The notes beneath the pieces were generated by a model, which worked only from the letters and a program-made list of their open reading frames with translations, did no database searches and had not been told where the DNA came from. This document shows, piece after piece, positions 1-64,000 of a DNA stretch of 64,000 nucleotides (position 1 is the stretch's first letter; each line of letters starts with the position of its first letter). A program made the translations under genes and the position numbers. The stretch is from the sequence record NC_047815.1. One strand, given 5' to 3'.

Positions 1-666
1 GACAACATGTGCCCCAACTGCAAGCAGCCTATGGCTTACAGTGAACTCAAGGTTCTCTATAAATCTCTTAAAGGATTTGTTGATGGGTTAATCGACAACC
101 TTGATGGAACATACAGCATCATCGATCTGAAATCAACTATGGTCAGTAAAGCACAGGACGGTTCGTTCTTTGTCAAGTACCATCGCTATCAGATCGCTAC
201 CTACGCCTACATCTTGTCAAAGCGTTATGGCTACAACATTGTGGACTACACGCTTGTGTATGTACCTCGTGATAATCCCAAGAAGTTTGTGGAGAAGTCA
301 TTTGTCTACGACGAGAAAGAGGCACGAGCAGCGCGTGACTTTATGATGAAGCAGATCAATGCATGGGATGCAACGATCAAGTCTCTGCGCAAGGGTGATG
401 CCAAGTACGCAATCAAACACAAGCCATGCCGTTCTGAGAAATATTATTGGGATGAGTTTCATGGCTATGATGAATGCCCTTTTTTGAACTACTGCTTTAT
501 TGAATCTCGCCTTACGGAATTCCTTGAGCGTCTTGAACAGACAATCATGGCAAATCCTGACATGACCTACGCTGAGGTTGTTCGCCCACAAGCTGAACCG
601 CAACAGGGTCTTGTCAAAAAGAAATTTCGAGAGAAGACCAAAGTCGTCAAGCAGTTTGAACTATGA
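1..666 (+). CDS. Cas4-like PD-(D/E)XK exonuclease, 5'-truncated by window edge
   Basis: Frame open from base 1; GFVDGL...IIDLKST...QIATYAY nuclease motifs; C-terminal Cys cluster (KPC...ECPFLNYC). Confidence 0.75.
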   Translation, partial: DNMCPNCKQPMAYSELKVLYKSLKGFVDGLIDNLDGTYSIIDLKSTMVSKAQDGSFFVKYHRYQIATYAYILSKRYGYNIVDYTLVYVPRDNPKKFVEKSFVYDEKEARAARDFMMKQINAWDATIKSLRKGDAKYAIKHKPCRSEKYYWDEFHGYDECPFLNYCFIESRLTEFLERLEQTIMANPDMTYAEVVRPQAEPQQGLVKKKFREKTKVVKQFEL

Positions 667-1076
667 AACGAGACTTTCAACGATCAGTTATGAGGATTCA
701 AGAGGCTGTCAACATCTTGGAGTATGTCGGTCACGACTACGAACAACTCCAAACGGTGTCAGACAGCCTTGTTGATCCCCGTCTCATTCAGGACAAGAGC
801 TATTGCCTGAGTGTTATGCTGTTGAGCCAAACGGCTATCACCGTTGCTCGCTATTTCGAAAGTATCAACCAGCTTGATATAAAGCGGCAGATGCTTGAAA
901 ACAAATTGTACACGCCAGAGATAGGCAACAAGATCAAACGCATGGCAGAAGCGCGTCGTACCATAGAGCGTAACGTTGCGTGCTATCAAGGTCTGTTATC
1001 TTATCGCAGCAATCTAGTGCTGAACATCGTTCGTGGCGTTCCATTCGAAAACAGATATTTCAGACAGGAGCCTTAA
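663..1076 (+). CDS. hypothetical protein
   Basis: ATGA overlap with upstream stop; no motif recognised. Confidence 0.7.
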   Translation: MKRDFQRSVMRIQEAVNILEYVGHDYEQLQTVSDSLVDPRLIQDKSYCLSVMLLSQTAITVARYFESINQLDIKRQMLENKLYTPEIGNKIKRMAEARRTIERNVACYQGLLSYRSNLVLNIVRGVPFENRYFRQEP

Positions 1077-1077
1077 A

Positions 1078-1569
1078 TTGGAAATCATTGTCAGCATTAG
1101 TGCCACAGGCGCTGAAAAGAGTCGCAATCGTGTGGACAGCCAAGAGTCCACCACTGGTCGTGTAGACCTCAGCGAATACACAAACCTTGAAAAGAAGATT
1201 CGTCAAACAGAGGAAGCAAAAGAGAAGCAAGATCTTGCTAAAAAGGCGAGTGGCGAAAATTCTGTAAAGAAAAAGAAAGCTACTAAACCTGATGCAGATG
1301 ATGCTGGTGGAGACGACGATGATGATTCAGCAGATAATGCCTCATTTGGATTCGACGACGACTCCTCAGATGACTCTGGATCTGATGATGGAGACGACTC
1401 CGATGATTCCTCAGATAGCAAGCCCAAGAAAGGTAAAGGAAAGAAACCAGCGTCCGATGATGAAGATGGATCTGACGAATCCGAAGGTGACGACGGGTCT
1501 GACTCTGATGAAGACGATTCAGGATCAGATGACGAAGAGGAACTTGACGAAGCAGACTTGGAAGAGTGA
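1078..1569 (+). CDS. acidic D/S-rich protein with N-terminal xIIxSLS-type tag
   Basis: TTG start 7 nt after AGGAG (1066-1070) gives MEIIVSISAT; C-terminal half D/S/E low complexity. Confidence 0.7.
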   Translation: MEIIVSISATGAEKSRNRVDSQESTTGRVDLSEYTNLEKKIRQTEEAKEKQDLAKKASGENSVKKKKATKPDADDAGGDDDDDSADNASFGFDDDSSDDSGSDDGDDSDDSSDSKPKKGKGKKPASDDEDGSDESEGDDGSDSDEDDSGSDDEEELDEADLEE

Positions 1570-1600
1570 CGTTGAGAAGTATGAGGCACTGCGTGATGTG

Positions 1601-2026
1601 ATGATAGCGATCAGCTATTCACTGAAAGTTATGCAGTATCCCTCGCTTCAGGCTTCTCTTGTGCAGCACAACAACCTGCTTGTGTTGAGTCACATTTGGT
1701 TCTGGGGAAAACCCAGTGACCAGTGGAGCTACTTTAAAAACCCTGTAGGTCAAACGAATCTTGTGTGGCTGGTGATGCAGCTTACGGGTGTTGCCTGTTA
1801 CTTCGGACTGACCCCTGTTGTTCACAGCTTTCACAGTTCTGGTTCTAATCCTCGTATGCTCGACACTATTCAACAGGTCAATCGACAGATTAGTGATCGC
1901 GCTCAGTATCAACGAGACAGACAGTTTGAACGCTGTGTAAGTCAAGAACTCGGTCTGCCTCCAACAGCCTTCTATGTATTACGGGAATTAAATTCCAATG
2001 GCCAAGTACAAATCGACAATCGCTAA
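1601..2026 (+). CDS. hypothetical protein
   Basis: GAGG at 1583 then GTG/ATG at 1598/1601; upstream part of track ORF 1292 is a shadow of the acidic gene. Confidence 0.6.
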   Translation: MIAISYSLKVMQYPSLQASLVQHNNLLVLSHIWFWGKPSDQWSYFKNPVGQTNLVWLVMQLTGVACYFGLTPVVHSFHSSGSNPRMLDTIQQVNRQISDRAQYQRDRQFERCVSQELGLPPTAFYVLRELNSNGQVQIDNR

Positions 2027-2657
2027 GACTCCTAAAAAGAGTCCTGCTGCTAAACAGGCTGAACAGCGTGCTAAGGGCATGCGTCAGATCAAAAGCGGCA
2101 AATACGAACAGGGTGTCAAGTCGATTTCAGAAGCAAACAAATCTCGTCGCATGACGCAGGGCGAGAAGCGTGCTGTATCGATTACCCCGTTCGTTCCAAA
2201 GCAAGTACCGCAGCCACCACAAACTCCTAAGAGCCTTAAGGGTTTGTCGATGGCAGCATTGATGAAGTCCTCGCCACGTCTGATGAAAGAAAACGCCTTA
2301 GAGTGTTACGTCAGCAACTACAAGCGGGGCAAGACTCCGAAAGGATTACCATTCGCTACAGCAAAAGTTAGGCACAAAGATCCACTTCGTCCTAACAAAA
2401 CCGTTCGACTGCATGAGTGTATGTTTTTAGCACTCGATGACCCAAACAAGCCTATCTCTAAACAGAAGCGTGTTTTGGCCAGTTGTGGTTGTGAGAACTA
2501 TGTGTTCATGTGGGAATATGCGAACGCCGAACACGGTGCAGCGCGTATCATTTATGGTAACGGAGAGCCGCCTGGTTTCACTAACCCAGCTCACGTTCCC
2601 GGCCTGTGTAAACACTTACTCGCACTCGCAGATGTAATTCGTCGTAACGGAGATTGA
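1998..2657 (+). CDS. basic SWIM-type zinc-finger protein
   Basis: SCGCENY...GLCKHL fits CxC-(n)-CxH SWIM signature. Confidence 0.65.
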   Translation: MAKYKSTIAKTPKKSPAAKQAEQRAKGMRQIKSGKYEQGVKSISEANKSRRMTQGEKRAVSITPFVPKQVPQPPQTPKSLKGLSMAALMKSSPRLMKENALECYVSNYKRGKTPKGLPFATAKVRHKDPLRPNKTVRLHECMFLALDDPNKPISKQKRVLASCGCENYVFMWEYANAEHGAARIIYGNGEPPGFTNPAHVPGLCKHLLALADVIRRNGD

Positions 2658-3037
2658 TCATGAATGCCCTACAGCGCGATGTTCACGAATTTGATGATCC
2701 ACAAAATCCTGCTTGGGTTCCTTACGCAATAAGAACCTTATCCGAACACAGGAAGTACATGTTCGCTAAACACGTCATAGAGCTTATCCATGCTGTTGAA
2801 ATGCTTGGTGCAAAGGGAAAACCAATCAGCCCAATGAATCCACGAGTATTTGAAAAGGACGGAGAGTTCTTACTGACAGTCGCGTTTAAGGCATTGTGGG
2901 CAACTCACGCCTACCGCAACGATCAACAGTTTGTTCTTTTGGGTTTTGCGATTGAACGTATCGCAATCCTATTGGCCGATAACGGCGTTTCAAAAAGTGA
3001 TTGTGAGCGTTTCCGTAAACTCCATCTCGGTATCTAG
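2654..3037 (+). CDS. hypothetical protein
   Basis: Overlaps upstream stop; no motif. Confidence 0.7.
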   Translation: MIMNALQRDVHEFDDPQNPAWVPYAIRTLSEHRKYMFAKHVIELIHAVEMLGAKGKPISPMNPRVFEKDGEFLLTVAFKALWATHAYRNDQQFVLLGFAIERIAILLADNGVSKSDCERFRKLHLGI

Positions 3038-3039
3038 CA

Positions 3040-3207
3040 ATGACAAAACAGAAAACAATCCCATTCAACTGTCCTCAAAGCAATCAGGTAGTTCAATGTA
3101 CGGCAACAGAAATGATGCGCATGATGTTGACTGATCTACGCAAGCAGGGACGTGATATTAATCACAGTGGCCTCGTGTCTCAGGCTCAGAAAGGAAAACA
3201 TGGCTAA
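3040..3207 (+). CDS. 55-aa small protein missed by ORF track (MTKQKTIPFNCPQSNQVVQC...)
   Basis: Fills gap exactly: starts 2 nt after upstream TAG and its stop overlaps the next start. Confidence 0.55.
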   Translation: MTKQKTIPFNCPQSNQVVQCTATEMMRMMLTDLRKQGRDINHSGLVSQAQKGKHG

Positions 3208-3733
3208 CTTCTTTACTGCTGATACTCACTACGCCTCTCAGCGTACTCTGGAACTCAGCCGTCGTCCATTCCCGTCAGTAACTGACATGGACGAAACAAT
3301 GATACTTCGCACCAACGCTATGTGTCGCGGCAGTGATGTGTTGTACAACGTTGGTGACTTCGGTGACTACCGTGTGGTGCGTCGTCTTGTTCCTAAAGTT
3401 GTATTGATTTGCGGCAACTATGAACACAACGATATTGAACGCGACTACGGCGGCAGCTTTGAAGAGTTCCGTCGTGCGCTGATCAAGATGGGATTCCGCG
3501 ACGTGTTGCTCAACAATCATGTTGTTGATGATATGTGGCTCAATCACTTTCCTAATCAGATGGTAGAAAGCCGCTTCAACTTGTTCGGGCACATTCATCG
3601 TCTACAGATGGTTCGACGCAACGGTCTCAACGTTGGCGTCGATTGTCACGACTATGCGCCTATCAGTTTGGACACTGTAAACTTCTATCGTAATGCGATT
3701 GAAAATCATTATGACGATGAGGTGTTCGGCTAA
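3200..3733 (+). CDS. calcineurin-like metallophosphoesterase
   Basis: DTH, GDF, GNYE, NH, GHIH motifs in canonical order; AAGGA SD before ATG 3200. Confidence 0.85.
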   Translation: MANFFTADTHYASQRTLELSRRPFPSVTDMDETMILRTNAMCRGSDVLYNVGDFGDYRVVRRLVPKVVLICGNYEHNDIERDYGGSFEEFRRALIKMGFRDVLLNNHVVDDMWLNHFPNQMVESRFNLFGHIHRLQMVRRNGLNVGVDCHDYAPISLDTVNFYRNAIENHYDDEVFG

Positions 3734-3742
3734 GGAGAACTG

Positions 3743-4219
3743 ATGTACAAGAAACCAATAGCGCGTGCGTTGTCTCGCAGCATCCCTCCACATGACTATA
3801 CTCCACTGTTTCATCCAGTAGGTCACGTCAATGTTGGAACTATCGGTACTGGTCTACATGAGGAGCTGATGCAAGAGCTGGCGATTGACTCTGTTGTCCG
3901 CAAGGCTCTCGACCATAATCATGCTGAGTTTCAAAAACAGTTGATAGGCAATGCCAGCTTTGAGACAACAGGCGACAACAGTTTCAACATGAATTTCGAT
4001 ATTGATATGTTAAAACATCAAATCGATCTGATGGAACAAGCACGTCAACGTCACCTCGACGTCACCTGTGAAGTACCTGAAGAGTTGCGTAGTATGTTCT
4101 TATCTCGCGGTATGACTGAGGAGGATGTGGATCGTGTGATTCTTTATCCTAATCGCTGTGAGATAGTGAACAATGCAGTTAACATTGTTTACAAGATGCA
4201 GCCTAAAGATGGCTTGTAG
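3743..4219 (+). CDS. hypothetical protein
   Basis: TAAGGAG SD; no motif. Confidence 0.75.
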   Translation: MYKKPIARALSRSIPPHDYTPLFHPVGHVNVGTIGTGLHEELMQELAIDSVVRKALDHNHAEFQKQLIGNASFETTGDNSFNMNFDIDMLKHQIDLMEQARQRHLDVTCEVPEELRSMFLSRGMTEEDVDRVILYPNRCEIVNNAVNIVYKMQPKDGL

Positions 4220-4424
4220 CAGTTGCGGTAGACGTGCCCGACGCATTCAGTATGGCGGAACAACGGCACCAACAACCGTTGAGCCAGTACCTGAGACATT
4301 AAGTGCTGCGCGTCTAACGCCTCATGGTTGGGTAAAGACCTGCGTTGTTTGCGGGCAAGTATCTGAACCTTCTCCGTTTGCTGATACTATTCCACAATCG
4401 TGTGACTGTAAACGCAACGCATAA
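4209..4424 (+). CDS. small Cys-rich putative Zn-binding protein
   Basis: CxxC at N-terminus, CxxC and CxC near C-terminus. Confidence 0.6.
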   Translation: MACSSCGRRARRIQYGGTTAPTTVEPVPETLSAARLTPHGWVKTCVVCGQVSEPSPFADTIPQSCDCKRNA

Positions 4425-4439
4425 ATATAAGGAAAGATA

Positions 4440-5021
4440 ATGTACACCGATGATCAAGGCAATGAAATCATTGAGCACGATGATGTAATCTCTGGTTTGC
4501 AGACCACGCTTGAAAAAGCTGTGCATACAGAACTGAACTACAACATCCTGTCCGACATTCGTTATGCTCACGAGATTCCTGTGTTTCCTCAGGCTCTCCA
4601 GAAAACTGACGAAGGCAACTATCATCTTGTGTATGATAGCTGTGGTGAAGATAGTTCAGAACTAAGCAAAAAGCGTGTACTGGATTTTCTGATAACTCCT
4701 ATCGCAGGTGAGAAGTACAGCGATACCTCTTTCCCGCGTCTGGTCTCTGATGTGAATTCTATCCTTCAGGATCTGCATGAATCTGGTCAGGGTCACGCTG
4801 CAATTTTAGGCCGTCGCTTAGACGATGGTTCAACTGCCGTCTATATTCGTGCGTTCAAGACAGGCGATTTCCCGTGTTCTGAACATCCAGAACTGTTGTT
4901 GGCTCAACCGCTTGGTCAACATCATTGTCGTATCTGCCGTGAAATGCAAATGGCAGGTTGTTTCCACTTACCACGAGAGTTCAACGATGAAGGTGAGCCT
5001 GTCAATGCCGAACAAGACTGA
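4440..5021 (+). CDS. hypothetical protein with C-terminal CxxH...HCxxC metal-binding motif
   Basis: TAAGGA SD; CSEHP...HHCRIC...GCFH. Confidence 0.7.
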   Translation: MYTDDQGNEIIEHDDVISGLQTTLEKAVHTELNYNILSDIRYAHEIPVFPQALQKTDEGNYHLVYDSCGEDSSELSKKRVLDFLITPIAGEKYSDTSFPRLVSDVNSILQDLHESGQGHAAILGRRLDDGSTAVYIRAFKTGDFPCSEHPELLLAQPLGQHHCRICREMQMAGCFHLPREFNDEGEPVNAEQD

Positions 5022-5475
5022 TGCGCAAGGTGGATATTGGGAAGTAGTTCCTGATGCTCGTAGCGAAACTGTACTGCGTCAGATCGCTGCGACGTTTATG
5101 GACACTGACGAACTGCCTGACCTGCATGTAACGCTTGCCTACGATGGTCGCAACCCAGAAGTGGAGGCCAAGGTAAATCCAGATGAAGTATTCAGCGCTA
5201 CTATTCGTGGTGCTGAACTGTTCGGCGACAAGTCAGACATTCTGGTACTGTTGCTTGATAGCGAAGAACTGCACGCAGAGCATCAACGCATTCATGCTTG
5301 TGGCTGCGCGAAGTTTGACTTCACACCTTACAACCCACACGTGAGTCTCAAGTACGGTGCACGTCAGGCTGAACTTGATCATTTACGTGAAATGGTATTT
5401 GTGCCTAATCGCCCTCCAATCGACTTGCTGTTTTCTGGTGAGCGTCGTGAGCTGGTGGACGAAAACGCACGATAA
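5005..5475 (+). CDS. acb1: 2H phosphoesterase, Acb1 / T4 gp57B-like
   Basis: Two HxT/S motifs (LHVTLAY, PHVSLKY); LVLLLDSEELHAEH...FDFTPYNPHVSL parallels gp57B as recalled; AAGGTGAG SD before ATG 5005. Confidence 0.8.
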   Translation: MPNKTDAQGGYWEVVPDARSETVLRQIAATFMDTDELPDLHVTLAYDGRNPEVEAKVNPDEVFSATIRGAELFGDKSDILVLLLDSEELHAEHQRIHACGCAKFDFTPYNPHVSLKYGARQAELDHLREMVFVPNRPPIDLLFSGERRELVDENAR

Positions 5476-5481
5476 CACAAG

Positions 5482-5505
5482 GCGGTGGCTTCGGCTGCCG
5501 CTTTT
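5482..5505 (+). terminator. intrinsic terminator
   Basis: GCGGTGGC-TTCG-GCTGCCGC followed by TTTT. Confidence 0.75.
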
Positions 5506-5524
5506 GACGTTCTGAGGAATTTTT

Positions 5525-5848
5525 ATGCAAATCGTATTCAGCCTAAGCAACAACGCCGAACCTATCTTTATCAAGGAGTCAATCGATCCTGCCTTAACCG
5601 AGCAAGCACGCGAAGCCCAGATTCGTCAACAAGAGCGTGAACTACGCGACCGTTATGGCTACGATGAACCTCAGTCAGAGATTGACAAGAAAGAAGCGGA
5701 ACGCATCAAGATCGAGCATGAGAAGGCAGAGCAAGACCGTTTGCCTAAACAACCTCCCGCAGAACTAGGCAAGAGCAAAATCGGTGAAGACGCGTCGGCT
5801 ACGTCCATCACTAATCGTCACGACAATTTGCCTAGCGCAAAGATTTAA
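5525..5848 (+). CDS. hypothetical protein with N-terminal xIVxSLS tag
   Basis: GAGG SD; starts MQIVFSLSN. Confidence 0.75.
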   Translation: MQIVFSLSNNAEPIFIKESIDPALTEQAREAQIRQQERELRDRYGYDEPQSEIDKKEAERIKIEHEKAEQDRLPKQPPAELGKSKIGEDASATSITNRHDNLPSAKI

Positions 5849-5890
5849 AACTGTAAAGATGCTGTAACGAATCAATAGGGCATCTGCTGT

Positions 5891-6925
5891 ATGAAGAATA
5901 AATCTAACCTGACAGGTGGCCAGATAGAAAGCGTCATGGACACCCTGCTCCACGATTGTCTGCGCGAGATCGTGGAGAGCACTGATGTGTTTGACGTTCA
6001 ACTGACCTACTTGTTGAGCATGATCACGCTGAATAAAAAGCGTAAGCCACACAATGCTTCGAATCGCGACCGTGCTATCAGCTTGCTTATCCGAGCACTG
6101 AGCAGTCCGCGTGAAGAAAAGATGCAGTACATAATGGAACTGAAAATGGAGCGAAACTTCATTTATATGTTCCTGCAAAATGTAATTAACCGCTACTATG
6201 GACAGTATGTTGAACTCTACAGAAAGTTCATCTGCACCAAAGATCCTATAGCGCGTAAAACTTATGGCAAACAGCTTGATGCGTTTGTTCGTACCGTTGG
6301 CGCCAAGAACAGATCCAGTTTCTTTGTTGCGCTGAACAATCTCAATGACCTTATGCCGCACTTCACTGAATACTTCCATTCAGTTGTTGATGACTTCTAT
6401 CGACTGTGTACGGCACAAGCCAAGTTTTATGTCGATACCAATAAAGGTAAGCAGTACGATACCAAAGACGTCAAGCAGAACTTTTTACGCAACGTCATTA
6501 TTGCTATCAACAAGTATGATTCATCGCGTGGTGCGATTGTGTCATACGTCAAGTGGTGGATCTTGAACGCACAGACCTGTAGCTCGTCAGAACACGAGTA
6601 TGGCATTTCGTATACAATACCGCAGACCCAGAGGAAAAAGCTGGCAAGCGGTCAAGATACCACCTCAGTGAATTTCTCTGTTAGTCTTGATGCACCTACA
6701 AGCGAATCAGATGAAGGGATGGACGCATCTTTGCATCACAAGGTCAGTGATAGCCATAACCTTGAAGACGCAGTAGACAGCGGAAGACGTGCTGAGAAAC
6801 TGGGGCTGTTAATAAAGCGTATCGATCCCATGGGAATCGCGCGCCTCACAATGGACATACCTGAGGTGTTCGAACAGGAAGAACGTGAGTTGATGCGTAA
6901 ATATATGCTCCAGCAGGGCCTGTAA
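5891..6925 (+). CDS. phage RNA polymerase sigma factor (sigma70 family)
   Basis: Region-2-like LRNVIIAINKYDSSRGAIVSYVKWWI, followed by region-3-like SVSLDAP. Confidence 0.8.
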   Translation: MKNKSNLTGGQIESVMDTLLHDCLREIVESTDVFDVQLTYLLSMITLNKKRKPHNASNRDRAISLLIRALSSPREEKMQYIMELKMERNFIYMFLQNVINRYYGQYVELYRKFICTKDPIARKTYGKQLDAFVRTVGAKNRSSFFVALNNLNDLMPHFTEYFHSVVDDFYRLCTAQAKFYVDTNKGKQYDTKDVKQNFLRNVIIAINKYDSSRGAIVSYVKWWILNAQTCSSSEHEYGISYTIPQTQRKKLASGQDTTSVNFSVSLDAPTSESDEGMDASLHHKVSDSHNLEDAVDSGRRAEKLGLLIKRIDPMGIARLTMDIPEVFEQEERELMRKYMLQQGL

Positions 6926-6935
6926 ATAACTTTGG

Positions 6936-6945
6936 AATCTGTAAA
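6936..6945 (+). promoter_or_regulatory. AATCTGTAAA box, putative phage-sigma promoter
   Basis: Intergenic, upstream of SSB gene; identical copies at 32755, 61477, 62144, 62201. Confidence 0.6.
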
Positions 6946-6985
6946 AAGAAGTATCACAGAAACCGCTCAATTTTGAGGATTTATA

Positions 6986-8248
6986 ATGGGACGTGGATTT
7001 GACGCCATTCCAGACAATAGCTCACGCGATAACTTGCGTGAAGGTGATATTTTTGAAATCTACCCACTAGCAAAGAAAGCAAACAACACATGGGTGTCGT
7101 TGCGTCTTCTGCCTGGCGATCTGCTGCCGATTAAAAAGCACTGGATTCGCATCATGGGTGGCAAAGACAAAGATAAAGCCATCAAGATTCCACGTATGTG
7201 TGTTAGCTTTGACCCAGACAATCAAGGTCAAGAACTGCGCGGCATGAAGTGTCCTTACTGTGGCATCGAACATGGTAATGATGAGTCCGGCGCACCAGCA
7301 CAGTACGATTTCAAATGGTATGCTCAAGCGATTGTTCGTGATCTGCAAGCAGCCAAGCCTAAGCGTGTTGCACAGCATACCAAGAAAGAAAAGCAGACAG
7401 GCAAGAAAGAAAAGACCAGTGAAAGCTGGACGCCAGTTGTTGCTATCGGTATGTCAAATGCAATGGCGGGCAAGATTCGTCAGATGGGTGAACGTAACTT
7501 TGCTCAGGTCAAAGACAAAAAGTCTGGTCAAAAGATCAAGAAAGCGTTTCCTATCACTGATGCAAAGTACGGTATCGATATTGATATTAAGTACAGCCCG
7601 AAAGCTGCGCCTGCTGATCGTTACTCGTTCGAGAAAGGTGAACGTACACCTCTGACCGAAGAAGAACGTGAATATCTGACCTGGGACTTTGATAACTGGG
7701 AAGAGATCTATAATCTGCTTGGTCGTCTCGATGAAAAAGGCGCGTTGGCTGACTTTAAAAAGATGGACGTTATCGGCGGTGAATCTACCGAGTCAGATGA
7801 TGACGACGATGACGACGATGATGACGACGATATGGCGCTTGGCCGTAAGAAGAAAGGCAAAGCTGATAAGTCGTCCAAGAAAAAGAAACGTTCGTTGGAC
7901 GATGACGACGAAGACGATGATGAAGACGAAGATGATCTGCCTAAGAGCAAGAAGAAAGGCAAGTCCTCCAAGACTTCTAAAACAACCAAGTCTAAGCGTT
8001 TGCTTGACGACGACGAAGACGACGATGAGGATGATGAGCCTAAGAAGAAAAAGTCGTCCAAACTCAAGTCCAAGTCTTCTGTGAAGAAGAAAAAGAAAAC
8101 CGTTCTTGACGACGATGAAGATGAAGACGACGCGCCGAAGAAGAAAAAGAAATCTTCCAGCAAGTCGGTCAAGTCTTCCTCAGTGAAGAAAAAGAAAAAG
8201 TCTTCTGATGACGATGAACCCGTCAAGAAGAAAAAGAAAAAGAAGTAA
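6986..8248 (+). CDS. gp32-like single-stranded DNA-binding protein with long D-block/K-block tail
   Basis: LRLLP...HW...C...CPYC Zn-site pattern as in T4 gp32; next to UvsX; last ~155 aa low complexity. Confidence 0.7.
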   Translation: MGRGFDAIPDNSSRDNLREGDIFEIYPLAKKANNTWVSLRLLPGDLLPIKKHWIRIMGGKDKDKAIKIPRMCVSFDPDNQGQELRGMKCPYCGIEHGNDESGAPAQYDFKWYAQAIVRDLQAAKPKRVAQHTKKEKQTGKKEKTSESWTPVVAIGMSNAMAGKIRQMGERNFAQVKDKKSGQKIKKAFPITDAKYGIDIDIKYSPKAAPADRYSFEKGERTPLTEEEREYLTWDFDNWEEIYNLLGRLDEKGALADFKKMDVIGGESTESDDDDDDDDDDDDMALGRKKKGKADKSSKKKKRSLDDDDEDDDEDEDDLPKSKKKGKSSKTSKTTKSKRLLDDDEDDDEDDEPKKKKSSKLKSKSSVKKKKKTVLDDDEDEDDAPKKKKKSSSKSVKSSSVKKKKKSSDDDEPVKKKKKKK

Positions 8249-8259
8249 GTTAATCAAAC

Positions 8260-8288
8260 GGGGTGGCTAGCGCCGCCCCTTTGTTTTT
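8260..8288 (+). terminator. intrinsic terminator
   Basis: GGGGTGGC-TAGC-GCCGCCCC then TTTGTTTTT. Confidence 0.8.
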
Positions 8289-8309
8289 CTCAACCGAGTA
8301 CAAGATCAC

Positions 8310-10820
8310 ATGGCTAAAGTAGCGAAAGAGAAAGAGAAAAAGACTAAGATTAAGAAGTCCAAGACAGCAACAGCAGTGGCAACTACACTTGACGATATGG
8401 AAACTGGTGTTGTCGGTTTCGATATTGGGGATTTGATGGATGATCAGCTTGACCTGATCGAAAAGAAAACTAAAGTAAGCTCAGGCACAGCAGAACGTAA
8501 CGCACCTCGTGTATCAACAGGCCAGCTTGCGCTTGACATGTTCCTGAGTGGTGGCATCGTATCTGGTGGCTGGTATACGTTTAGTGGCGGTGAGCAGTCA
8601 TGTAAATCGACTCTCACGATGGCAATCATGGCCAGCCTGATTAAACTTGAATACGGCGGTATCAGTGCTGTGTTTGACTATGAAGGTTCAACAGATGCTG
8701 ACTATGTTGCTGGTCAGTTGAAAACGTTTGGCGTTACTGTTGACCCACGTACCATCTTTGGTGTGCGTGATGATACGAGCGGTGATTGGTTGATCAAACC
8801 TCGTATTCGTTACTATGCGCCAGACAACGGCACTCGCTTCTTTGACTGGATGAGTTCGCTGCGTCGCCGTCTGCCTGACAAGATTGTTGAGAAAGACGGT
8901 ACAGCATACATGTTGTTTGAGAACAACAAAGAGAATGCTAAAAAGCTGGCAGGTAAGTACGACAAGAAGTGGTTCAGTCGTCACAATCAGTTTAAAGTGC
9001 GTGCACCTGATGGTCACATGCAAGCAATGGTAATCGTTGATAGTTATCCTGCGATGCTGCCTGATCAGCTTGATGATGATGAAGGTTCAAACGCGATGGC
9101 GATTCAAGCGCGTATGTTCTCTGATGGTATCAAGCGTTTCCGTGGCGGTATGCGTGGTAAGATGATCACCATCGTCGGCGTTAACCAGTTACGTCAGAAG
9201 CCTGCGACCATGTTTGGTTCGCCCGAATATGAGCCCTGTGGGGACGCTCTCAAGTTCTACTGCTTTGACGCTACCACACTGATTCGTACCAACTTCGGTG
9301 TATTGACAGCGCCTGCTATTCAGAGCATGATGGCAGACGGTACAGAAGTGCTGGTGGAAACGCTGGGTGGCTTCGAACCTATCATGAAAGCATGGCGAGT
9401 TGAAGAACAACGCACTCCACTTGAATTGACCACAGCAGGCACAAGCTATATCGGCAGTGATCAACACCGCCAGCTAGTGTTCTATCGTGACGTTACTGAT
9501 CACAACGAGCCCGCGCTGCGAACTGAGTTCGCCACACTGAGCGATATTCAGTCTGCGAGCGGTGAAGTGTATGCGGTGATGCGTCTGTCCACTGTAGACG
9601 AACTGATGGAGTACAGCCACAAAGAGCGTAACGCCAGCCTGCGTTATGTCAATCAGTTCCTGCGTAGCGATGCCGTCAACACAATGATCAATGTCAGTGA
9701 AGGCTATCAGGTAGTTGCCGCTGTGTTGCGTGTTGGTGAGAATCACGTTGCGACTGTTATCTCAAGCCTGCTTGACCTTGGCATTATCAGCTACGAAGCC
9801 GCTAATCATACCGTGATCATTCCTGGTCTGAGTGTAGGCACAATGCGTACAGCTATTCTTGATTCAGTCACAACTGTTGAGAACAGCCTGATTCAACGTA
9901 GCGTTATGTTGCACCTCGCAATCGCAGACGCATTCCCTGAGCTGGCAAACTTTGTTGGTAAGTACAATCTTGCTGCTAACCTGCATGAAGCCGCGCACTT
10001 CGGTTCACACTATCAATCAGATGATTATGCATATCTGGCGGACAGCGAATCGATGGAGAAAGCACTCAAGCGTTTGGTCGCTCGTGACTTCCCTGAGTTT
10101 GCTGATCAGTATGATGAGATCTCACGTCAGGCGGCATACATTGATGACCTGTTAAGTCTCGATGAAAACTTGTACCCTGTCGCTTGCTCAGTGCGTGCTG
10201 TATCAGAGCAACAGCCCGTTGAATTGTGGGATGTTACTGTACCCGCCACCAGCGCTGTTGTTACTAACGGCTTTGTCAGTCATAACTCAGACGTGCGCAT
10301 TCGTCTTGCTTCGCGTGCTGTACCTCAAGGCTGGCCGACGCTTAAAGATGAACGTGCTATTGTTGGAGAGAAGTCTGTTACCGTTGAAGGTGGTATTGAC
10401 CGCTATCGTTTCATCGCTGCTAAGACCATCAAGAACAAGATGGGCGGCATCCCGAATCAGCAGACGTGGTTACGTTTGTGGGAAGCAGATGGCAATGGCG
10501 AAGCGCGTGGCTTTGACCCTGTGTTTGATACGTGGCACTATCTGAAAACGCTTGGTCTAATCAACGGTATGCGCAAGAAGTTCAAGATCAAAGCGCCTTG
10601 TCCTATCGCCAGCGATAAAGCGATGGACTGGGATCAGTTCCGTACTCTGATCAACGGAAGCAAAGCACAGATTACAGAAGTCTGTAAAGAACTTGGTGTG
10701 AAGCCTGGCAGTCTTCGCGCTTGGTGCTTCAAATTCATCGCCAGTGAAAAAGGTCAGGCTATGCTGAAAGACAGCATCAGCCGCAGTACCAAACAGAACG
10801 ACGACGAAGACGAAGATTAA
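8310..10820 (+). CDS. uvsX: RecA/UvsX recombinase interrupted by an intein
   Basis: Walker A-like GGEQSCKST, DYEG, VIVDS, ARMFS, NQLRQK, PEY..GDALKFY|SDVRIRL. Confidence 0.9.
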   Translation: MAKVAKEKEKKTKIKKSKTATAVATTLDDMETGVVGFDIGDLMDDQLDLIEKKTKVSSGTAERNAPRVSTGQLALDMFLSGGIVSGGWYTFSGGEQSCKSTLTMAIMASLIKLEYGGISAVFDYEGSTDADYVAGQLKTFGVTVDPRTIFGVRDDTSGDWLIKPRIRYYAPDNGTRFFDWMSSLRRRLPDKIVEKDGTAYMLFENNKENAKKLAGKYDKKWFSRHNQFKVRAPDGHMQAMVIVDSYPAMLPDQLDDDEGSNAMAIQARMFSDGIKRFRGGMRGKMITIVGVNQLRQKPATMFGSPEYEPCGDALKFYCFDATTLIRTNFGVLTAPAIQSMMADGTEVLVETLGGFEPIMKAWRVEEQRTPLELTTAGTSYIGSDQHRQLVFYRDVTDHNEPALRTEFATLSDIQSASGEVYAVMRLSTVDELMEYSHKERNASLRYVNQFLRSDAVNTMINVSEGYQVVAAVLRVGENHVATVISSLLDLGIISYEAANHTVIIPGLSVGTMRTAILDSVTTVENSLIQRSVMLHLAIADAFPELANFVGKYNLAANLHEAAHFGSHYQSDDYAYLADSESMEKALKRLVARDFPEFADQYDEISRQAAYIDDLLSLDENLYPVACSVRAVSEQQPVELWDVTVPATSAVVTNGFVSHNSDVRIRLASRAVPQGWPTLKDERAIVGEKSVTVEGGIDRYRFIAAKTIKNKMGGIPNQQTWLRLWEADGNGEARGFDPVFDTWHYLKTLGLINGMRKKFKIKAPCPIASDKAMDWDQFRTLINGSKAQITEVCKELGVKPGSLRAWCFKFIASEKGQAMLKDSISRSTKQNDDEDED
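9261..10286 (+). mobile_element. intein (342 aa, residues 318-659), probably with degenerate endonuclease region
   Basis: Begins CFDATT after ALKFY, ends TNGFVSHN before Ser; block-F-like LWDVTVP. Confidence 0.9.
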
Positions 10821-10885
10821 TAATCAGCCTGGACAAGGACGTCCACCCAACCTATCTCGATAGCCCACAGCGGCAGGAGAAAACT

Positions 10886-11617
10886 ATGCACGCAATCCAA
10901 ATCGAAAGCCCAGAAGTATTTGAAGGTATTATGCATGGCTTTATGCATAAAGGCATTACACAAGAAGCGCATACGCATTCGTCGCCTGAGGTATTGTACA
11001 TTAGTACCTCAGACAGAGCAGCCGATTTTGAAGTCAAAGGCATTCTGCGTAAAAATTCTGTACCTCACACTTTCATTGCGTGTGGTTACACTTCCATAAT
11101 GAGCCGAATTCGAGGTCGCACTCGCAGCAATATCACTGTGATGCTTTCTCCAGAAGTGCTGCACATAGACCCTATCTTGTTTTGCGGTAAAATGTCTGAA
11201 CTAATCGAATTTGGATCGTGTACCACGCTGATTGCCTTCGGTCCAAACAATGAAGTTATGCTTGAAGCTATCCGCAATCGCATGTACTCGAACTATAAAA
11301 GTCGCAATCCAACATTCGTTGAAGGAAGCGTACAGCTCACGAGTAACCTCAACTTCGAGGAGTTCCGCATGTGTGTTAGTCGTGTAGAAGCCTCCTTGAC
11401 GATAGGTGATTCTAATACTCCACTGTCTCAACTTAGCCGTCAGTATTTCTTTGGCGAAGAATTCTTGGCACTGGACCAACACGAGTTTCATGCCGACCTG
11501 CTGAAAATCGCGCAAAGCATTATGCCTAGCGACAGTATGGTGTTTCATCCTAAGGTACTAGAGCGGTTGTTCCGTGAAGTTCTTTGTAGCTTGAAGCTAA
11601 CGAACGTGATCCTGTAA
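10886..11617 (+). CDS. hypothetical protein
   Basis: AGGAG SD; no motif. Confidence 0.75.
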   Translation: MHAIQIESPEVFEGIMHGFMHKGITQEAHTHSSPEVLYISTSDRAADFEVKGILRKNSVPHTFIACGYTSIMSRIRGRTRSNITVMLSPEVLHIDPILFCGKMSELIEFGSCTTLIAFGPNNEVMLEAIRNRMYSNYKSRNPTFVEGSVQLTSNLNFEEFRMCVSRVEASLTIGDSNTPLSQLSRQYFFGEEFLALDQHEFHADLLKIAQSIMPSDSMVFHPKVLERLFREVLCSLKLTNVIL

Positions 11618-11631
11618 CACTATAAACAATC

Positions 11632-11655
11632 AGAGCGGCTTCGGTCGCTCTTTTC
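11632..11655 (+). terminator. intrinsic terminator
   Basis: AGAGCGGC-TTCG-GTCGCTCT then TTT. Confidence 0.75.
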
Positions 11656-11672
11656 ATATCTGAGGAACACGT

Positions 11673-12698
11673 ATGTCTGATAAGCCTTGGCACTTAGAAA
11701 TTCACGATTCAACCATCAGCAACAACTTTTCTATCGGCATGAGTCGCAAGCATATGACCGCTGCGTTTGAAAAGTACATCGAAAAGAATAGTGGTCAAAT
11801 TCCATTTTACGCTTTCTCGTTTGAGGAGTTCTGTCGCTGGGCTGGCGATAGACATGTGCCTTGGAAAGATAAACCTGTACGCGCTAGTGTTATGCATAGC
11901 GTGAATCTTATCTACGGACAATTTCTCTGGTCCTTTACCAAAGGTTGTTTCTCACCTGAGAAAGGGCTGCTTGAGTATTTAATAAACAGTGAACTTCCTA
12001 AGACGTTTCCTGTCTCTATGTTGCGTCGTCTGCCTCACTGGTCACAATGGATAAACACAAATCTATGTGTTGATTACACCTCCTCTGGTACAATGTATTC
12101 CATCGAGAGTACAGGATTTTGGGCAACCTACTGCATGATTGAGGGACGCACGAATCTTTCTCTTTTCGGTCTAGGTCTGTTCAAGAATGGAGAGCAAGAC
12201 AGAGAGATTATGAATGTTCAGGCCATGTTTGAGATTGAAGAAGATCGACCAATCGAAGACACTCTGGAAACATTCATGTTTCTTATGGGAAGCGAAGGTA
12301 GATACGGTGTTGAGGAGACGCACCCTGATTACGAAAATATTCGTGATGCTATCATTGCTTGGGTAAAGCAAGCGGCCAACATCATTCTGTTTGTATCGAG
12401 TCAGGTAGATGACCTATACAAAGGCGGTGTCAAGCAAGTACAACCTCGACGTAAAGGTAAAAGCTATAAACTTATGCCTGTCGCTAAAGAGCGTAATTGG
12501 TCTGTCGGCACAGAGTTCCTGAACCCTATACGCGAGTATGAAAAAACTATAGGCACCATGACGTCTATTCAAAAGCGTGCTGCCCATATTCGTCGCGGTC
12601 ACTACCATAGTTTCTGGCGTGGACCTCGCGATGGACAACGTGAATTATTCAGCAAATGGTTGCCACCAACAGTTGTCAGAGGAACTTTAGAAACATAA
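11673..12698 (+). CDS. hypothetical protein with C-terminal HxRRGH motif
   Basis: GAGG SD; AHIRRGHYHSFWRGP...KWLPP. Confidence 0.75.
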   Translation: MSDKPWHLEIHDSTISNNFSIGMSRKHMTAAFEKYIEKNSGQIPFYAFSFEEFCRWAGDRHVPWKDKPVRASVMHSVNLIYGQFLWSFTKGCFSPEKGLLEYLINSELPKTFPVSMLRRLPHWSQWINTNLCVDYTSSGTMYSIESTGFWATYCMIEGRTNLSLFGLGLFKNGEQDREIMNVQAMFEIEEDRPIEDTLETFMFLMGSEGRYGVEETHPDYENIRDAIIAWVKQAANIILFVSSQVDDLYKGGVKQVQPRRKGKSYKLMPVAKERNWSVGTEFLNPIREYEKTIGTMTSIQKRAAHIRRGHYHSFWRGPRDGQRELFSKWLPPTVVRGTLET

Positions 12699-12743
12699 GA
12701 ATATTCTTAGTCCTTTTCTCTAATTTAAACACGTTGGCAAGAA

Positions 12744-13049
12744 GTGCTGACGCTGATTATTAATTGGGGAATTATTTTTATGTGTGTTCGATCTCTGGTG
12801 AAACTGGCATACTGCGAACGCCGCGCCGAGTGGTGTAAGCCTTATGTTAATGCATCCCTGTCTCAAACCAAGACAGCCCAGAAGGTAGACTGTTCTGCAT
12901 TTACAACAGCTATGAAGGGTTGTCGTCCTGTTCAACTATCTCCCAATCTCGTCAACTTTTATCGTGAAAACGAATTGGTTGGACAGACTGTATGGAAAGA
13001 AGAAGAAGGCGATAGTGAATTGCAGTTCCGTCTGCTCACAGCACATTAG
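12744..13049 (+). CDS. hypothetical protein (start uncertain, GTG 12744 or ATG 12780)
   Basis: ORF fills gap; no motif. Confidence 0.55.
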   Translation: MLTLIINWGIIFMCVRSLVKLAYCERRAEWCKPYVNASLSQTKTAQKVDCSAFTTAMKGCRPVQLSPNLVNFYRENELVGQTVWKEEEGDSELQFRLLTAH

Positions 13050-13055
13050 TACATA

Positions 13056-13091
13056 GGGCACTTGAGATTATTCTCGGTGCCCTTTCTCTTT
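13056..13091 (+). terminator. probable intrinsic terminator
   Basis: AGGGCAC...GTGCCCT stem with inner GAGA/TCTC, then TTCTCTTTT. Confidence 0.55.
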
Positions 13092-13137
13092 TGTATGCTA
13101 ATTTCGATGACAAGACACAACCACAACGGAGAATGTC

Positions 13138-13797
13138 ATGGAAATCATTGTATCGCTGTCTTTTCAGCAGCCGAAAGAACCGCCCATCATCAGTTATGAT
13201 CCGCAAAAAGCTCCTCATGTGAATGACAACAGCAAGCCCGGTCAAGTGTTTGACTTGCACACGCTGCAACAGATGAGCTACCTCGACATGCGTAAAGTTC
13301 GAGGTGACGGTGGTGCGAAGTATGCTAAGGTGATTGCTGACTGGCTTAATGGTCAACGCAACATTGAAGTAAAGTTCCGTGTATCAAAGCGTAGCAAGAT
13401 CTCGATCGAGGTCAAGAACACAAAGCAAGAAGCAGCACGCTATACCACTGTGTATCTTCTTAGCCCAGAACGTTCAAAGTCCAAGAGCTGGATGCTGATT
13501 GGCGAAGGCCCGCACAACAACGTCAACTCTGTAGACCTTGGTGGTCGCTTGCAGCCTGACGTATTGTACGCAACAGCACGCAGTTTGCTTGGAGCGCATT
13601 TGCCTACTGACGAGTGGCCAGGAGACAACACTTGTGAGCAGGTAATTTTCAAGTTCGACAAGATGCGTAAAGAACATAAAACTGTTCCTGATCGTGCTTA
13701 CCGTTACGTAAACAAAAACGAATCCCAGATAATCACCATGATGCAAGATGGCATGAGCATCGATGCGATTGTGGCTTGGGTACTTAAACAAAGCTGA
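13138..13797 (+). CDS. hypothetical protein with N-terminal xIIxSLS tag
   Basis: GGAG SD; starts MEIIVSLSF. Confidence 0.75.
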   Translation: MEIIVSLSFQQPKEPPIISYDPQKAPHVNDNSKPGQVFDLHTLQQMSYLDMRKVRGDGGAKYAKVIADWLNGQRNIEVKFRVSKRSKISIEVKNTKQEAARYTTVYLLSPERSKSKSWMLIGEGPHNNVNSVDLGGRLQPDVLYATARSLLGAHLPTDEWPGDNTCEQVIFKFDKMRKEHKTVPDRAYRYVNKNESQIITMMQDGMSIDAIVAWVLKQS

Positions 13798-13804
13798 GGA
13801 AACT

Positions 13805-15262
13805 ATGAGCATCATTTCATTATCGGCCACAGCCGCACAGAAGGACGCTGCCGTCTATTTGTTTGGCTCTAAAGGGCACAGCATTATCGCTGCTATTGAA
13901 GCACTGGCTAAGTCCAAAGAACTCAACACTCCTCATCTGAATGGTCTGATGGCCATGCTGAAAGAAGCGGAAGATGATGAGATCATCAAGTTCAAAAACA
14001 GCGCTGGTGGCAAAAAGTCTATTGAGGCTGCAAAGCAGTTAGTTACGGCCAAGACTCTGGTAACCAGCATCAAGGCGCTGCGTGCTGTTAAGGTTCCGTC
14101 TAAGTGGATTCCTAATCACGATGACGTCAAGAACCAAGCTGTATCTGAAACCGTTGTGCATCGCGCTACTGGTCGCGGTACTCGTCCGAAGAAAGCTGAA
14201 CAGATGGTAAATCCTCAGGCACCTGAAGCAGAGGAGATTGATGACTACGCACAGTACGCAGACATTAAAAATCTAGCTGCCAAAGTTCAGGACGCTCTCG
14301 AAGAAGATCATGAGATGGACGTCAAGATTACTGGTCATGCTGCGAAAGGTAAAGGTTCTTCTGCATATATGGAGGTTAAACAAGGGCGTCGTGTATTAGG
14401 TTCAATCTTTGTTCCTTACGCCGGTCGTCAAGTCCGCAGTGGTGAGTGGTTTAACGCGTCCGAAATCACGATGCAAGTCGAAAGTTTCGAACACAACGAC
14501 ATGGTTTATGATAAGATGAAGGGCTTAGGTCTTATCGACGTTGCTGGGTCAATCGCTGACAAGTTTGCAGAGCTTGCAGAGAAAGCTAACAAAGGTCCAG
14601 ATACAACTTCTCGTCGTAAAGATGGTGCTCGTATGGAAGCAGTAACCAGCGATTACCCTAACAGTTTTAGAATTGACCCAGAGCGTAACCCTGGATTAAT
14701 TGCTAAGATTGATCCTTACTTTAATAAAATTTCAGGCAAGAAAAACAGATCTGTTCAAGCCCGAGGTATTGTCAACTTCTCGTTTGCTACCAAACGTGAT
14801 ATGAACAGCGTGATTAAACAGTTTGACCTGACTTTGAACGCTATCGGTGATGCATTCTATCACCCACCAAGAGTTGTTGGCAGCGTAGTGCCTAGTAAAA
14901 CTGCGGCCAAACGCACTACGACAAATTCAGACCTGTTTACGATCGGTAACGGTGCTACTACCGTTAAATCTGTCAAGCGTGTCAATAACGGTGGCATTGA
15001 AATTCAATTCGCTGGTCCGAAGCCTTCATCAGTTCTCGTCAGTACAGAAGATGAATGGTTAGTAGTTGAGAACAAGCGTGGCGGTCAGAGTGGTTGGGAC
15101 GTTGCTGCGGAATTCTTGAACAAAGCAATCGTTGCCGCAGGTTCTTCTGTTGTTGAGCAGTCAGACCAAGCGGGCTATGAAGGATTTAAGCTGCCTAATG
15201 ATGCGGAAGTTGATAAGGTTATTGCTTATCTCGCCAAACTTAAAATCAACGCAAAAAAGTAA
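13805..15262 (+). CDS. 485-aa protein with N-terminal SIISLS tag, candidate virion protein
   Basis: GAGG SD; starts MSIISLSAT; ends GCA AAA AAG TAA. Confidence 0.75.
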   Translation: MSIISLSATAAQKDAAVYLFGSKGHSIIAAIEALAKSKELNTPHLNGLMAMLKEAEDDEIIKFKNSAGGKKSIEAAKQLVTAKTLVTSIKALRAVKVPSKWIPNHDDVKNQAVSETVVHRATGRGTRPKKAEQMVNPQAPEAEEIDDYAQYADIKNLAAKVQDALEEDHEMDVKITGHAAKGKGSSAYMEVKQGRRVLGSIFVPYAGRQVRSGEWFNASEITMQVESFEHNDMVYDKMKGLGLIDVAGSIADKFAELAEKANKGPDTTSRRKDGARMEAVTSDYPNSFRIDPERNPGLIAKIDPYFNKISGKKNRSVQARGIVNFSFATKRDMNSVIKQFDLTLNAIGDAFYHPPRVVGSVVPSKTAAKRTTTNSDLFTIGNGATTVKSVKRVNNGGIEIQFAGPKPSSVLVSTEDEWLVVENKRGGQSGWDVAAEFLNKAIVAAGSSVVEQSDQAGYEGFKLPNDAEVDKVIAYLAKLKINAKK

Positions 15263-15309
15263 CAAGCGAGCCTGAGTCAACAACGACAAACAAATCTACA
15301 GCAACGCTG

Positions 15310-15642
15310 GTGGATGAGTTGTCCGAGATGCAGCCTCGCAAGTTCAGTAAGCTGAATAGCTTTGATCGATATAGCTACATGAAGGCACTGCGTGATATGG
15401 TGCACGATGCCATGCCTGCTGATGCCGACATACAAGTTGTATTGACTGACAACGATACGCGTCTGACGATCAGTAATGGTCGTCGCAAGACCTATCAGTT
15501 CTACATCAAAGGCAATAGCTGGATCATGTACGATCAGTCTGACAAATCCGAATCAAAGATGGGTGATTCCATCGATGTTTCTGAATTGATTGAGGTTGCA
15601 CATGAAACAGCAAACACCTCAAGTCTAATCAAGTTCAAATAA
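15310..15642 (+). CDS. hypothetical protein, possibly the -1 frameshift extension of the upstream gene
   Basis: No clear SD before GTG 15310; frame open back through the upstream slippery heptamer. Confidence 0.65.
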   Translation: MDELSEMQPRKFSKLNSFDRYSYMKALRDMVHDAMPADADIQVVLTDNDTRLTISNGRRKTYQFYIKGNSWIMYDQSDKSESKMGDSIDVSELIEVAHETANTSSLIKFK

Positions 15643-15645
15643 CCA

Positions 15646-15669
15646 AAAGGGTACCTTCGGGTGCCCTTT
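15646..15669 (+). terminator. intrinsic terminator
   Basis: AAAGGGTACC-TTCG-GGTGCCCTTT. Confidence 0.7.
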
Positions 15670-15926
15670 CACCGTTCTGTAACAAAATTTACAATCCAAT
15701 CATAAATAACCTATACAGGCCCGTCAGCCGAGTTGTGTCGTGTTTAACTCACAAGTTACCCTGCCTGTATCGCCACTATTGGTATAACTCTAGTACAGTT
15801 CGGTACGTCCGAAATCGATCTGAATCTTTCCTCTTGTTTTATCGTTAATTAAGCAGAGTAGGCAAGCTACCTACACACACTTATCTAGGCAAATTTGCTA
15901 TCGGTTAACACCAAGAGGAATATTCC

Positions 15927-17741
15927 ATGATCGAAGTAAACAGTTTTGATGAACTTCGCAAAACAGCTCCAAGCAAAGCTGGTGACCTTGCGATTTTGAA
16001 ACGCTACTACGACAAAGACAGCAAGTTCCGTGGCGGCGGTTGGTTCATCGGCTTCCCACAAACAAACGTACCTGCTGATGACGGTGGTATCAATGCCGTT
16101 GATGCAAACAAGAAATTCTTTTGGCAGCGCGTTGTAAACGATCCAGAAGAGATTAACATCATGCACTTCGGCGGCAAGTGCGATGGCAAGACCGATGACT
16201 CAGACGCATTCCGTCGCAACTTCATGTGGGTATACAACATGAAAGACGGCAGTGATACCTTAGGCGTTAAATTGCCTTCAGGTACCACTATGCTCAAGCC
16301 TATGGACTTTACTGATCTCGGTGAAGTACCTGTGTTCGCTGTGTATGGTGACACGCGCTGTACCAAAGGCTGGCGACCACGCGTCAAGATTATCAGTGAC
16401 AAGTCCGACCAAAACGTGTTCAAAGTAAAAGCGCGTCGCATGATCATTCAAGGCATCAACTGGAATGGTCAGTGTACTGCTGACACTACAAAGAACACGG
16501 GCGCCATTCCTCCTGAACTGCGTTCAAACAATCAGATCTTTTTTGAAAACATTTGCACCATGGGTCAATACATTGGTGTTCACTGTTTCCGTGCTGAGAA
16601 CAACGGTGGCTCCGCATTGAAGTTTCAAGACACCATTGATACTTCAATCACAGAGATCTACGGCTCTAAAAGCTATGGCGCCGTGATTGAAGCCAAGTGG
16701 TCAAACACAGTGCAAGCAGGTTGGAATCACTCTACTGCTGTGCGTCTTGAGAACGGTAACTTCCAGTACGGCTACGGTCCTGCTGTGCTTGATATGCCGC
16801 GCATGACTCAGGCATTCATGAAGAACATCTGGATTGAGCACACTCGCTTCCCAGGTAACTTGAATGATGGTCAGTGGGTATTCGAAGGTAACTCTATCGA
16901 GAGTTCTGACAATCCACTTAACCTTGCTAACACTCGTTGCGTTATCAACGGCTTCTACTTCCAGGGTAAAGGTACCATGAATCTGGAACGTGCTAAGAGC
17001 CCTGATAACTGGTTGAGTGGTTACGAGCGTGGTAACATTCGCACAGAGACCTATGGTATCATCATGACCGATAGCTGTTTCCGTGCTGGCTACTACACTG
17101 GCTACAAGATTACGAACAACACTGACCAAGACAAGTGGTTCTACATCGGCAGTTTCTCTTTCCCTAAAATGAATCAGATCTGGGAGATTGAACTGTTGGG
17201 TAAAGCTGGTGGCACCGTACCAAATGCGAAAAGCCAACAGCCTGTCGATATGACTGGTATGGGTCGTCGCGTTATCACGATGCAGCGTTGCAACACTCCT
17301 AACAAGAAAGTGTATGCTGATATGCGTCAAGAAGGCACAGATGGTATTGCAGATGTTGTGTACCAGCGTCTGTGGGAAGATTACGGCAAAGTGTTTATTA
17401 AGCTGAAAGCCAACAGCGGTGACACTATCTTCAATCTGACAACTACTGGTCCAACTCGCTTTGAAGCTGGTCAGTGTACGTTGTTCTCCGACGGTCCATG
17501 TGAATGTGTTGACGATCTGCTGACTGAAATGACAACCAGCGTAGAGAAGAATCAGAAAGACTATGCTCGTCCTCAAAATCGTTTCAGTCTCCACAATGGT
17601 CTTGCTGGCATCGGCGCAAACGAACAGGGTGTGCTGACCATGCAGACGGCAGAAGGTAAGGCGCCGAAAGATCTTACCAAACCAGCGGGATATACCACTA
17701 TCAACATTAACGGCGTTGATCGTGTGATCCCATACTTCTAA
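15927..17741 (+). CDS. AmsF/WceF-like tailspike-fold EPS-modifying glycanase
   Basis: N-terminal DDGG...HFGGKCDGKTDDSDAF beta-helix cap; WNHSTAVRL, WIEH..FPG, RFSLHNGLAGIGANEQG resemble AmsF/WceF as recalled. Confidence 0.7.
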   Translation: MIEVNSFDELRKTAPSKAGDLAILKRYYDKDSKFRGGGWFIGFPQTNVPADDGGINAVDANKKFFWQRVVNDPEEINIMHFGGKCDGKTDDSDAFRRNFMWVYNMKDGSDTLGVKLPSGTTMLKPMDFTDLGEVPVFAVYGDTRCTKGWRPRVKIISDKSDQNVFKVKARRMIIQGINWNGQCTADTTKNTGAIPPELRSNNQIFFENICTMGQYIGVHCFRAENNGGSALKFQDTIDTSITEIYGSKSYGAVIEAKWSNTVQAGWNHSTAVRLENGNFQYGYGPAVLDMPRMTQAFMKNIWIEHTRFPGNLNDGQWVFEGNSIESSDNPLNLANTRCVINGFYFQGKGTMNLERAKSPDNWLSGYERGNIRTETYGIIMTDSCFRAGYYTGYKITNNTDQDKWFYIGSFSFPKMNQIWEIELLGKAGGTVPNAKSQQPVDMTGMGRRVITMQRCNTPNKKVYADMRQEGTDGIADVVYQRLWEDYGKVFIKLKANSGDTIFNLTTTGPTRFEAGQCTLFSDGPCECVDDLLTEMTTSVEKNQKDYARPQNRFSLHNGLAGIGANEQGVLTMQTAEGKAPKDLTKPAGYTTININGVDRVIPYF

Positions 17742-17755
17742 TAAAGAGGCTTACC

Positions 17756-17998
17756 ATGACCTACAAACTGGAACTCCAAGTTGATGAACAGAATGAACAG
17801 GCACTGACTCAGGAAATCGCAGAGTATGCGGACAAGCATGACATTTCCTATGTTGTAGAGCCTAGTGAATCTGGTAAAAGCACTGTCACTTTCGAATCTG
17901 CTGAACGCCAACCGTTGGTAGATTTAATCGAACAGGCATACGCGCCTGATGATGACGCTGAACACCAGCAGTACATCGACAAAATCCACGAAGTATAA
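17756..17998 (+). CDS. small acidic protein, paralog of 18325
   Basis: AGAGG SD; similarity to 18325..18582. Confidence 0.75.
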   Translation: MTYKLELQVDEQNEQALTQEIAEYADKHDISYVVEPSESGKSTVTFESAERQPLVDLIEQAYAPDDDAEHQQYIDKIHEV

Positions 17999-18009
17999 TC
18001 AACATCAAC

Positions 18010-18040
18010 GGGCTGCCTTCGGGTGGCCCTTTTTGTTTTT
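18010..18040 (+). terminator. intrinsic terminator
   Basis: GGGCTGCC-TTCG-GGTGGCCC then TTTTTGTTTTT. Confidence 0.85.
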
Positions 18041-18115
18041 CTACACCCACAACTCTTGTGCTTTAAAGACCTTAGACGTGCTTAGTCTTGGAAACAGTCC
18101 GGGCACCGAAAACTA

Positions 18116-18236
18116 CAAATCTGTGGTCAAAATAATCGCAGAAATCACTAGACAAATCTTTCTCAACCTGATAGACGCGGCAGTCGAAAATCTTTTTTGA
18201 AAAAGTGCTTGCAACATGTGTTCAGCATGATATTAT
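18116..18236 (+). promoter_or_regulatory. sigma70-type promoter with displaced upstream box
   Basis: TTGCAA 18209-14, 16-nt spacer, TGn-TATTAT 18231-36; CAAATCTGTGGTCAAAA at 18116-32. Confidence 0.7.
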
Positions 18237-18324
18237 GCAATCTCAGTAAGACGCAGCGCAGACAACGCAGCGACTTACAAACGCTCTTTAACAATATGAC
18301 TAATCAACTAAGAGAGAAAATCTT

Positions 18325-18582
18325 ATGACTACTTTTAATTCTTTTGCCGTAGAACTCGATGTGATCGCTGATAACAAGTTTGATGTGCCGCGTGATATTG
18401 TAGAATATTGTGAGGCTAATAACGTCGGCCTGTTTGTAGCAGTCAGAAAAGACGTAGACAATTTGCCTATCGTTTTCACAGCGTCGAGCCGTGATGATCT
18501 TGTACAGATGATCAACACAGTTTACGAAAAAGAAGATCGTGAGCAGCAAGAATTTTTCGCAACAATGATCAAAGCATTCTGA
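18325..18582 (+). CDS. small acidic protein, paralog of 17756
   Basis: First gene after promoter; similarity to 17756. Confidence 0.75.
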   Translation: MTTFNSFAVELDVIADNKFDVPRDIVEYCEANNVGLFVAVRKDVDNLPIVFTASSRDDLVQMINTVYEKEDREQQEFFATMIKAF

Positions 18583-18590
18583 TAAAACTT

Positions 18591-18618
18591 AGGCGATGGC
18601 GTTTTGCTGTCGCCTTTT
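18591..18618 (+). terminator. intrinsic terminator
   Basis: AGGCGATGGC/GCTGTCGCCT stem then TTTT. Confidence 0.7.
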
Positions 18619-18633
18619 TCATAGGGTTGAAAA

Positions 18634-19083
18634 ATGAAAACGTTATTTATTCGCTGTGATTATGCTGGCTTCAACGCGGGCCGTGTACAACTACGTGCCG
18701 TGAATGTGCGCCGTGTGTCTGATGTTGATCGTATCGTGATGTGTATTGTTCACGATAACAAATTGCATCGCACCGTACAGATGCGCCGCGTGTCAATCGA
18801 ACATGTAGAAGCGCAAGGCGATTCAATGTGCTATGCGTTCTGCTTCACGGACCGTGATTACATTGAAACAGAACTGCGTGAAAATGAACAGCAACGTTTC
18901 GACGCCACACGCAACAACAGATTTTTCTTGCAAGACCTGCGCCAGCCTGTGATAGAACTGAAACTTGATGTTGTACCTCGCACAGCACCTCAACGTATTA
19001 AGACGCTTGACGAATACACAATAGAAGAATTGCTTGAACATGTAAAGCGCCGCATCAACGGCAAGATAACAATCGAAATCTAA
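18634..19083 (+). CDS. hypothetical protein (paralog family with 20183, 20656, 21315)
   Basis: Shared C-terminal L.xYT.E.L..V..R helix. Confidence 0.75.
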   Translation: MKTLFIRCDYAGFNAGRVQLRAVNVRRVSDVDRIVMCIVHDNKLHRTVQMRRVSIEHVEAQGDSMCYAFCFTDRDYIETELRENEQQRFDATRNNRFFLQDLRQPVIELKLDVVPRTAPQRIKTLDEYTIEELLEHVKRRINGKITIEI

Positions 19084-19087
19084 AACA

Positions 19088-19117
19088 AGGGGCCGCTCGA
19101 AAGAGTTGGCCCTTTTT
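19088..19117 (+). terminator. intrinsic terminator
   Basis: GGGCCGCTC-GAAA-GAGTTGGCCC then TTTTT. Confidence 0.75.
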
Positions 19118-19129
19118 CGTTTGTCTGCA

Positions 19130-19218
19130 CTTAACTCAAATCAGAAAAAGCTCAGATCTCGCTTAACTCAAATCGCTGTAAATTTGACTTAGTGCATGGT
19201 CGTGACTTAACTCAAATC
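19130..19218 (+). repeat. three direct copies of CTTAACTCAAATC
   Basis: Exact 13-mers at 19130, 19162, 19206. Confidence 0.9.
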
Positions 19219-19221
19219 AGA

Positions 19222-19273
19222 CAAATCTGCGGTCAAAACAGTGATTGCAATGCGGTCATAATTATCGCATTAT
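19222..19273 (+). promoter_or_regulatory. box-type sigma70 promoter
   Basis: CAAATCTGCGGTCAAAA 19222-38; TTGCAA 19245-50; CATTAT 19268-73. Confidence 0.75.
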
Positions 19274-19343
19274 ATAAGCTCAACAACGCGATGCAGTCTA
19301 CGTGATTGCGTCAACAATCAACGCTACATATGAGACAACGAAC

Positions 19344-19667
19344 ATGACGACTAACATTTTTCCAGAACTCAACATCGATGAACTGACAGCATTCGTTAAT
19401 CGCATCAATCCGCAGCTCAACAAAAACGTAAAGCTGTGTGTTGAGTCGCACGATGACGAAGACAACACAGGGCATATCTATGCGGTCGAAGTCGATGAAA
19501 ACGGAGAAGACTCTGATGCTATGTGGGGCTGGTTGATTGACGTGCCGTGTGCTGAGTGCGAGAAATTCTATTTCATGTACGGCGGTAACTTCCCGCATGA
19601 TCAAGAAGGTTCGTGCGAAATTGACGACGCTTCATTCATTGCGAAAGTAAACTCACTCGAATTCTAA
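19344..19667 (+). CDS. acidic hypothetical protein
   Basis: ATG 19344 downstream of promoter; no motif. Confidence 0.7.
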   Translation: MTTNIFPELNIDELTAFVNRINPQLNKNVKLCVESHDDEDNTGHIYAVEVDENGEDSDAMWGWLIDVPCAECEKFYFMYGGNFPHDQEGSCEIDDASFIAKVNSLEF

Positions 19668-19723
19668 TCTAACGTGCGGGCTTACGGGCCCACATCAACT
19701 CTATCATTCAAGGAATCTCAATT

Positions 19724-20128
19724 ATGTTCGCTAACGTATTTTTCGCTATCTCCGATTACAATGAATTGCAAAACTACTGTGATCTCGTCAATCGTCACTT
19801 GAGTAAAACTGACCGCAAGCTCGCCGTCAACGAAGCGTATAAAGACGCTGATTGTGTAGCTGATGCGGTCACAAGTGACAAGGGTGAACCTCTGCAAGTG
19901 CTTCACTTGATTGATGGGGAATATGACGTACAAGATTACTACGCTGTTTATTTCCCGACTGTTGAACGCCCGACGCTTGAACTGCAATACACAGCGATGC
20001 CCTACGATTGTAACGAAGCATATCCTATGCTGCACTGTGATGCAACGCCCGCAGTGTTTGCACAATTCATCGACGCACTTGATCAAGATGCGTTTCATCC
20101 TGACTTTGTGTCGCCCGACGTTGAGTAA
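19724..20128 (+). CDS. hypothetical protein
   Basis: AAGGA SD. Confidence 0.75.
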   Translation: MFANVFFAISDYNELQNYCDLVNRHLSKTDRKLAVNEAYKDADCVADAVTSDKGEPLQVLHLIDGEYDVQDYYAVYFPTVERPTLELQYTAMPYDCNEAYPMLHCDATPAVFAQFIDALDQDAFHPDFVSPDVE

Positions 20129-20182
20129 CAACTAACACGACAGGGCTTACGGGCCCTGTTCTTTGATCAAGAGAAATCTATC

Positions 20183-20659
20183 ATGCGCGATTCAACACTA
20201 GTATTACTTGTCAATGAGAGTGAATTGACACAACCCTTGCTGCATAGAACGTCACTAGCAAACGCATTCAGTTTTAATCGCTTGCGTCTGCTTGTCACTC
20301 AGGGCTCTGGCGTAAACAATCCGAGCTACGCTGTTGATGTGATTGCTGTGCAAAAACTCACAGTGACCGAAGTAAGTGCAGATAAAACCTGCATCATGAT
20401 CGATATGAACTTTGAACTTGCTGCTACTTTGCATTCAGTGGTTAGTGTCGATGAGTATAATCGTGCTAAAACCACACGATCTAATATTCGTGCTTGGACC
20501 GCACGCTGGCAACAGGGCGATATTGTGACGGGCTTCGGTCAAGTCACTGAGATCCCATACGAAGCCCGACCCGATGTTATTCGCAGTCAACTATCTAAAT
20601 TCACTACTGAACAGCTACGCGCTGAATTGTCTTTACGCGACATGGAGATCTCTCAATGA
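20183..20659 (+). CDS. hypothetical protein (paralog family)
   Basis: C-terminal LSKFTTEQLRAELSLR. Confidence 0.75.
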   Translation: MRDSTLVLLVNESELTQPLLHRTSLANAFSFNRLRLLVTQGSGVNNPSYAVDVIAVQKLTVTEVSADKTCIMIDMNFELAATLHSVVSVDEYNRAKTTRSNIRAWTARWQQGDIVTGFGQVTEIPYEARPDVIRSQLSKFTTEQLRAELSLRDMEISQ

Positions 20660-21315
20660 AAACTACATCTAACGAACATGTATTGACCGTACGCAGCACA
20701 GACCTAAGCAAGCCCCACATGATTCGCATGTTGCAGTGCGACATTGAGCGCGTCGATTGCATTCGCTTTGTATTGTTTCAACAAGACAAGCAGCCCGAAC
20801 TGTGGCTTGCTGTGAGTGCCGACTGTACAGTCGAAACGCTTGGTCCCAGCAACTATCGCAATGCTGATCTTACGATTCGCGTTATCGAGTGGCAACAGTT
20901 GTATGAACCACTGCCGAAGTTGTTGCTTGATATGGAGCATGACGGTGAACGTGCTTATCGCACGCAACGCATTGCGGACTACGCGCTTAAAACACACTTG
21001 AGTCACGACCGCATTGAGTGGCACGAAAACACTCGTCCAGAAATCTTGATTGAGCGTCTTAGTGAGTTCACAACCGATCTGTTGCTTGCAGAAGTCTTAC
21101 GCCGTAGCAGTCAAGCGTGCGATAAGGAAGATGACGAGGCATACGCAAACTGTGACGATTGCGGCGAGCCGTTGAAAGAAGATGAAGTGTTCGGCGATCA
21201 ATGCGATCTGTGTGAAAGCTGTGTATCTAATCGTGACGAAGATGATGCAGAACGCGCACAATACGACGCCCATCAAGAGCGCATCAAGCGTGGTGGCTAC
21301 GAACGAGACGAGTAA
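20656..21315 (+). CDS. hypothetical protein (paralog family) with CxxC...CxxC Zn ribbon
   Basis: LSEFTTDLLLAEVLRR; CDDC...CDLC. Confidence 0.75.
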   Translation: MKTTSNEHVLTVRSTDLSKPHMIRMLQCDIERVDCIRFVLFQQDKQPELWLAVSADCTVETLGPSNYRNADLTIRVIEWQQLYEPLPKLLLDMEHDGERAYRTQRIADYALKTHLSHDRIEWHENTRPEILIERLSEFTTDLLLAEVLRRSSQACDKEDDEAYANCDDCGEPLKEDEVFGDQCDLCESCVSNRDEDDAERAQYDAHQERIKRGGYERDE

Positions 21316-21656
21316 TGACAGCACTGTATATCAAAAGCACCGAAGCCCAGATTCGTTCTGGGCAGTTAACTGTTAGTTCAATACGCGTCAAAAACCTTCA
21401 TCTACTCAAGTCTATTTTTGTTCTTGTTGAGCGTGAGGGCATTGATAGCGTGGCGTACACAGCCGAAGTGTTGCGTGCTACAGTGCGCAGAACACCACGC
21501 AGTGCGCAGACTGCAACTCTTGAGATCACGATCGACCAGTATCGTAAGCGTCCAGCCCATCACATTGAGAACGCCTACTTTGCGAGTCGCTTTAACACCA
21601 AGCATGTGCTGGCAGACATATCACCGCACTGCAAAATCAAATGGGAGAGAGAATGA
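21315..21656 (+). CDS. hypothetical protein (paralog family)
   Basis: TAATG overlap; N-terminus resembles 18634. Confidence 0.7.
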   Translation: MTALYIKSTEAQIRSGQLTVSSIRVKNLHLLKSIFVLVEREGIDSVAYTAEVLRATVRRTPRSAQTATLEITIDQYRKRPAHHIENAYFASRFNTKHVLADISPHCKIKWERE

Positions 21657-21892
21657 AAAAGCCAAGCATAGCAGCAAGAGCTAATCTTAACTTTGTTCCT
21701 CCTGGTAAAAAGAAGGCGGGCACCAGCTTTGTTCACCCAGTAGCGTTTAGTGTTGATGATACCATGCGTCGCAAGCTAAACATCATTGCCAACAAGCGGG
21801 GTATCAAGCTGGTGGTTTTGATGCGGGAGATAACTGCCGAGTATCTTGAGCAACACAGCACGGAGTGTGACCTAACGCAAATCGAAAGCTAG
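21653..21892 (+). CDS. ribbon-helix-helix (CopG/Arc-like) DNA-binding protein
   Basis: VAFSVDDTMRRKLNIIANKRGIKLVVLMREITAEYL fits strand-helix-helix pattern. Confidence 0.65.
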   Translation: MKKPSIAARANLNFVPPGKKKAGTSFVHPVAFSVDDTMRRKLNIIANKRGIKLVVLMREITAEYLEQHSTECDLTQIES

Positions 21893-21918
21893 TCTACAGG
21901 CAGCGGGGTTGAGCAAGA

Positions 21919-21970
21919 CAAATCACTGGTTAAAATACAGCTAGAACAGATCAGATTAATCTGATACAAT
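21919..21970 (+). promoter_or_regulatory. box-type sigma70 promoter with 16-bp palindrome in spacer
   Basis: CAAATCACTGGTTAAAA 21919-35; TGn-TACAAT 21965-70; ATCAGATTAATCTGAT 21950-65. Confidence 0.75.
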
Positions 21971-22029
21971 AAATGTAGGGCAGTACATACCTCATTTAAT
22001 TCGTCATTTTGACACTAGGGAAATTCATC

Positions 22030-22212
22030 ATGCTATCAGCACTTATCATTGCTGCTATGGTTCTGTTGATTATGTGTTTTATAGGTTTTTCTCTCTATCT
22101 CCAATCCGTCATTGAGAAAGAATCGGTACTTGAAGCCGAACTCGAGGAGGCGGTTGAAAACCTCGCTGTTATTCAACGTTCACGCGAACGCCAAATAAAA
22201 CGTTCTTGGTAA
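22030..22212 (+). CDS. small single-pass membrane protein
   Basis: Hydrophobic N-terminal stretch LSALIIAAMVLLIMCFIGFSLYL. Confidence 0.65.
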   Translation: MLSALIIAAMVLLIMCFIGFSLYLQSVIEKESVLEAELEEAVENLAVIQRSRERQIKRSW

Positions 22213-22221
22213 GGAAACGCT

Positions 22222-22764
22222 ATGCAATATCCAATCGACATTGTGTCCAGCATCATGCACACAATCATCACTCATGTTCCAAACGTGAAGGGCATCAGTG
22301 AACTGAAATCCAGCTTAACTCCGCCTACTGTTACGTTCACTTTGGACGAACGCACCTATCGTGTATCGGGTTCGCTGTTTGTTCATGAGGTGCAAGGCTG
22401 TTTGTTGGCTGGTACTGGTGCTGCCGCCACAATGCAGAAAATTCTGCGTGATAAGCCCGTGCAATTTGAAGCAGTTAGTTCGGTAATCACGGGTCTGGTC
22501 AATGCTGCCTCAACTGCAACATTGAAAAGCATGGCTGAGTCGATGGGTTGGCCTGACCTTGACCCGCCTCGTGTGCTACGCAAGTGCTTTCGTGAGTATC
22601 TCGAAAAGAATGTAAATGAACAGAGTCCAGACGTTGAAAGCTGTCGTGAAGCAGTCGAACTTGTCTGGCTGTTCATGGGATCTGATAACCGTCAGCGTCT
22701 CGCCACTTCAATCGATAAACAGTTTGGGTACTCACTTGCGAAGAATATGGACTATGCGAAATAG
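22222..22764 (+). CDS. hypothetical protein
   Basis: TAAGGA SD. Confidence 0.75.
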   Translation: MQYPIDIVSSIMHTIITHVPNVKGISELKSSLTPPTVTFTLDERTYRVSGSLFVHEVQGCLLAGTGAAATMQKILRDKPVQFEAVSSVITGLVNAASTATLKSMAESMGWPDLDPPRVLRKCFREYLEKNVNEQSPDVESCREAVELVWLFMGSDNRQRLATSIDKQFGYSLAKNMDYAK

Positions 22765-22774
22765 CGGAGCGCGT

Positions 22775-23239
22775 ATGAAAGAGCAACTGGCTTTTGAGAT
22801 TCAAAACGTAGTTGACCAGTGCTGCATTGCAGTAGCGCGTGCTGAAAACTCTCCTTTCGGTCACACTGCATTTCACATGACAGACCTCAAACGTTTGTCT
22901 GTGTATGTTCGTGGGCTTAGCGGCATTCAGCGTCAGTGGCAAATGCCTTGTCTTGTTATCAGCACAATCGACGTTATGCCTGCTTATCAGCGTCAAGGCT
23001 TGTTTAAGCAATTGCTTGATGAACTGATCAAGCTGTGTCGTCAGAACGGTTGGGTGCTCAAGTTTGAAAACGTGCTGGTGGATCACCTACGTGATTACCT
23101 TACTCGTTTCAATTTTCTACCTACTCCTGATGCTCGTGGTACTGAGCTAACACATGGCAGCCTGTACTGGATGCCAGACAATGATCTGCGTGGTCAGATA
23201 CCTCAGTTTGATATGACCCGTATGCGCAGTCCTGTATAA
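22775..23239 (+). CDS. GNAT-family acetyltransferase-like protein
   Basis: ISTIDVMPAYQRQGLFKQLL acetyl-CoA-binding motif A; GGAG SD. Confidence 0.65.
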   Translation: MKEQLAFEIQNVVDQCCIAVARAENSPFGHTAFHMTDLKRLSVYVRGLSGIQRQWQMPCLVISTIDVMPAYQRQGLFKQLLDELIKLCRQNGWVLKFENVLVDHLRDYLTRFNFLPTPDARGTELTHGSLYWMPDNDLRGQIPQFDMTRMRSPV

Positions 23240-23311
23240 CGAGATTAATCTGAAAGTAAGATTAGTCTCAACAAACGACCTTTCGACAGTTAATTTAGCT
23301 GAGGAGCTATT

Positions 23312-23626
23312 ATGTCATCATCTACCGAAATCTCCTTCATTTTCCCTTACCTGACTACTCTGGAAGTAGTTACTGGTTCAGGCAGTCTGGCAAACAAGCT
23401 GGGCGTTGACGCCAACGAGGAACAAACGTTCCTCGACAGTCAGGCGATGCAGCTCATGAACGGTCTGCACGTTCAGCAGGAACTCTGCCTGTTTGATCGC
23501 AGCATTCTCAATCTGATGATTGACCGTCAGATGGACTATGACGAAAAGATTACGACATACGAACGTGACAGCAAAGATCATGTTCCTCATGAAGGTCTGA
23601 TGTTGCTGGTGCGTCATACTCGTTAA
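23312..23626 (+). CDS. hypothetical protein
   Basis: GAGGAG SD. Confidence 0.75.
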   Translation: MSSSTEISFIFPYLTTLEVVTGSGSLANKLGVDANEEQTFLDSQAMQLMNGLHVQQELCLFDRSILNLMIDRQMDYDEKITTYERDSKDHVPHEGLMLLVRHTR

Positions 23627-23680
23627 GTATGATTGCTGGGACGTCTTTGCGAGGGCGTCCTGTCGATCTTTACTTATGCT

Positions 23681-23710
23681 GAGGAGCATATCATGGACGC
23701 ATAATAATAA
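23681..23710 (+). other. minigene M-D-A followed by three TAA
   Basis: GAGGAG, 6 nt, ATG GAC GCA TAA TAA TAA. Confidence 0.6.
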
Positions 23711-23803
23711 CGCAGTGGCTTTATGTTGTACCTGTTGTAAAATGCAGTGCCCATATTCCCGACCTATGTCGGCATACAGAAAAATTTAATAGGAAATATC
23801 ATA

Positions 23804-26032
23804 ATGAAAAACACACTGAAAACCTCTATCGTTGCTTCTGTTGTTACTCTGGCTCTGGTACAGTCTGCCTACGCGACTGGCTCGCACGACAACAACGGTG
23901 GCCTAGTCAATCTTGGCGGCAACGGCGGTTTGGTAAATATCGGTGGCAATGGCGGCCTGATTAATATTGGCGGCAACAATAACTCTGGTAGTCTGATTGA
24001 TCTTGACGTGCTGAATGGTAACGTCACTCAAATCGGCGCAAACGTCGGCGTGCTTAATGGTCGTGTTGATGGCCTTGAGCAAACTGTGACAACAGGCGGC
24101 GCTTTGTTGAATGACCGCATTGATAAATTGACTTCAAGTGTGGGCACTGCATACGATACTCTGGATGGTAAAATCAACAACGTGCAAGATCTCGCTATCG
24201 ATGCACGAGCAACAGCGGGCAACGCACTCGATACTGTGTATGGCCTGATTCCTCAAACACTCAACAACGCGAAAGCGATTGCAGACGTTGACAACAAGGT
24301 TGACACTGCCGTTGCTGCTGGTGTTCAGGTAGCTGGTGCACTCAACAACAAGATCGACGGCGTTGATGCTAAGGTAAATGACTTGGCGCAACAAGGGCAA
24401 GCTGCATACACTGAACTGAAATCCGATGTAGCCTCTGCTAACGGTCGCATTGACGACACTATCGCCGCTGTTGCCAACGTTGAAGCGAAAGCAAATACTG
24501 GTATTGCTCTTGGTGCCGCAGCTAATCTGAAAGCTGACCTTGTTGGTGCTGGTCTGATTGCTAACACAGTCTGGGATGCACACCAACAGAAAGAGATTGA
24601 TGCTAACGCTAAAGGTCTGGCTGCTAACAATGCAGTTGACGCGAAACAGCAAAAGCAGATTGATGGTAACTCGAAAGCAATTGGCGGTCTCCAATCTGGT
24701 CTCGCTGCTAATACAGCAAATGATGCCAAGCAGCAACAGCAGATTGATAAGGTACAGGCTGGCCTGAACTACACTGATAGAGTTGTAGCTCAGAACACGT
24801 CGGACATTGCCGATACCCGCTCAGGTTTGAAAGACCTGGCCGGTACTGTTGAAACCAACAAAGCAGCACAAGCTGATCGTGACCTTGGCCAAGACGTTCG
24901 TATGGACGGTATTGAAAAGCAAGCAGCAAACAATGACGGTCGTATCGGTGCTGTAGAAGTGCGTGCTGATAATCTTGAGCAAGGCCAGCGTGATCTGCAA
25001 GCGCAGAACGAAGTCACTGATGCACGTTCAATCGACAACGCTGATCGTATCAGCAATCTGGTTGATGTTACTGACAAGGACCGCACTGACATTAATAATC
25101 GTGTCGATGGTGTATCGACTCAGGTAAATAAAAACACCAACGATATTGCTAACGTAAGCAACGTTGCAAACGATGCATATAACAATGCGTACAACGCGCA
25201 GCAAACAGCAAATGCTGGTGTAGCGATTGGGCAGGATGCCAAGAACACTGCTATCAATGCACAGAACACTGCGGATTATGCTGTGGGCCAAACGCAAAAG
25301 AATGGCAACGACATTATCAATCTTGATAACCGTGTGACTGGTAATACGTCGGCTATTCAGAAAACGCAGAACGATCTGATCAACACCAACAATGTGCTGA
25401 CTCAGAACGTTAAGCAAACGCAGAGCAACACAAACCGCATCACCAACGTTGAAGGCACTGTCGCAACGCACACTACGCAGATCGCTAATCACGAAACGCG
25501 TATCACCAACAACGAAACCAGTATCACTAAGAACACCAGTGATATTAAAGAAACTCAGAAAGTGGTGAACAATCAGGGCAAAGTGATCAACAATCACGAA
25601 ACCCGTATCACCAACAACGAAACCAATATCAGCACGCTGAATCAAGACTTCAACTCGTTTAGCCAGACCGTTAACAACAATCAGGAAATCACCAACTACA
25701 ACATCCGTCAGGGTAATGCTCAGACTCTTAGCCAAAGCAAGAACTACACGGACAACAAGTTTGGTGAAATGAAGCAGTATGTTGATAAAGGTCGCAGCGA
25801 CGATCAGAAAGAGTATCGTTCAGGTATCGCAGGCGTTGCAGCTATGGCAAACATCCCGAACGTTCCTGGTACAACATTCTCTCTGGGTGCTGGTATGGGT
25901 CAGTACAAAGACCAAACTGCGTTAGCTGTTGGTGGTAACTGGAACGTATCGCAGCGTGTAGCGGTCAAAGCGTCCGTTGGATTTACTAACGAAGATGCAA
26001 CTGCTGGTGCTGGTATCGCATTCGGCTTCTAA
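23804..26032 (+). CDS. trimeric autotransporter adhesin (YadA-like) with signal peptide and membrane anchor
   Basis: MKNTLK...SAYA signal peptide; coiled-coil stalk; GIAGVAAMANIP...GAGIAFGF YadA anchor ending in Phe. Confidence 0.9.
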   Translation: MKNTLKTSIVASVVTLALVQSAYATGSHDNNGGLVNLGGNGGLVNIGGNGGLINIGGNNNSGSLIDLDVLNGNVTQIGANVGVLNGRVDGLEQTVTTGGALLNDRIDKLTSSVGTAYDTLDGKINNVQDLAIDARATAGNALDTVYGLIPQTLNNAKAIADVDNKVDTAVAAGVQVAGALNNKIDGVDAKVNDLAQQGQAAYTELKSDVASANGRIDDTIAAVANVEAKANTGIALGAAANLKADLVGAGLIANTVWDAHQQKEIDANAKGLAANNAVDAKQQKQIDGNSKAIGGLQSGLAANTANDAKQQQQIDKVQAGLNYTDRVVAQNTSDIADTRSGLKDLAGTVETNKAAQADRDLGQDVRMDGIEKQAANNDGRIGAVEVRADNLEQGQRDLQAQNEVTDARSIDNADRISNLVDVTDKDRTDINNRVDGVSTQVNKNTNDIANVSNVANDAYNNAYNAQQTANAGVAIGQDAKNTAINAQNTADYAVGQTQKNGNDIINLDNRVTGNTSAIQKTQNDLINTNNVLTQNVKQTQSNTNRITNVEGTVATHTTQIANHETRITNNETSITKNTSDIKETQKVVNNQGKVINNHETRITNNETNISTLNQDFNSFSQTVNNNQEITNYNIRQGNAQTLSQSKNYTDNKFGEMKQYVDKGRSDDQKEYRSGIAGVAAMANIPNVPGTTFSLGAGMGQYKDQTALAVGGNWNVSQRVAVKASVGFTNEDATAGAGIAFGF

Positions 26033-26044
26033 GTAAAACACACT

Positions 26045-26066
26045 GGGTGGCTTCGGTCACCCATTG
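26045..26066 (+). terminator. stem-loop / probable terminator
   Basis: GGGTGGC-TTCG-GTCACCC, weak U-tract. Confidence 0.55.
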
Positions 26067-26105
26067 TCACATCTAATCAACTTCACACCCTTGAGGAACT
26101 TCACC

Positions 26106-26945
26106 ATGAAACAACTTTATTTTGGCAATCACGATGTACTTGACGTTAAACCCAACTTGTTGCCTACCGTTGTTATCGACGGTCGTCAGGACATTGCACG
26201 CATCGCGCATCTTGAGCATGTAATGCAGTGGCTGCAAGGCACAGTCAACATTCAGCTTGTTTATGGTGAAGATCGTCCGAACGTCCCTGGCATGTATATC
26301 TGCACAGACAGCGCAGGCAATGTTCGTTATGGTGAAGTGCAAGACACGGCGGCTAATTGCTTCCGCTTTGTTGAGCGTTACGAAAACACAGGCTACACAG
26401 CTTGGTATGACAAGCAATCGGCTGATGAAGATTGTATCGTTGCCAGCGATCTTGATATGTCAGAACTCAGCAACTGGATGCTGTTGATGCCTACTCGTAG
26501 CCGCAATCAGGCAGACGTGACCAAGTTTCCTGCCGAGTATCGTGCCGTCAAAGACGCTACCGAAGTCAGTGTCACTGCCAAGCCATGTGATCTACGTGAT
26601 GCACAGACTCTGGGGCGCACAGAAAAGATCAATGAGTCTGTGCGTCAGTATTATTTGTGGCAGCGCAATCTTCGTGGTGAAAGCCGCGTCACGTTTGCTA
26701 CGGCTCTTGCTGCATATGTCTCAGGCATTGAGGGTGATTGGGAAACAGATGAGCTGTATGACCTAACGCTTGAAAGTTGGAAAGAGTATGCACGCTACTT
26801 GAAGCCTGATGGTTTTCAACGAGAACTCGCTACAGACAACATCTTTGTTATTGCCCGCACCTGCTACTATCATGTAGTCAAGCGCACTCCTAAAACTAAC
26901 CGTTACTACGATACTGTTTTATCTCAGGTGGAAGAACATGCGTAA
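26106..26945 (+). CDS. hypothetical protein
   Basis: GAGG SD within AACTTC-flanked leader shared with 44478 and 48055. Confidence 0.75.
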   Translation: MKQLYFGNHDVLDVKPNLLPTVVIDGRQDIARIAHLEHVMQWLQGTVNIQLVYGEDRPNVPGMYICTDSAGNVRYGEVQDTAANCFRFVERYENTGYTAWYDKQSADEDCIVASDLDMSELSNWMLLMPTRSRNQADVTKFPAEYRAVKDATEVSVTAKPCDLRDAQTLGRTEKINESVRQYYLWQRNLRGESRVTFATALAAYVSGIEGDWETDELYDLTLESWKEYARYLKPDGFQRELATDNIFVIARTCYYHVVKRTPKTNRYYDTVLSQVEEHA

Positions 26946-27147
26946 ACTCTTAACTGGTCCTGTCGGAAAACTTGTTGCTGTCCTTGCTTTTGTCTTAACT
27001 TATTTTGAACTGCGTCTGACCGAGACGGTGCCTGATGAACCATTCGGTTGGATGCTGTGTTTCTTTAGCGCGTTGGCTATCGTTCACCTGACACCACTAG
27101 CGTGTGAGCAGTGGCTACAGTTTCGTTCTGCAAGGAGAGTAAAATGA
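26938..27147 (+). CDS. small two-helix membrane protein
   Basis: Two hydrophobic segments. Confidence 0.65.
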   Translation: MRKLLTGPVGKLVAVLAFVLTYFELRLTETVPDEPFGWMLCFFSALAIVHLTPLACEQWLQFRSARRVK

Positions 27148-27419
27148 GTCGTCTGCGTCACTTGCCCGTGTTTCTCAAATGGCGTCGTCGTCTCAAAGGC
27201 GCAATTGCTTTACCTGTGTTTATCATGATCGTTCAAGGATATATGGGCGGCATGACTGACAGCATGTGGATGTGGACTGGTATCTTGTTTGCTCCCATCA
27301 TCGCACACTGCTGGTACATGACCAGCTACTATCTTGATGCGCATTGCTCCGAACTTGCAGGCGCCACTGTATCAACCGAATACACTCGAAGCATTGACTT
27401 CCCTAAGGATAAGAAATGA
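27144..27419 (+). CDS. small two-helix membrane protein
   Basis: AAGGAG SD; two hydrophobic segments. Confidence 0.7.
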   Translation: MSRLRHLPVFLKWRRRLKGAIALPVFIMIVQGYMGGMTDSMWMWTGILFAPIIAHCWYMTSYYLDAHCSELAGATVSTEYTRSIDFPKDKK

Positions 27420-27742
27420 TCAAAGCACTTCGTCGTATGTTAGGCCTGTGGCCAACCGTTGAACAGGCACTGGACCAGCCTGAAAGCTGCGTGCAAGTCG
27501 GTGAGAACTCGTATGTCGTCAAGAATCATGCAGGTCAGGCGGCGGCAGTTGTACGCGAGACCCGACGTTTGATGCAGACAGAAACTCCTGTCTCTTATCA
27601 AGCTGCGACAACCAACATGCTGCGTAACATCAACGCCGACACGACAGGCTTTCCGCAAACAATCTTCTTTGGTCAAGCTGGTGTTGTCACGATCATGAAG
27701 GTCGAATACAACATCTGCATCACTGATCTATACGACTGCTAG
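27416..27742 (+). CDS. hypothetical protein
   Basis: ATGA overlap. Confidence 0.7.
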   Translation: MIKALRRMLGLWPTVEQALDQPESCVQVGENSYVVKNHAGQAAAVVRETRRLMQTETPVSYQAATTNMLRNINADTTGFPQTIFFGQAGVVTIMKVEYNICITDLYDC

Positions 27743-27743
27743 A

Positions 27744-27795
27744 CAAATAGCTGGTCAAAATGCACAGAGCAACGTGGTTGCTTTTGTGTTATAAT
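27744..27795 (+). promoter_or_regulatory. box-type sigma70 promoter
   Basis: CAAATAGCTGGTCAAAA 27744-60; TGn-TATAAT 27790-95. Confidence 0.8.
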
Positions 27796-27839
27796 AGTGT
27801 TAGAGCAATTGTGCTCACGTTCTATATGGAAATCTCACT

Positions 27840-28109
27840 ATGAACAACTATAAACGCGCTTGTACCATTCGTATTTTCCTCTACCTGTTATTGGCTGCCT
27901 TCTGTCTTGGTGCGTGTACCGTGTTCTACTTGCAATATGCAGAACTCAACTTCAAGCTGGTTGCTGTCTCAACGGGTTTGGTTGCTGTCATGGTTTTTGC
28001 AGGTAACGGTATCGGCGAAGAGATTAGCGAATTGATTCGCATGTCTCGCATTCACGCGTTTCGCCGTATCTGCCGAGTGACTCAATCAAGCCGTCACGAC
28101 TTCTCATAA
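27840..28109 (+). CDS. small two-helix membrane protein
   Basis: Two hydrophobic segments. Confidence 0.7.
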   Translation: MNNYKRACTIRIFLYLLLAAFCLGACTVFYLQYAELNFKLVAVSTGLVAVMVFAGNGIGEEISELIRMSRIHAFRRICRVTQSSRHDFS

Positions 28110-28119
28110 GGAATCTATT

Positions 28120-28485
28120 GTGGCCCGTTTGTTTACTGCAAAGCACCGTCAACAATTTATGCGTGAACCTGATGATCTTCACTATCACGGTGAAACATCA
28201 GAACGCATTTACATTGAGGGCATGGCGGTGCTTGCTGACTTGCATTACATTCAGAAGGTTCTCAGCTATCGCAGCAGTACAATGTCTGTAAAGAATAGTC
28301 GTAAACGTTTACGGGAAATTCGTGACAATCTTTATGACCCGCGCAGCACTCGACGTTTAGTTGCTGTGTACAAGGAACTAGAGGGGCGCCTGCGTGCGCT
28401 CAAGCGTCACTACTTGTTTCAACATGAGGCGCTGCATAATCCTAAACAGTTATCAAATATTGGTTGGTGGAAACAATGGCCGTAG
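28120..28485 (+). CDS. hypothetical protein
   Basis: TAAGGA SD, GTG start. Confidence 0.7.
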   Translation: MARLFTAKHRQQFMREPDDLHYHGETSERIYIEGMAVLADLHYIQKVLSYRSSTMSVKNSRKRLREIRDNLYDPRSTRRLVAVYKELEGRLRALKRHYLFQHEALHNPKQLSNIGWWKQWP

Positions 28486-28733
28486 GTTTTGTACGTGATG
28501 ATGGTGTGAACGATACCATCGAAAGCAATATCAACAACGAAATAGATTTTGCGCGTAGCCAACTGATTGGAGTTGGCACAACGCATTGTGTTGAGTGTGG
28601 TCAAGCTATTCCACTCGCTCGACGTAAAGCAATGCCGAGCGCCAAGTATTGTATTGATTGCCAGTCGGGTCACGATGGTTCGGGTTACGTTTACTACAAT
28701 CGTCGTGGAAGCAAGGACAGCCAGTTGAGGTGA
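28476..28733 (+). CDS. DksA/TraR-family C4 zinc-finger protein, YbiI-like
   Basis: CVECGQAIPLARRKAMP..KYCIDCQ; C-terminal YNRRGSKDSQLR matches enterobacterial YbiI as recalled. Confidence 0.9.
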   Translation: MAVGFVRDDGVNDTIESNINNEIDFARSQLIGVGTTHCVECGQAIPLARRKAMPSAKYCIDCQSGHDGSGYVYYNRRGSKDSQLR

Positions 28734-28737
28734 CGTT

Positions 28738-29112
28738 GTGCCGAAGAGAACAGAAGAAGATGCAGCTTTTAGGCTGCACTGTTTTAAATTCCGAGAGTAC
28801 CTAGAAAGCGTACCTGATCGTGTGTTGCTTGAGATACGTGCCTTGCCTATAGCGCAGATGTGCAAAACTCGTAACGCCGATGATGTACGCGCCGTGCTGA
28901 AAGGTCTGACGCAGGCCGGCATGTTGTTCCTTATAAACAGCAGCGTCAATCATCGTTACTGCACGACATTCGATTTATCCGAAGTCGTGTATTCAGAGCA
29001 GGAGCTTGCTCAACACAGCTTGCTCCGTTCATTCATTGAAAATGCGGAATCATTGTATGACTGTGAAAAAGAAGTGGCCGACGAAACAATTCCGCCACGC
29101 CTGCGGGCATGA
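28738..29112 (+). CDS. hypothetical protein
   Basis: GAGGT SD, GTG start. Confidence 0.65.
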   Translation: MPKRTEEDAAFRLHCFKFREYLESVPDRVLLEIRALPIAQMCKTRNADDVRAVLKGLTQAGMLFLINSSVNHRYCTTFDLSEVVYSEQELAQHSLLRSFIENAESLYDCEKEVADETIPPRLRA

Positions 29113-29228
29113 TGTAGCAGTTGATGCAGTTTTTACTATCCGTGGCTATGCGCTGATTGCGTTTGTCATTTTCTTATTTTTGCAGGCATTCAATCAGCTT
29201 GCCAACTTTGTAGAGTGGTTATTTCCAA

Positions 29229-29717
29229 ATGTCTAACAGAGCTATCAATCCTATGTTTAAACCCGCTGGCGTACCACTAAGTCCTCAAGAGTTTCGTGAT
29301 CACGTTGAAGAACAGCGTGAGCTACGCAGCAATTGGCTGGACAAGAAAGTTAACGAGGTTAACAAAATCCTTGTTGAGCTTGCGGGCAACAAACCTCAGA
29401 CCTGTCTTCTGAATCGAAATCCGATTGACCCAGATTACATTGCGTATGTTAAAGATCGTGTGCGCAACGAAGGTCACTTCGATGTTCCTGCTGACGCTAT
29501 TGCCATTTACCTCGATCTCGGCAGCACAGGCATTGTTGTTGACCCTGACCTGTTGCCTGAGTTCGCGCAGCGATTTATTGATGTTGGTTGGGGATCGAAG
29601 ACAACAGCGCATATCAGAGCATGTCACGACTATGATGTATGGTTGTTCCTTGATCCAGTTGAGGACGAAGATGACGACTTCGACGAAGAGGACGAGGAAG
29701 AGGAAGAACACGAATGA
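29229..29717 (+). CDS. hypothetical protein with acidic tail
   Basis: ORF in packed run. Confidence 0.7.
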   Translation: MSNRAINPMFKPAGVPLSPQEFRDHVEEQRELRSNWLDKKVNEVNKILVELAGNKPQTCLLNRNPIDPDYIAYVKDRVRNEGHFDVPADAIAIYLDLGSTGIVVDPDLLPEFAQRFIDVGWGSKTTAHIRACHDYDVWLFLDPVEDEDDDFDEEDEEEEEHE

Positions 29718-30097
29718 TTCAGGAAACTCCAGAAACAACCAAGCTGATTGCATTGATTGCAAGTCTGATTACTGAACCCTACTACGAGCTTGCCTTACGC
29801 TTATCCGAAACTGGATTCAACGATGAGCAGGTAGCTCGTTGTCTTAACTTAACTACAGAAGGAGTTGCTGCACTTGCAACAGGCAATCGTCCTTATCCTC
29901 GTGTGCTTCGTTTCCGTTCTTCCTCTGATTCCGTACAGACGGCACAAGTCGGCGATCAGTCGAATGATCGACTTCGTGAAATCGAGCAAGAACTTGCAGC
30001 AAGAGAATCTCGTTCTTCGGGAACGCCTGTTGAAAGCCGCGATCAACAAGGAGCGTCGCCAGCTTCAAGCGAGGATGCCACAGACAAAGGTGACTGA
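29714..30097 (+). CDS. putative helix-turn-helix protein
   Basis: GFNDEQVARCLNLTTEGVAAL HTH-like pattern. Confidence 0.5.
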   Translation: MIQETPETTKLIALIASLITEPYYELALRLSETGFNDEQVARCLNLTTEGVAALATGNRPYPRVLRFRSSSDSVQTAQVGDQSNDRLREIEQELAARESRSSGTPVESRDQQGASPASSEDATDKGD

Positions 30098-30506
30098 TTC
30101 TAATTACCGAGAGCTTATTGCTCGGAAGCGTCAATCACCTAGACCTGCAAGCTCCTCCCCACAAACCGCTAGTGATGTAATGGAGAAATGTATGGCAGTG
30201 CCACTCAGCGTTATACATGACTTTGTAAAGGTCAAACGCTTTGCCGTGTGGCTGCACAGTGAATTGTCTATCGGTCGTTTGATGCTACAAGACACAGACA
30301 ACGATGGTCCTGCTGTGATGTTGCAGCTACGTCTCGCTATCTCTAGTCCACGTCCACATGAAGTCGCGGACATTCTACACAATCACGTTTGGCCTCACAC
30401 AGTTGAAGCACTTGAGCCTCGCGTGTTATCCATTTGCAGTCGTAGCAGTACAGTTGCTTGCTTTTTCGAAGACCCCGAAGACGAACTGCATATCGATCTA
30501 CTTTAA
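30090..30506 (+). CDS. hypothetical protein (start approximate)
   Basis: GTG 30090 or ATG 30075; upstream part of track ORF overlaps previous gene. Confidence 0.6.
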   Translation: MTDSNYRELIARKRQSPRPASSSPQTASDVMEKCMAVPLSVIHDFVKVKRFAVWLHSELSIGRLMLQDTDNDGPAVMLQLRLAISSPRPHEVADILHNHVWPHTVEALEPRVLSICSRSSTVACFFEDPEDELHIDLL

Positions 30507-30517
30507 AGGTACTTATC

Positions 30518-31390
30518 ATGAAACAAGTTGCACAATTCCAAGGTCACGAAGTAACTGCCGACGGCGTTCTTGTAGAAGTCGTTCGCGCATTTGGTCAGTC
30601 TGCCGAACTGCTTGCTGTGTTTGATGAAGACCAGTTACGTGAAGTTCTTGGGCTTTTCGGCACAGCGCCAAGCAATGTGCGTGACTGCAATCGCCTTGAA
30701 CTGTTGTATCTGTTGAGTAACAGAGTACGCGATTCCGATGATGCATTGCGCGTCGCTGCTTACGTCACACATAAGTTTGGTGCATCGGAAGACGATGACG
30801 TCCTGCTGCCTTTGTGTGAAGGTCTGATTGACCATACCTCTTATCTCAATGATGAAGATGCCGATGACGAAGACGAAGATGATGATGACTTCGATCATGT
30901 TGCCGACGACGAAGAAGACCAAACTAACTGCGATAGCTGCGGTGATGAGTTTGATGCTGTTGGTCGTTGTAGTTGTGCGACTAGCTATGACTTTGACGAA
31001 GATGAGGAACACGCCGTGATTAAACCTAAAGATGGCTCACAAGTGTTGGAAGTCAACTATGTTAATGCTATCGGTACTATGCGCGATGACGTTGTGCTTG
31101 CGCTAGTTCCGTTTATTGTTGACAGTCAAGGCGGGGATGTGTCTGTGCTTACCGCTCAAGAAGTTCGCCTGTGGTTGCAGCAAGCCAAGTCTGTGCAGCT
31201 TCGCACCGTGCTGCGTTATGTTCGTGATGCCGAAGGTCAGGCGTCAGATGCATGGACTGAGCAGAATCCAAACCTGTTCAGTGAGCGTCATGCTATCCTG
31301 CTTACTATTCTCAGCATTCTGCATCCACAAGATCCACCTTCAGATGATGACGATCAAGCGGACGATGAGAACTATGCGCTTGCACCGTAA
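30518..31390 (+). CDS. acidic hypothetical protein with central Cys cluster
   Basis: AAAGGT SD; CDSC...CSC. Confidence 0.75.
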   Translation: MKQVAQFQGHEVTADGVLVEVVRAFGQSAELLAVFDEDQLREVLGLFGTAPSNVRDCNRLELLYLLSNRVRDSDDALRVAAYVTHKFGASEDDDVLLPLCEGLIDHTSYLNDEDADDEDEDDDDFDHVADDEEDQTNCDSCGDEFDAVGRCSCATSYDFDEDEEHAVIKPKDGSQVLEVNYVNAIGTMRDDVVLALVPFIVDSQGGDVSVLTAQEVRLWLQQAKSVQLRTVLRYVRDAEGQASDAWTEQNPNLFSERHAILLTILSILHPQDPPSDDDDQADDENYALAP

Positions 31391-31733
31391 CGTTGAATTC
31401 CCGAACATGACCGACAAGGAAGTCGAGTCATTCTTGCTTGCTCCTGACCAGTGTAACTTTGTTAAGGTAAGAAAGCTGGAAGATGGTGAATGGATTGGCA
31501 TCTATCGATTAGCCTATACTTGGTCAGTGTGCTGCGGTATCGGTGAAGTCACTAGCTTCAAATATCGCTGGTGCTTTGAGAACAGAGAAGAAGCCGAGTA
31601 CATGTTTGCCAACTGTGTAGACTTCGATGATGAGCCGGATGTTGATCATCGACACACTCTTGTTGGTCATCGTTATGGTTCACGCGGCCCTCGTCTCGTT
31701 ATGCTCGATCAACATGGATTCCCAAGATGGTAA
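31374..31733 (+). CDS. hypothetical protein (start approximate)
   Basis: ORF in packed run. Confidence 0.65.
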   Translation: MRLHRNVEFPNMTDKEVESFLLAPDQCNFVKVRKLEDGEWIGIYRLAYTWSVCCGIGEVTSFKYRWCFENREEAEYMFANCVDFDDEPDVDHRHTLVGHRYGSRGPRLVMLDQHGFPRW

Positions 31734-32041
31734 AGAATATTCTCGCACGACTTTATGAACATGTTGCCAGCGGTAAATCAAACGCTGTAAGTACCATTAC
31801 CGATATCCTTGAATATCAGGGCGGCGTTGAAGATATTGAACAAAACCCACAACCGTTCCTTGATTACCTGCACGACAAGTTTGATATTCTCGATTGGTTT
31901 GAAACGCGTATCATTCTGGAAGATATGTTGTGTGTAACGTTTCCTCGTTTGTTTGATGAACACCTCGAGCGCGCAACAACTGTTGAGCAGTTTGAACAGA
32001 CATTGCTGCCTTATATGGAGGTCGAGGATGATAGTGCCTAA
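31727..32041 (+). CDS. acidic hypothetical protein
   Basis: ORF in packed run. Confidence 0.7.
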   Translation: MVKNILARLYEHVASGKSNAVSTITDILEYQGGVEDIEQNPQPFLDYLHDKFDILDWFETRIILEDMLCVTFPRLFDEHLERATTVEQFEQTLLPYMEVEDDSA

Positions 32042-32486
32042 CATCGAAGATCATACTGGCATCGACAATGCCGTGATACTTGTTGATTCTGAAATCGATG
32101 AGGGCAAGCGAGCTATTGAGTCTTGCTTACTTGCCTTTGGCCTGAAAGCCTCAGACATTTTCTATTCACCAGTTTACTTTGACGAGCACGGTGAATCGCA
32201 AGGAGGATGGGGCGCAGAGCTGACAGATAGTTCGAAAGGACGTCTCAAAATCTGTGATGATAAATCAATTCGTGACGTCTGCATGATTAGCGGTGATGAC
32301 CTGCCTAGCATACTCGATACAATCCGCGATACTGGTAATCGTATGCGGCGTCGTGCTCTCGGTACAGTAAAGACCCTGAGCAAGCGTCGTGTGTATCTTG
32401 AATTGACCTCAGACGAATACGCCTCTCTGCAAGCTAAAGCAGGTGGACAATCTATCAGTGATTATATTAAGAGAAAACTTCTATGA
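32028..32486 (+). CDS. protein with C-terminal ribbon-helix-helix domain
   Basis: RRVYLELTSDEYASLQAKAGGQSISDYIKRKLL, MobC/CopG-like. Confidence 0.65.
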   Translation: MIVPNIEDHTGIDNAVILVDSEIDEGKRAIESCLLAFGLKASDIFYSPVYFDEHGESQGGWGAELTDSSKGRLKICDDKSIRDVCMISGDDLPSILDTIRDTGNRMRRRALGTVKTLSKRRVYLELTSDEYASLQAKAGGQSISDYIKRKLL

Positions 32487-32725
32487 GCGAGTTCAATCCT
32501 ATTGCCTTACGTCCGTTGATCAAAAAGTTTCAGCACGGCACAGAGGCACTGACCAACAATGAAGTGCGCCAGTTACGTGAATACTATCGCGTGGCAAGTG
32601 ACGTAGCAAAAGCTGATCCTGCTCTGGAGGGCATCAGTGCCTACGTCAACCTCAGCTATCAGCAACTGGATCGCTTCTTTGAGGCGCGTAAGCTGAAAGA
32701 GCCTGAAACTGACAGTGCTTCATGA
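32483..32725 (+). CDS. hypothetical protein
   Basis: ATGA overlap. Confidence 0.7.
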   Translation: MSEFNPIALRPLIKKFQHGTEALTNNEVRQLREYYRVASDVAKADPALEGISAYVNLSYQQLDRFFEARKLKEPETDSAS

Positions 32726-32754
32726 TCTAACTCAAACCCCTACGTATCAACCCT

Positions 32755-32764
32755 AATCTGTAAA
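32755..32764 (+). promoter_or_regulatory. AATCTGTAAA box
   Basis: Intergenic perfect copy upstream of GNAT-uvsE. Confidence 0.6.
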
Positions 32765-32821
32765 TACTGTTTGGGAGATCTGATAAAGATTTCCCGTCGT
32801 GCATTCTAAGGAGAAAAAGTA

Positions 32822-33247
32822 ATGCCTCGACCTATGTCTAGTCCGTATCGCACTATGGAAATAACTCTTCCGAACCTTGCCGCTTTCTTCGAAGATCTCA
32901 AGCAAGACTCGGACGCTGTTAAGATTGTAGAACAAATGCAATGGGCAGTGCATGATCCAGACGTTCGCATCTATGCTGCTTACTACGACAACAGACCAGT
33001 TGCTGTTATTGGTATTCTGCAAGATGTGTATCTGCGTTTCATTGTGGTACGTGAACCACATCGACGCAAGGGCGTAGGTCGTTCGCTTGTTGAGAAGTAC
33101 GCTCAACATGTGAAAGGTATAACTGTAGATAAAAGTGATACAGGTTGTCAAATGTTCTTCCGCAAAGTTGGTTGGGTCGATTACGAAGCAATGCAGCTTG
33201 ACCAGCTTGACCAGCTTGCAATGATTCGCGGTGATTTTTTAGCATAA
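32822..33247 (+). CDS. GNAT-family acetyltransferase
   Basis: FIVVREPHRRKGVGRSLV motif A; FFRKVGW motif B. Confidence 0.8.
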   Translation: MPRPMSSPYRTMEITLPNLAAFFEDLKQDSDAVKIVEQMQWAVHDPDVRIYAAYYDNRPVAVIGILQDVYLRFIVVREPHRRKGVGRSLVEKYAQHVKGITVDKSDTGCQMFFRKVGWVDYEAMQLDQLDQLAMIRGDFLA

Positions 33248-33254
33248 GGTTTTT

Positions 33255-34238
33255 ATGAAACTCGGATTCGCCTGTAAACTTATTGACGAGAACGGCAAGC
33301 AACCATTCGCTAGTCGCAGCGTCAACTTTTCTCAATTGTCTAAGCTGTCTGAAACAGATCAGATTGCAAAGCTGATAGAGATTGCACAGCACAATGTTCA
33401 GGCCCTGTATGATATGATTGTTCATGTTGGTCGCTTGCGTCCTGATATGCGTATGTTCCGCATCACCAGTGGCTTGCTGCCGTTGTTTACTCATGAGCAC
33501 GTCCATCATCTGTATGTTGAGTACGTGAATGATCTGATTGCGCCTCAGCTTGCAGCGTGTGGTCGTGCCGCTCGTAGTCGTGACGTTCGTATCAGCTTTC
33601 ACCCAGGTCAGTTTACCGTGCTTGCCTCTCATCGTCCTGACGTGATTGAGAACAGCATCGAGGAACTTGAGTACCACACCTGGTGTGCAGTTCAGATGGG
33701 TTATGGTCGCAAGTTCCAAGACTTCAAGATCAATATTCATCTGTCAGGTAAACTTGGCGCATTCGAGTTTCGTCGTAGCTTCGGTCGTCTCAGCCGTGAG
33801 TGTCGTCGTATGCTCACAGTTGAAAACGACGAAGTGTCCTCAAGCATTGAAGAATGTTTGACGCTTGCGGACATCTGTCCTGTTGTTCTCGACATTCACC
33901 ATCATTGGGTTATGACCAACGAGTACATATCTAGTGGTGACAGTCGCGTTCAGCAGGTTATCGACTCTTGGCGCGGCGTTAGGCCGACGATGCATTTCAG
34001 TGTATCACGCCCAGAGTTTGTTCCTTCAGACACACTGCCAGACCAGAACAAGTTGAGCGTCAACAAGGTCAAGCTACGTGCTCACAGTGACTACTACCAC
34101 AACGAGGTAGTTAATGCATGGGCACTGTCATTTGACCAGTTCGATATTATGTGCGAGTCGAAAGCTAAGAATCTAGCGCGAACAGCGTTGCTTTTAAGGC
34201 AGCCGTACTCTGCAAATCATTGGTCAAAAAACAGCTAG
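33255..34238 (+). CDS. uvsE: UV-damage endonuclease
   Basis: LGFACK, FRITSGLLP, SFHPGQF, NIH, LTVENDE, VLDIHHH, HFS, AHSD, MCESKAK. Confidence 0.92.
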   Translation: MKLGFACKLIDENGKQPFASRSVNFSQLSKLSETDQIAKLIEIAQHNVQALYDMIVHVGRLRPDMRMFRITSGLLPLFTHEHVHHLYVEYVNDLIAPQLAACGRAARSRDVRISFHPGQFTVLASHRPDVIENSIEELEYHTWCAVQMGYGRKFQDFKINIHLSGKLGAFEFRRSFGRLSRECRRMLTVENDEVSSSIEECLTLADICPVVLDIHHHWVMTNEYISSGDSRVQQVIDSWRGVRPTMHFSVSRPEFVPSDTLPDQNKLSVNKVKLRAHSDYYHNEVVNAWALSFDQFDIMCESKAKNLARTALLLRQPYSANHWSKNS

Positions 34239-34264
34239 ATCTTGAGGTCGTAATACGATATACT
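34213..34264 (+). promoter_or_regulatory. box-type sigma70 promoter overlapping uvsE 3' end
   Basis: CAAATCATTGGTCAAAA 34213-29; TATACT 34259-64. Confidence 0.75.
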
Positions 34265-34316
34265 GTCTGTGCAGATGCTGTCTGTTTATTCTGTTAAACA
34301 AGCATAGAGGTATATC

Positions 34317-34607
34317 ATGTTCACTGCTCCGAGAGCTAACGCAACGAATAATATTGACCCGTCTGAGGTCAAGTTGCGTGTTGTGCCACCGTCACGCCGA
34401 CTCTACCGTCTCGGCTTGTACACGTTGGAACTGCCTCAGTCAGTAAAGCGTGCTGCACGTAGTTTAGGTATTGTCATGAGCATGGATGATTTTCGTGAAA
34501 CCTTTACAGGCGAACGTAACCACATCCTAACGCTTATTCAAAAACACTTAGCGCCTAACGACCCTGCCAAGCAGCGTGAGTTAGTGCGCCAAATGATCGA
34601 GGCGTAA
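34317..34607 (+). CDS. hypothetical protein
   Basis: GAGGT SD. Confidence 0.75.
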   Translation: MFTAPRANATNNIDPSEVKLRVVPPSRRLYRLGLYTLELPQSVKRAARSLGIVMSMDDFRETFTGERNHILTLIQKHLAPNDPAKQRELVRQMIEA

Positions 34608-34610
34608 CGT

Positions 34611-34811
34611 ATGAAGGTTCCCCCAATTGAGGCCACCAGCTTTTTTCTTGAACCACCGAGAGAAACTGAGTGTCGCCAAAAACACCAGGCCCAGGGGCCA
34701 AAAGAAACTGTAGCTGATTCCGCCAGTGATGTTGCAGGCAGTATCGTAACATTGTCGGCAGAACGGACTTCGGTTATATACACAAGTGACGGCACGTTAG
34801 TTCGATACTAA
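34611..34811 (+). CDS. small hypothetical protein
   Basis: GAGG SD. Confidence 0.6.
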   Translation: MKVPPIEATSFFLEPPRETECRQKHQAQGPKETVADSASDVAGSIVTLSAERTSVIYTSDGTLVRY

Positions 34812-34882
34812 CCTCTGCCGTCTTAAATGGAATTTGAACTACCACTAATAACATTAACTAACATTGTGGAAGGAATATTGAA

Positions 34883-35260
34883 ATGGTTGTCATCTGTAAC
34901 AGCGAACGAGATTTTAGTTTAAGCCGTCTTTTCCAGGGCGATGCTTTTGTCTTTGGTAAAAGTCACATGCTGGTTCGCGCAGACTATATTGCGCTTACTG
35001 ATAAAACTGGTTTGTTTTATATCGTCCGTCAGCAAGATATTGTGTGGCCAACAGTCATGACTGGTGCTACGCATGTTGTAAACATTTTGGCATTTGCCTC
35101 GGTTAGACAGTTAGAAGTAGCAGCGGCCTGTCCTCGTTTTGACGCTCGACGCACGGGTACTCTTGCTTTTCGTAACCTTAGCTTCGAACTCAGACTTGGT
35201 ACTTTACCTTTTGTCCGAACAATGTACGGAGAACAGAATGTCCAACTATCTTGTGCATAA
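34883..35260 (+). CDS. hypothetical protein
   Basis: AAGGA SD. Confidence 0.65.
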   Translation: MVVICNSERDFSLSRLFQGDAFVFGKSHMLVRADYIALTDKTGLFYIVRQQDIVWPTVMTGATHVVNILAFASVRQLEVAAACPRFDARRTGTLAFRNLSFELRLGTLPFVRTMYGEQNVQLSCA

Positions 35261-35474
35261 CGCACTTGTGCCATTTAAAGGGGATGCTTACAAAGGTCCT
35301 CTGTTACAAGAACTAGGCTACGGTGATAATGCCGTAGCTGATTTCCCCAGCATCAACGAAGCCGTAGAGTGCGCGGACAACTTACATGCTGTGAATGACA
35401 GCGGCTGGTTAGTTGTCCATTCATTTAATGAACGCGTGCTTTACGATAGCCGAGCGAAACAACGCGTCGGTTAA
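35238..35474 (+). CDS. small hypothetical protein
   Basis: GGAG SD before ATG 35238. Confidence 0.65.
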   Translation: MSNYLVHNALVPFKGDAYKGPLLQELGYGDNAVADFPSINEAVECADNLHAVNDSGWLVVHSFNERVLYDSRAKQRVG

Positions 35475-35541
35475 ACTTGTTTCTACTATTAATTGCTGCC
35501 GAGCTTGCGGGCTAGGCGTCTCCTCCACAAAGGAAAAACCA

Positions 35542-36051
35542 ATGACTATCAATGCAATCGTTACCGCTGCCTGTTTATCTCTGTTTGCCGCTTCTATTCA
35601 CGCAAACACCTCTGTTTCCAAACTGACTGACCTTAGCAACGAGATTGCTGCCGAGAACCTGAGTCTTCCTATCAACGTTGCGATGGACACGGACTGCAAG
35701 CAAAGCCTGCACAAGTTTCCAAAGCTGCGTGAATCAAACATCATGTTTGCCGTCAACAAGGACACTGTTGAGAGTTATCCAGCATGGCCTCTTATTTGCA
35801 GCTATGTAGCTGTCAGCGATGAGGTAGACGTGCGCGATTTAGGTAAAGGTGATCGTGAGATTGTTTTTAAACGTAAAACAGAACAGCAACCGTTCCTGAC
35901 GATTGTGTTGCAGCAAATCACGGACGATGAGCAAGATGGTTACGACTATCAGCTTACAACAATGAACAACCAGTATGCGATGAAGTATGAACATCAAAAA
36001 CTGGTAATGAATCTTATGCTGAAAAACTACCATCACGTTGTTGGTCTTTAA
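35542..36051 (+). CDS. putative exported protein
   Basis: AAGGA SD; MTINAIVTAACLSLFAASIHA signal-peptide-like. Confidence 0.7.
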   Translation: MTINAIVTAACLSLFAASIHANTSVSKLTDLSNEIAAENLSLPINVAMDTDCKQSLHKFPKLRESNIMFAVNKDTVESYPAWPLICSYVAVSDEVDVRDLGKGDREIVFKRKTEQQPFLTIVLQQITDDEQDGYDYQLTTMNNQYAMKYEHQKLVMNLMLKNYHHVVGL

Positions 36052-36062
36052 GGAGACGCCTC

Positions 36063-36971
36063 ATGTACAATCTCAATCTTGTAGCAATCAATGCAGCCTT
36101 CGCTGAACGTGCGCGTCTTGAGCGTCATATTCTAAGCACTGCCAGCTTTCTCAAAGCGCGTGGTACAGTAGCTACTACAATCTCTTGGTCTTACTGCGTC
36201 AATCATCTTGAGCAACCGCTGCCTGCCGAAGAAGTGCTTATTCGTCTGCGTAAACATGTTGGCGCAAGCACTCAACCTAAAACAACTACGCCTCGTGTGT
36301 TCTTGCATGAGATACGCGACTGCGAATCAATTGGCCATCGTACTTTGCATGAACGTTTTCTGCGTAGCTTGCTGGTAAACTCCTTGCGTCGTATGACTCC
36401 TTCAAACGATTATGTTGGTTTGATTGTTGACATGGAACTAGACATAGTTTGGTTTGCTAACTGTGTGCCTAACGGTGATGCGCATGAAATTCAAATCAAA
36501 GCAATCGCGTGTCCTCACGTTGAACCTGATTGGCGTCTTGATGATTTTGTACGCCGCGAGGTTCATCTGTACGAACACGACATGTATGGCGATCACGGTC
36601 GCATGAGTCTGAGTCAGTTTTTGGACTTCAATGAGCTTAACGACCTTACATACAATGAACTGCGTGAATACGCTTATCGTAAAGGCATCTATGCCAGCCT
36701 TGATGAGTGGCTCACGCTTGAACAGGATGACCTGTATCTGCGACTGTATGACCAGACTGTGCAGTATAAACCTCGTTTGCTTATGTCGCAAGCCGATCGT
36801 TTGGAACTACTGCGCCATCGTGTCGCTTTGCACCAAGTTGAACCTGCCGAGGCATTCTACTGGATGCAGATACTCGGTATCCCTTATGCGGAAGCGTTGT
36901 CTAACAGCAAACTTTCCATGTACAACAGTCTGTTAGTTTCAGACCTCAATCAAGTGCTAGACGATGAGTAA
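36063..36971 (+). CDS. hypothetical protein
   Basis: TAAGGAG SD. Confidence 0.8.
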   Translation: MYNLNLVAINAAFAERARLERHILSTASFLKARGTVATTISWSYCVNHLEQPLPAEEVLIRLRKHVGASTQPKTTTPRVFLHEIRDCESIGHRTLHERFLRSLLVNSLRRMTPSNDYVGLIVDMELDIVWFANCVPNGDAHEIQIKAIACPHVEPDWRLDDFVRREVHLYEHDMYGDHGRMSLSQFLDFNELNDLTYNELREYAYRKGIYASLDEWLTLEQDDLYLRLYDQTVQYKPRLLMSQADRLELLRHRVALHQVEPAEAFYWMQILGIPYAEALSNSKLSMYNSLLVSDLNQVLDDE

Positions 36972-37317
36972 GCTACCACCAGCTAGAACATTACAGCGGT
37001 CTGTAGGTCAAAAGAAGGCCGCTAATAAAACCAAAGTCGTATACGTTGAAGATCTGCGTGACTTTGATGCTATGATTACCACGCTGCGTCTCGCACTGGT
37101 TAACGAACCAAAGATGAGCAACAAACGTTTTGCTCAAATCGTTAAGCAGATGATCAACGGTGGTCAGTACGGAACAAGTAAGGAAGTTCTTGAGACATTG
37201 GGCATTCTGTATCTTGCTCGCAACCCACTCAAGTATTTCCATTCCCTTAACGAGATAGCGTTACGCGAAGATGCTAACGCCAAGGAAGTGGTGATAGAAA
37301 ATGATGACGAAGAATAA
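36964..37317 (+). CDS. hypothetical protein
   Basis: ORF in packed run. Confidence 0.7.
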   Translation: MSKLPPARTLQRSVGQKKAANKTKVVYVEDLRDFDAMITTLRLALVNEPKMSNKRFAQIVKQMINGGQYGTSKEVLETLGILYLARNPLKYFHSLNEIALREDANAKEVVIENDDEE

Positions 37318-38317
37318 AGATAAAGTAGTGGCTACTGGTGAGTCTAAAAAAGAGATAGCACAAACAATCTCTGGCTTGATTGCAGAGGACGATCATTACC
37401 GCAATCTTCGTGCAAAGATTCGTGCTGTGCTTGCGCCTTTATTGCTTCGTGATTCTTGCGCTCCGAAATATTCAGCTATGTCCTTGCTAGCTGCTCTGCA
37501 TAGGCTGTCTGATTGTTCCAGCCAGTGCAGTCTTGCTCGACACAGCATACGTTTTATTGACGGTCAAGAGCCTAAGACTGAGGCCATTAAACCTCTTGGT
37601 AGCTTGCTTAGACTTACAGAAGACGACGCCCTCTTGATTATTAATAATGTTGTGCGTTTGCGTGGTCCTCGTGTTAATCGTGTTTTGCGTAGCTATGTTG
37701 ATTTGAACATCAACGAAATTCTGCCTAATTGGCAGCGCAGCGAAACAGCGATACGTAACGGCGCGTTCAATCAGCATGTTGAGTCCGCTAACATGACGAA
37801 TGCGGATATTGTTGATCGTACATTCATCCACAACAGTTCGCAACTTGCAGAAGCATTCGCACATTCTTTCTTGTCACATGTTATTCTCCACGGCATGAAT
37901 AACATTGGCAGTAAGCTTGGTGAGAACGGTTTGCTTGGTTGGACAAGCGTGTGTCTTGTTGTTGCTGTGCTTGACGCTGATAATAAGTGGGAATTCTGCT
38001 GTGTTGACTTGGCTCGCGGTCGTACCGTTCCTGTTATCCTTAATCGTTCTGTTGATCTACCTTCTGCGAAAGGTATTCGTAGTAGCAACGATCATTCAAA
38101 ACATCGCATTGAACTCAAAAGCAATACTGAACGATTTTCAGTAATGTTTGATCTCATGCCTGAATCATTTACTGGCCAGTTGTTTGATAGCTTTATTAAT
38201 CATCGTATGTTGCTGGGTGCGTATGGAATGAATGCCCATCGTGAAATCAACAATCCCAATTCTCGTGAGTTTGCAGAACTAGCCGCTGCTATGTATGAGA
38301 TAATGGAACATGACTAA
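37301..38317 (+). CDS. hypothetical protein
   Basis: ORF in packed run. Confidence 0.75.
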   Translation: MMTKNKDKVVATGESKKEIAQTISGLIAEDDHYRNLRAKIRAVLAPLLLRDSCAPKYSAMSLLAALHRLSDCSSQCSLARHSIRFIDGQEPKTEAIKPLGSLLRLTEDDALLIINNVVRLRGPRVNRVLRSYVDLNINEILPNWQRSETAIRNGAFNQHVESANMTNADIVDRTFIHNSSQLAEAFAHSFLSHVILHGMNNIGSKLGENGLLGWTSVCLVVAVLDADNKWEFCCVDLARGRTVPVILNRSVDLPSAKGIRSSNDHSKHRIELKSNTERFSVMFDLMPESFTGQLFDSFINHRMLLGAYGMNAHREINNPNSREFAELAAAMYEIMEHD

Positions 38318-38954
38318 ACTCAACGAGCAGGGCATACAGCGTCTCAAGGAAATGATAGACCAGCTACGCACTAAAACCGCTGGAGCAAAAACGTTGTATG
38401 ACACGGTAGACTTGGGCTTTGCTCGTCCAAGTGTGACCGTATTCGAAATTGTTCAAGGCAGCTACTGCCTAGACCTGATGCTGAGTGAATCAGCATTGTG
38501 TGCGATAGACGAAACACTGGTACCCGAACTACTGGACCTTGCCGCAGATTGCAGCGTTGGTCTTTTTCTTACGTGTGCTGCCGAACTTGCTGAGCGTGCT
38601 CGTGCTCTCCACAAGCATATCTTTATGGCTCGTAGCTACCACACGTTTGCCTATCTTCACGGTGCAGGGTTGTTATACACAGTTGTTATCTTCTCGGATA
38701 AAGGACGGTATCTGAGTGCTATGTCGCTTTTCGGACAAGTCGAAGGTCCTGCTCAATATGTTGAAGGCTGGAACATACCAGCTCCCAAATCTCTTGCAGA
38801 GATAGACCAAACCTCACCAGAAGAAATAGCAAAACGTTTCAAGATAAGACGCGATGATGTGATCAGCGTGACAGGCGATGCAGACACTGTGACCATCAAG
38901 CTGGCACGACAGGCACTGACGAAACGAGCAAAATTCTGGTCAAAACAGCGTTAG
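38310..38954 (+). CDS. hypothetical protein
   Basis: ORF in packed run. Confidence 0.75.
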   Translation: MTKLNEQGIQRLKEMIDQLRTKTAGAKTLYDTVDLGFARPSVTVFEIVQGSYCLDLMLSESALCAIDETLVPELLDLAADCSVGLFLTCAAELAERARALHKHIFMARSYHTFAYLHGAGLLYTVVIFSDKGRYLSAMSLFGQVEGPAQYVEGWNIPAPKSLAEIDQTSPEEIAKRFKIRRDDVISVTGDADTVTIKLARQALTKRAKFWSKQR

Positions 38955-38980
38955 TATTGCGTGGTACTATGTGATACTAT
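38929..38980 (+). promoter_or_regulatory. box-type sigma70 promoter overlapping a gene 3' end
   Basis: CAAAATTCTGGTCAAAA 38929-45; TGn-TACTAT 38975-80. Confidence 0.75.
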
Positions 38981-39063
38981 ATCTGTGCAGCGCAAGCTGC
39001 TACTACACTATAGTCCTCGATGACTATCACGCGAAAGCGTTTATTAATAAGGATAATATTTCA

Positions 39064-39363
39064 ATGGCAATTTCACGCAAGAAAGCTGTAGACACAATGG
39101 CAAAGGTTTACGGTTCTAACCACGCTCGTTATCAACTTATGTTGATGAAGGAAGATATGACTGCGAATGACTTGTTCAAGTTTCGTGAACATGTTATCAC
39201 TGAAATCCAGCGTGGCGAGAACCCTCTGACCGCAATTGACAACATGGTAGAGACTGCAATTCGTACAACTCTGTTAGAGCGCCGTATGAGCAACGCGTAT
39301 AACCCGCAGCTCCGCGATGTGCTGACCGATGAAATCCGTGCTGAATTACAGAAACTCAACTGA
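39064..39363 (+). CDS. hypothetical protein
   Basis: TAAGGA SD before ATG 39064. Confidence 0.75.
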   Translation: MAISRKKAVDTMAKVYGSNHARYQLMLMKEDMTANDLFKFREHVITEIQRGENPLTAIDNMVETAIRTTLLERRMSNAYNPQLRDVLTDEIRAELQKLN

Positions 39364-39376
39364 GAAGGAACTCACT

Positions 39377-39895
39377 GTGAAAAAGTCAACTAAGAAAATT
39401 TTGTGTGCAATCGGTGCTGGCGTTGTAACGGCAGGTGCTGTAGTAGGTGCTGTAGTTCTATTGGGCAGAAGTGATAATACGCATCATGCGTCGGTCATCA
39501 CTCACGGTCTGAAAGAGCTGGGCAAAGCAGTTGGTGGCGATAGTATGTTAGCGGGCGTTGCTGTAGTTGCAGCCACTCCTGTTGCTGCGATGGCTACTGG
39601 TTATGGTGCAGGTCAACTTGCGTTTGGTGATGATGAACCTCAAACAATCATCAAGTATGTTGAGCGTAATCCTGAACCGACCGCTGCTGAACGTGCTGAG
39701 GCCGCTCGTCGTGTCTACGAGGCAACTCGTTACGCGTATGAGAATGATAACATCGCTGCATATGATCGTTGGGAAGAGGAGCAACGTCGCCGCAGTGCGA
39801 TGCATCCTTGGAACACGTCAAGCAATGTTATTCCTCTTACTAAAGTTTCTGCTGAGTATTTTCTGTCTCAGGATGAGCTTGATGAAGCTATCTAG
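39377..39895 (+). CDS. Gly/Ala-rich membrane protein
   Basis: AAGGA SD, GTG start; two hydrophobic G/A/V-rich helices. Confidence 0.7.
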   Translation: MKKSTKKILCAIGAGVVTAGAVVGAVVLLGRSDNTHHASVITHGLKELGKAVGGDSMLAGVAVVAATPVAAMATGYGAGQLAFGDDEPQTIIKYVERNPEPTAAERAEAARRVYEATRYAYENDNIAAYDRWEEEQRRRSAMHPWNTSSNVIPLTKVSAEYFLSQDELDEAI

Positions 39896-39955
39896 TTTGT
39901 ATCATTTACGCGCTGTCTTGAGGGGCAGCGCATTTTAAGATCTAAGGAGAGTAAC

Positions 39956-40558
39956 TTGAACGATTCTAAGGACTACATTATGGACCACACAGCCTTGTAT
40001 GTTTTGACTCATGTTCGCGCAATTGTCCAGCTCCGCAAACTGAACATGATGCCTGCCGAAGAAGTATGGCGTCAGGTGTACATGACGCAAATGAAAGCGC
40101 GTGATGTTATCGACAACCCGCTCAACACCCTTGCAGTGCCTGCAGGTACGCGTGCGCTTGTTAGCGAACTGCATCAAGCCCTGTTTCCTGTTGGTGATAA
40201 ACTGACGTGGGAACAACGCGTGATGATGATCGAAGTCTACATCCGCGAAGAGATTGAACGCTGCGTAGGCGCTAAGTTCATCTGGCCTCACATGTACGAC
40301 GAAGAAGCATTGAAGTTACTTGGCTTTAACGAGACAAACATCGAGGGTTTCTATCAGGTGCCTTACTATATGATAGATCACTTGTCGCGTGACAGTCTGT
40401 TGTTCTTTATGGATGGCAACTTCACTACTACGATTGAACGTAGTGAACCTCTGCAAGGATACGGTCCTGATCAGAGTGGCATGTTGCCACTAGGTATGTA
40501 TGCATTGGGTGCTATGCCTGACGCTCACAAACATCATTTCTTTTTGGAGACAAACTAA
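39956..40558 (+). CDS. hypothetical protein
   Basis: TAAGGAG SD, TTG start. Confidence 0.7.
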   Translation: MNDSKDYIMDHTALYVLTHVRAIVQLRKLNMMPAEEVWRQVYMTQMKARDVIDNPLNTLAVPAGTRALVSELHQALFPVGDKLTWEQRVMMIEVYIREEIERCVGAKFIWPHMYDEEALKLLGFNETNIEGFYQVPYYMIDHLSRDSLLFFMDGNFTTTIERSEPLQGYGPDQSGMLPLGMYALGAMPDAHKHHFFLETN

Positions 40559-40995
40559 TGGGCGTAGTTAATGGTATTGACGCACACAACTTCCCAACGC
40601 AAAGCCGTGACGTTGGCGTTAAGAGCTTGTTAGAAACACCTCATGGTAAATATCCTGCTGTAGCTGTTCGTCGTGACCGGGAAGAACCGAACGACGTTAT
40701 CTGGCGCATCGACGGTGAACTGCTGCCTATCGATATGCAGTTCGGCTCTGCGCAGCACGCCTACATTTCTCAGCGCAGTCTGGACAGTTATCCGAATGAA
40801 CCGTTCATTCGTGCTCGCGGTAAATTTTGCATGGAAGGCAAAACAACTGCCATCTGCTTCCGTTACAACACTAAAGAATCATGCGAAGGCATTTGCGTAT
40901 ATGATCGTGGACCATTCACTGTGTTCCTGATTACCACAGGTCCACACGAAGGTCGCTACGTCAGCGCACACGAATGTCAGTACAGTCACTGCTGA
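40558..40995 (+). CDS. hypothetical protein
   Basis: TAATG overlap; GGAG SD. Confidence 0.75.
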   Translation: MGVVNGIDAHNFPTQSRDVGVKSLLETPHGKYPAVAVRRDREEPNDVIWRIDGELLPIDMQFGSAQHAYISQRSLDSYPNEPFIRARGKFCMEGKTTAICFRYNTKESCEGICVYDRGPFTVFLITTGPHEGRYVSAHECQYSHC

Positions 40996-41019
40996 TTCTG
41001 TAAAGACAAGAGGTCAACA

Positions 41020-41199
41020 ATGAAATACCAAATTCTGGTGATCACCAGCCGAAACAATAACAATGTCGGAGGTGTTGGCGTTTCTCAAGCAGTTGTCGAA
41101 TTTGACGCACGCGGCGATGCTGATGTAGCTTTCGATAAAATCGAGCTTGCAGCTAAAAGTGATAGTCACCATGAAATCAAACCAATCAAATTGTATTAA
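41020..41199 (+). CDS. 59-aa small protein missed by ORF track (MKYQILVITSRNNNNVGG...)
   Basis: GAGGT SD; fills gap before dUTPase; ATTCTGTAAA box at 40995. Confidence 0.7.
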   Translation: MKYQILVITSRNNNNVGGVGVSQAVVEFDARGDADVAFDKIELAAKSDSHHEIKPIKLY

Positions 41200-41207
41200 G
41201 GACCATC

Positions 41208-41699
41208 ATGTTCATTCAGATTAAACCTCACGTCGCTAACTTCATCGCACCTAAACGCGGTTCCGCGCAGGCTGCTGGTCTGGATATCTTTGCTCAAGAA
41301 GATATGACTATCACAGAAGAAACTCAGATGATTGATCTGGGCTTTCGTGCTGCTGTGCCTGAAGGCTATTGTGCTGTTCTGTTACCTCGCAGTGGTAGCG
41401 GTGCTAAGTACAACATGCAACTGTCTAACACGCTGGGTCTGATTGATAGCGACTATCGTGGTCCATGGATGGCGGCCATTCACTTGGGAGGTAAAGGCAC
41501 TAAAGCAAATGATATTGATCATTGGACTGGTGAGTCATATCGCAAGAGCCTTGAGTTCAAGCGTGGTGAAGCAATTGGTCAGATGATCTTTATCGAAGTG
41601 CCTCTGTTTGATGTTGTGGTCTGTGAGGCAACAGAGCTACCTAGCACATTACGCGGTGAAGGTGGTTTCGGCAGCACGGACAAGCAGCCTAGCGAGTAA
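41208..41699 (+). CDS. dut: trimeric dUTPase
   Basis: AGLDI, PRSG, GLIDSDYRG, GQMIF, RGEGGFGST. Confidence 0.95.
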   Translation: MFIQIKPHVANFIAPKRGSAQAAGLDIFAQEDMTITEETQMIDLGFRAAVPEGYCAVLLPRSGSGAKYNMQLSNTLGLIDSDYRGPWMAAIHLGGKGTKANDIDHWTGESYRKSLEFKRGEAIGQMIFIEVPLFDVVVCEATELPSTLRGEGGFGSTDKQPSE

Positions 41700-41784
41700 T
41701 CTGATTATGGGCCTTGCGTGGGCCCATGTTCTATTCAACACTAATTTCACCAAGTGGGGTGAATATGATTATTGAGATACCGTT

Positions 41785-42096
41785 ATGGCAAGAAAGTATT
41801 TACTCCGCTCAGAGCGACCAACAACTCTGCCTAATCTCAGAGCGTACTTGTTGTATTGCGCAAGGACTCCAAACAAGCACAAAGAAGTGTTCCGACATTA
41901 CTACGAACGAAGCAAGACAGAACTACATCGTCAGCGTTTCTTCTTAGGGAACCTGTTCGGCTTTAAGGTTAAGTCCAAAAAGGGCGCAGTCCGTTATACA
42001 GTGATTTGGATTGATCCGTATAACTATGACTGTCTAGTATTAGATCATGTGGAGAAGAAGCCTAAATACAAAAACCTTTACGGCCTGATTCTTTAA
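41785..42096 (+). CDS. basic hypothetical protein
   Basis: ORF in packed run. Confidence 0.65.
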   Translation: MARKYLLRSERPTTLPNLRAYLLYCARTPNKHKEVFRHYYERSKTELHRQRFFLGNLFGFKVKSKKGAVRYTVIWIDPYNYDCLVLDHVEKKPKYKNLYGLIL

Positions 42097-42135
42097 TTAG
42101 GTCCTAGCGCCGAATTCACTAGGAGAAACTAACTG

Positions 42136-42807
42136 ATGGTAACTGTTTTAAACAATCGCACTGATGAGGTAATGAGACGCCTGAATGTCTTTATATGGTC
42201 ACTGGTCGTAACGCTGTGTATTCTCTACAGCGCCATAATCAGCTTTCAGGCACAAGCCAGTTTATCGACTGAGCCCGACAACACTATACACATGCAAAAC
42301 ATCGTTTCTCTTGATCCTGAGAATCGTGTTGCCCTAAAATACTTAGAAGACTTGGAGCGAAGACGAGAACATCAAAAACTCTTGGCAGCGTCTACCAGTC
42401 ATAAAAGACTTAATGCTATTTATTCACATTTACCGCGGCCCAAAGACCTTGGCCTCGAATTTGATCGCGCTGCAAAGAAATACAACGTTAGCGCAAGATT
42501 GCTGCTGTCAATGTGTGTCACTGAATCTCACCTAGGCGTCAAGAAAAGAAACCGAAGTGGGGCAACAGGCATTTGTCAGATCATCCCGTCACAGCACGGC
42601 ACGACAGCTAGAGCCATGCTGGACTACAGAAAGAACATCGATATGGCTGCTAGCATTCTAGCAGATTACGCACAGCAATGTGGTGGGCAGTGGTGTGCCG
42701 TTCAGGCATACAATGTTGGTATTGGAGCATACAAGAAGGGCATTCGTGCCCGAGCATACTTAGCCAAAGTCAAGCGTGAATATAACAAACGAATCAGTGC
42801 AACCTGA
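42136..42807 (+). CDS. SLT-domain lytic transglycosylase with N-terminal hydrophobic segment
   Basis: MCVTES (catalytic Glu), GATGICQI, NIDMAASIL, AVQAYNVG. Confidence 0.85.
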   Translation: MVTVLNNRTDEVMRRLNVFIWSLVVTLCILYSAIISFQAQASLSTEPDNTIHMQNIVSLDPENRVALKYLEDLERRREHQKLLAASTSHKRLNAIYSHLPRPKDLGLEFDRAAKKYNVSARLLLSMCVTESHLGVKKRNRSGATGICQIIPSQHGTTARAMLDYRKNIDMAASILADYAQQCGGQWCAVQAYNVGIGAYKKGIRARAYLAKVKREYNKRISAT

Positions 42808-42817
42808 GGAATAATGA

Positions 42818-43546
42818 ATGAAAATCAATCTTGAAGATCTGTATACTGTACAGTGTGAACTCCTGAAACCTTTTTCACCTTCTCAGGAATTTGCACTAAT
42901 CAATCTGCTGTTGGAAAACGTTGACGACAACGAGCTTGAAAAGTTTGGTCACAACGTTGTTCATGCTTACCCTCACTTGGACCGTCTGTACAGCGGCTTT
43001 GTGAATGCAAGTCAGAACGTAAGCAACGTCGTACCATTTGCCGTGCCTGTTACAGACAGCGACCACGCAATGGAAGATTTGCTTCACGACAGCGAAGGTC
43101 AGTTGTCACTTGCTCCAGATTTGATTGCCATTCTCGATCAGGCATTCGAACGTATTCCAGAGCGCGAAGTTCATGTTGACGAACTCAACTTTCCTGTTGA
43201 GCGTACAGAACTTGCTGTTGGTCATATCGCACAGGCTGCTATGTCAGCACTGCGTAGTGGACTTGCGCCGATTGTTGTGCGTGCGTCAAAAGACCAACGT
43301 GCTAATCGAATTGATCGCTTGCTTACATTCAAAGCACTTGGAAGTGTGTTCAATACCGACGTGCGCGAACAGATTCCTGAATCTCGTTGGCAGCGTCCGC
43401 AGAGTATGTGGCAGCGTGCGCATATCGATCAGATTGTTAGTCGTATGTCTGCCCGCCAGCCAGAAGCTGATTACACAATCACTATGGCTCGGCAGCCAGG
43501 TAAAGCGTCGATGGTAAACATGCTCAAGGCGCGTGCTACAAACTAA
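42818..43546 (+). CDS. hypothetical protein
   Basis: GAGG SD. Confidence 0.75.
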   Translation: MKINLEDLYTVQCELLKPFSPSQEFALINLLLENVDDNELEKFGHNVVHAYPHLDRLYSGFVNASQNVSNVVPFAVPVTDSDHAMEDLLHDSEGQLSLAPDLIAILDQAFERIPEREVHVDELNFPVERTELAVGHIAQAAMSALRSGLAPIVVRASKDQRANRIDRLLTFKALGSVFNTDVREQIPESRWQRPQSMWQRAHIDQIVSRMSARQPEADYTITMARQPGKASMVNMLKARATN

Positions 43547-43557
43547 ACTATCCAGCG

Positions 43558-43585
43558 GGAGACCTTAAACGGTTTCCCCTTTTCA
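43558..43585 (+). terminator. intrinsic terminator
   Basis: GGGAGACC/GGTTTCCC stem then CTTTT. Confidence 0.6.
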
Positions 43586-43606
43586 TTTCTACCGAGGAAT
43601 TTTTAA

Positions 43607-44377
43607 ATGATGCATCGTCGACCTCAGCACATGACCTTCACCGAGTTTCAAAAGCACGTAGATACTTTCTTTGATGCTGCTATCACAACCTACGGGCTTG
43701 AGAACTTGTGGCAGTATGTGTGCCAGAACAACACCTCTTGCAGTGGGCACAACTATCACTCTACGCGTCACATGCGTGAAGTAACATCGATTGCTTTCTG
43801 GTTGTTGCTAAAAGACTTTGATCGTGAGGTGTTTGGTAAAGACAAAGATCAGAACCACGCACAAGATGAAGTCCGCGCGATGTTGGCAGCATGTATGATT
43901 CACGATATGGACCACTCGCTCGGTCATCAAGACGATGCGTGGAACATCAACACTGCTATCGATGCGCTGGTTGAATACGTTAAACGTTACGGTGATGACA
44001 GCTTTGGATTCGTTGTTCATGCGGGCACAGGCATTGCTGAGATTGAACGCAATATCCGTACTACGCAGTTTCCATATCAATCTGATTGGGCACCTGCAAC
44101 TATCTACCAACAATGTATTCGTGACGCCGACATCCTGTACTCAATGCAAGACAATGCCTGTATGGCGGTACTTGAAAACTTACGCACAGAAATGTCAGTC
44201 ACTTATCCAAAGTACGCTGCAATGTCGCGTCGTCAATTCTTAGCAGACCGTCTGCCGTTCATTCGCAGTTGCGAAATGTTTACTCCGACGGGCCGTAGTG
44301 TAATGTCTTATCAAATTCAGAGCGGCCACCACGAGCGCGTGATGGATGCGTACATCGACAACGTAGAAAGCAAATAG
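43607..44377 (+). CDS. HD-domain phosphohydrolase, class-I PDE-like
   Basis: NYHSTRH...AACMIHDMDH...RDADIL. Confidence 0.8.
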   Translation: MMHRRPQHMTFTEFQKHVDTFFDAAITTYGLENLWQYVCQNNTSCSGHNYHSTRHMREVTSIAFWLLLKDFDREVFGKDKDQNHAQDEVRAMLAACMIHDMDHSLGHQDDAWNINTAIDALVEYVKRYGDDSFGFVVHAGTGIAEIERNIRTTQFPYQSDWAPATIYQQCIRDADILYSMQDNACMAVLENLRTEMSVTYPKYAAMSRRQFLADRLPFIRSCEMFTPTGRSVMSYQIQSGHHERVMDAYIDNVESK

Positions 44378-44422
44378 TTGGTCGAAACTGTGATAGTGAC
44401 GCAGACCTTCTCCTGATATAAT
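44371..44422 (+). promoter_or_regulatory. box-type sigma70 promoter
   Basis: CAAATAGTTGGTCGAAA 44371-87; TGn-TATAAT 44417-22. Confidence 0.8.
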
Positions 44423-44448
44423 AAACATGCAGGCTGCAACAGATGCAG

Positions 44449-44483
44449 CAAACTTCACTCCGTTAGGAAACTTCGCTATGAAA
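44449..44483 (+). repeat. 35-bp leader identical to 48026-48060
   Basis: CAAACTTCACTCCGTTAGGAAACTTCGCTATGAAA. Confidence 0.9.
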
Positions 44484-45038
44484 CAAGAAACAAGAAACAA
44501 TATGGCTCATGTTGCACGCAACTATGAAGGCAATGAAAAGACCCGCATTGAAACATTGATGATAGCAAACACAATGTTTGGTACAGGTATGTTTGATGAA
44601 CCTGATGCACCTACTAAACAGCGCCGTACCTTGTTTGCCATCCATGGCATCACGCTAGTACCTACGCAAGCATCACAAAACAGAATTGATAAAGCGTTGG
44701 ACAAAGCTGGTTTTCGTATCGACGCTATTTCACAAGATTCAAACCAAGCAGAGCAGTATGCAAACGTCTATTATCCTCAAATGGAACGGTTCACAACGTT
44801 TGTCGAAGAACTACAGGCGCTGCAAGAAATGGGGCCACTTGAATGTCTCGTCGTGCCTGTGTATCTCGATATGAACGGTGCGCGTTTTCTTGTGTACAGC
44901 CAAACATCTACACTTTACAACCGCGATGAAGTTCGCAAAGACTTTGAAGACTGGTTGATCAAGCGTTGGCCGAGATTTGCTAAAACACTTGGTATGGAAA
45001 TTGAAACAACAACTAAAATCTTTGAGCGTGGAGAATAA
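44478..45038 (+). CDS. hypothetical protein
   Basis: Start within duplicated leader (AGGA SD). Confidence 0.75.
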   Translation: MKQETRNNMAHVARNYEGNEKTRIETLMIANTMFGTGMFDEPDAPTKQRRTLFAIHGITLVPTQASQNRIDKALDKAGFRIDAISQDSNQAEQYANVYYPQMERFTTFVEELQALQEMGPLECLVVPVYLDMNGARFLVYSQTSTLYNRDEVRKDFEDWLIKRWPRFAKTLGMEIETTTKIFERGE

Positions 45039-45040
45039 CA

Positions 45041-45481
45041 ATGAAACAGACTTTCAATGAACGCCGCAAGCATGTTGCAACGTTAGCCATTTATGTAAAG
45101 CTCAATAAAGATAGCTTGACTGCTTTCGGTCAGGCTGCAATGAAAGATCGCTCGGCAGCCTCAGCCGAACAGCTTGCAGAGTTTGGTATGATGCAGAACC
45201 GTCTACACCGTTTTCTTTGGGACGAAGGTCTGACTGCTGAAATCGGACTGCAAGCCAGCATGAACTTTGACTCTAATAGCAGCATTGGTACTAACGGTCA
45301 TATCTATCTGCACAGCGATATGTCAGACGGGCCTGGCTTTCATGCAGACTTCGATCATATGATTCGTGGCTTTCAACAAATCTGCCGCGATTACGGTTTT
45401 GAATTTACGTGGCGTGTGTTCTGGTGTGCAGAAGAATACAAGTCCAACCTTTCATACTTTGTGGGCGGCGCTCACGTATAA
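45041..45481 (+). CDS. hypothetical protein
   Basis: GGAG SD. Confidence 0.75.
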   Translation: MKQTFNERRKHVATLAIYVKLNKDSLTAFGQAAMKDRSAASAEQLAEFGMMQNRLHRFLWDEGLTAEIGLQASMNFDSNSSIGTNGHIYLHSDMSDGPGFHADFDHMIRGFQQICRDYGFEFTWRVFWCAEEYKSNLSYFVGGAHV

Positions 45482-45490
45482 GGAAAAGCC

Positions 45491-45931
45491 ATGAACGAAT
45501 TACACTATGTATCACAGCTTATTGAACTGCGACTTACGCCAGGCGGTGATGTGTATTCGGCTCATCGTGCTTTTGTTAGCTTGTCGGGCGGAAAGATTCT
45601 TGATACGGGCCATGTACTGAACGTGACCGTACTCAAGATAGCTCGCAACACGCTAATGGTCAGTGTGCAACTGGAAGCGTATGACCCGAAACTTGTACGT
45701 ACCCTTAAAGCACGTTTGCATGTCTTTATGCGTCAAGTCCATAAACTATGTCTCAAGTATGATCTAGAGCTGAACGTACCTGAGCCAGTAACTGAACCGA
45801 GATCAAACAATGTCGAAGCACAAGAAAAAGAACAAGCACAAAGAACTAGAATTCAACCTAAGCCTCGGAAGGAAAATATTAGACCATGCCGTGTCGTTGT
45901 TGGCGGTGTCTCCTTCCACGTCGACGCGTAA
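45491..45931 (+). CDS. hypothetical protein
   Basis: TAAGGA SD. Confidence 0.7.
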   Translation: MNELHYVSQLIELRLTPGGDVYSAHRAFVSLSGGKILDTGHVLNVTVLKIARNTLMVSVQLEAYDPKLVRTLKARLHVFMRQVHKLCLKYDLELNVPEPVTEPRSNNVEAQEKEQAQRTRIQPKPRKENIRPCRVVVGGVSFHVDA

Positions 45932-45950
45932 CGTTAAAGGCTCATATACA

Positions 45951-46265
45951 GTGCGCAAGCCTGACGACGCACAGGTCGAAGTCTGGTTCAATCAGCCCCA
46001 ACAAACCATAGTTGAGTTCGACCAAGAAATAACAAAGAAGGGCAAGTTTAAACTCAAGGCAGTTGTATCGCGTCGTGCTAAACAGCGCATTCGCTTTTGC
46101 TGTGAAGAAGCCCAGCAGATGTTGGTGCGAGAAATCAGTGAGGCTGATGCTGTTGAAGACAAGATCAATGCGATGCAGTGGCGTCGATTGATTGAAGCAA
46201 CCGAACGCGCTATTCGTATTCTGGTAATTGAAGCCTCGTTAAAAACATTTGAAATGAAACTCTAA
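45951..46265 (+). CDS. hypothetical protein
   Basis: GTG 45951 with AAAGG 10 nt upstream removes the overlap implied by the track. Confidence 0.6.
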   Translation: MRKPDDAQVEVWFNQPQQTIVEFDQEITKKGKFKLKAVVSRRAKQRIRFCCEEAQQMLVREISEADAVEDKINAMQWRRLIEATERAIRILVIEASLKTFEMKL

Positions 46266-46275
46266 AGGAAAAGAA

Positions 46276-47706
46276 ATGATTACTTATCACGATGTACCAG
46301 CAAGTGAAGTTCAAGACCATTCTGCTGCTGCGCGTCATATTGCTATGACTATCGCCTCAGAGCTAGTTGAGCACATTGCAGACGCGCACCGTCCACCTTT
46401 GCGGAAGACCAAGCGTTTGAAATTTGATGTGACCAAGTTCTCTGTCAACTGGATGCTAGTGATTGCTGAGGCGTTGCGTCTTGACTATTGCCGTGAGCTT
46501 GCCCAGCCTTATCGAAATGACTTTCTGAGTCTGATAGAGATCGACTCAGACGAGGTTCAACTGACCGTTGATGATCTACAGTTGATCCGTGCGCTTGATA
46601 TGAAAGGCATTAATCGCAGTCACAACTTGTCGTGGAACAAAGTTAGTTCTGAATTTGATATGACACAGGGTACATTAAAGCTGTTGCGTCACGAGGAGTT
46701 CTTCCGCAGCAAAGAACTGTTTGCAGATTTCATGCAGCGCCTCATCGAAACTGTAGAACAAGGCCATCGTGATTGTACGCGAGATACTGATCCAAGTGAG
46801 TTGGACGATCAGTTGTTTGACCTGCATAATGTGCTGAATCGTGTGTGGCAACAGCATTGCATGGAGTTCGGTCGACGCAATATTATCTCTCTGAGCGAAG
46901 ATGCCGAGTGGGCCATGACGTTAACCCGTGCTAACTTGACCAGTAACTCAACAATGGATCAACGTTTTGGTGAGCGTATTCTCTATCGACAGCATCTGTC
47001 CGATGCGTTTGAGGTGTTGAGCGTTGCCTCAAGCAAGGACAGTCTTGCATATCATTTAGAAGCTGTGATGTGCTTGCTGTATAATCTCGAAATTGAAAAC
47101 GATATTGATGATGACCTCGTTGTTCAGATCAAACGCAAGCTGGACGACAGTCTTTTATCGCTTAATGAAAACTTGCATGGCGATTATCTGCCTGATTGGA
47201 ATCTATTGTCTTTAGTACAGACCAAAGCCGGAACGCCAAATCAACCGACAGTTGAATCTATGATTGCATATCTGACCGAGCATAGCACTGTATCTAAACG
47301 TATGCTAGATGCAGTGGGTGAGGATGATATTCGTGAACTGTACATGAAGACCCTTGCAGACTCCGAAGACGCAATCGACGCTGACGAAGACGAAGAAGAT
47401 GAGGACGAGGAAGAAGACGATCCAGCTTGTATTTCTCCAATGCCTAACTATCTTCATTCCGTCCAGGAGTCGCAGATTGCACGCATGGTCACTCCTTGCG
47501 ATCTAGCCGGTAATCTTGCACTCAAGCGTCCGACCTTTGAGTTTTCTGTTGCTGGTCAAGTATTCGCTCTCAACATCTTTCAGGTTCAAGCAGCACCTGT
47601 TGATGTGTATGTTCCGTCTCGCGCACTGATTCATGCAGTGTATTCTAATCTGATTGCTCTTGGTGTATTCCATCAGGACAACGACAAACCACAGTGGGTA
47701 CGCTAA
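46276..47706 (+). CDS. acidic hypothetical protein
   Basis: AAGGA SD. Confidence 0.8.
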   Translation: MITYHDVPASEVQDHSAAARHIAMTIASELVEHIADAHRPPLRKTKRLKFDVTKFSVNWMLVIAEALRLDYCRELAQPYRNDFLSLIEIDSDEVQLTVDDLQLIRALDMKGINRSHNLSWNKVSSEFDMTQGTLKLLRHEEFFRSKELFADFMQRLIETVEQGHRDCTRDTDPSELDDQLFDLHNVLNRVWQQHCMEFGRRNIISLSEDAEWAMTLTRANLTSNSTMDQRFGERILYRQHLSDAFEVLSVASSKDSLAYHLEAVMCLLYNLEIENDIDDDLVVQIKRKLDDSLLSLNENLHGDYLPDWNLLSLVQTKAGTPNQPTVESMIAYLTEHSTVSKRMLDAVGEDDIRELYMKTLADSEDAIDADEDEEDEDEEEDDPACISPMPNYLHSVQESQIARMVTPCDLAGNLALKRPTFEFSVAGQVFALNIFQVQAAPVDVYVPSRALIHAVYSNLIALGVFHQDNDKPQWVR

Positions 47707-47990
47707 TGCAATTTAAAGATCTCTCACCAAACGTTAAACTAGCTGTGCTGTTGATGCACAACTTTGGTATCATCGAACAAATCTGCGATCAGCAAGGTAT
47801 TGGCGAAGAAGCTAAGGAAGAAGCCATCACAGAAAGTCTTGCTGTTATTGGTATTTCGGCTGATGATGTTCAAGGCATTCTGTCAAACAACTTATCAGAG
47901 CAAGAAGCCTTAGAGCTTGAACAGTACCTCAATCAGTATGCTGAGGATGACTCTGACGACGAGCACGACGACACGCCACACATGCACTAA
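47706..47990 (+). CDS. small acidic hypothetical protein
   Basis: TAATG overlap. Confidence 0.7.
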   Translation: MQFKDLSPNVKLAVLLMHNFGIIEQICDQQGIGEEAKEEAITESLAVIGISADDVQGILSNNLSEQEALELEQYLNQYAEDDSDDEHDDTPHMH

Positions 47991-48025
47991 TGTCTGTGGG
48001 AGGTAACAGCCTCCCCAACTTCTTT

Positions 48026-48060
48026 CAAACTTCACTCCGTTAGGAAACTTCGCTATGAAA
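48026..48060 (+). repeat. 35-bp leader identical to 44449-44483
   Basis: Exact match including SD and ATG AAA. Confidence 0.9.
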
Positions 48061-49068
48061 ATCTCAATGTCTCATGTACCAGAACTAGGCTCAAGCCATG
48101 AAGTAGGTATTCTTATAGGTGATGACGAACAGCATGAACGCGTTATCTATGTTCCAATCCTTGTTGATGAAAGACAAGTACGCATCCCTGTTAATGGTGG
48201 CACTCTCGGTCTTCACGCAATCAAACGCCCTATGCTGGTAATCAATACACTGACTCACAAGTATCGGCTTGTGGTTGCCAACATTCGGCAGCATGTAAAG
48301 AGCAACATTCATACGTTCACGCCAGATAAAAGTATTCTCGACCATATGCTTGCTGTGCCTGGTACGTTTCTTGATTTATCCGACTCAGTGCCTGATGACT
48401 ATCAGCCTACGTCTGATCGTTATGGTGTGTTTGCTTATTCAACGCCTGTCGATCGTGGTGCGCATATAAAGCCTCGTCAGATCTATATCAGTGATCGTAA
48501 GTTTCATCATCCGTTTCTTGACGCGATTTCTGATGAGGACATGCAGCAGGTTCTCGACTACATCAAGCAGACCAAGACGTGGGAAGACCTGTGTCTTGAT
48601 CATGCTCGTGGTCGCTGCAAGATTGATGCGCCAGGCATTGATACCTACTTGCGTTATGAGACAGATATCCCTAAATATGTTCCTGAGATATTTGCGGCAG
48701 CATGGAAATCTCTGAACATCATTAACGCCATGCCACCAGCAGAGATTGCAGATCGGCGCACAGAGATGGTAACAGCTATTGAAGTTGCTATGTCGTTTGA
48801 TCGTCTTTGGGCTTGCGGTCCTAAAGTAACGTATGCCGGGGAGATTCCTGAAATGCGTTTTGAGTGGCAACGTGAAGAACGTGAAGGTCAGGTGGCAGCT
48901 ACTCGCTACATGTGTTACTGCGTTGTGCCAAACGATCTGCCTATACCAGGTCGCTTTCTCGTTATCGACACGCAGGCAGAAGGGTTTGAGAATCGCTTCC
49001 GTCCGTTTATGTCTATTAGTGATGCTCTGACTTTCGTATCAACCGAATACCACAAAGAAGAGGTTTAA
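48055..49068 (+). CDS. hypothetical protein
   Basis: Start within duplicated leader. Confidence 0.8.
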   Translation: MKISMSHVPELGSSHEVGILIGDDEQHERVIYVPILVDERQVRIPVNGGTLGLHAIKRPMLVINTLTHKYRLVVANIRQHVKSNIHTFTPDKSILDHMLAVPGTFLDLSDSVPDDYQPTSDRYGVFAYSTPVDRGAHIKPRQIYISDRKFHHPFLDAISDEDMQQVLDYIKQTKTWEDLCLDHARGRCKIDAPGIDTYLRYETDIPKYVPEIFAAAWKSLNIINAMPPAEIADRRTEMVTAIEVAMSFDRLWACGPKVTYAGEIPEMRFEWQREEREGQVAATRYMCYCVVPNDLPIPGRFLVIDTQAEGFENRFRPFMSISDALTFVSTEYHKEEV

Positions 49069-49069
49069 T

Positions 49070-49441
49070 ATGATGATGCAAGACGGAACCAAAATCGCAG
49101 CCAAAGATATGTTAGCTGCCAGCACTATCCCTGCCGAACAGCGCATAGCTCATACGGTACCTAACGTTGTTATCGTGGCGGTTGTGTATGAGTCTGACAG
49201 TTTCAGTGGTCAGCGTCATGATGGTTTCTGCTACATGCCGAACAACGAATCCTATCAGGCATTCAAAGCGCATTTGCAAAAGCACAAGAGCCGTGAAAGC
49301 TACTGTTTCATGACAGACGTTAATCTACTGTCTATAGAAGATGCAGGACTTGAGGCGATGATCGCTGCGGTGGCTGAGCGCCCAGATCGACCGTGGCTGT
49401 GGGTAGATACTGATTATGCTGTATGTGCGTGGTACGACTAA
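49070..49441 (+). CDS. hypothetical protein
   Basis: GAGGT SD. Confidence 0.75.
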   Translation: MMMQDGTKIAAKDMLAASTIPAEQRIAHTVPNVVIVAVVYESDSFSGQRHDGFCYMPNNESYQAFKAHLQKHKSRESYCFMTDVNLLSIEDAGLEAMIAAVAERPDRPWLWVDTDYAVCAWYD

Positions 49442-49445
49442 TCAG

Positions 49446-49497
49446 CAAAATCGTGGTCAAAATAGCTGTTGCGTTTAGGCGCTTGTTTTGATAAACT
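49446..49497 (+). promoter_or_regulatory. box-type sigma70 promoter
   Basis: CAAAATCGTGGTCAAAA 49446-62; TTGCGT 49469-74; TGn-TAAACT 49492-97. Confidence 0.8.
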
Positions 49498-49547
49498 GTG
49501 AGTGGGCAACAAGCTCACTCATATACAACGTCTGAGGAGACGAGACA

Positions 49548-49979
49548 GTGACTACTAAGATGACAGGATTACAGATTCACAACGCACGTAAAAACGATCC
49601 ATACGACTGGACTCGTTTGACTTCTCAAGTTCAAGGAATGCTGATTCAAGCCGAAGCTGAGAAGATACAAATGGTGGCCATGCCCCTCACCGCTTTTCCT
49701 AAGTTTAAAGAGCACGCCAATCTAAACTATGTGCTTGATGAATTGAACGACTGGCGTTTATCCGAACTGTCTACTCTATCTCAAATCAGTCATGATTGGT
49801 TTGCTAGTGATGGAACACACTTTGATTATGTGTTGTTTATTCGTTGTCCTGAGGCTCGTCAGACAATGCGTACTTTTGATGCGGAAACAAACAAGCTGGT
49901 TGACGCCCGTATGTTAAGTAGCTCGACCATCATCATGCCAAAAGATTTTGAGTTGTTTGATACCGAAATAGCAGAATAA
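49548..49979 (+). CDS. hypothetical protein
   Basis: GAGGAG SD, GTG start. Confidence 0.75.
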   Translation: MTTKMTGLQIHNARKNDPYDWTRLTSQVQGMLIQAEAEKIQMVAMPLTAFPKFKEHANLNYVLDELNDWRLSELSTLSQISHDWFASDGTHFDYVLFIRCPEARQTMRTFDAETNKLVDARMLSSSTIIMPKDFELFDTEIAE

Positions 49980-50038
49980 AAATATCTAGCGCCTGCACAA
50001 GCAGGCGCTTTGCTTATACACTGTCTGAGGAGACGGAA

Positions 50039-50530
50039 ATGAATACAACGCATAAATTCGACGATGAATCAAACACAGCCATTAGCCTTGCTGTTGAGGC
50101 CGCACAAAAGCTGATCGGTGATCTCAACATGCAGTCAATTGACGTTGCTATCACTGGTGCTCGCGTGTATCTCACTGTTGCTGATATGCTTGGCGGTCAT
50201 TTGCAGCAAGCCAGTTTTATCTTTAACGGCCAGCTCGTAACTGTGGTCATCAACGTTAAGCAAGCTGATGACGCTGAGGAATTTGTCTCAAACGAAATTG
50301 ATCGCAATTTTCAGATGGAACTCGGCGACCTACTGATCGGCACTATGGACGAAGCTGTTGATGAAGGAGTTATCAGCGGTTACGAACAAGGTGCGATGTT
50401 TATCGCTGCCCTGTCCTTGATGTATATCGGACTCAAGAACAGCGGCATTACGGAACTCAGATTCCGACACAGCAAGAAAAACTACGTTTCACACATTACC
50501 CTTATGCCAGAGGAAACTGAATCAAAATGA
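50039..50530 (+). CDS. acidic hypothetical protein
   Basis: GAGGAG SD. Confidence 0.75.
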   Translation: MNTTHKFDDESNTAISLAVEAAQKLIGDLNMQSIDVAITGARVYLTVADMLGGHLQQASFIFNGQLVTVVINVKQADDAEEFVSNEIDRNFQMELGDLLIGTMDEAVDEGVISGYEQGAMFIAALSLMYIGLKNSGITELRFRHSKKNYVSHITLMPEETESK

Positions 50531-50715
50531 AAACCGTGAACGAGTTGGTAAAGCAATTAAAGCAGTCCAATTCTATCGTATTAACCGAATCAGTGGCAGA
50601 CAGTGTTCTGCCCGATTTAAAATTCACCCTTGATGTGTTGTGTATGAATTACCGTCTGCGTCAAATCGATACACTCAGCGGAGGGCGCCAGACGAAAATT
50701 GAATTACGCAGTTAA
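50527..50715 (+). CDS. small hypothetical protein
   Basis: ATGA overlap. Confidence 0.65.
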   Translation: MKTVNELVKQLKQSNSIVLTESVADSVLPDLKFTLDVLCMNYRLRQIDTLSGGRQTKIELRS

Positions 50716-50857
50716 CTGAACTACCCTTTGGCCTTACGTTATTTATCCATCCCTCCTGACAGAGGTTGCGTAAGGTCCTTTTTAAAGCGTGTTTTCGAGC
50801 GTGCTTTAAAAAGCTGATAACTAGAAAACTCACCTTCTAGTTGGTACGTGAAAGCTG

Positions 50858-50909
50858 CAAATCTGCGGTCAAAACAGTGCTAGCAACAAGCGAAACGCTG
50901 TGCTACAAT
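50858..50909 (+). promoter_or_regulatory. box-type sigma70 promoter
   Basis: CAAATCTGCGGTCAAAA 50858-74; TAGCAA 50881-86; TGn-TACAAT 50904-09. Confidence 0.8.
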
Positions 50910-50915
50910 ATATGT

Positions 50916-51245
50916 GCAGCATGTCGTGTGCTGTAACATCGAGGAAACTTGCTAGTCTTTGAGTCTCTATCTATATGTGCGGCCATGCACTGATATGAGA
51001 CTCCTTTTTAAAACAGGTTCAATGAGCCTAGTTTAAAAAGCAATTAAAGCCAAGAGACTTCAACCCACTACTTGGTTAGTAACACCTCTGGTGCCAGGTC
51101 GGCGGCTGCATCCCAGAGACTGGGGCCTGGCTCCCTTTTTAAAGCTGATTTTGATTAGTCAGTTTTCGAAAGGGTTCGATACCCTTGAGCGCATTTGGAT
51201 TTACGCGGTTTTCACCAACTGTGCTCTCATATTAAACCGCAAAGG
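50916..51245 (+). ncRNA. candidate structured non-coding RNA / long structured leader
   Basis: ~330 nt with no credible ORF after a strong promoter; at least 7 consecutive hairpins, a T-loop-like arm and a possible pseudoknot. Confidence 0.55.
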
Positions 51246-51253
51246 AAATAACA

Positions 51254-51967
51254 ATGCCTACATTACGCAAACCTCGTCCAGCAGATAAGTTCTCTCAAGC
51301 TCGCGCCGCCAAGAACTCTCCTGAACGTCAAGAAGCAGCCAAGAAGAAAGTGCCACGCGGTCCTAAATCAGCAGGCCCTCGTCGCAATACTGTCCAAGTG
51401 GAACGCGCTGCTACGATACGCGACGAGGACCGTGTTGTAAACCTCGTGCTGTTTATCTTACGTGGTTGGAAACAAGCTAAGGCGGATAGTGAAGCCAGCG
51501 CTGCACAGGGCATCATTAAGGTAAGTCGTCGTGAAATCGAACTAGCTTTACGCGATCTCAAAAACACGCGTTTCACTAAAATCCCGACACTGATTAACGA
51601 TGTGTTGGTCTACAACGAAATCGTAAATGAGTTTGGTCAGTGGGTGTACGTAGAGCATGATAGTCCTGACTGGATGTTCATCTTAACGCCAGATCGTGAA
51701 ACGCTTGTGACACGCTGTCGCATTCGCCGCAATAAAGAGACAGACGACCTGACACAGCTCATATCCTCAGAAGTTCTGTTGAAAGATTGGAGCGAAGAAG
51801 AGGTAGAGATAGACGTCTCAGAAGAAGGCGAGGAGTATCAATCATGGACCCTCAGCCAACTTCAAAACTTTGCTAAAGCCGAAGGTTACATGGGCATCAA
51901 AGATGAAGGATGGAACGATCGTTCAGCACTCATTGCTCGAATCATCAACAAGGGCGCAATCAAATGA
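51254..51967 (+). CDS. protein with basic N-terminus and C-terminal Rho-N/HeH-like helical module
   Basis: AAGGA SD; WTLSQLQNFAKAEG...RSALIARII. Confidence 0.75.
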   Translation: MPTLRKPRPADKFSQARAAKNSPERQEAAKKKVPRGPKSAGPRRNTVQVERAATIRDEDRVVNLVLFILRGWKQAKADSEASAAQGIIKVSRREIELALRDLKNTRFTKIPTLINDVLVYNEIVNEFGQWVYVEHDSPDWMFILTPDRETLVTRCRIRRNKETDDLTQLISSEVLLKDWSEEEVEIDVSEEGEEYQSWTLSQLQNFAKAEGYMGIKDEGWNDRSALIARIINKGAIK

Positions 51968-52293
51968 GTCTGACTATTCGTTCTGCCGCTGAGGCCGCCT
52001 CGATGATCGTAGAAAACGTTACTCTTTACTCTAATGAGAAAGAGTTCGAAACAATACTACCTCGCTTTAAAATGCCAGAGACGGCGATACGTCGAATTTC
52101 AGGACACGCTCGCATAATACCTGAAAGTTATATCGAACAATTGTCTGTAGAAATACAGCAACTCGATTGGATGCTGCTGCGATGTAGTGCAAAAGAATTT
52201 ATCTTTATGCATTGTGATGTACCGTCAAACTGGACGACATTGAGTGCCAAGCGTGTGGCGCCAAATCATAGAGACGACTCAGTAGACGATTAA
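51964..52293 (+). CDS. hypothetical protein
   Basis: ATGA overlap. Confidence 0.65.
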   Translation: MSLTIRSAAEAASMIVENVTLYSNEKEFETILPRFKMPETAIRRISGHARIIPESYIEQLSVEIQQLDWMLLRCSAKEFIFMHCDVPSNWTTLSAKRVAPNHRDDSVDD

Positions 52294-52321
52294 CTCTAAT
52301 TGAGCAAGGACGCATAATCTA

Positions 52322-52373
52322 CAAATAGATGGTCAAAATAGCGGTAGATTTCTACCGCTATTTTTGATACACT
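52322..52373 (+). promoter_or_regulatory. box-type sigma70 promoter overlapped by a 14-bp inverted repeat
   Basis: CAAATAGATGGTCAAAA 52322-38; TGn-TACACT 52368-73; inverted repeat 52335-64. Confidence 0.75.
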
Positions 52374-52380
52374 AGAGATC

Positions 52381-52533
52381 AAGCAGTACATCTTTTTAAA
52401 GTGTTCTAAGTGGGATTAGAGTGCTTTACAAAGAGCAAGACTTTTGACTGTGTGGCGGACTTCTAATGTCCGATGAATACGCGTTCAACGCCACACAGTC
52501 CTTTTTGCAGAGAGCACCATCTAGTGTACTGTG
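52381..52533 (+). ncRNA. candidate small structured RNA
   Basis: No ORF between two tandem promoters; 13-bp and 12-bp stems, U-tract at 52501, ends complementary. Confidence 0.55.
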
Positions 52534-52585
52534 CAAAACAGTGGTCAAAATGACCGTTGCTTTTAACCATGATTTTTCGTACTAT
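52534..52585 (+). promoter_or_regulatory. box-type sigma70 promoter
   Basis: CAAAACAGTGGTCAAAA 52534-50; TTGCTT 52557-62; TACTAT 52580-85. Confidence 0.8.
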
Positions 52586-52647
52586 TATATCTCTTGAGCA
52601 ATAACGCTCAACGCTATATCATCTACTAATACTGAGGAGTATTAATT

Positions 52648-54267
52648 ATGGCACGTCTCGAAACTTCTTCAAACCTGGTTGGCAAATCTATCGTTCTGCT
52701 GAACGGCACCAAAGCTAAAATTGTTGACGCTATCACAAGCGGCTACAAAACTGATAAGAGCGCGAAGCGTATCGCCACTCGCTGCGTTATCAAGAAGGGC
52801 ACTGGTTACGCAGAAATTGAACGTATGCCGCTGACCCAGCTTGTTGACACGGGTGAGGGTTATGTTGAAATCAAATCTGCTGACTCGAAAGCGCCTGCTA
52901 AAAAGACCGCTGCTAAGTCTACAGCAAAAGCATCAACCAAGACCACAACGAAAACTTCCGCCAAAAGCTCAACCAAAGCCGCAGCGAAAGCTGATAGCAA
53001 ACCAGCAGCAAAAGCAAAAGCGCCTGCTAAAACAAAAGCAGCCGCTAAGAAAGAAGAAGCCGAAGCGCCGCGTAGTCGTGTTCGTCGTAAGTCTGCACAG
53101 CCGACTACTTTGACCGCTATTGATCAAGAGTTCACCGAAGCTCTGGTGATGCGTGTTGTTGAGCATTTGAAATCAGGCAATCTGCTGTCACTTGCTACTG
53201 ACGGTGTTACGCCGATTGATAACGCGTTTGAAGTTACTTATGATGCGCAGTATGCAGCGCCGAATCAATTGCAGTTTACTATCGGTGTTGAGTATGCGAT
53301 GCCGCAGCAAGCCGCTGCAAACGATGCAGTAGAAATCAGCGCAGAAGTGCTGGAGCGTGCTGCTAAGAAAGTCGGCAAGACCATCGGCAAGAAACTTGCT
53401 GCTGCTATCAAGTCTGCGTACGGCGTAGACAGTGCGAAAGACCTGCTTGCTGGTACCGTACTGCGTCACGGCGATGATGAATTCATCTATATCGGTGCAA
53501 GTGCTGCCGACGCTGATAAAGCGTATATGTACAACGCCGAGTCTGATAAGTTTCGTGCAGTAGCCGCTGCTAATCTGTCTAGCTATGAGCTGGTGGCTGA
53601 CGAAGAACAAGACGAAGACGAAGAAGAGGAAGAAGAAGACGACAACGCTGACCTCGACTTTGAAGACGACGAAGAAGAAGAGGCTGATGACGAAGAAGCC
53701 GAAGAAGAGGAAGAGGACGAGGAAGAAGAAGCCGAAGAAGAAGAAGACGGCGAAGAATCTGAACCTGAATATTCTTATCGTTCAATCTCGAAAGATGAAT
53801 TGAGCCTCGTCAATAAGAAAGTAACTGCTAAGTATGTGGCGCAACTTGCTGAACAGTGGTCGCTTGATGTTGAAGCTCTGGTGCCTGGTCTGATTGTGTC
53901 AGACGGCGAAACCGAGTTCGCATATGTCGGCTTCGACTCTAAAGGCGGTCTGGTAGTTATCGATACACAAGACGGCGAAGCGATGGTCTACGCTAAAGCA
54001 CAGGTTAAATCGCTGACTGAGTTTGCCGCTGTGTTGGGCGACGACGAGACCTCTGACGAAGAAGCAGAAGAGGAAGAAGTTGAAGACGAAGAAGACGAAG
54101 AAGAAGACGGCGACGATGATTTTGACTTCGATGATGCCGACTCTGCTGACCTCGATGATATGTCAGAAGATGAATTGCGTGATAAAGTGATTCAAGCAGG
54201 TCTGACTACCGTACGCAAAGCTGGTCGCATGAACGAAGATGAATTACGCGAACTGCTGGCTGACTAA
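52648..54267 (+). CDS. modular protein: K/A-rich linker, two beta-rich domains, D/E tracts, C-terminal 40-aa helical module
   Basis: GAGGAG SD; composition and internal repeats visible in translation. Confidence 0.85.
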   Translation: MARLETSSNLVGKSIVLLNGTKAKIVDAITSGYKTDKSAKRIATRCVIKKGTGYAEIERMPLTQLVDTGEGYVEIKSADSKAPAKKTAAKSTAKASTKTTTKTSAKSSTKAAAKADSKPAAKAKAPAKTKAAAKKEEAEAPRSRVRRKSAQPTTLTAIDQEFTEALVMRVVEHLKSGNLLSLATDGVTPIDNAFEVTYDAQYAAPNQLQFTIGVEYAMPQQAAANDAVEISAEVLERAAKKVGKTIGKKLAAAIKSAYGVDSAKDLLAGTVLRHGDDEFIYIGASAADADKAYMYNAESDKFRAVAAANLSSYELVADEEQDEDEEEEEEDDNADLDFEDDEEEEADDEEAEEEEEDEEEEAEEEEDGEESEPEYSYRSISKDELSLVNKKVTAKYVAQLAEQWSLDVEALVPGLIVSDGETEFAYVGFDSKGGLVVIDTQDGEAMVYAKAQVKSLTEFAAVLGDDETSDEEAEEEEVEDEEDEEEDGDDDFDFDDADSADLDDMSEDELRDKVIQAGLTTVRKAGRMNEDELRELLAD

Positions 54268-54278
54268 CTGATACACAT

Positions 54279-54299
54279 GCGCCCTTCGGGGCGCTTTAC
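54279..54299 (+). terminator. stem-loop / probable terminator
   Basis: GCGCCC-TTCG-GGGCGC then TTT. Confidence 0.65.
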
Positions 54300-54335
54300 T
54301 TATTCATTCAAACAATCAAACGAGAGATTACGATT

Positions 54336-55415
54336 ATGGCCAAAGCTATATCCTCTGCAAACACCAACTTGTTAAACGCCCGTGTTGTTCGTGCTGACGG
54401 CACAAAGACATTCATCAACAAAGTCAATGCTCGTGGTTACAGCACTGATGCGAAAGGACCTCAGATTCCTATGCTGCGTCTTGTACAAAGCGGTCGCACG
54501 CTGAAAGAGATTCCAGAAGCGTATGACAAAGCTGCGTGCATCATTAGTGATGGCATCGTGTTCAAACTGAACCGCAAGCAACAACGCCAGCTTGCTGATA
54601 ACGAGATCGACAATAAAGAGTTTCGCGTAGACCTCGATCGCTTGCAGTTTGTTACTGACGCGCCCACTAAAGTGCAGCGCATGGCTGTACGACACACTCC
54701 TAAAGCAGAGTCTGTTAAAGCAGACAAGCGCCCGACTGCTAAACGCGTGCGCAAGCAAGCGAAAGCCGAAGGCATTGAAGTAGATATGTTGACCAAGAAA
54801 ACACAGACGGCGTCTCGCAAGAACAAGAAAGAAAAAGATGTGCCTGCTGATTTCATCAAGCAGATGCCACGCGAGATCAAACGATTGATTCAAGACGGTG
54901 AGTTCAAACTCAATCGCAAACAAATCGAAGCTGTGTTGAGTGCGTTAGGCGTTGACAGCGCATTCTATGCAGTCGCTGTTGAGCGTTATTTAGACGGTAT
55001 GTCACTGCGTTTACCCCAGCAAGACAAGTCGAAAGCAGGTAAGCGAAGCAAAGCTATCACACCTGTATATGCTGACCAGCGTGAATACAAAAAGCTGTTT
55101 CGAAAACTGAAAACAAAAGTTGTTGTGCCGACCAAGAAGTTTGAAGCACAGCACAAACTAAAAGTGCGCGAAGTAAGAAAGTTCTGGCAGGAAGCTCTTG
55201 GTCTGTCTAGCCCTGCTGATATTAAGAAAGGACTCATGGTCATTGATGACTATGGAGATAAGTTGATGCTGGTCACTATCGATCAAGTATCAACTATCTT
55301 TGTGAAAGCAGACGGTAGTGGTGAACGTCTGATGGCTCACGCCTTGCTTAATCACAAAAGCGGGCTTGGTAAATTCACATTGGCTCCTGCCGATGAACTG
55401 GATGCTAGCGCATGA
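54336..55415 (+). CDS. basic paralog of 52648
   Basis: N-terminal 43 aa align ungapped with 52648; K/R-rich. Confidence 0.8.
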   Translation: MAKAISSANTNLLNARVVRADGTKTFINKVNARGYSTDAKGPQIPMLRLVQSGRTLKEIPEAYDKAACIISDGIVFKLNRKQQRQLADNEIDNKEFRVDLDRLQFVTDAPTKVQRMAVRHTPKAESVKADKRPTAKRVRKQAKAEGIEVDMLTKKTQTASRKNKKEKDVPADFIKQMPREIKRLIQDGEFKLNRKQIEAVLSALGVDSAFYAVAVERYLDGMSLRLPQQDKSKAGKRSKAITPVYADQREYKKLFRKLKTKVVVPTKKFEAQHKLKVREVRKFWQEALGLSSPADIKKGLMVIDDYGDKLMLVTIDQVSTIFVKADGSGERLMAHALLNHKSGLGKFTLAPADELDASA

Positions 55416-55813
55416 ATGAAAAAACGAAGTTCGCAAAGAATGTTATCGCGGGCGCTGTTGCCCAAACCTATAGCCGTCTAACGTTGGCGGCAAGTCAAGG
55501 TCTGTTTCTCTACTATCAAGACCTATGCCCCATCATGTATGGGATGCATTTTGATCGTCTCAGTGAAGACCAGTCAGAAGCACTTTGGCAGTTACTTGCA
55601 GTCACCATGGAACTAGACGCGGCGGCGGGCAGATTGCCTCTTGCTGCCTTGTTTGTCAGTCGTCGTAAGGGCGAACATCAACCAAGAGCCGCGTTCTATG
55701 AAGTATATAAAAAGCTGTATGGCGAAACGCTTGATGCCGAAGGCTGGCGCAAACTAGTCGAGCGCATCTGGCAATCATACGCCATGCCTCCCGAACTGTT
55801 GGAGCGATTATGA
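55412..55813 (+). CDS. hypothetical protein, possible winged-helix domain
   Basis: YQDL...L...RLPLAALFVS pattern. Confidence 0.65.
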   Translation: MNEKTKFAKNVIAGAVAQTYSRLTLAASQGLFLYYQDLCPIMYGMHFDRLSEDQSEALWQLLAVTMELDAAAGRLPLAALFVSRRKGEHQPRAAFYEVYKKLYGETLDAEGWRKLVERIWQSYAMPPELLERL

Positions 55814-56277
55814 AACAACCGAAGAAGATTTCAATCAGTCGTTCGTCTATGCGCCCTGAACAACGTGACCACAAGCTGGCAAACGTTGTGAACTTTCTTT
55901 TGGGTACGATTGGTACTCAAGCTACTATGGTCAGTCAGACCATGTTGCTAAACACAGCTAACTATCACTGGCTTACCTCAGTATCAGACACTCGAAGCGA
56001 TACAAAAGAAAATCGCCGTGTGTTGCACAAAACTGTAAAAGATCTAAACGCGTATTGTAGAAAGAATAAAATACCGTTGGGATTACTAATTATGCCGCAT
56101 ACCTCAGCGTCTGATTCGTCTGGGGATGATGTGTGTGCCATACCGTGGACGCATGTTAAAGCAAGTGCAGCACAGCGCAGCGCAATCAATTCACTATTCG
56201 CACTAAGCATGAATGATTATGGCGAACAGTTTGTGCGAGACGCAAAAACTGATTCAGAGGGCAGCGATGTTTTATAA
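55810..56277 (+). CDS. hypothetical protein, possible distant paralog of 55412
   Basis: LNAYCRKNKIPLGLLIM. Confidence 0.65.
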   Translation: MKQPKKISISRSSMRPEQRDHKLANVVNFLLGTIGTQATMVSQTMLLNTANYHWLTSVSDTRSDTKENRRVLHKTVKDLNAYCRKNKIPLGLLIMPHTSASDSSGDDVCAIPWTHVKASAAQRSAINSLFALSMNDYGEQFVRDAKTDSEGSDVL

Positions 56278-57520
56278 ATCAATCTTCACAACGGAAGAGC
56301 AGAACCTTTTTCTGCAACTAATGCAGTGGCGCTTAATCCCGAATGAAGTTCCGAAGTTTATGGAAAGTTCGCAGTGTGTGATGAAAGTCCGACACAGCAT
56401 CATTCGTTACAATCAAGCGAGTCAGGTGGTGGCAAACATCCTGCCTCGTATAGCACCTCGTACTGTACTGCGTATTGTCAGTGAAGTGCGTGCAGGCAAT
56501 CTTGGTCTGCCGCTCACTCAACTTGCTGTGTTGTTTGAGCTTGGCATGGGCGTTCCTAAGCAGCGCGACATTGCACGCTATATTCGTGCGTATGACCCAC
56601 AAGAAGATCATGAAGGTCGTACACTGAAACATATACGCAAGATGATTGTGCAGTATCAGCGCAATCTCAAGCGCAGCCTGTACAACATTCAGTATCTGCC
56701 ACCAGCACCATACGTTGCTCAGATGTTGAAGCTCCAGCAGTTTGTTCATCTGCGAGAAGGCGGCTACAAGCACAAGGTCAAAGTACCAGACGGTCTGCCT
56801 GTCGTGCTGATCTATGCAAACGACAAAGTTGCCGAAGCACAGTTTACACTAACTGATGCCTTTATGATTAGCCCTCTTGGTTATCCCGTGCCGTTTGCTA
56901 ACATCGCAATGCGCAAGGAGTTTGGTGCTGTCAAGACTTTTCAGAGTCGTGCGCTGCAAGGCAAGGGAATGTACAGCATGGTGTTTGGTGTTGTCTATTG
57001 GTCTGGTCAAAAGACAACAGCGATGATGCGCCAACTGCGTTGTCTCGACACAGAAGAAAGCTATGCTGTGTTGTTCGACAACTATCCTGAATTGTGCAGT
57101 GAGGAATTGCTTGAGTCGTATCAATACAAGCGCACTGATACCGAACAGCACATCGCAGCACTGGAAACTGTAAAAGAATTTCGTGACCAACGTAGTCTGA
57201 CACCCAAGCAGCAACGTCGCCTTGATCGTGCAAATGAATACTTTGCCGTTCGCAGTGAAGCTCTTGGTGATCTTGAGAAATTGGAGAAACGTGAGGCGCG
57301 TAATCTCGAAAAGACAGGGCCTGTAGCCACAGCACGTTTTTGTGCAATTGACGCAGGTACCATCGAAGACCGAGATACCTTTACCAGTGTGAAGAACCCT
57401 ATTGAGAAAGTTGAAACTGTGTTAGCGCGTTGGGGATTTGAAACCCTAGGCAAAGCCGCTGATCGCAGTTCTGTCCTGACTTATACGAGCGCACCGAAGG
57501 GTCGCTGTTGGTCACTATAA
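56267..57520 (+). CDS. basic hypothetical protein
   Basis: GAGG SD before ATG 56267. Confidence 0.75.
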   Translation: MFYKSIFTTEEQNLFLQLMQWRLIPNEVPKFMESSQCVMKVRHSIIRYNQASQVVANILPRIAPRTVLRIVSEVRAGNLGLPLTQLAVLFELGMGVPKQRDIARYIRAYDPQEDHEGRTLKHIRKMIVQYQRNLKRSLYNIQYLPPAPYVAQMLKLQQFVHLREGGYKHKVKVPDGLPVVLIYANDKVAEAQFTLTDAFMISPLGYPVPFANIAMRKEFGAVKTFQSRALQGKGMYSMVFGVVYWSGQKTTAMMRQLRCLDTEESYAVLFDNYPELCSEELLESYQYKRTDTEQHIAALETVKEFRDQRSLTPKQQRRLDRANEYFAVRSEALGDLEKLEKREARNLEKTGPVATARFCAIDAGTIEDRDTFTSVKNPIEKVETVLARWGFETLGKAADRSSVLTYTSAPKGRCWSL

Positions 57521-57544
57521 CGTTATATCTGAGGAGATACAAAG

Positions 57545-60526
57545 ATGACCGATCAAAACACTAACGGTTCAGCGAAGTCTAGTGCTGAGGAACAACAGCG
57601 CGTGATTGACCAGAACCGTCACAACACAGCGGCAGCCAGTCAAGATAAGACTGCACTGTTTGTTGTGCTTGCCCCAACCAATGCTGACAACGAAGTTAGC
57701 AACGTTGATTGCAAAGGCGATTTCTTTGCGCGGCAGCTTGAAACAAAAGCAATTGACCGTCTGCCTGACATGTTGAGTCATGTTAGTCAGGGTCTGAAAG
57801 CACAGCACTCCGCATACGATTTACTGCTGCCTCAAAACGGCGTGCCTACTTCTATCGATGCGCGTGTGCAATTGAATGAGCAGTACGACGCCAAGATCGT
57901 TCGCTATACTGTAAACGTTTCAAAGTCGGCATTGATGCAACGTCTCAGCATGGCAATCTTCGATGTTGCTGGTGACCGTAACATCTATGACGTAGCAGCA
58001 CAGTACGGTATTCACGCTATTGTCCTCTCAGATGACAAACAAGCTGTAAATGTACTGCGTGAGTTAGAGTCTCAGCTTGTAGCGTCTAAAGCTGACTTTA
58101 ACTCGGTAATCGATATTGATGATGACGCGCTGAATACCGTGCTGATCAATGTCAACACATTGCCTGCTAATCCGAGCGTGCTTATCGAAGGCGTGCGTCG
58201 TACTTTCGCAATTCAAAATGCTAACGGCCAGTTGCTGGCACCGTCTAAAATTGGAGAACAAACTGTGGTAGATAAAAACAATGGTCCTGTAGATCTCGAC
58301 GAAGATAACTTTGAATCCGTTGATCAGGACAACGAGCAGTCCGACGAAGAAGAAGTGGCAACGGGCCGTGCGCTGCTGGGCTATCAAGCTGATAGCCTGA
58401 CTCAAGAGCAAAAGATTGAAGCTCTGACCGCTATCGATTATGATTGTTCCGAGATGGACGAAGAAGCAATCGACGAAGCGTTTTTGGTTGAGCAAGAGAA
58501 GTTCCTCGACAGCGAAGACGAAGACTCAGAAGAAGAATCTGATGAAGAATCAGAAGAAGCCGAAGACTTCGACGCTGCTGGTGAAATCACTGCTATCCTT
58601 GAGCAGTACGGTGATGACCGTGACCAGATCAAACGTCTGGTGCGTGCTGCTGAACTGAAAGTGCTGGTAGCCGATACTGCTGAAACGCTGGCTGCTAAAC
58701 TGATTGCTCATGTTGAAGACATGAACGAAGAACAGTTTGCCGAATTCCTGACTGATCTGATTGCTGCCGTTGAAGGCAAGCCTGTTGACGTTGCGCCGCT
58801 TAACGAGTGGTTCGATGATACCGACTCTACCGACGAAGAAGAAGACGAAGAGTCCGAAGATGAAGATGAGCAGGACGAAGATGAAGACGAAGATGAGCAG
58901 CAATCTGCCATCGACGCTATTACCGACCCGCTTGATTACTTCGACTATGCTGGTGGTGACCTGACTCCTGAACAACGTATCTCTGCGGTTGAAGCGATGG
59001 GTCACTCCACAGAAGGCCTGAACATCATCAAAGTGATGAAGCTGTTTAACCGTCTGAAAGAAGAAGTATCGCCAGAAACTCTGGACGAAGAAGACGAGCA
59101 GGACGCTCTGCAAGTTCAAGCAGACCTCGACGAAGAAGAGGAGATTGCAGACGAGTCAGAAGACGTAGTTAAGGCGCGTGCGTATCTCGCTGCTGCCGCT
59201 GCTGATGACCTGTCTATCATCGCCGAACTGGTTGGTGCAGATGCAACTGACCTCGACGAAGAACAGACTATCGAAGCCGTGTTGTTTGAAGGTGATATTG
59301 ATAATCTGATCGCTGCTGCTGATACGTACGGTGTTGAAGCTGACTCCGATATCTCCTACTGGGAATTGCTGGTGGCGTTCCTGGAAAGCTACTTCTCAGA
59401 AGATGATTCAGAAGAAGCGGACTTCGGACAAGATGAACCTCAGTCTGAAAACGAAAGCATCCTTGCTCAGGCTGGTGTTGAGAACAACTCTAATCCACTG
59501 GGTATCGAAGCTGTGTCTGGCGCCGACAACAGCGGTAGCTTGAAGTTCCTGCGTAATGCACACAACAGCCCAGCAGGTACGCTGATGAGCGTTGATATGC
59601 CGCAGTCGCTGATCATCAACTTCACGCTGACTGACCGTGCATCGTTTGAAGAATTCAACGAAGAACTGCAGGACGTTGACGGCCTGAACTATCGCTTCCC
59701 GTTTGTTCGTCCGAAGAAAGCGAACAAAGCACAAGGCGCGATGTACCAGCCTGCTGCGTCACTGATTGAAATCATGGAGCAGACTGCAACAAGCCGCTTC
59801 ATGGTCGACACTAATCAGTTTGATGTTGGTCAATTCAGCGAAGCACTGAATGCGTCACTGGCCACCAGCGTTGAGAACAACCTGTATGACGGTCTGCTGG
59901 AACCAGGCGCTAACCCGCACGAAGAAGGTCTCAAGCTCGGTGACTTTGTTGATGACGAAGAACTGACCGATGATGAAATCGCTCCTGAGTATTGGGACGA
60001 ATTCCAGGGTGCTGACTTGCCTATGCACGGTATCATCAACGGTTTCGTGGGCGTTCGTCCTGTGCAAATCGAAGAACTGCACAGCGTGTTGTGCCTCGGT
60101 GTGCTGAACGTTGCAGTGCCTGGTATCTGGGAACTGGACCGTAACAAAGTTGGTGAGCTGCTTGATGGCGCAATCAATGCTGTCAAATCTCTGCTGGCAC
60201 CGAACAACAACATCAAAGTACACGTGGGCTTCACTCTGAGTTCTGCCTCTCTGATTGTTGATGATACGCTGATGCATGTTGTTAATCATCTGCGTGATCA
60301 GGAAATGCTGTACAGCTACTCCTCTGCCGACTGTGCGTTGTTCGCAGACAACGAAGACGTGCTGGAAGCCGCTGCAAGTCTCGACAACAGCGAACGTCTG
60401 CCGCTTGAACTGCTGTCTACTGGCTTCGCTGGCAAGACGTTTGAAAACGGCGGTGACCTGACTATTCTGGTTCCTTGCTTTGAAATCGACGCTGACGAAG
60501 ACGAAGACGAAGCAGACGAAGAATAA
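57545..60526 (+). CDS. 993-aa highly acidic modular protein
   Basis: GAGGAG SD; short helical modules separated by D/E tracts. Confidence 0.85.
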   Translation: MTDQNTNGSAKSSAEEQQRVIDQNRHNTAAASQDKTALFVVLAPTNADNEVSNVDCKGDFFARQLETKAIDRLPDMLSHVSQGLKAQHSAYDLLLPQNGVPTSIDARVQLNEQYDAKIVRYTVNVSKSALMQRLSMAIFDVAGDRNIYDVAAQYGIHAIVLSDDKQAVNVLRELESQLVASKADFNSVIDIDDDALNTVLINVNTLPANPSVLIEGVRRTFAIQNANGQLLAPSKIGEQTVVDKNNGPVDLDEDNFESVDQDNEQSDEEEVATGRALLGYQADSLTQEQKIEALTAIDYDCSEMDEEAIDEAFLVEQEKFLDSEDEDSEEESDEESEEAEDFDAAGEITAILEQYGDDRDQIKRLVRAAELKVLVADTAETLAAKLIAHVEDMNEEQFAEFLTDLIAAVEGKPVDVAPLNEWFDDTDSTDEEEDEESEDEDEQDEDEDEDEQQSAIDAITDPLDYFDYAGGDLTPEQRISAVEAMGHSTEGLNIIKVMKLFNRLKEEVSPETLDEEDEQDALQVQADLDEEEEIADESEDVVKARAYLAAAAADDLSIIAELVGADATDLDEEQTIEAVLFEGDIDNLIAAADTYGVEADSDISYWELLVAFLESYFSEDDSEEADFGQDEPQSENESILAQAGVENNSNPLGIEAVSGADNSGSLKFLRNAHNSPAGTLMSVDMPQSLIINFTLTDRASFEEFNEELQDVDGLNYRFPFVRPKKANKAQGAMYQPAASLIEIMEQTATSRFMVDTNQFDVGQFSEALNASLATSVENNLYDGLLEPGANPHEEGLKLGDFVDDEELTDDEIAPEYWDEFQGADLPMHGIINGFVGVRPVQIEELHSVLCLGVLNVAVPGIWELDRNKVGELLDGAINAVKSLLAPNNNIKVHVGFTLSSASLIVDDTLMHVVNHLRDQEMLYSYSSADCALFADNEDVLEAAASLDNSERLPLELLSTGFAGKTFENGGDLTILVPCFEIDADEDEDEADEE

Positions 60527-60540
60527 AATCTGTTAATGTA

Positions 60541-60567
60541 GGGCGTAGCGCAACTGCGCCCTCATTT
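60541..60567 (+). terminator. stem-loop / probable terminator
   Basis: GGGCGTAG/CTGCGCCC stem, weak U-tract. Confidence 0.5.
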
Positions 60568-60579
60568 CTGGAGATTGTA

Positions 60580-61464
60580 ATGTCAGAACACAACAGCACT
60601 GAACAGCAAGACAGCGGTATGATGTTGCGTGACCACATCGTATCCCTTGAGCAGCGTGTTCGTAATCTGAGTGGTCAAGTGCAGGACTTATCTGCCGAGC
60701 TTGCTCAAACCTCTACGAACCACACCAACAAAAGCATTGAGTGCCGTCGCCTGACTCGTGTGTTAGCTGAACGTGATGCGCAACTGCAAGCAGCAACAGA
60801 CCTTGCCTCAGAACGTAAAACAGCACTTGAGCAAATGATTTCAGTCGGTGAAGCTCAACGGAAACTACGTGAGACGGAATCTCGCACTGCTGAAAAGCGT
60901 TACAATGAACTGCGTAACCAGCTTGCTAAGCCTGCTGGAAATCAGAAATTTGTTATGAACATGATAATTAACGCTGCACTGAACGAACTCCGTTGTGGTG
61001 TTGAGCGTGCGTTGTTCATGTACAGCACAGCAAATCCACGCAAGACCAATCGGCATCGTGCTGCCGAACAAGCACTGCGTGAGCAATTAACTTTGGAAGA
61101 CGTTCCAAGTTCTTTGCAGGATATTGTAAAAGTATACTGCGTTACAACAAACACGGCGTTTGATATTGATTCAGTCCTCAGCGAACTTAGCGCCCATGTG
61201 ATGTTGTGCCGAGAGACGATTGAAGACAGCGATACGGCGTCCGGCATGTTCAATCAAATGTCAAGCACGATAGTCGCACAGCGTGCCTTGCTTGAGCAAG
61301 ACGTAGCATCCGAACCTGACGACATTCTGTTTACGTTTATGTATGACGTAATCAACGATGACGAAAAGCCTTACGGCGATTCGCTGATTGATGCAGTAAC
61401 AAAATTGTGTGTACGTTACGCACAGCAATTAAGTTTCGAACTTCCAGTTTTATCTGACGAATAA
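60580..61464 (+). CDS. coiled-coil protein
   Basis: GGAG SD; heptad-rich N-terminal ~120 aa. Confidence 0.75.
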   Translation: MSEHNSTEQQDSGMMLRDHIVSLEQRVRNLSGQVQDLSAELAQTSTNHTNKSIECRRLTRVLAERDAQLQAATDLASERKTALEQMISVGEAQRKLRETESRTAEKRYNELRNQLAKPAGNQKFVMNMIINAALNELRCGVERALFMYSTANPRKTNRHRAAEQALREQLTLEDVPSSLQDIVKVYCVTTNTAFDIDSVLSELSAHVMLCRETIEDSDTASGMFNQMSSTIVAQRALLEQDVASEPDDILFTFMYDVINDDEKPYGDSLIDAVTKLCVRYAQQLSFELPVLSDE

Positions 61465-61476
61465 AAAATCAGAATA

Positions 61477-61486
61477 AATCTGTAAA
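61477..61486 (+). promoter_or_regulatory. AATCTGTAAA box
   Basis: Intergenic perfect copy. Confidence 0.6.
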
Positions 61487-61544
61487 TTGTAATTGAACCA
61501 CACACGGTAATTGTACCGCGACTATTAATCATCTGGAGTTTTAA

Positions 61545-62114
61545 ATGGCAAAGTCCACTAGCACTGCACTGGTAGCACCGACTCGTATCAACCGCATTTC
61601 TAAAAAGAGCGGTTCTATTTCACAGTCTGCTGCTAAAGCGTCTCAGATGCCGCACGATGTAACTATCACCGCTACTCAGGTTTACGATGTTCAGGGTTTC
61701 ATCACTGAACTGACTGCTGACAGCGTAACTATTCGTCACAAACGTGGCTTCGGTTCAAGCGCCCAGGTTCTGTCAACGTTCCCACGCAGTCAAGTTATCG
61801 AGCTGGTGGGTGATACCGGTACTTTCGGTAGCCTGAGTGTTCTGGGCAACGTGCCTGTTCGTACTCTGAAAGGTCAGTTGCTGTCGTTTAAGGGTACTCA
61901 AGTCATTGCTACTGACTTCGATACCAAAGAAGTTACCGTGCTGAACACAACCGTGCCTGGCGTGTCTATCACTTACGCTGTGAACGAAACTGCCGCTGCT
62001 AAAAAGTATGGCATTGCTGCTCCGACCAAAGGCAAGAAAGCTGACGCGAAAGCAGCGCCTGCTAAAGCTGCTAAAGGCGGTAAGCCAGTCAAGGCTGGTA
62101 AATCAAAAAAGTAA
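61545..62114 (+). CDS. basic protein with beta-rich core and K/A tail
   Basis: GGAG SD; ends TCA AAA AAG TAA. Confidence 0.8.
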   Translation: MAKSTSTALVAPTRINRISKKSGSISQSAAKASQMPHDVTITATQVYDVQGFITELTADSVTIRHKRGFGSSAQVLSTFPRSQVIELVGDTGTFGSLSVLGNVPVRTLKGQLLSFKGTQVIATDFDTKEVTVLNTTVPGVSITYAVNETAAAKKYGIAAPTKGKKADAKAAPAKAAKGGKPVKAGKSKK

Positions 62115-62141
62115 GTTCTGACGAAGATTTTTAATCGTCAG
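62105..62141 (+). other. candidate -1 programmed frameshift signal
   Basis: A AAA AAG heptamer, 6-nt spacer, CTGACGA/TCGTCAG hairpin. Confidence 0.5.
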
Positions 62142-62143
62142 TA

Positions 62144-62210
62144 AATCTGTAAAGTGTATTCGTCAAGGGCGTTGTTGTTTTAACAGCGTCCTCAAAAACA
62201 AATCTGTAAA
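62144..62210 (+). promoter_or_regulatory. two AATCTGTAAA boxes
   Basis: Perfect copies at 62144 and 62201, upstream of 62256. Confidence 0.6.
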
Positions 62211-62255
62211 CTTTATTCGAATCAAGTCGATTCTACTCAATAGGAAAAAGTTATC

Positions 62256-63047
62256 ATGGCAAAAGCTAAAGCAAATACCGCAACTATCGTTCTGGCAAAA
62301 ATCCTGGGTGTGTTCGTTGAGAACGCAAGCGACAAAGAAATCGCTGCTGCCCTGGCCGAAGCCGGTCTGACTGTTTCTGGTGGCAAAGTCGTTAAAGCTG
62401 ACAAAGCTGCCAAAGGCGGTAAAGGCAAAAAAGCTAAAGTGGCAACTGTTGAACAAATCGTTGCGGCTGTGAAAGAAGAAGAAGCAATCGACCTGACTGG
62501 CGTAAGCGAAGATGATCTGCGTGCTGCCGTTGTTAAGGCCAAGCTGTCTGCTGCTAAGAAAGCCAAAGCGCTGGACGAAGAAGCTCTGCTGGAGCTGCTG
62601 AACGAAGCGATGGGCGTCGAGTCTGACGAAGAAGAAGACGAAGACGACGAAGAAGACGAAGACGAAGAAGACGAGGACGAAGAAGAAGAAGAAGAAGACG
62701 ACTCGGACGATGAAGACGAAGACGAAGACGAAGACGAAGACGAAGACGAAGACGAAGACGACGAAGATGAAGATGAAGATGAGGACGAAGATGAAGATGA
62801 AGATGAGGACGAAGATGAACTCGACCTCGCTAATCTCGACGAAGACGAACTTCGCGCTCTGGTAATCGAACATAAACTGGCGCCTAAGAAAAAGGCTGCT
62901 AAGATGGACGAAGACGAACTTCGTGAACTGTGTGAAGCTCACTTCGGCGATGACGAAGATGAGGACGAAGAAGACGAAGACGAAGACGAGGACGAAGATG
63001 AAGACGAAGACTTCGACGATGAAGACGAAGACGAAGACGACGAATAA
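62256..63047 (+). CDS. extremely acidic protein with two 40-aa helical modules
   Basis: AGGA SD; ~65-residue near-pure D/E tract plus D/E tail. Confidence 0.85.
   Translation: MAKAKANTATIVLAKILGVFVENASDKEIAAALAEAGLTVSGGKVVKADKAAKGGKGKKAKVATVEQIVAAVKEEEAIDLTGVSEDDLRAAVVKAKLSAAKKAKALDEEALLELLNEAMGVESDEEEDEDDEEDEDEEDEDEEEEEEDDSDDEDEDEDEDEDEDEDEDDEDEDEDEDEDEDEDEDEDELDLANLDEDELRALVIEHKLAPKKKAAKMDEDELRELCEAHFGDDEDEDEEDEDEDEDEDEDEDFDDEDEDEDDE
62712..62759 (+). repeat. (GAAGAC)8 perfect tandem repeat encoding (ED)n
   Basis: Eight exact hexamers. Confidence 0.9.
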
Positions 63048-63241
63048 TAGCATCTAACGTGCTGCACTTCTGTAACTCTTAATCTGAGTCGCACAGAAAA
63101 AAGTTTGAAATTTCCTCGATAAAACTTGTAGACGTATGTTGAGAATGATAATGTACGTCTACAGGAAATCGAAACCCTGAACACTTTTGTTTTTAACTCG
63201 CGCACCACATACAGCGCAAATCAAAAATTCTGGAGAAGAAT

Positions 63242-63763
63242 ATGTCTAAGAAAGTTATCGCCGGTCTGAACAAAAACCTGAAAGCAATCGCTAAATCAGA
63301 AGCTGCCCTGACCAAAACTGTTAACGCCACCAGCAAAGAAATCGAAAACCTGGGCGCACAGCGTGCCGGTATCGAAGCGCAGATCGCTGAACTGTCTGGT
63401 GTTGCTGCTCCGGCTAAAGCGCCGAAAGCGCCGAAAGCTGCGAAAGCTGAGAAGCCTGCAAAAGCTGGTAAGAAAGAAAAAGCTGCTAAAGCTGAAAAGC
63501 CAGCTAAAGTGAAAAAAGAAAAAGCTGCTAAAGCTGAGAAACCTGCCAAGGCCGGTAAAGCTGCTAAAGCAGAAAAAGCTGCTAAGCCTGCTAAAGCAGA
63601 AAAAGCTGGCAAGAAAGTGAAAGCCGAAACCAAACCAGCTAAAGCTGACAAAGCTGCTAAAGGCAAAAAAGCTGACAAAGCTGCTAAGCCTGCTAAAGCC
63701 GGTAAAGCTGGTAAGAAAGCGAAAGCATCTGCTGACGAAGATTTCGATTTCGAAGTAGCATAA
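63242..63763 (+). CDS. histone H1/AlgP-like K/A/P-rich DNA-binding protein
   Basis: N-terminal coiled coil, KAAK/AEKPAK repeats, acidic-aromatic tip DEDFDFEVA. Confidence 0.75.
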   Translation: MSKKVIAGLNKNLKAIAKSEAALTKTVNATSKEIENLGAQRAGIEAQIAELSGVAAPAKAPKAPKAAKAEKPAKAGKKEKAAKAEKPAKVKKEKAAKAEKPAKAGKAAKAEKAAKPAKAEKAGKKVKAETKPAKADKAAKGKKADKAAKPAKAGKAGKKAKASADEDFDFEVA

Positions 63764-63801
63764 AAACTGCGGCGGGTGTTACGGCACCTGCGTAAAACAG
63801 A

Positions 63802-63838
63802 AGGGGTTGACACTGAATAAAAGGTGTTAACCCTTTTT
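63802..63838 (+). terminator. intrinsic terminator
   Basis: GGGTTGACAC/GTGTTAACCC stem then TTTTT. Confidence 0.8.
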
Positions 63839-63874
63839 GCATTCTATCAGAATTTTTACCTAGAAGGATTTACT

Positions 63875-64000
63875 GTGTCAGAACCCACTAACTTTCGCGC
63901 AGTGCTTGAATTGCGATTCTCACATGCAGCCGCTCTCGCACGAGCAATCTACACGCTGAAAAGTCACGCTGTGTTTGGTGGCATTGAACCCAACGAAGCA
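63875..64000 (+). CDS. hypothetical protein, 3'-truncated by window edge
   Basis: AAGGA SD, GTG start, frame open to end (MSEPTNFRAVLEL...). Confidence 0.6.
   Translation, partial: MSEPTNFRAVLELRFSHAAALARAIYTLKSHAVFGGIEPNEA

Follow-up and report, generated by a model that had tools for sequence, protein, structure and literature searches.

In the Erwinia jumbo phage Yoloswag, unrelated proteins share an N-terminal S-phi-S leader that is a candidate capsid-targeting peptide

An N-terminal peptide shared by nine proteins

Why should phage proteins with unrelated bodies begin with the same short peptide? The question is raised by a 64,000-nt stretch of DNA (the window), which is identical in sequence to positions 186001-250000 of the genome of the Erwinia jumbo phage vB_EamM_Yoloswag (NC_047815.1/KY448244.1). 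The original prediction had picked out four such proteins, starting at positions 1078 (TTG), 5525, 13138 and 13805. These positions are the annotated CDS starts of gp226, gp236, gp243 and gp244, and the peptides encoded there, (M)EIIVSISAT, MQIVFSLSNN, MEIIVSLSFQ and MSIISLSAT, match the earlier reading (Table 1). A Shine-Dalgarno-like sequence lies 5-8 nt upstream of all four starts. The gp244 tag is present and is one residue shorter than the others, as a gap in its first reading had implied.

Table 1. Tagged genes of the window and their leaders (positions are those of the window; ↓ marks the predicted cut)
Feature	Position	Strand	Description	Predicted cut	Orthologue leaders
gp226 leader	1078..1101	+	M (TTG start) E-I-I-V-S-I-S	before A9	(TTG) EIFVSMS↓AP in pEa_SNUABM_5; MIVFISLS↓QT in Y3
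gp226 CDS	1078..1569	+	163 aa; phrog_30142 match (unknown function)		
gp236 leader	5525..5548	+	M-Q-I-V-F-S-L-S	before N9	MEIIISLS↓NT in pEa_SNUABM_5; MEMLISLS↓HE in Y3
gp236 CDS	5525..5848	+	107 aa, small, charged; directly upstream of phage sigma-factor gene		
gp243 leader	13138..13161	+	M-E-I-I-V-S-L-S	before F9	MEIMISLS↓FK in pEa_SNUABM_5
gp243 CDS	13138..13797	+	219 aa, basic (pI 9.4), function unknown		
gp244 leader	13805..13825	+	M-S-I-I-S-L-S, 7 residues	before A8	
gp244 CDS	13805..15262	+	485 aa; conserved N-terminal domain of ~150 aa, then variable C-terminal part		

We searched the 99 annotated CDS of the window (19,652 aa) for the core motif I-[IVLT]-[VILF]?-S-[LIF]-S. The motif was found at residue 3 in four of the 99 CDS compared to one of about 19,500 internal positions (Fisher P = 3e-9, odds ratio ~820), the sole internal occurrence being at residue 203 of CDS 46276. 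Genome-wide degenerate DNA scans revealed five further tagged proteins outside the window, giving nine in total, whereas ~0.001 matches would be expected by chance among the 333 annotated N-termini on the basis of residue frequencies. The additional proteins are gp117 (a Nudix hydrolase, whose annotated start was corrected by the leader finding), gp124 (small and Cys-rich), gp183 (717 aa), and gp198 and gp199 (both small and very basic). The leader is 7-8 residues long across the nine proteins and follows the consensus M-[E/K/Q]-[I/L]-phi-[V/I]-S-[L/I/M/F]-S, where phi is hydrophobic, with A as the usual next residue. Its carriers range from 83 to 717 aa, and the small ones include very basic and very acidic proteins. 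The corresponding genes are scattered amid replication, recombination and early-looking genes, outside the head module. All-against-all BLASTP of the nine proteins without their first 12 residues gave a best E value of 0.03 in the nine-sequence database, in agreement with the earlier view that the bodies are unrelated. The leader is thus portable between protein families and specific to N-termini.

The claim that conservation lies at the level of the peptide also held. In the window copies the first serine is encoded by AGC, AGC, TCG and TCA and the second by AGT, AGC, TCT and TCG, while the residue between them is encoded by ATT, CTA, CTG and TTA. The pEa_SNUABM_5 and Y3 orthologues keep the leader pattern through conservative substitutions, and the residues that follow diverge; past the leader, those of the gp236 orthologues are not conserved. 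Nudix orthologues retain the leader ahead of a linker of variable length, and MEILVSLS↓A is present on a further protein, encoded by an IMG/VR contig of 259,605 nt. Since the codons differ between copies while orthologues and homologues keep the pattern, these comparisons indicate that selection acts on the leader as a peptide rather than that the DNA was duplicated. In Y3 the orthologues of the tagged proteins are labelled 'hypothetical protein' (KY984068); a virion proteome of this phage has reportedly been published.

Two of the window proteins have further features. The mature part of gp226 is D/E/S-rich and of low complexity, with a pI of 4.1 and a net charge of -34. Among homologues of gp244, S-[L/I/T]-S↓A directly precedes a conserved 'xxKAQKDAA' in 35 of 35, with a leader of 7 residues in the Yoloswag clade and of 13 in the Alexandra/Y3 clade; family lengths vary from 267 to 728 aa. 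The AlphaFold2 model of gp244 was poor (mean pLDDT 48), so no fold was assigned. Pfam gave no family match for gp226, and no family match was obtained for gp236. The gp183 and gp244 families are each built of a conserved N-terminal module and highly variable C-terminal parts.

The gp183 family, the head module and a proposed capsid address

Homologues of gp183 link the leader to a known system. Among the best 120, 82 have a '...S-x-S' leader right before the core 'ALKPSQYR..VKGW', and in 70 of these 82 it is exactly 8 residues long. At the same position, 32 others of the best 120, all from other phages, carry a leader of mostly 8-10 residues that ends in E; 23 of the 32 have L or I at P3. Cleavage after [L/I]-x-E is the signature of the T4 prohead protease gp21. 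Judging from these sequences, the S-phi-S leader is exchangeable in evolution for a T4-type leader. The homologue in Atu_ph07, one of the few genomes in which leader class and protease family were compared, reads MQYTDLIE↓AL, and this phage encodes a T4 gp21 homologue (PMC6102473 supplement). RsoM2USA ORF132, a homologue of gp183 whose leader is of the [L]-x-E type, belongs to the ten most abundant protein bands of the RsoM2USA virion (PMC8504454). In an AlphaFold2 model of gp183 built from 38 sequences, pLDDT was below 50 at exactly residues 1-8 and averaged 87 over residues 11-20, which places the leader outside the predicted fold.

The head module contains candidates for the machinery that would read the leader. 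On the strength of PHROG and database annotations, gp142 is labelled a protease: it matches PHROG 18299, 'head maturation protease', and its relatives, which extend to cluster-C mycobacteriophages, carry prohead or capsid maturation protease annotations. Searches of Pfam and the PDB gave no sequence match for gp142, T4 gp21 included, even with a four-sequence profile. In the same module lies gp141, a zincin metallopeptidase (KMPT-N domain and HELAH motif), which could be the processing enzyme instead. Between gp142 and the major capsid protein sits gp140, which is annotated as an 'ATPase' yet is acidic and scaffold-like. It contains 8 S-phi-S motifs compared to 2.5 in shuffled sequences (P = 0.0025), and Alexandra and JA11 conserve three of them, FDSLS, VS[L/I]SR and S[V/F]SNA. 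The major capsid protein has a candidate site, TSVS↓AAQQ, at residues 73-76, where homology to the phage G capsid chain begins; this site is not conserved in the capsid proteins of Alexandra, JA11, PaBG and RSL1.

Collectively, these results suggest that the shared N-terminus is probably a portable leader that targets proteins to the prohead, is cut after the second serine by the gp142-type protease and leaves its cargo in the capsid. During head assembly, the leader would hold the protein in the prohead scaffold or core. The gp142-type head-maturation protease would cut after the second serine (P3 = S, P2 = hydrophobic, P1 = S), and the mature protein would remain inside the capsid beside the DNA. 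Yoloswag would use this mark on at least nine proteins that are otherwise unrelated. We infer prohead targeting, the cut position and the cutting enzyme, and the cargo may be injected. To our knowledge, serine at P1 is found in no characterised prohead protease. This speaks against the reading, as do the location of the tagged genes outside the head module, the missing Pfam or PDB match for gp142 and the candidate capsid-protein site that relatives do not conserve. The original prediction had proposed a portable localisation tag of the kind represented by the T4 capsid-targeting sequence (CTS) or a prohead-protease propeptide. The leader swap in the gp183 family, the virion homologue ORF132, the position of the leader outside the gp183 fold and the enrichment of S-phi-S in gp140 all favour a tag of this kind, but the T4 motif itself is absent.

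We give roughly even chances to the broader idea that Yoloswag-like jumbo phages possess a second, independent 'capsid address code', an 8-residue S-phi-S leader read by a head-protease family that cuts after serine, not glutamate. The literature that we searched does not mention the leader and describes no such code for the PaBG/Lu11/Yoloswag jumbo phages. If the code exists, the packaged and possibly ejected proteome of the Yoloswag-like clade could be read straight from the genome. 'Hypothetical' proteins that travel with the genome would become predictable, for example enzymes such as the Nudix hydrolase, which could act within the first seconds of infection, and the packaged set would include an extremely acidic protein, possibly a DNA mimic, and histone-like basic proteins. 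A probable specificity would also be defined for an uncharacterised family of head proteases, and phage engineers would gain a short tag for loading foreign cargo into large-capacity capsids.

Other readings of the leader

The leader could instead be a docking motif that serves other phage or host machinery unconnected with the capsid; candidates are a chaperone, the sliding clamp or replisome, tail or 'hair' assembly, or a site on the membrane. A short N-terminal β-strand would then extend the sheet of its partner. The leader is β-strand-like, with alternating hydrophobic residues, several tagged genes adjoin DNA-metabolism genes, and the phage has a clamp loader and polymerase subunits of its own. 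However, the leader is unlike the known clamp-binding motifs, and docking leaves unexplained both the T4-type [L/I]-x-E leaders at the same position in the gp183 family and the abundant virion protein in that family. We therefore regard docking as unlikely.

S-x-S↓A is invariant while the length of the leader varies from 7 to 13 residues, a combination that points to a cleavage site more than to a binding epitope. This favours a cleavable pro-sequence, whose removal by the zincin gp141, by gp142 or by a host protease would activate the proteins and which would have no role in packaging; the head module also encodes a second peptidase. However, an unstructured extension of 8 residues is unlikely to mask activity in nine proteins whose folds are unrelated and in several cases probably disordered, and the equivalent T4 leader both targets its protein and is cleaved (PMC9026906). 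A pure pro-sequence has a slightly smaller chance than docking.

A little less credible again is an N-terminal degradation signal, by which a host AAA+ protease (Lon, ClpXP or FtsH) or a phage protease would limit the tagged proteins to a brief, timed lifetime. Hydrophobic residues exposed at an N-terminus can serve as degrons, and the tagged genes are found in regions that look early or middle. Against this, the gp183 family has an abundant virion member, and one would not expect evolution to exchange a degron for a prohead-protease motif and back.

Conservation of nucleotides could point to an element in the mRNA that acts on translation initiation or regulation over the first codons, the peptide being a by-product. 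The bases GAA ATC ATT GT are identical in three copies, synonymous positions included. However, codons 6-8 are kept as amino acids across codon families, the orthologues alter nucleotides and retain the residue pattern, and the regions upstream of the tagged starts are dissimilar, all of which makes this explanation very improbable.

The shortness of the motif is all that speaks for chance or for the ordinary first β-strand of a common fold, a reading that we find barely credible given the excess of N-terminal matches on unrelated bodies, by which chance resemblance is refuted, and given leaders that lie outside the gp183 fold and, in gp117, end 20 residues before the Pfam Nudix match, which starts only at residue 28. 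Sec, Tat and lipoprotein signal peptides, which have a basic n-region, a hydrophobic core of at least 10 residues and an A-x-A or lipobox site, were also rejected: the leader has just 8 residues, of which 3-4 are hydrophobic, a usually acidic position 2 and no lipobox cysteine.

Relation to known systems

The capsid-targeting reading has parallels inside and outside the phages. Encapsulin cargo-loading peptides are short terminal peptides that send unrelated enzymes inside an HK97-fold shell, and the Yoloswag leader would resemble them as an address for unrelated cargo. They differ in that they are usually C-terminal, are not removed by a protease and serve a bacterial nanocompartment rather than a virus. 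Polyvalent or carrier-domain proteins, which enter with the phage DNA (the concept of Iyer et al. 2017, cited in PMC7824862), recall the gp183 and gp244 families in joining a conserved N-terminal module to a variable C-terminus, and the zincin peptidase with a KMPT-N domain in the head module is a further likeness. Their domains, however, are fused in one giant polypeptide, whereas Yoloswag carries an 8-residue leader on separate small proteins.

The jumbo phages phiKZ, 201phi2-1 and SPN3US have many internal head proteins with N-terminal propeptides that are removed by a protease and are thought to target the prohead, and they also have several cleavage motifs in scaffold-like regions. Their propeptides are cut after glutamate, at S/A/G-x-E, by gp175 or gp245 (PMC10052503, PMC5694885, PMC9026906), mostly span 100-250 residues, just two having ~20, and contain no common portable tag (PMC10052503, PMC5694885). 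A propeptide of this type was ruled out for the Yoloswag group, whose leaders have 7-13 residues and end in S-x-S. The lineage differs as well, Yoloswag belonging to a PaBG/Lu11/RSL1-related group with a capsid protein of HK97 size (PMC7412058).

The closest parallel is the CTS of T4, which is carried by IPI-III, Alt and other core proteins and is removed by gp21. Both are short N-terminal leaders on unrelated, fast-evolving proteins, both have their invariant part at the C-terminal end of the leader, and in the gp183 family one type stands in for the other at the same position. The cargo is also alike in its mix of size and charge, with small basic, small acidic and a few large proteins (T4 components: PMC9958956). 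T4-type targeting propeptides have 10-19 residues and are cleaved after glutamate (PMC9026906, PMC5694885), whereas the leaders of the Yoloswag group have 7-13 and end in ...S-phi-S↓A rather than ...[L/I]-x-E↓, with no conserved glutamate at P1. No Pfam family or PDB chain, gp21 included, is detectably similar in sequence to the gp142-type protease, and the tagged genes of Yoloswag are scattered rather than gathered in a variable 'IP locus'. In T4, the CTS is how diverse, fast-evolving internal proteins, injected with the DNA against host defences, are recognised, and it has become a handle for loading foreign proteins into phage heads. Because no glutamate precedes the predicted cut and gp142 does not match gp21, the Yoloswag leader would work like the T4 system without belonging to it. 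Most likely, M-E-I-I-V-S-L-S does the job of T4's capsid-targeting, protease-removed leader with a different sequence.

Leaders at gene starts across the Yoloswag genome

The 64-kb window is identical to positions 186001-250000 of the 259.7-kb genome of Erwinia phage vB_EamM_Yoloswag (NC_047815.1/KY448244.1), a jumbo myovirus belonging to the PaBG/Lu11-related "hairy" phages (PMC6143709, PMC7412058). Transcription in this phage relies on the host RNA polymerase together with a phage sigma factor, and nowhere in its record are there annotated phage genes for a multisubunit RNA polymerase, a tubulin or a nucleus shell. The original prediction described four window proteins as sharing an N-terminal tag, here called the leader. 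All four tagged starts are real, being the annotated starts of gp226, gp236, gp243 and gp244, with a Shine-Dalgarno-like sequence ahead of every one. The argument that conservation is at the peptide level was correct, because the codon families of both serines, and of the residue between the two, vary among the copies. The bases GAA ATC ATT GT are common to three copies despite this diversity elsewhere. A signal read at the mRNA level is unlikely given the diverse codons and the dissimilar upstream regions. Pfam, PHROG and NCBIfam searches assigned no function to the four proteins; the sole match, of gp243 to aureocin A53, was sub-threshold and was taken as chance. Within the 49-nt gap between gp235 and gp236 is an intrinsic-terminator-like hairpin (8-bp GC-rich stem with two G-U pairs, UUCG loop, then TTTT), and gp236 may therefore begin its own transcript.

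The rest of the genome was scanned with degenerate DNA patterns that placed the motif directly after a start codon. This search of N-termini, proposed as a check on the original prediction, revealed five further leaders at gene starts, whereas matches away from gene starts were almost all out of frame. For the Nudix hydrolase gp117, the annotated GTG start is probably 12 nt too far downstream: the ATG at that distance upstream overlaps the preceding stop as TAATG and restores the full MEIIVSLS leader, with which gp117 orthologues in other phages begin. Residue frequencies give a motif probability of 2.7e-6 per site and hence ~0.0009 expected copies among 333 N-termini; eight strict copies plus the shorter gp244 form were observed. 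As anticipated, the motif was also commoner at N-termini than internally, occurring at residue 3 in 4/99 window CDS compared to 1 in ~19,550 internal positions (Fisher P = 3e-9). The N-terminus of gp227 weakly resembles the short leader form, and gp227 was considered as a tenth member; it was left out because its orthologues in pEa_SNUABM_5 and Y3 start differently, without the pattern, and its own start is uncertain (a longer ORF begins at 1292). A DNA-pattern scan of IMG/VR returned six loci: two lay in Yoloswag itself and another two probably matched by chance. One locus, on a 259,605-nt contig of an uncultivated relative (IMGVR_UViG_3300011693_000001), encodes a tagged protein that, in an informal comparison, did not obviously correspond to any of the nine Yoloswag proteins; tagged sets therefore differ between related phages.

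Positions, leaders and annotations of the features discussed (slash, predicted cut; L-numbers, stretches of phage sequence with their own numbering)
Feature	Coordinates	Strand	N-terminus	Remarks
gp226	window 1078 (TTG start)		(M)EIIVSIS/AT
gp227	window 1601-2026	+	MIAISYSL	rejected candidate
gp235/gp236 hairpin	window 5481-5505	+
gp236	window 5525		MQIVFSLS/NN
gp243	window 13138		MEIIVSLS/FQ
gp244	window 13805-15262		MSIISLS/AT	shorter form
gp117	start region ~83237-83249, NC_047815.1 (L003 33237-33249)	minus	MEIIVSLS/AR	Nudix hydrolase
gp124			MKITLSLS/QS	83 aa, Cys-rich
gp183			MEIVVSLS/AL	717 aa
gp198			MEIVISFS/AD	86 aa
gp199			MEILISLS/QS	146 aa
gp140	NC_047815.1 101141-103183 (L014 2042-4084)	minus		annotated "ATPase"; PaBG homologue labelled "60S ribosomal-like protein"
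gp141	NC_047815.1 103266-104348 (L014 4167-5249)	minus		KMPT-N domain (Pfam PF20294, E = 1e-30); HELAH zincin motif
IMG/VR tagged protein	L021 60-85		MEILVSLS/ASALGEND...	good ribosome-binding site

The bodies of the tagged proteins are unrelated: an all-against-all BLASTP of the nine gave no meaningful match once the first 12 residues were removed. In gp117, the Nudix domain starts at residue 28 (Pfam). An AlphaFold2 model of gp183 from a 38-sequence alignment (mean pLDDT 73) has a single low-confidence N-terminal segment, residues 1-8, which is exactly the leader; residues 11-20 average 87. Collectively, these results place the leader outside any fold of the tagged proteins, and a structural strand shared between them is excluded by the unrelated bodies and the gp183 model. 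A Foldseek search with this model gave no significant PDB hit, its hits in BFVD were all uncharacterised homologues, and a gp183-family profile gave only spurious PDB matches, to helical repeats. The gp244 model (mean pLDDT 48) was too poor for a fold search.

Conservation and exchange of the leader in relatives

Orthologues in pEa_SNUABM_5 carry the leaders (TTG)EIFVSMS/AP, MEIIISLS/NT, MEIMISLS/FK and MSIISIS/AT, and those in Y3 carry MIVFISLS/QT and MEMLISLS/HE; beyond the leader, the next 10-15 residues of these pairs can hardly be aligned. S-[L/I/T]-S/A is kept in 35/35 database homologues of gp244, directly before a conserved "xxKAQKDAA", and leader length in this family depends on the clade: 7 residues in that of Yoloswag, 13 (MSLIKIEGVASTS/AP) in that of Alexandra and Y3. 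Orthologues of the Nudix protein retain M-x-[I/L/V]-x-[V/I]-S-[L/M]-S/AK, followed by a linker of variable length; the leader is absent from a distant cellular Nudix protein. Since all of these comparisons keep that part, the invariant core, as judged from sequence, is S-phi-S (phi, hydrophobic) and then mostly A, with two or three hydrophobic residues preceding it.

The N-terminal domain of gp183 (~300 residues) has 282 database relatives, in which the conserved core opens "ALKPSQYR..VKGWDK". Among the best 120 of these 282, a leader ending S-x-S stands directly before "AL" in 82, and is exactly 8 residues long in 70 of the 82. A further 32 of the 120 have a leader that ends in glutamate, mostly of 8-10 residues (for example MRYKEFAIE/AL, MDLLNDLLE/AL and MKLQELFE/AL), with L or I at P3 in 23; the remaining 6 have neither class. 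The T4 prohead protease, gp21, recognises the sequence [L/I]-x-E and cuts after it. The T4 and phiKZ proteases cleave after glutamate, and the T4 internal proteins have 10-19-residue N-terminal propeptides that direct them to the core of the prohead before being removed (PMC9026906, PMC5694885, PMC9958956). One of the two gp183-family leader types is the recognised T4 device. Because the two mutually exclusive types share one position before one conserved core, they are best explained as the same device suited to two distinct enzymes that read it. A handful of genomes form the basis for linking leader class to protease family. The gp183 homologue of Atu_ph07 has a glutamate-type leader (MQYTDLIE/AL), and this phage encodes a T4 gp21 homologue (PMC6102473 supplement). 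The RsoM2USA homologue, ORF132, also has a glutamate-type leader (...NTLME/AL) and accounts for one of the ten most abundant protein bands in virions of that phage (PMC8504454).

Drifted leaders were seen in gp183 homologues of distant Pseudomonas jumbo phages, HRDY3 (MELQLALA/AV; L011) and Lu11 (MKIALDFMGTAAVSMRS/AL; L019), and lineages may differ in their pattern of small residues at P3 and P1. Both the gp244 family (267-728 aa) and the gp183 family (about 400-1000 aa) join a conserved N-terminal module to very variable C-terminal parts, the C-terminal halves in the case of gp183, and some gp183 relatives contain DUF4116, LRV or CbtA-like Pfam domains. The predicted architecture of the two families is that of a carrier plus variable cargo.

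The head module and candidate processing enzymes

Along the coding strand, the head module runs from the protease gp142 through gp141, gp140 and gp139 to the major capsid protein. gp142 matches the PHROG "head maturation protease", and relatives in Dickeya, Xanthomonas, Pseudomonas, Rhodococcus and Gordonia phages carry the annotation of a prohead or capsid maturation protease. Its sequence relatives include many from mycobacteriophages of cluster C, most of them annotated only as hypothetical. There was no Pfam match to gp142, and no PDB match by sequence or by a four-sequence profile. The adjoining gp141 is predicted from its domain and motif to be a second, metallo-type peptidase, and is an alternative candidate for the processing enzyme.

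gp140 (680 residues) has two Cys-rich zinc-ribbon-like motifs, a region of ~150 residues that are nearly all D or E, and a C-terminal part that is helical. Encoded between the capsid protein and the head protease, at the place where a scaffold gene is expected, it looks like an acidic scaffold-like head protein rather than an ATPase. It contains eight S-[LIVMF]-S motifs compared to 2.5 in composition-preserving shuffles (P = 0.0025), and three of them (FDSLS, VS[L/I]SR and S[V/F]SNA) have conserved counterparts in Alexandra and JA11. These observations are modestly suggestive of a scaffold-degrading protease that recognises S-phi-S. The major capsid protein has TSVS/AAQQ at residues 73-76, exactly at the point from which it is homologous to the phage G capsid (chain 6wkk); this motif was dropped as cleavage-site evidence and given no weight because its conservation does not extend to Alexandra, JA11, PaBG or RSL1.

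Proposed role of the leader and comparison with known systems

The comparative evidence, on which the targeting and cleavage reading is based throughout, suggests that the leader is reasonably likely to be a prohead-targeting tag cut after S-phi-S. It would bind its protein to the core of the assembling prohead; once the shell had closed, the head protease would cut after the second serine, the 8-residue peptide would leave and the mature protein would remain in the head together with the DNA. Among the predicted mature proteins are small, very basic ones (gp198, pI 10.7; gp199, pI 11.4) and very acidic ones (gp226, pI 4.1; gp183, pI 4.7), and the tagged set, which includes a Nudix hydrolase, spans 83-717 residues. 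The core cargo of T4 consists of small basic and acidic proteins and one large protein. Its members are IPI-III, gp67, gp68 and Alt (PMC9958956), and the tagged Yoloswag set resembles them in its mix of size and charge. An anti-defence role for the Nudix enzyme or an acidic protein is speculation.

A docking motif for some other machine is improbable, as it leaves unexplained both the leader swap and the presence of a gp183 homologue in virions. A pro-sequence that is cleaved and has no targeting role would look the same as the targeting tag in sequence, and we give it a slightly lower probability. The same two observations are left unexplained by a degron, which we consider the least probable of these three.

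The leader is not mentioned in the literature found on Yoloswag, Y3, AD1/JA11, PaBG, jumbo-phage comparative genomics and prohead proteases, a search that covered sources other than the Y3 virion proteome; papers on PaBG and on Dickeya jumbo phages are silent on both the leader and processing. Y3 orthologues of the tagged proteins are annotated only as hypothetical in KY984068. The Yoloswag leader also differs from the long propeptides found in phiKZ and SPN3US, for which the cleavage site is A/S/G-x-E (PMC10052503). As proposed, it would work like the capsid-targeting sequence (CTS) of T4 internal proteins, but it lacks the [L/I]-x-E ending that is one defining feature there. Because this ending is absent and gp142 is no more than a candidate for a second such feature, a gp21-family protease, we class the Yoloswag leader as a variant of the T4 CTS rather than as a member.

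Follow-up and report, generated by a model that had tools for sequence, protein, structure and literature searches.

Phages use enzymes of the Acb1 family to destroy the cyclic nucleotides with which the bacterial CBASS defence raises its alarm. The founding member, Acb1 of phage T4, is the product of gene 57B (Hobbs et al., 2022, PMC9117128), and activity against 3'3'-cGAMP and cA3 has been reported both for T4 Acb1 and for nine of nine further homologues tested (PMC9117128). The catalytic tetrad of the T4 enzyme comprises H44, T46, H113, and T115 (Hobbs et al., 2022, PMC9117128), while Y12, W74, F107, and W147 are its stacking residues and E141 contacts adenine (PMC9117128). A structural classification of viral 2H phosphodiesterases places T4 Acb1 and the enzyme of the Burkholderia phage BCSR5 in one broadly active structural group, and reports that some groups of these enzymes are inactive on every messenger tested (Doherty et al., 2025, bioRxiv 10.1101/2025.08.21.671373). 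According to the same work, removal of the lid abolishes the effect of T4 Acb1, and specificity is set by the core of the enzyme and not by the lid (Doherty et al., 2025). It should be noted that the BCSR5 enzyme was deposited as Acb1, yet its active site is closed by an N-terminal lid (Doherty et al., 2025). Since a protein that carries the Acb1 name uses an N-terminal lid, the C-terminal tryptophan lid can be regarded as a trait of a subgroup and not as a feature that defines the family.

In phages of Erwinia, acb1 has been found in 61 genomes and is the commonest anti-defence gene there, according to a 2026 pangenome survey, which also reports that some E. amylovora genomes carry CBASS of type I (PMC13480210). 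That acb1 is common in Erwinia phages is therefore already known, as reflected in Pfam, UniProt, and this survey.

Identification of gp235 of phage Yoloswag as an Acb1-family protein

We analyzed a window of 64,000 nucleotides (the whole stretch of DNA under study), which corresponds to positions 186001-250000 of the 259,700 bp genome of the jumbo phage Erwinia phage vB_EamM_Yoloswag. Our analysis centers on gp235, whose deposited CDS is located on the plus strand at positions 5005-5475 of the window (191005-191475 in record NC_047815.1/KY448244.1) and encodes a protein of 156 amino acids plus the stop codon. The product of this gene is named "hypothetical protein" in GenBank and "RNA ligase" in RefSeq, and its precomputed Pfam annotation already includes PF23474. 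Yoloswag is not represented among the 75 viral 2H phosphodiesterases listed by Doherty et al. (2025) and was not found in the accessible part of the supplements of Hobbs et al. (2022), and gp235 is not discussed in the papers that mention this phage.

The initial annotation, made from the letters of the sequence, had described this gene as encoding an Acb1-like 2H phosphoesterase, an assignment that Pfam, PHROG, profile, and fold analyses all uphold at the family level. The gp235 protein matches the Pfam Acb1 family (PF23474) with 57.6 bits (cut-off 27, E = 1.5e-15) and PHROG 755 with 114 bits (E = 7.6e-33), a group in which T4 gp57B is also placed (228 bits). A word-index protein search gave only 9 close relatives, and an exhaustive profile search was needed to recover 770 cluster representatives at E <= 0.001. 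A sample of 115 single-domain relatives was aligned, every one of which matches the Pfam Acb1 family. When the profile of this alignment was compared with solved structures, the best match was the Acb1 of phage FBB1 (E = 1.9e-28, over the full length), followed by the phosphodiesterase of phage BCSR5 (4.7e-24) and, at 3.8e-14, by a domain at the C-terminus of the Pam3 portal protein. The Pfam, PHROG, and profile E values put the resemblance well outside what chance would produce. In addition, a profile search of all six frames of the whole genome revealed that gp235 is single-copy, being the only Acb1-like ORF that Yoloswag encodes.

Direct comparison with T4 was performed using the gp57B sequence of phage T4T (HM137666.1, locus L004). 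Global identity between gp235 and T4 Acb1 in the family-guided alignment is about 22%. The segment that the initial annotation had quoted as closely parallel to T4 gp57B/Acb1 (residues 80-117, positions 5242-5355, plus strand) covers the central strand, the helix, and the loop before the second catalytic motif, and includes F106. This parallel is borne out by BLASTP, in which residues 80-119 of gp235 and 82-120 of T4T gp57B are identical at 19 of 40 positions (48%, E = 2e-8).

The predicted structure agrees with the sequence comparisons. The AlphaFold model of gp235, built on the family alignment, is of high confidence (pLDDT 93.3, pTM 0.87) and shows a compact single-domain 2H phosphoesterase fold. 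The initial annotation had proposed superposition of such a model on Acb1 as a check, and a Foldseek search of the PDB returned the BCSR5 enzyme (9Q2G/9Q2Y) on top with TM scores of 0.64-0.73, followed by FBB1 Acb1 (7T26/7T27) with a probability of 1.00 and target TM scores of 0.64-0.67; Usb1, plant CPDase, and LigT ranked lower (TM about 0.4-0.56). Among the predicted viral structures of BFVD, the top match was the orthologue of Dickeya phage JA29 (TM 0.88/0.92), listed by UniProt as "Anti-CBASS protein Acb1", and several further jumbo-phage proteins of the same name rank below it. Altogether, the Pfam, PHROG, AlphaFold, and Foldseek results identify the product of positions 5005-5475 (plus strand) as a single-domain 2H phosphodiesterase of the Acb1 family, and support gp235 as a divergent but ordinary member of this known family.

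Conservation of catalytic and base-contacting residues

The two His-x-Thr/Ser motifs noted in the initial annotation are indeed present. The first, H41-V-T43 (positions 5125-5133, plus strand), corresponds to T4 H44 and T46, with H44 aligned to H41 and T46 to T43; among the 115 relatives, the histidine is invariant and the threonine is found in 114. The second, H112-V-S114 (positions 5338-5346, plus strand), corresponds to T4 H113 (aligned to H112) and T115 (aligned to S114). This histidine is also present in 115 of the 115 relatives, and the third position of the motif is threonine in 81 of them and serine in 33.

The residues that hold the bases in T4 Acb1 were traced in the same family-guided alignment. 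Y11, encoded together with W12 at positions 5035-5040 (plus strand), aligns with the base-stacking T4 Y12, and its column contains tyrosine in 99 of the 115 relatives and phenylalanine in 10. The neighboring W12 has a much narrower distribution (tryptophan in 17/115), being found essentially in the jumbo-phage clade alone, which comprises Yoloswag, pEa_SNUABM_5, Alexandra, Y3, JA29, and fHe-Yen9-02. T4 W74 aligns with F73 of gp235 and T4 F107 with F106. In the C-terminal part, where the alignment is less certain, the adenine-contacting T4 E141 aligns with E149, and the lid residue W147 aligns with A155. Of the nine residues with a named function in T4 Acb1, gp235 thus retains or conservatively replaces all but one, the lid tryptophan W147.

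Start codon of gp235

The longest mechanical ORF that contains gp235 spans positions 4825-5475 on the plus strand. The initial annotation had placed the true start at 5005 and not at 4825; our analysis agrees with the second part of this claim, while 5005 itself is less well supported than the in-frame ATG at 4987. Position 4825 was rejected as a start because the homologues stop short of it and because substitutions upstream of 4987 follow the frame of the preceding gene, gp234. The evidence comes from substitution counts between Yoloswag and three close relatives: over the 120 nucleotides that precede 4987, codon changes read in the gp235 frame are mostly non-synonymous (20-22, with 2-3 synonymous), whereas in the gp234 frame synonymous changes (13-15) outnumber non-synonymous ones (8-11). 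By this substitution pattern, the upstream part of the mechanical ORF (positions 4825-4986, plus strand) is non-coding in the gp235 frame.

The pattern is reversed in the 18 nucleotides from 4987 to 5004, where the gp235 frame has 2-3 synonymous and 0-2 non-synonymous changes, versus no synonymous and 2-3 non-synonymous changes in the gp234 frame. An in-frame Met-Lys-Val equivalent to that at 4987 is present in all four sequences (Yoloswag and the three close relatives), and in pEa_SNUABM_5, the closest cultured relative, no further start codon lies between this one and the conserved Gly-Gly-Tyr-Trp. Both the relatives and the substitution pattern point to positions 4987-5004 (plus strand) as a probable N-terminal extension, which would give a protein of 162 amino acids. 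The counts are small and the stronger Shine-Dalgarno-like sequence precedes 5005, not 4987, so that translation probably, but by no means surely, begins at 4987.

C-terminal tail and lids in the jumbo-phage clade

The last strand of the AlphaFold model ends at residue 149, and the C-terminal tail of gp235 (E149 to R156, positions 5449-5472, plus strand) has 7 residues after E149, none of them aromatic, compared with 11 residues after E141 in T4. The residue map revealed no C-terminal tryptophan lid of the T4/FBB1 type in this tail. Among the 115 relatives, a tryptophan in the tail is found in 16, and all members of the jumbo-phage clade have a short tail and lack the lid tryptophan. Because the W147 position is occupied by alanine and the tail is short and devoid of aromatic residues, we do not place gp235 in the subgroup with the C-terminal lid of T4 and FBB1. 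The lack of this lid tryptophan, unlike in T4 and FBB1 Acb1, also means that the rate or the substrate range of gp235 may differ from theirs.

A lid of the BCSR5 type would be an ordered N-terminal stretch of about 15 residues closing the active site. At this end of the protein, the form that starts at 4987 has 16 residues ahead of the conserved tyrosine, the first of which are conserved in close relatives. In a second AlphaFold model, made for the 162 amino acid form, the N-terminal residues reach a pLDDT of only about 51. The extension is missing in JA29, Alexandra, and Y3, and the N-termini of the distant members of the clade are very short.

Genomic context of gp235

The gene upstream of gp235 is gp234 (phrog_29033; positions 4440-5021, plus strand), whose 3' end overlaps the start of gp235. 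This overlap is retained in JA29, Alexandra, Y3, pEa_SNUABM_5, and two metagenomic contigs. The wider gene order, namely the phrog_29033 gene, the Acb1-like gene, a small gene, a sigma-like factor, SSB, and UvsX/RecA, is conserved in JA29, Alexandra, fHe-Yen9-02, pEa_SNUABM_5, Y3, and two metagenomic contigs. Pfam and PHROG analysis of nine neighbors gave no evidence of an anti-defence island around gp235: apart from a weak metallophosphoesterase match for gp231 and the sigma-like factor, these genes matched only families to which no function has been assigned. For gp231, no sequence relative was found among solved structures.

A hairpin is located directly after the gp235 stop codon (positions 5479-5504, plus strand), with an 11-bp stem, a loop of 4 nt, and a T-rich sequence behind it. 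RNA folding gave this hairpin an energy of -17 kcal/mol (z = -2.1), and it was not among the results of a consensus terminator scan; it is possibly a terminator or a stabilizing element. Promoter-like sites showed no excess (7 versus 8.3 in shuffled sequence).

Proposed function of gp235 and alternative readings

We infer the substrates of gp235, its anti-CBASS role, and the timing of its expression from the features described above, and consider it likely that gp235, as a 2H phosphodiesterase of the Acb1 family, works independently of metal and serves the phage against CBASS. In the mechanism that we propose by analogy with T4 and FBB1 Acb1, H41/T43 and H112/S114 would act as acid and base on the 3'-5' bond adjoining an adenosine, with Y11, F73, and F106 stacking on the bases and E149 reading the adenine. 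Cleavage of adenosine-containing cyclic di- and trinucleotides, 3'3'-cGAMP and cA3 among them, would pass via a 2',3'-cyclic phosphate intermediate, and the linear products would no longer activate CBASS effectors, which would allow the phage to avoid abortive infection. In favor of this role are the activity of all homologues tested by Hobbs et al. (2022), the fact that both top structural matches, FBB1 Acb1 and the BCSR5 enzyme, are of the Acb1 kind, and the reported occurrence of acb1 in Erwinia phages and of CBASS type I in E. amylovora. Points against an anti-CBASS role are the low identity to T4 Acb1, the missing lid tryptophan in view of the dependence of T4 Acb1 on its lid, the inactivity of some viral 2H groups (Doherty et al., 2025), the lack of an anti-defence island, and the uninformative neighbors.

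The alternative that survives best keeps the family and the chemistry and changes the substrates, and we give it a minor share of the probability: gp235 would have a range different from, or narrower than, that of T4 Acb1. It may act on only some CBASS signals, may spare decoys such as 2'3'-c-di-AMP, leaving a Panoptes-type system untriggered, or may act on another nucleotide messenger. The missing lid tryptophan and short tail across the jumbo-phage clade are consistent with such a change, as is the confinement of W12 to this clade. Moreover, substrate range varies both between and within structural groups, and the BCSR5 enzyme, which is among the best structural matches of gp235, spares 2'3'-c-di-AMP (Doherty et al., 2025). 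On the other hand, gp235 retains the residues with which T4 Acb1 stacks on the bases and reads the adenine, it is the core and not the lid that governs specificity (Doherty et al., 2025), and no feature of gp235 indicates any particular other substrate.

Extended to the whole clade, the same idea would make these jumbo-phage proteins a distinct lid variant of Acb1, with a substrate range perhaps unlike that of T4 Acb1, a proposal that we regard as rather doubtful. The traits of this putative variant are the lack of a C-terminal tryptophan lid, the tryptophan beside the stacking tyrosine, and, in the closest relatives, the conserved N-terminal extension. If the proposal is correct, proteins of the clade could spare decoy nucleotides and so avoid Panoptes-like triggering, and the fixed site of the gene by replication and recombination genes would indicate that counter-defence by this protein is part of the core of these phages and not an accessory trait.

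A different role is implied by the name "RNA ligase" in RefSeq: gp235 would be a 2',3'-cyclic phosphodiesterase like ThpR/LigT, healing RNA ends in the repair of phage RNA or tRNA. The 2H fold and the His-x-Thr/Ser motifs are common to both kinds of enzyme, the generic Pfam family 2_5_RNA_ligase2 matches gp235 with 39.5 bits, and PHROG 755 itself is labeled "RNA ligase". The RefSeq product name matches this PHROG label, which can be considered a legacy name, since T4 Acb1 itself belongs to PHROG 755. The initial annotation had set closer clustering with LigT/ThpR enzymes against its own proposal; all of our tests place gp235 with Acb1 instead. The NCBIfam ThpR model (TIGR02258) gives gp235 16.9 bits, under its cut-off of 65.7, LigT/ThpR structures match the family profile with E values of 0.2 or worse versus 1.9e-28 for Acb1, and their Foldseek TM scores to the gp235 model are about 0.36-0.44; on these three results, membership in the LigT/ThpR group was rejected. 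In addition, the 333 annotated features of the genome, many of which are hypothetical proteins, include neither an RNA ligase nor a polynucleotide kinase, and a scan of the whole genome found no tRNA genes. The lack of annotated partner genes and of tRNA genes weighs against a role in RNA repair, which we consider very unlikely for gp235.

The least probable alternative, that gp235 acts on ADP-ribose derivatives as a 1'',2''-cyclic phosphate phosphodiesterase like the CPDases of plants and yeast and is partnered with the macro-domain protein gp13, draws on a weak profile match to the Arabidopsis enzyme (1FSI, E = 0.0044), Foldseek TM scores of 0.50-0.56, and the presence of an "Appr-1-p processing protein" in the genome, but is very improbable given that the match falls short of that to Acb1 by over 20 orders of magnitude, that the two genes are about 180 kb apart, and that the residues retained in gp235 are those with which Acb1 holds cyclic dinucleotides. 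Even taken together, RNA-end and ADP-ribose chemistry are improbable functions for gp235.

Comparison of gp235 with known systems

The assignment of gp235 to the Acb1 family corrects two names, the "hypothetical protein" of GenBank and the misleading "RNA ligase" of RefSeq, and probably the annotated start codon as well. It reveals no new mechanism. It does add to the catalogue of Acb1-type proteins a jumbo-phage clade without the lid tryptophan that is thought important in T4, and the lack of this residue makes the clade a useful natural comparison for the contributions of lid and core in viral 2H phosphodiesterases.

Among cellular proteins, E. coli ThpR/LigT and further cellular 2',3'-cyclic phosphodiesterases (PDB 5LDI, 4QAK, and 1IUH) have in common with gp235 the 2H fold and the two His-x-Thr/Ser motifs, but are larger and only 14-17% identical to it.

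Among viral proteins, T4 Acb1 (gp57B) belongs to the same Pfam family and to the same PHROG as gp235, and both are single-domain proteins of about 150 amino acids that have in common the two histidine motifs, Y12, W74 (as Phe in gp235), F107, and E141. They differ in that T115 is replaced by serine and W147 by alanine in gp235, whose tail is four residues shorter, and in their surroundings, as T4 acb1 adjoins ipI, whereas gp235 adjoins the sigma-like, SSB, and UvsX genes. The Acb1 of FBB1 (PDB 7T26/7T27), the best profile match, likewise comes from a phage of Erwinia; its identity to gp235 is about 20-21%, and it has the C-terminal tryptophan lid that gp235 lacks. The closest structural match, 2H PDE-9 of BCSR5 (PDB 9Q2G/9Q2Y), resembles gp235 in having no C-terminal tryptophan lid. 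In PDE-9 the conserved tyrosine is located at about position 19, and in gp235 read from 4987 it is preceded by 16 residues. Identity between these two proteins is also about 20-21%, and the N-terminal lid has been demonstrated in PDE-9, whereas the N-terminus of gp235 is modeled at low confidence. Taking these comparisons into account, gp235 adds a divergent member to the recognized Acb1 family, in which its orthologues already bear the name Acb1 in UniProt.

Gene start, product name and 3' hairpin of gp235

The Acb1-like gene gp235 of Erwinia phage vB_EamM_Yoloswag (NC_047815.1) occupies window positions 5005-5475 on the plus strand as deposited, and position 5005 was also taken as its true start in the initial annotation. 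Judging from comparison with close relatives, this start probably lies 18 nt too far downstream, and translation would instead begin at position 4987. With this start, gp235 would overlap the upstream gene gp234 (4440-5021) by 35 nt (window 4987-5021), as opposed to 17 nt with the start at 5005.

The RefSeq product name of gp235 and of its orthologues in the related jumbo phages Alexandra, Y3 and fHe-Yen9-02 is "RNA ligase", which is identical to the label of PHROG 755. Because this PHROG also holds T4 Acb1, the name is misleading for gp235.

Directly after the gp235 stop codon lies a hairpin with an 11-bp stem and a 4-nt loop (window 5479-5504; -17 kcal/mol, z = -2.1), followed by a T-rich stretch; this hairpin is not among the calls of a consensus terminator scan.

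Neighboring genes and other candidate functions

Located 1.3 kb upstream of gp235, gp231 (window 3200-3733) corresponds to a calcineurin-like metallophosphoesterase (PHROG 547; Pfam Metallophos_2, with a score of 23 bits that is under the cut-off of that model). A sequence search of gp231 against solved structures found no relative. Phage pEa_SNUABM_5 and one metagenomic contig likewise carry a counterpart of gp231 upstream of their Acb1-like genes. Further along the window, gp238 (6986-8248) is annotated as a single-strand DNA-binding protein and ends in a tail of approximately 150 residues composed nearly entirely of alternating Asp/Glu and Lys/Ser runs. The gene gp224 (1-666, cut at the window start) is annotated as "CRISPR/Cas system associated", and the protein at the equivalent place in Dickeya phage JA29 is annotated as a "putative exonuclease".

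Three further candidates for a role in counter-defence or nucleotide signalling are encoded outside the window: the macro-domain "Appr-1-p processing" protein gp13 (genome slice L010, 10422-11006), the Dam methylase gp25 (L010, 16590-17429) and the DHH phosphoesterase gp158 (genome slice L012, 27557-28672). A tRNA gene scan of the whole 259.7-kb Yoloswag genome detected no tRNA genes.

Acb1-like domains in long phage and virion proteins

In the search of representatives with the Acb1-family profile, 18 short stretches of the 2833 amino acid protein P0017 and 7 of the 581 amino acid protein P0021 matched the profile, an unusual repeated pattern that may correspond to low-complexity noise.

Acb1-like domains are also present in several long phage proteins, one of them annotated as structural, including P0064 (residues 689-829 of 1009) and P0121 (residues 408-538 of 912). 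A profile built on an alignment of 115 single-domain relatives of gp235 also matched the C-terminal part of the portal protein of cyanophage Pam3 (PDB 8hds chain A, residues ~481-611; E = 3.8e-14), which retains both His motifs; none of the terms "phosphoesterase", "phosphodiesterase" or "RNA ligase" occurs in the Pam3 structure paper. Together, the Pam3 portal and the long phage proteins suggest that 2H phosphodiesterase domains are carried on virions.

Follow-up and report, generated by a model that had tools for sequence, protein, structure and literature searches.

The Erwinia jumbo phage vB_EamM_Yoloswag carries a 13-nt motif, aAAtCTGTAAAtA, here termed the M box, which is strongly supported as a promoter-like single-box element and as the putative main phage-specific promoter signal (aAAtCTGTAAATA), because it is strand-specific, intergenic, conserved and free of a -35 partner, is followed by a fixed downstream step and stands in consistent gene contexts. 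The window analysed here comprises 64,000 nucleotides of NC_047815.1 (record positions 186001-250000). The motif itself, its strand orientation and placement, its conservation and its geometry were observed directly, and from them we infer that transcription would initiate at M boxes.

Motif definition, distribution and geometry

The original prediction had been built on a 10-mer, AATCTGTAAA, which makes up the 5' two-thirds of the M box; the conserved unit reaches further 3'. All five perfect copies that it listed (6936, 32755, 61477, 62144 and 62201) are present on the + strand, against 0.20 expected, and no shuffle got to five; with one mismatch allowed, the window holds 16 matches where 5.2 would be expected, and 14 of these lie on the + strand. 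The near copies reported at 5848, 40995 and 60527 were all recovered. Among the proposed CTGTAAC variants, the one at 11611 does correspond to a degenerate box, better placed at 11616-11628, and those at 15677 and 63070 proved weak and without support.

The genome-wide enrichment suggested as a check is clear: AATCTGTAAA occurs 15 times in sense and never in antisense orientation, with 12 of the 15 copies in the non-coding DNA that accounts for 12.7% of the genome. The shorter CTGTAAATA has 28 sense copies versus 1 antisense, and no 8-mer is commoner in intergenic DNA than CTGTAAAT (28 intergenic, 37 sense and 3 antisense copies). At a threshold of at least 12 bits, a weight matrix returned 49 sense sites (35 intergenic) and 6 antisense sites, as well as 3 sites in a reversed-genome control, and expectation maximization (EM) converged on aAAtCTGTAAAtA whatever the seed, with about 41 sites.

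The claimed lack of a shared -35 element is borne out by base composition, which stays even between -20 and -5, counted from the box C, both in 37 Yoloswag sites and in 203 intergenic sites pooled from seven genomes for the analysis of geometry. Downstream, a pyrimidine-purine step lies at +14/+15 from the box C (T in 50% at +14, purine in 84% at +15), that is, at a fixed distance of 6-7 nt 3' of the box, and fits a -10-type box covering -15 to -7. The distance from the box C to the next start codon has a median of 52 nt, with most sites at 19-109 nt, and an intrinsic terminator stands directly 5' of the box at 6 of 33 sites versus 19 of 300 control positions. Strand specificity, intergenic position, retention at orthologous positions and the fixed step together argue for the single-box promoter-like nature originally proposed.

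Boxes in the window and their orthologous counterparts

Features of the window, with the originally predicted position of perfect copies in brackets; predicted starts are putative transcription starts.
Feature	Sequence	Position	Strand	Score (bits)	Context
Intragenic copy	AATTCTGTAAAGA	1258..1270	+	15.5	Inside gp226
M box	AAAACTGTAAAGA	5847..5859	+	17.5	32 nt 5' of sigma gene ATG
Predicted start		near 5865-5866	+		From box 5847..5859
Phage sigma factor gene gp237		5891..6925	+		344 aa; phrog_17569 at 8e-169
Partial copy, without A-rich 5' part	CTGTAAATA	6920..6928	+		Overlaps sigma gene stop codon
M box (6936)	GAATCTGTAAAAA	6935..6947	+	16.3	39 nt 5' of SSB ATG 6986
Predicted start		near 6953-6954	+		From box 6935..6947
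Degenerate M box	AACACTATAAACA	11616..11628	+	12.6	Precedes gp241 (ATG 11673)
M box, best-scoring of window (32755)	TAATCTGTAAATA	32754..32766	+	19.8	Precedes GNAT acetyltransferase gene (ATG 32822)
Predicted start		near 32772-32773	+		From box 32754..32766
Weak box	ATAACTGTAGATA	33119..33131	+	11.8 (smoothed matrix); 9.6 (matrix used for the other boxes)	Within acetyltransferase gene, upstream of UvsE-like endonuclease gene (ATG 33255)
Near copy	GATTCTGTAAAGA	40994..41006	+	13.7	Precedes gp294 (ATG 41020)
Variant box	AAATCTGTTAATG	60526..60538	+	12.8	Precedes gp320 (ATG 60580)
Composite promoter (predicted)		61476..61495	+		Precedes gp321 (ATG 61545)
M box of composite (61477)	AAATCTGTAAATT	starts 61476	+	18.5	
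L-like element of composite	TAATTG	61490-61495	+		3 nt past M box
Tandem M box 1 (62144)		62143..62155	+	15.4	Precedes gp322
Tandem M box 2 (62201)		62200..62212	+	16.3	43 nt 5' of gp322 ATG 62256
Predicted start		near 62218-62219	+		From box 62200..62212

As had been noted, the box flanks the sigma gene and precedes the gene for the single-stranded DNA-binding protein (SSB), and both placements recur in relatives. Canonical boxes occupy the matching place 5' of the sigma gene in SNU5, Alexandra and JA29, and the box before the SSB gene is retained in these three phages, in HRDY3, in Lu11 (where it is an annotated promoter) and in Aura (before the annotated SSB gene), with one mismatch in PaBG; GR7B keeps it 5' of the gene that follows the sigma gene and is SSB-like by tblastn. 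Orthologues of several further genes likewise carry boxes: in SNU5, that of gp241 has the canonical AACACTGTAAACA (15.3 bits), that of the acetyltransferase gene (Pfam GNAT match) a box identical to that of Yoloswag, and that of gp320 the identical variant, and in JA29 the UvsE-like gene is preceded by ATATCTGTAAATA (17.8 bits). The CTGTAAA-N3-TAATTG arrangement of the composite is also present in Alexandra and JA29, and the two boxes before gp322, between which a hairpin sits, correspond to two boxes in SNU5 and Alexandra and four in JA29.

Other occurrences are of less certain standing. The partial copy at the sigma gene stop codon has no conserved counterpart in SNU5 and is probably fortuitous. 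The near copy before gp294 has its C at 40998, about 22 nt from the ATG, and its last base 13 nt from it; since it lacks a conserved counterpart in SNU5 and its start codon lies nearer than the predicted geometry allows, its role as a promoter is doubtful. Retention of the intragenic copy in gp226 among relatives is explicable by coding constraint, because it falls within a conserved lysine-rich coding stretch.

Conservation across jumbo phages and the Lu11 annotation

De novo motif searches upstream of genes rank a box of the aAAtCTGTAAAtA type first in Yoloswag and in seven relatives, namely SNU5, JA29, Lu11, PaBG (variant), PhiXhv-12, GR7B and Aura (variant), so that the eight phages span the host genera Erwinia, Dickeya, Pseudomonas, Xanthomonas and Vibrio; of the orthologous genes compared, 28 of 37 in SNU5 and 14 of 22 in JA29 retain a box. 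Such boxes are already labelled 'putative middle/late promoter' in the Lu11 GenBank record (JQ768459.1), so that the box kind is known from that annotation and Yoloswag adds a further member; Yoloswag's own records hold no promoter features of the Lu11 type. The Lu11 features are 16 nt long, begin exactly at CTGTAAATA or CTGTAAATG and read aaaaCTGTAAATA, with 33 exact copies versus 2 in a reversed control. Their placement is syntenic: they precede the SSB-like gene adjoining the sigma gene, and two of them stand in tandem before Lu11_0161, a stretch of which is 85% identical at the DNA level to the acidic gp322 gene. The publication associated with the record is that of Adriaenssens and colleagues (2012, J Virol 86:6369).

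The Yoloswag box thus matches the Lu11-type box of the 'Lupandier' jumbo phages (PaBG, Lu11 and Y3) in core sequence and gene contexts, sharing the core CTGTAAAT(A/G), the A-rich stretch 5' of it, the coding-strand orientation and the intergenic position. However, the Lu11 features were annotated computationally, in a phage with a Pseudomonas host, whose sigma protein is 34% identical to that of Yoloswag, and they merge middle and late classes, whereas in Yoloswag the M box marks replication genes and a TAATTT box marks structural genes; a separate TAATTT box for structural genes was found in Lu11 too.

Gene classes and their boxes

M boxes precede the sigma gene and genes of replication and nucleotide metabolism, and across the mapped genomes they stand before genes for DNA polymerase, clamp loader, primase, topoisomerase II, ThyA or SSB; inside the structural blocks of Yoloswag, Lu11, PhiXhv-12 and GR7B, none was found. 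Yoloswag structural and lysis genes are instead preceded by a second single box, cgCTAATTT (L box), whose TAATTT core occurs genome-wide 55 times in sense and 5 times in antisense orientation and precedes the tail sheath genes, the major-capsid operon and the genes for endolysin and depolymerase. In Lu11, TAATTT lies directly 5' of capsid and sheath genes, and TAATT[TAC] is common in the structural block of GR7B. The late box takes the form cgCTAATTT-N6-G, with a purine 7 nt downstream in 75% of pooled sites, and agrees with a sigma70-family -10 element in its T at -12, its A at -11 and its T at -7. Between M and L boxes, 5 of 9 positions differ, and C..TAA.T is common to the two in the same register. 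Early genes have sigma70-like promoters, TGnTAcAAT with a TAGCAa -35 element.

Comparison with known promoter systems

T4 late promoters, TATAAATA, are recognised by gp55 together with gp33 and the gp45 clamp. The likeness to them originally suggested holds in part: each consists of one box in the -10 region and lacks a -35 element, and the M box core TGTAAATA is identical to TATAAATA at 7 of 8 positions, but the exact octamer occurs 0 times in sense and 3 times in antisense orientation in the Yoloswag genome, and the M box reaches 5 nt further upstream (aAAtC). Because replication genes follow the M box, whereas structural genes follow the T4 late box, it is not a late signal in the T4 sense. 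At the T4 box, host core polymerase acts with a phage sigma devoid of region 4, and presumably the M box is read in the same way; hhalign, however, detected no profile-level likeness between gp237 and T4 gp55 (probability 0.3%), and gp237 resembles sigma70 domain 2 instead. Neither a phrog_234 search of the Yoloswag genome nor its control gave a match, so that this negative carries no weight.

Another point of reference is the bacterial sigma70 extended -10 promoter (TGnTATAAT), which likewise combines a -10 hexamer with a TG-containing extension, independently of a -35 element, and for which a region-3.0-like helix is available in the Yoloswag sigma too. In the M box, by comparison, the TG is one base nearer and directly abuts TAAATA, a hexamer without the near-invariant T at -7, and T is not favoured at the base that follows the box; the true sigma70-type early promoters of Yoloswag look quite unlike it. 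Pavlova and colleagues reportedly described, in 2012, single-element promoters of phiEco32 in which a conserved 9-nt box near the start is read by the sigma factor gp36. As proposed for the M box, one box close to the start would be served by a sigma-family phage protein on host core polymerase, yet phage lineage, sigma type and box sequence all differ.

The sigma factor gp237

Although gp237 itself has no Pfam or NCBIfam match, its Lu11 (30.3 bits) and PaBG (24.1 bits) orthologues exceed the Pfam Sigma70_r2 threshold, and a Foldseek search with its AF2 model returned E. coli sigma70 chains as top matches (probability up to 1.0, E 0.01-0.1). The region 2 segment AINKYDSSRGAIVSYVKWWILNAQT (core binding, -10 recognition, WW melting motif) is conserved, and conservation is highest in region 2 (YVKWWILNAQT) and in a 3.0-like HEYGxAYTxPQ segment. 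Judged by sequence and model, the protein combines a sigma70-like domain 2 with a region-3.0-like helix. Its C-terminus is short, with about 55 residues past the acidic linker, modelled there at low confidence; a Pfam search for Sigma70_r4 gave no match in gp237 or its Lu11 and PaBG orthologues, and the Aura and GR7B proteins end directly after a DPxGxAR motif. There is, accordingly, no obvious region 4.2, and the C-terminus appears too short for reading a -35 element.

The sigma gene adjoins SSB and RecA in all these phages, and sigma family and box co-occur in 8 of 8 phages, even where sigma identity falls to 24%, with hosts that belong to five genera. Within the Erwinia and Dickeya clade the sigma gene itself stands behind an M box, and in Lu11 and GR7B it lies within M-box-headed blocks; no sigma70-type promoter was found upstream of it.

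Candidate readers of the M box

Our tentative preference, short of an even expectation, is that the M box is a -10-type middle promoter whose most likely single candidate reader is gp237 with host core RNA polymerase; dependence on gp237 is plausible. Under this proposal, the phage-encoded specificity factor would steer host core polymerase to the box, in which TAAATA, at -12 to -7, would act as the -10-type element and CTG, at -15 to -13, as its upstream extension; transcription would start 6-7 nt past the last A of the box, without use of a -35 element. The middle class so driven would comprise genes of replication, recombination and nucleotide metabolism, those for sigma and SSB, and those for abundant acidic and basic proteins, and the apparently region-4-less, RpoD-like gp237 would also stimulate its own gene. 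Co-occurrence with the box, the sigma70 domain 2, the short C-terminus and the SSB/RecA neighbourhood speak for gp237 as the reader; the position of its own gene behind an M box and the existence of TAATTT as an equally good candidate target speak against it. Because the sigma gene lies behind an M box and lacks an upstream sigma70-type promoter, sigma-dependent M boxes would need a bootstrap, which read-through, a weak host start or packaged protein might provide. In phages such as T4 and SPO1, the phage sigma gene usually belongs to the class preceding the one that it activates, an order that by analogy would make the TAATTT box, rather than the M box, the sigma target. Two further points weigh against gp237 as the reader: residues of its region 2.4 differ between Yoloswag and Lu11 despite the same boxes, whereas Yoloswag and PaBG share them in spite of differing boxes, and gp333 is a second candidate sigma.

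That same arrangement of the sigma gene lends weight to a competing and possible, if rather doubtful, explanation, in which another factor reads the M box and gp237 reads the late cgCTAATTT-N6-G, giving a cascade from early through M to late. The sigma70-like T, A and T of TAATTT, the purine downstream of it, its strand bias and its place before structural and lysis genes all agree with this, but its M-box factor is a hypothetical one. Its candidates are an early phage protein retargeting the host sigma70 holoenzyme, although host sigma70 would be a poor M-box reader because the box has no T at -7, and the sigma-like gp333. The latter is an orthologue of PaBG gp112, which has been called a possible sigma (PMC7412058); its nearest ESM Atlas clusters carry Sigma70_r2, and its operon is the only place with an early-type promoter beside M and L boxes. 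Nevertheless, the low quality of its structure model (pLDDT 48) allows no judgement, comparing its profile with that of the sigma family gave no significant result, and the tblastn matches listed (40 of 63 records, E <=1e-3) include Erwinia, Dickeya, Pseudomonas, Yersinia and NCTB relatives but none from the M-box-bearing Xanthomonas and Vibrio phages, Aura also being absent from those listed.

An improbable variant would have one sigma read both boxes, with a co-factor or affinity differences setting the timing. It would draw on the shared C..TAA.T register, on the drift of TAATTT-seeded EM to a mixed motif, aaatCtgTAAaTa, on the fixed spacing of the CTGTAAA-N3-TAATTG composite, conserved before gp321 and gp322 orthologues, and on the T4 gp33-like co-factor reported for all group 2 jumbo phages (Iyer et al., PMC7824862); the differences at 5 of 9 positions, the clean functional split between the two gene sets and the failure to locate a gp33 orthologue in Yoloswag weigh against it. 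Finally, strand specificity and location in 5' regions would also be expected of a signal in RNA, such as a processing site or translational-repressor site in 5' leaders, standing in place of a DNA promoter, but the variable distance to the start codon is unlike an operator, and the frequent position directly after intrinsic terminators, the fixed pyrimidine-purine step, the -10-element composition and the near-identity to the T4 late box make such a role very improbable.

A broader and, taken as a whole, unlikely reading can be formulated, in which a large supergroup of RNA-polymerase-less jumbo phages of Erwinia, Dickeya, Pseudomonas, Xanthomonas and Vibrio would share an ancient three-tier programme on -10-only promoters: host sigma70 would serve early genes; a self-amplifying region-4-less RpoD-like sigma would read the extended -10 box CTGTAAATA for replication genes; TAATTT would serve virion genes; composite M+L promoters would serve proteins needed throughout infection; and M-box-like half-sites upstream of early promoters would help switch those off.

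Definition and distribution of the M box

The window matches positions 186001-250000 of Erwinia phage vB_EamM_Yoloswag (KY448244.1 / NC_047815.1, 259,700 bp) at 100% identity; the genome falls into three strand blocks (Table), and all annotated genes of the window lie on the + strand. A search of sequencing runs for Yoloswag turned up only four, all of them DNA metagenomes in which its share is small, and no RNA run.

The original prediction had named the 10-mer AATCTGTAAA as a probable single-box promoter word with at least five perfect copies in the window; the five listed were all recovered on the + strand (0.20 expected from shuffles, 0/100 of which reach five), and one mismatch raises the count to 16 matches against 5.2 expected. 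The enrichment extends genome-wide, with 15 sense and no antisense copies, 12 of which lie in the non-coding DNA that, by our own gene calls, makes up 12.7% of the genome. Shorter words behave alike: CTGTAAATA occurs 28 times in sense versus once in antisense orientation, and CTGTAAAT is the commonest 8-mer of intergenic DNA (28 intergenic, 37 sense, 3 antisense). Expectation maximisation (EM) from six unrelated seeds over 150 intergenic regions always arrived at aAAtCTGTAAAtA with about 41 sites, the motif here called the M box. A separate, unbiased multi-seed search ranked it first. A 13-nt weight matrix, cut at 12 bits or more, located 49 sense sites (35 intergenic) and 6 antisense sites in the genome and 3 in a reversed-genome control. 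Because the EM and matrix motif is longer, the predicted word, although real, represents only the 5' two-thirds of a box that continues 3', where the window copies at 6936, 61477, 62144 and 62201 deviate from the consensus at the TA. The T, G and T of CTGTAAA are invariant.

According to RefSeq annotation combined with the list of M-box sites, the box precedes genes for DNA polymerase (gp161, gp167, gp169), clamp loader (gp202), NAD ligase (gp147), recombination endonuclease (gp182), ThyA (gp38), Dam (gp25), a ParB-like protein, the sigma-like protein gp237, the SSB gp238, a GNAT acetyltransferase (gp279) and the acidic and basic proteins gp320-gp322, and copies are nearly absent from the structural block at 37-128 kb.

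Coordinates of the features discussed (record, NC_047815.1; window, the stretch analysed)
Feature	Position	Remark
Strand block 1	genome 1 to 37.4 kb	+
Strand block 2	genome 37.4 to 180.0 kb	-
Strand block 3	genome 180.1 to 259.7 kb	+
AATCTGTAAA, perfect copies	window 6936, 32755, 61477, 62144, 62201	+
Sigma-like gene gp237	window 5891-6925	
gp333	record 258097-259236	
Best sigma70-type match upstream of gp237	record 185454-185482	TTCACA-17-TAAAAT, inside gp223
GGTCAAAA, part of early promoters	window 18125, 19231, 27753, 34222, 38938, 49455, 50867, 52331, 52543	
L boxes	window 12721-12726, 13099-13104, 15846-15851, 41742-41747	15846: upstream of EPS depolymerase gene
Composite promoters	window 61480-61495; record 13835-13850	second outside the window
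265-nt mixed intergenic region	record 255241-255505	outside the window
Palindrome CTCAATTTTGAG	window 6966-6977	adjoins Shine-Dalgarno of SSB gene
Hairpin gggagatctgataaagatttccc	window 32767-32810	predicted leader after 32754 M box
CTATTAAT[TCG]	window 35486, 61522; five elsewhere	all sense

Geometry and predicted start points

The distance from M box to start codon is mostly 19-109 nt (median 52 nt from the box C), and a strong hairpin with a T-run lies within 70 nt before the box at 6 of 33 sites, compared with 19 among 300 intergenic positions picked at random. No -35 element is shared, as had been noted at first sight, nothing being conserved upstream of M boxes where one would lie; a fixed downstream hexamer was likewise sought around the sites and none is conserved. 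In a pool of 203 intergenic sites drawn from seven genomes, the base at +14 (counted from the box C) is T in 50% and a pyrimidine in 68%, while +15 is a purine in 84% versus roughly 55% elsewhere, a difference of about 8 standard errors by our own arithmetic; in the related phage Lu11 this signature appears as CTGTAAATA-N4-GTA. A pyrimidine-purine step is the typical look of a transcription start site, and its location 6-7 nt past the box would make CTG span -15 to -13 and TAAATA span -12 to -7. Starts are predicted 13-16 nt downstream of the box C, for example near window 5866, 6954, 32773, 61495, 62162 and 62219. We infer that the M box acts as a -10 element extended on its upstream side and working alone, with no -35; on sequence evidence, its action as a promoter is strongly supported. 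A MotA-type arrangement, with the M box as activator site and a separate downstream -10, was rejected in the absence of any TAnnnT-like element at a fixed distance, and the Lu11 GTA would fit a start site better than such a -10. Unaided reading by host sigma70 was likewise rejected from the sequence, where T is missing at -7 and the TG is misplaced.

Conservation and prior annotation

Counting only sites with a downstream orthologue, and requiring a box of at least 9 bits within 170 nt upstream (by our own estimate from the reversed-genome control, a chance event in about 2% of such stretches), the M box is kept at 28/37 Yoloswag sites in pEa_SNUABM_5 (SNU5) and at 14/22 in Dickeya phage JA29. 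The box of the SSB gene is retained in SNU5, Alexandra, JA29, HRDY3 and Lu11, and with one mismatch in PaBG. The tandem boxes before gp322 persist as a pair in SNU5 and Alexandra and number four in JA29; Lu11_0161, part of which matches the gp322 gene (85% identical at the DNA level), is likewise preceded by two boxes. In all relatives examined the word is the top upstream motif, as CTGTAAAT in Lu11 (19/48 copies in upstream regions), the variant aa[CG]TGTAAAc in PaBG, atcCTGTAAATa in Xanthomonas phage PhiXhv-12, [CT]TGTAAATa in Vibrio phage GR7B and the variant ccgGTAAATg in P. putida phage Aura. Where gene functions were mapped (Lu11, PhiXhv-12, GR7B), it stands before replication genes and not in structural blocks. 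Aura additionally carries an upstream motif, ATAcTGGCACcatg (about 11 sites), similar to the -24 element of sigma54-type promoters.

Annotation of the motif in Lu11 dates from 2012, so that it is not in itself new: in record JQ768459.1, 16-nt 'putative middle/late promoter' features start exactly at CTGTAAATA or CTGTAAATG, syntenic sites included, and Lu11 holds 33 exact box copies versus 2 in its reversed control. The Yoloswag motif is of this annotated promoter type. None of the papers searched describes promoters for Yoloswag, Y3, AD1 or PaBG, or for the Erwinia and Dickeya members, and a text search for the motif returned unrelated primers only. New here are the breadth of the M box over five host genera and its restriction to replication-class genes, together with a separate late box, predicted start points and composite promoters.

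Proposed early and late promoter classes

With the M box masked, EM yielded three further motifs: terminators, an early sigma70-type family and a second single box, the L box. The early family (cAAAtc..tGGTCAAAA-N6-TAGCAa-N15/16-TGnTAcAAT) is confined to record 204-256 kb. These strong promoters have an unusually long conserved upstream part, with AAATCTG on its 5' side, identical to the M box's own 5' half; GR7B early promoters likewise carry GGTAAATAAA upstream of the -35 element. Such an M-box-like half-site may serve to shut the promoters off, or may be fortuitous.

The L box, (a)cgCTAATTT-N6-GT, has a TAATTT core found 55 times in sense and 5 times in antisense orientation genome-wide, and a purine follows 7 nt past the box in 75% of pooled sites. 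Behind it stand the two tail sheath genes, the gp140-gp139-capsid operon, gp104, gp148, gp155, the endolysin gene and the EPS depolymerase gene; its distance to the structural and lysis genes (sheath, capsid operon, endolysin, depolymerase) is 25-80 nt. It is conserved in SNU5, Lu11, PaBG and GR7B, and the capsid gene has its own TTAATTT variant directly upstream. The L box is a candidate late promoter, and Yoloswag therefore appears to possess early, middle and late promoter classes, with the M box as the middle one. In composite promoters (CTGTAAA-N3-TAATT(G/T)) an L-like box stands at a constant distance past an M box; Alexandra and JA29 retain them before their orthologues of gp321 and gp322, which suggests expression during the middle as well as the late phase. 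The 265-nt intergenic region upstream of gp330-gp334, a group that includes gp333, contains in succession an M box, an early-type promoter and two L boxes.

Candidate factors for reading the M box

The 344-aa gp237 has no match in Pfam, NCBIfam or PDB sequence searches, but is a member of phrog_17569, 'RNA polymerase sigma factor', and its Lu11 and PaBG orthologues exceed the Pfam Sigma70_r2 threshold. Its segment AINKYDSSRGAIVSYVKWWILNAQT is recognisable as a putative region 2.2-2.4, followed by a 3.0-like HEYGxAYTxPQ segment, and the top Foldseek matches of a moderate AF2 model (pLDDT 62) are nearly all E. coli sigma70 chains; T4 gp55 shows no detectable relationship. Since only about 55 residues remain past the acidic linker and the Aura and GR7B orthologues stop right after the DPxGxAR motif, the -35-reading region 4.2 is probably absent, which would fit single-box promoters.

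The original prediction had assigned the box to this protein, an assignment that we consider plausible while stopping just short of calling it probable. In its favour, box and sigma co-occur across the whole supergroup with conserved sigma-SSB-RecA synteny, and the M box is non-canonical for host sigma70 while gp237 seems to have no -35 reader. Against it, an M box precedes the sigma gene too, and no early-type or other convincing sigma70 promoter was found upstream of that gene; the early promoters cannot feed it because all lie downstream on the same strand, and candidate sigma70-type bootstrap promoters were dismissed as chance-level matches. Phage sigma factors usually belong to the gene class preceding the one they activate, in which case gp237 would read the L box and some other factor the M box. 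Such a cascade is possible, if on the doubtful side. A candidate for the additional factor is gp333, the orthologue of PaBG gp112, a possible sigma (PMC7412058). Its nearest ESM Atlas clusters carry Sigma70_r2, and this search alone points to a sigma. The quality of its AF2 model (pLDDT 48) is too low to search with its fold, neither a PDB profile search nor a comparison with the sigma family reached significance, and tblastn showed no Xanthomonas or Vibrio phage relative among the matches listed (40 of 63).

That gp237 reads both boxes is unlikely, and action of the M-box word at the RNA level is very improbable. Region 2.4 residues showed no consistent co-variation with box variants, and phyletic separation of the two boxes was abandoned as a means of assigning the sigma, both seeming present throughout the group.

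Significance

The genomes of most jumbo phages encode no RNA polymerase. Reviews go no further than stating that the conserved sigma homologues of such phages 'likely' direct the host polymerase to phage-specific promoters (PMC13282480, PMC7824862). The present analysis provides a concrete map of predicted promoters in a lineage of this kind, comprising box sequences, predicted starts, three gene classes and the conservation of the boxes over five host genera, and the sigma question thereby becomes directly testable with two proteins and a few templates. It also offers an annotation gain for about 80 related phage genomes, several of them from phages that are candidates for the biological control of fire blight and soft rot, as well as compact, host-independent promoter parts.

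Leader elements

The palindrome in the SSB leader, which SNU5, Alexandra and JA29 retain as CTCAATATTGAG, may act as an operator of translation by analogy with T4 gene 32. The hairpin following the 32754 M box is kept in SNU5 with compensating context. Five of the seven genomic copies of CTATTAAT[TCG] lie 3-25 nt before a start codon, those at record 35038 and 221486 being more distant.

Follow-up and report, generated by a model that had tools for sequence, protein, structure and literature searches.

Programmed −1 ribosomal frameshifting at the heptamer A_AAA_AAG is familiar from E. coli dnaX and from insertion sequences of the IS3 family (IS911, IS3, and IS150), where the heptamer is read by the single enterobacterial tRNA-Lys. 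Both A_AAA_AAG and C_CCA_AAG are highly shift-prone in E. coli (PMC5009743). In phages, frameshifting has been described as adding Ig-like C-terminal domains to structural proteins (Fraser et al. 2006, as cited in PMC5009743). The locus analyzed here, which is annotated as the two genes gp244 and gp245 of an Erwinia phage, is very probably a single gene decoded with a programmed −1 ribosomal frameshift, as judged by comparison with its relatives.

The stretch of DNA analyzed (64,000 nucleotides, hereafter the window) corresponds to record positions 186001–250000 of Erwinia phage vB_EamM_Yoloswag (KY448244), a placement based on the match of bases 13700–15800 to KY448244 with 100% identity. This phage, a jumbo myovirus of 259.7 kb, belongs to the “hairy Myoviridae” group. 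The short product, gp244 (YOLOSWAG_243), is encoded by a 0-frame ORF of 485 aa on the plus strand at 13805–15262, with its start at ATG 13805 and not at 13806. It is followed on the same strand by gp245, annotated in GenBank at 15310–15642 with a GTG start and a length of 110 aa, and the two are labeled there as two hypothetical proteins. Their neighbors are a UvsX-like recombinase region, hypothetical genes, and an EPS-depolymerase or tail-spike-like gene, and a tRNA search of the window found no tRNA gene. The gp244 protein consists of a conserved helical N-domain (approximately residues 1–145), with a mean column identity of 71% in the family alignment, followed by variable middle modules.

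The original prediction had placed a slippery A_AAA_AAG directly before the gp244 stop, and this was borne out by the last 0-frame codons, GCA AAA AAG TAA, in which the heptamer occupies 15253–15259 on the plus strand in the X_XXY_YYZ phase of gp244 and the stop TAA occupies 15260–15262. The −1 frame contains a stop at 15241–43 and is then open from 15244 to 15642, so that a productive −1 shift would be confined to a span of only 19 nt, inside which the heptamer lies. After a slip, reading would continue as VTSEPESTTTNKSTATLVDE... over a plus-strand extension at 15259–15642 (127 codons plus stop), which comprises a linker and a conserved alpha/beta C-domain. The resulting product of 485 + 127 = 612 aa agrees with the fusion of about that size, reached through a −1 frame open into the next ORF, that had been proposed. 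Within the first 50 kb (84 CDS, 15,585 codons), in-phase A_AAA_AAG and other in-phase X_XXA_AAG heptamers were each found once. Another gene of the window, gp321, also ends in TC[A AAA AAG] TAA (62105–62114, heptamer in brackets), with a −1 extension of only 7 aa. A heptamer and a stop by themselves are therefore weak evidence and not diagnostic, and the case for frameshifting at gp244 is one of comparative sequence evidence, not of heptamer and stop alone.

In related jumbo phages, a tblastn search with the two pieces placed both in one frame at a separation of a few hundred bases, and annotated single-ORF fusions were present in pEa_SNUABM_5 (277 aa), Alexandra_254 (699 aa), pEa_SNUABM_30 (416 aa), and AD1_244 (512 aa). 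The family set, obtained by searching a large protein collection, comprised 25 members with a modular build: a helical N-domain of approximately 145 aa, middle modules that vary in number, and a gp245-type domain that is usually C-terminal. An HMM of this last domain located it in frame in 20 of the 25 proteins, and in members that do not contain it, a separate ORF in the −1 frame comes next. The split layout was found in nine distinct lineages, among which are Yoloswag itself, the cultured phages Y3 and pEp_SNUABM_52, which are Sasquatchvirus isolates, and metagenome sequences assembled independently. All nine have the downstream ORF at −1 and no stop in the −1 frame over the junction, and in all of them the upstream ORF closes 0 or 1 codon after an in-phase X_XXA_AAG. 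The original prediction had called for a check of whether relatives conserve the heptamer or encode the fusion in frame, and the family was found to do both.

The junction, with the heptamer in brackets, reads GC[A AAA AAG] TAA in Yoloswag (KY448244) and in an independent ENA assembly (L011), and GT[A AAA AAG] TAA in L012, in which the upstream ORF has only 168 aa. It reads TC[A AAA AAG] ATC TAA, CT[A AAA AAG] CTG TAA, and GT[C CCA AAG] AAG TAA in the metagenome assemblies L008, L186, and L009, respectively, and CG[C CCA AAG] AAC TAA in L010 and in L013–L017, the latter representing five sequencing runs. The cultured isolates Y3 and pEp_SNUABM_52, from Switzerland and Korea, share GC[A AAA AAG] TAG with the metagenome sequence L177, and a further metagenome assembly, L176, has CC[C CCA AAG] CGG TAG. 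The use of A_AAA_AAG in L186 and of C_CCA_AAG, which is not a homopolymer run, in L010 and L013, despite their similar C-domains, suggested that it is slipperiness that is kept and not the sequence.

In a tree of the N-domain, the split genes fell in two places. Six of them belong to a Yoloswag/Rivsvirus-like clade, alongside the in-frame pEa_SNUABM_5 (SNU5) and P0005, and three form a subclade (SH-aLRT 83) within an Alexandra/Sasquatchvirus-like clade, which contributes 22 further members to the tree, all of them in frame. Four changes between the split and in-frame states are needed on this tree, at least three of them forced by strongly supported branches. The signal is thus shared by diverged relatives, namely nine lineages in two clades with saturated dS and two interchangeable heptamers. 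The module that follows the junction in L176 differs from that in its closest in-frame relative, P0022. Scanning IMG/VR for the locus in close relatives returned Yoloswag alone, and scanning metagenome and viral contigs with a 16-base degenerate motif returned chance matches and Yoloswag only, the pattern being too loose.

The extension that would be added by the shift is homologous to the C-domains that relatives carry in frame. The dN/dS of the −1 ORF ranged from 0.07 to 0.19, with saturated dS between lineages (1.2–1.9), and by these substitution rates the −1 ORF is under purifying selection. An AF2 model of the extension (pLDDT 85, pTM 0.79) predicted a fold of three N-terminal helices, five strands, and one C-terminal helix. 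Nucleotide identity between lineages rose from 30% immediately before the heptamer to 81% in the segment bounded by the heptamer and the 3′ arm of the hairpin described below, and was 72% over the remainder of the ORF; this step at the heptamer indicates that the homologous cassette begins there and is joined to differing upstream modules. Codon-position counts were also made in the linker upstream of the annotated GTG, but they were few and not decisive alone.

RNAalifold and single-sequence folds predicted a 74-nt irregular hairpin, a candidate frameshift stimulator, at 15266–15339 on the plus strand. Its basal stem pairs 15266–15274 with 15331–15339, its apical part corresponds to 15284–15325, and its base starts 6 nt past the heptamer, the spacer at 15260–15265 on the plus strand holding the 0-frame stop TAA (15260–62). 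The alignment used for this prediction contained nine related Yoloswag-like junctions without gaps, with the heptamer in columns 10–16 and the hairpin in columns 23–96. In nine of nine aligned sequences the spacer measured 6 nt and was followed by an invariant GCGAG, with the stop 0 or 1 codon past the heptamer. A bulged hairpin at 15285–15323 had been noted in the original prediction; it exists, but is only the tip of this longer structure. The accompanying view that the stimulator is further away than typical did not hold, since exactly 6 nt separate the heptamer from the basal stem, and the predicted structure thus falls within the approximately 5–9 nt 3′ of the heptamer at which a stable structure is looked for in a frameshift site.

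The RNAalifold consensus contained 25 pairs, and the same hairpin was recovered in six of six single-sequence folds, with energies of −24.6 to −32.1 kcal/mol and z-scores of −2.1 to −3.35 (−25.6 kcal/mol and z = −2.8 for Yoloswag). Of the hairpin cells, 96.4% were paired, versus 26–39% in slid-partner controls. Compensatory changes were observed in three hairpin pairs, and the covariation score exceeded those of all 500 shuffles, as obtained with related sequences and a structure derived from the same nine. The basal stem is invariant and therefore gives no covariation signal. Its 5′ arm, AGC GAG, is invariant within an otherwise variable linker. Its 3′ arm (CAGCCTCGC) is conserved also in the in-frame pEa_SNUABM_5, where it encodes QPR, so that, of the two arms, the 5′ one alone distinguishes the split genes. 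Third-codon-position identity was 0.73 in the hairpin region versus 0.54 in the rest of the ORF, and dS was approximately halved in the hairpin region, both of which fit an RNA-level constraint added to coding. Unrelated hairpins of about −18 to −23 kcal/mol were predicted in Y3, L177, and L176, starting 2–6 nt past the heptamer, and an Rfam search at the Yoloswag junction found no family.

The explanation that competes best with frameshifting, although we consider it improbable, is that gp245 stands as a gene of its own, whose translation starts independently at ATG 15328 or GTG 15310 or follows reinitiation by ribosomes that have terminated at TAA 15260, with the heptamer being coincidental. 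GenBank and automatic gene callers annotate the pair in this way, and gp321 provides an example of a heptamer plus stop without consequence. The two candidate starts were compared with the annotated starts. GTG 15310 showed no Shine-Dalgarno pairing, with a duplex energy of +1.2 kcal/mol that is weaker than those of all 83 annotated starts in the window, in line with the original prediction that this codon has no clear Shine-Dalgarno sequence. For ATG 15328, which had been credited with a weak one, an SD-like match at a long spacing was indeed present, but its pairing was moderate (−4.9 kcal/mol, near the 40th percentile for annotated starts); this start lies inside the 3′ arm of the hairpin. 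Given this match, a 104-aa product may be initiated independently to some extent, as a minor side route alongside frameshifting.

A separate gp245 would, however, lack parts of the domain that the family conserves. The −1 reading shows no variation in the family alignment at K12, L17, V18, and D19, and K12 and L17 lie upstream of GTG 15310, which itself encodes V18. The first predicted helix of the AF2 model (residues 14–23) spans the annotated GTG, so that invariant residues and helix 1 would go missing. The first ATG, GTG, or TTG in Y3 and L177 comes only after 47 codons with homology to in-frame relatives, and that in L176 after 46. The L176 −1 reading aligns over residues 12–244 with uninterrupted internal regions of in-frame proteins at 57% identity, and it is only from residue 58 of this reading that an ORF was called. 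GTG 15310 is thus probably not the true N-terminus of gp245. Independent initiation would also leave unexplained the −1 offset, the in-phase X_XXA_AAG, the nearby stop, and the hairpin at fixed spacing in nine lineages with saturated dS.

A second explanation, to which we assign a very low probability, attributes the fusion to transcriptional slippage, in which RNA polymerase would add an A in the A6 run and thereby yield some in-frame mRNAs without ribosomal frameshifting. Runs of A are known slippage sites, and one inserted A would give the same fusion protein except for one extra Lys. Six A's are, however, short for efficient slippage by bacterial RNA polymerase. A long A/T run is not common to all members: Yoloswag has A6 only, and four lineages carry only CCCAAAG at the same position and would be unable to slip in this way. 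The hairpin at ribosomal spacing and the strict codon phase of the heptamer would also be left unexplained. Least credible of all is that the split arose in sequencing or assembly, with A7 misread as A6, or that a homopolymer mutation has recently inactivated the gene and left gp245 as a decaying remnant, for although the shift site is an A6 run in which one added A restores the frame, and homopolymer-type frameshifts do occur in the data set (L175 versus P0008), the same state is present in the independent assembly L011 with the same A6 run, in the two cultured Sasquatchvirus isolates from different countries, and in the five separate runs of L013–17, four lineages carry C_CCA_AAG with no long run, the −1 ORF is under the purifying selection described above, and Yoloswag was sequenced by Illumina with coverage of approximately 100x (PMC5690319). 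We regard sequencing error, pseudogene formation, and transcriptional slippage as effectively excluded. L175 itself was considered as a further split case and rejected as one of the error or mutation type: two A5-to-A4 deletions separate it from P0008, which is in frame and otherwise near-identical, and it has no in-phase heptamer and no adjacent stop, with its site within conserved sequence.

The claim of the original prediction that a −1 frameshift at A_AAA_AAG yields two isoforms is therefore strongly supported by the in-frame relatives and by the conservation of heptamer, frame, stop, and hairpin in the nine split lineages. The layout, its conservation, the in-frame fusions of relatives, and the purifying selection on the −1 ORF can be read from the sequences themselves. 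For the slip, for how often it would occur, and for the hairpin as a stimulator, X_XXA_AAG sites of enterobacteria (dnaX and the IS3 family) serve as the models, and the adjacent stop may play the role that dnaX and IS3-type sites suggest. According to the frameshifting model, the majority of ribosomes would read GCA AAA AAG and stop at TAA 15260 to give the 485-aa short form. A fraction of ribosomes, with two tRNA-Lys on AAA-AAG, would meet the base of the 74-nt hairpin 6 nt downstream and slip back by one base onto A-AAA-AA, entering the −1 frame (VTSEPE...). The shifted reading would then run via the linker into the alpha/beta domain of approximately 100 aa to give the 612-aa long form. With the stop codon located in the spacer, the unshifted product would end exactly at the module boundary.

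It is possible, although we put it forward only tentatively, that the unit of heptamer, stop, hairpin, and C-domain is a portable cassette, which would have been joined to upstream parts of 168 to 485 aa and would have undergone at least three switches of expression mode. If so, the “hairy” jumbo phages would use frameshift efficiency to tune the number of copies in which a modular protein includes its terminal domain, and the frameshift signal itself would have spread by module shuffling. A single family that expresses its domain either in frame or by frameshift bears on the origin of recoding signals during such shuffling. The natural variants, with two heptamers, stops 0 or 1 codon away, differing hairpins, and in-frame relatives, form a ready-made mutational series. 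For annotation, two “hypothetical proteins” would be corrected to one recoded gene in no fewer than three genomes of cultured phages (Yoloswag, Y3, and pEp_SNUABM_52), and a clean, phylogenetically supported −1 frameshift family would be added for jumbo phages. Correct gene models are of practical value here because these phages are biocontrol candidates for fire blight and soft rot.

The further proposal that the two isoforms belong to a virion protein found no support, as searches of Pfam, PHROGs, PDB sequences, and two fold libraries gave only family members, and the literature searched contained no proteomic data on the gp244/gp245 gene. The Pfam and PHROGs searches covered gp244, gp245, 26 family members, and 10 distant N-domain relatives and gave no match, nor did a sequence profile search of the PDB. 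Foldseek with the C-domain model gave nothing significant in the PDB (best E-value 0.26) and family members only in BFVD. The AF2 model of gp244 was poor (pLDDT 47.7), and the N-domain is present in 92 representative proteins without known function.

Among described systems, T7 10A/10B, the T3 capsid protein, and the phage proteins with Ig-like additions resemble gp244-gp245 in that an extra C-terminal domain is appended by a shift at the end of a gene and is in frame in some relatives and out of frame in others, a mixture that suggests module shuffling followed by selection for expression. The likeness to T7 gp10A/B drawn in the original prediction is apt as an analogy of layout, but it does not extend to homology: the gp245-type domain is not Ig-like, its alpha/beta model having no Ig match of the kind expected for a T3- or A2-type extension and no fold match, and a structural role of gp244 is unsupported. 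The gpG/gpGT pair of lambda (G_GGA_AAG) and its counterparts in tailed phages likewise use an X_XXA_AAG −1 shift near the 3′ end of a phage gene, produce two forms with a common N-terminal part, a major short one and a minor long one, and are conserved in position across diverged phages. Unlike these tail assembly chaperones, gp244 matches no chaperone family in Pfam or PHROGs, lies neither by the tail tube nor before a tape-measure gene, and has many relatives that are fused in frame, a state that is not usual for G/GT.

The closest counterparts are dnaX and the IS3 family, which share with gp244-gp245 the heptamer A_AAA_AAG and a stem-loop approximately 5–7 nt downstream; IS3 elements also make a trans-frame fusion (OrfAB). 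The gp244 site differs from them in that its stop lies inside the spacer and in that there is no sequence or Rfam similarity, and on reading the split-junction sequences by eye, we saw no consistent upstream Shine-Dalgarno-like enhancer. The direction of the outcome also differs from dnaX, in which the shift truncates the product, whereas at gp244 it would extend it. These comparisons make gp244-gp245 a well-supported candidate for a previously unannotated frameshift of the classical dnaX/IS3-type −1 class.

In-phase slippery heptamers were searched for in all 84 CDS within the first 50 kb of the window, and the rest of the window was searched for AAAAAAG sites only. A second A_AAA_AAG followed by a stop was found in gp321 (61545-62114), which ends in TC[A AAA AAG] TAA; this in-phase heptamer occupies 62105-62111, and the -1 frame past it continues for only seven further codons (VSSDEDF). 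The stop codon lies immediately 3' of the heptamer at both of the in-phase A_AAA_AAG sites found, those of gp244 and gp321. Two adjacent genes also have an in-phase heptamer two codons before the gene end, A_AAA_AAC in gp280 (UvsE-like; 34226-34232) and T_TTT_TTA in gp279 (33235-33241). The -1 extensions are short, at 21 codons for gp280 and 5 for gp279, and the genes that come next after them lie in a frame other than -1.

The 64-kb window contained no A or T runs of 7 or more on either strand, suggesting that long homopolymer runs are avoided in it, and A6 runs occurred 11 times on the plus strand and 5 times on the minus strand. The relative L175 (Logan ERR13298114) was set against the programmed sites, the in-phase X_XXA_AAG heptamers at gene ends in nine split lineages, as a contrasting case. 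Comparison with P0008, a near-identical in-frame protein of the family, revealed two single-A deletions in L175, at ~3305 and ~3750, each shortening A5 to A4. These deletions probably reflect either homopolymer errors in the L175 assembly or a gene that is genuinely broken.

A GC-rich hairpin (15643-15675) lies immediately 3' of the stop of the -1 ORF and may form the end of the gp243-gp245 transcription unit; in the terminator scan, its minus-strand version (15660-15643) was scored as terminator-like.

The gene gp246 (15927-17741), annotated as an 'exopolysaccharide biosynthesis protein', matches a PHROG EPS-depolymerase/tail family (E = 8e-216), and PF27114 (Phage_tail_beta) is present in relatives; a role as a depolymerase or tail spike is more likely for its product than one in biosynthesis. 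The gene gp241 (11673-12698), located two genes before the frameshift gene, could be a counter-defence gene: its homologues in the relatives L008, L012, L175, L176 and L186 carry a precomputed Pfam match to PF26125 (AcrVA2-like, an anti-CRISPR family), and the Pfam scan of Yoloswag gp241 itself gave no matches at E <= 0.01. The UvsX/RecA-like gp239 (8310-10820; annotated as 'putative RecA') is 836 aa long, about twice the length usual for such a protein. The Pfam RecA match falls in two separate stretches of it, and the PHROG UvsX profile (506 positions) is spread across residues 1-832. The gene may be interrupted by a large insertion, which could be an intein or an additional domain.
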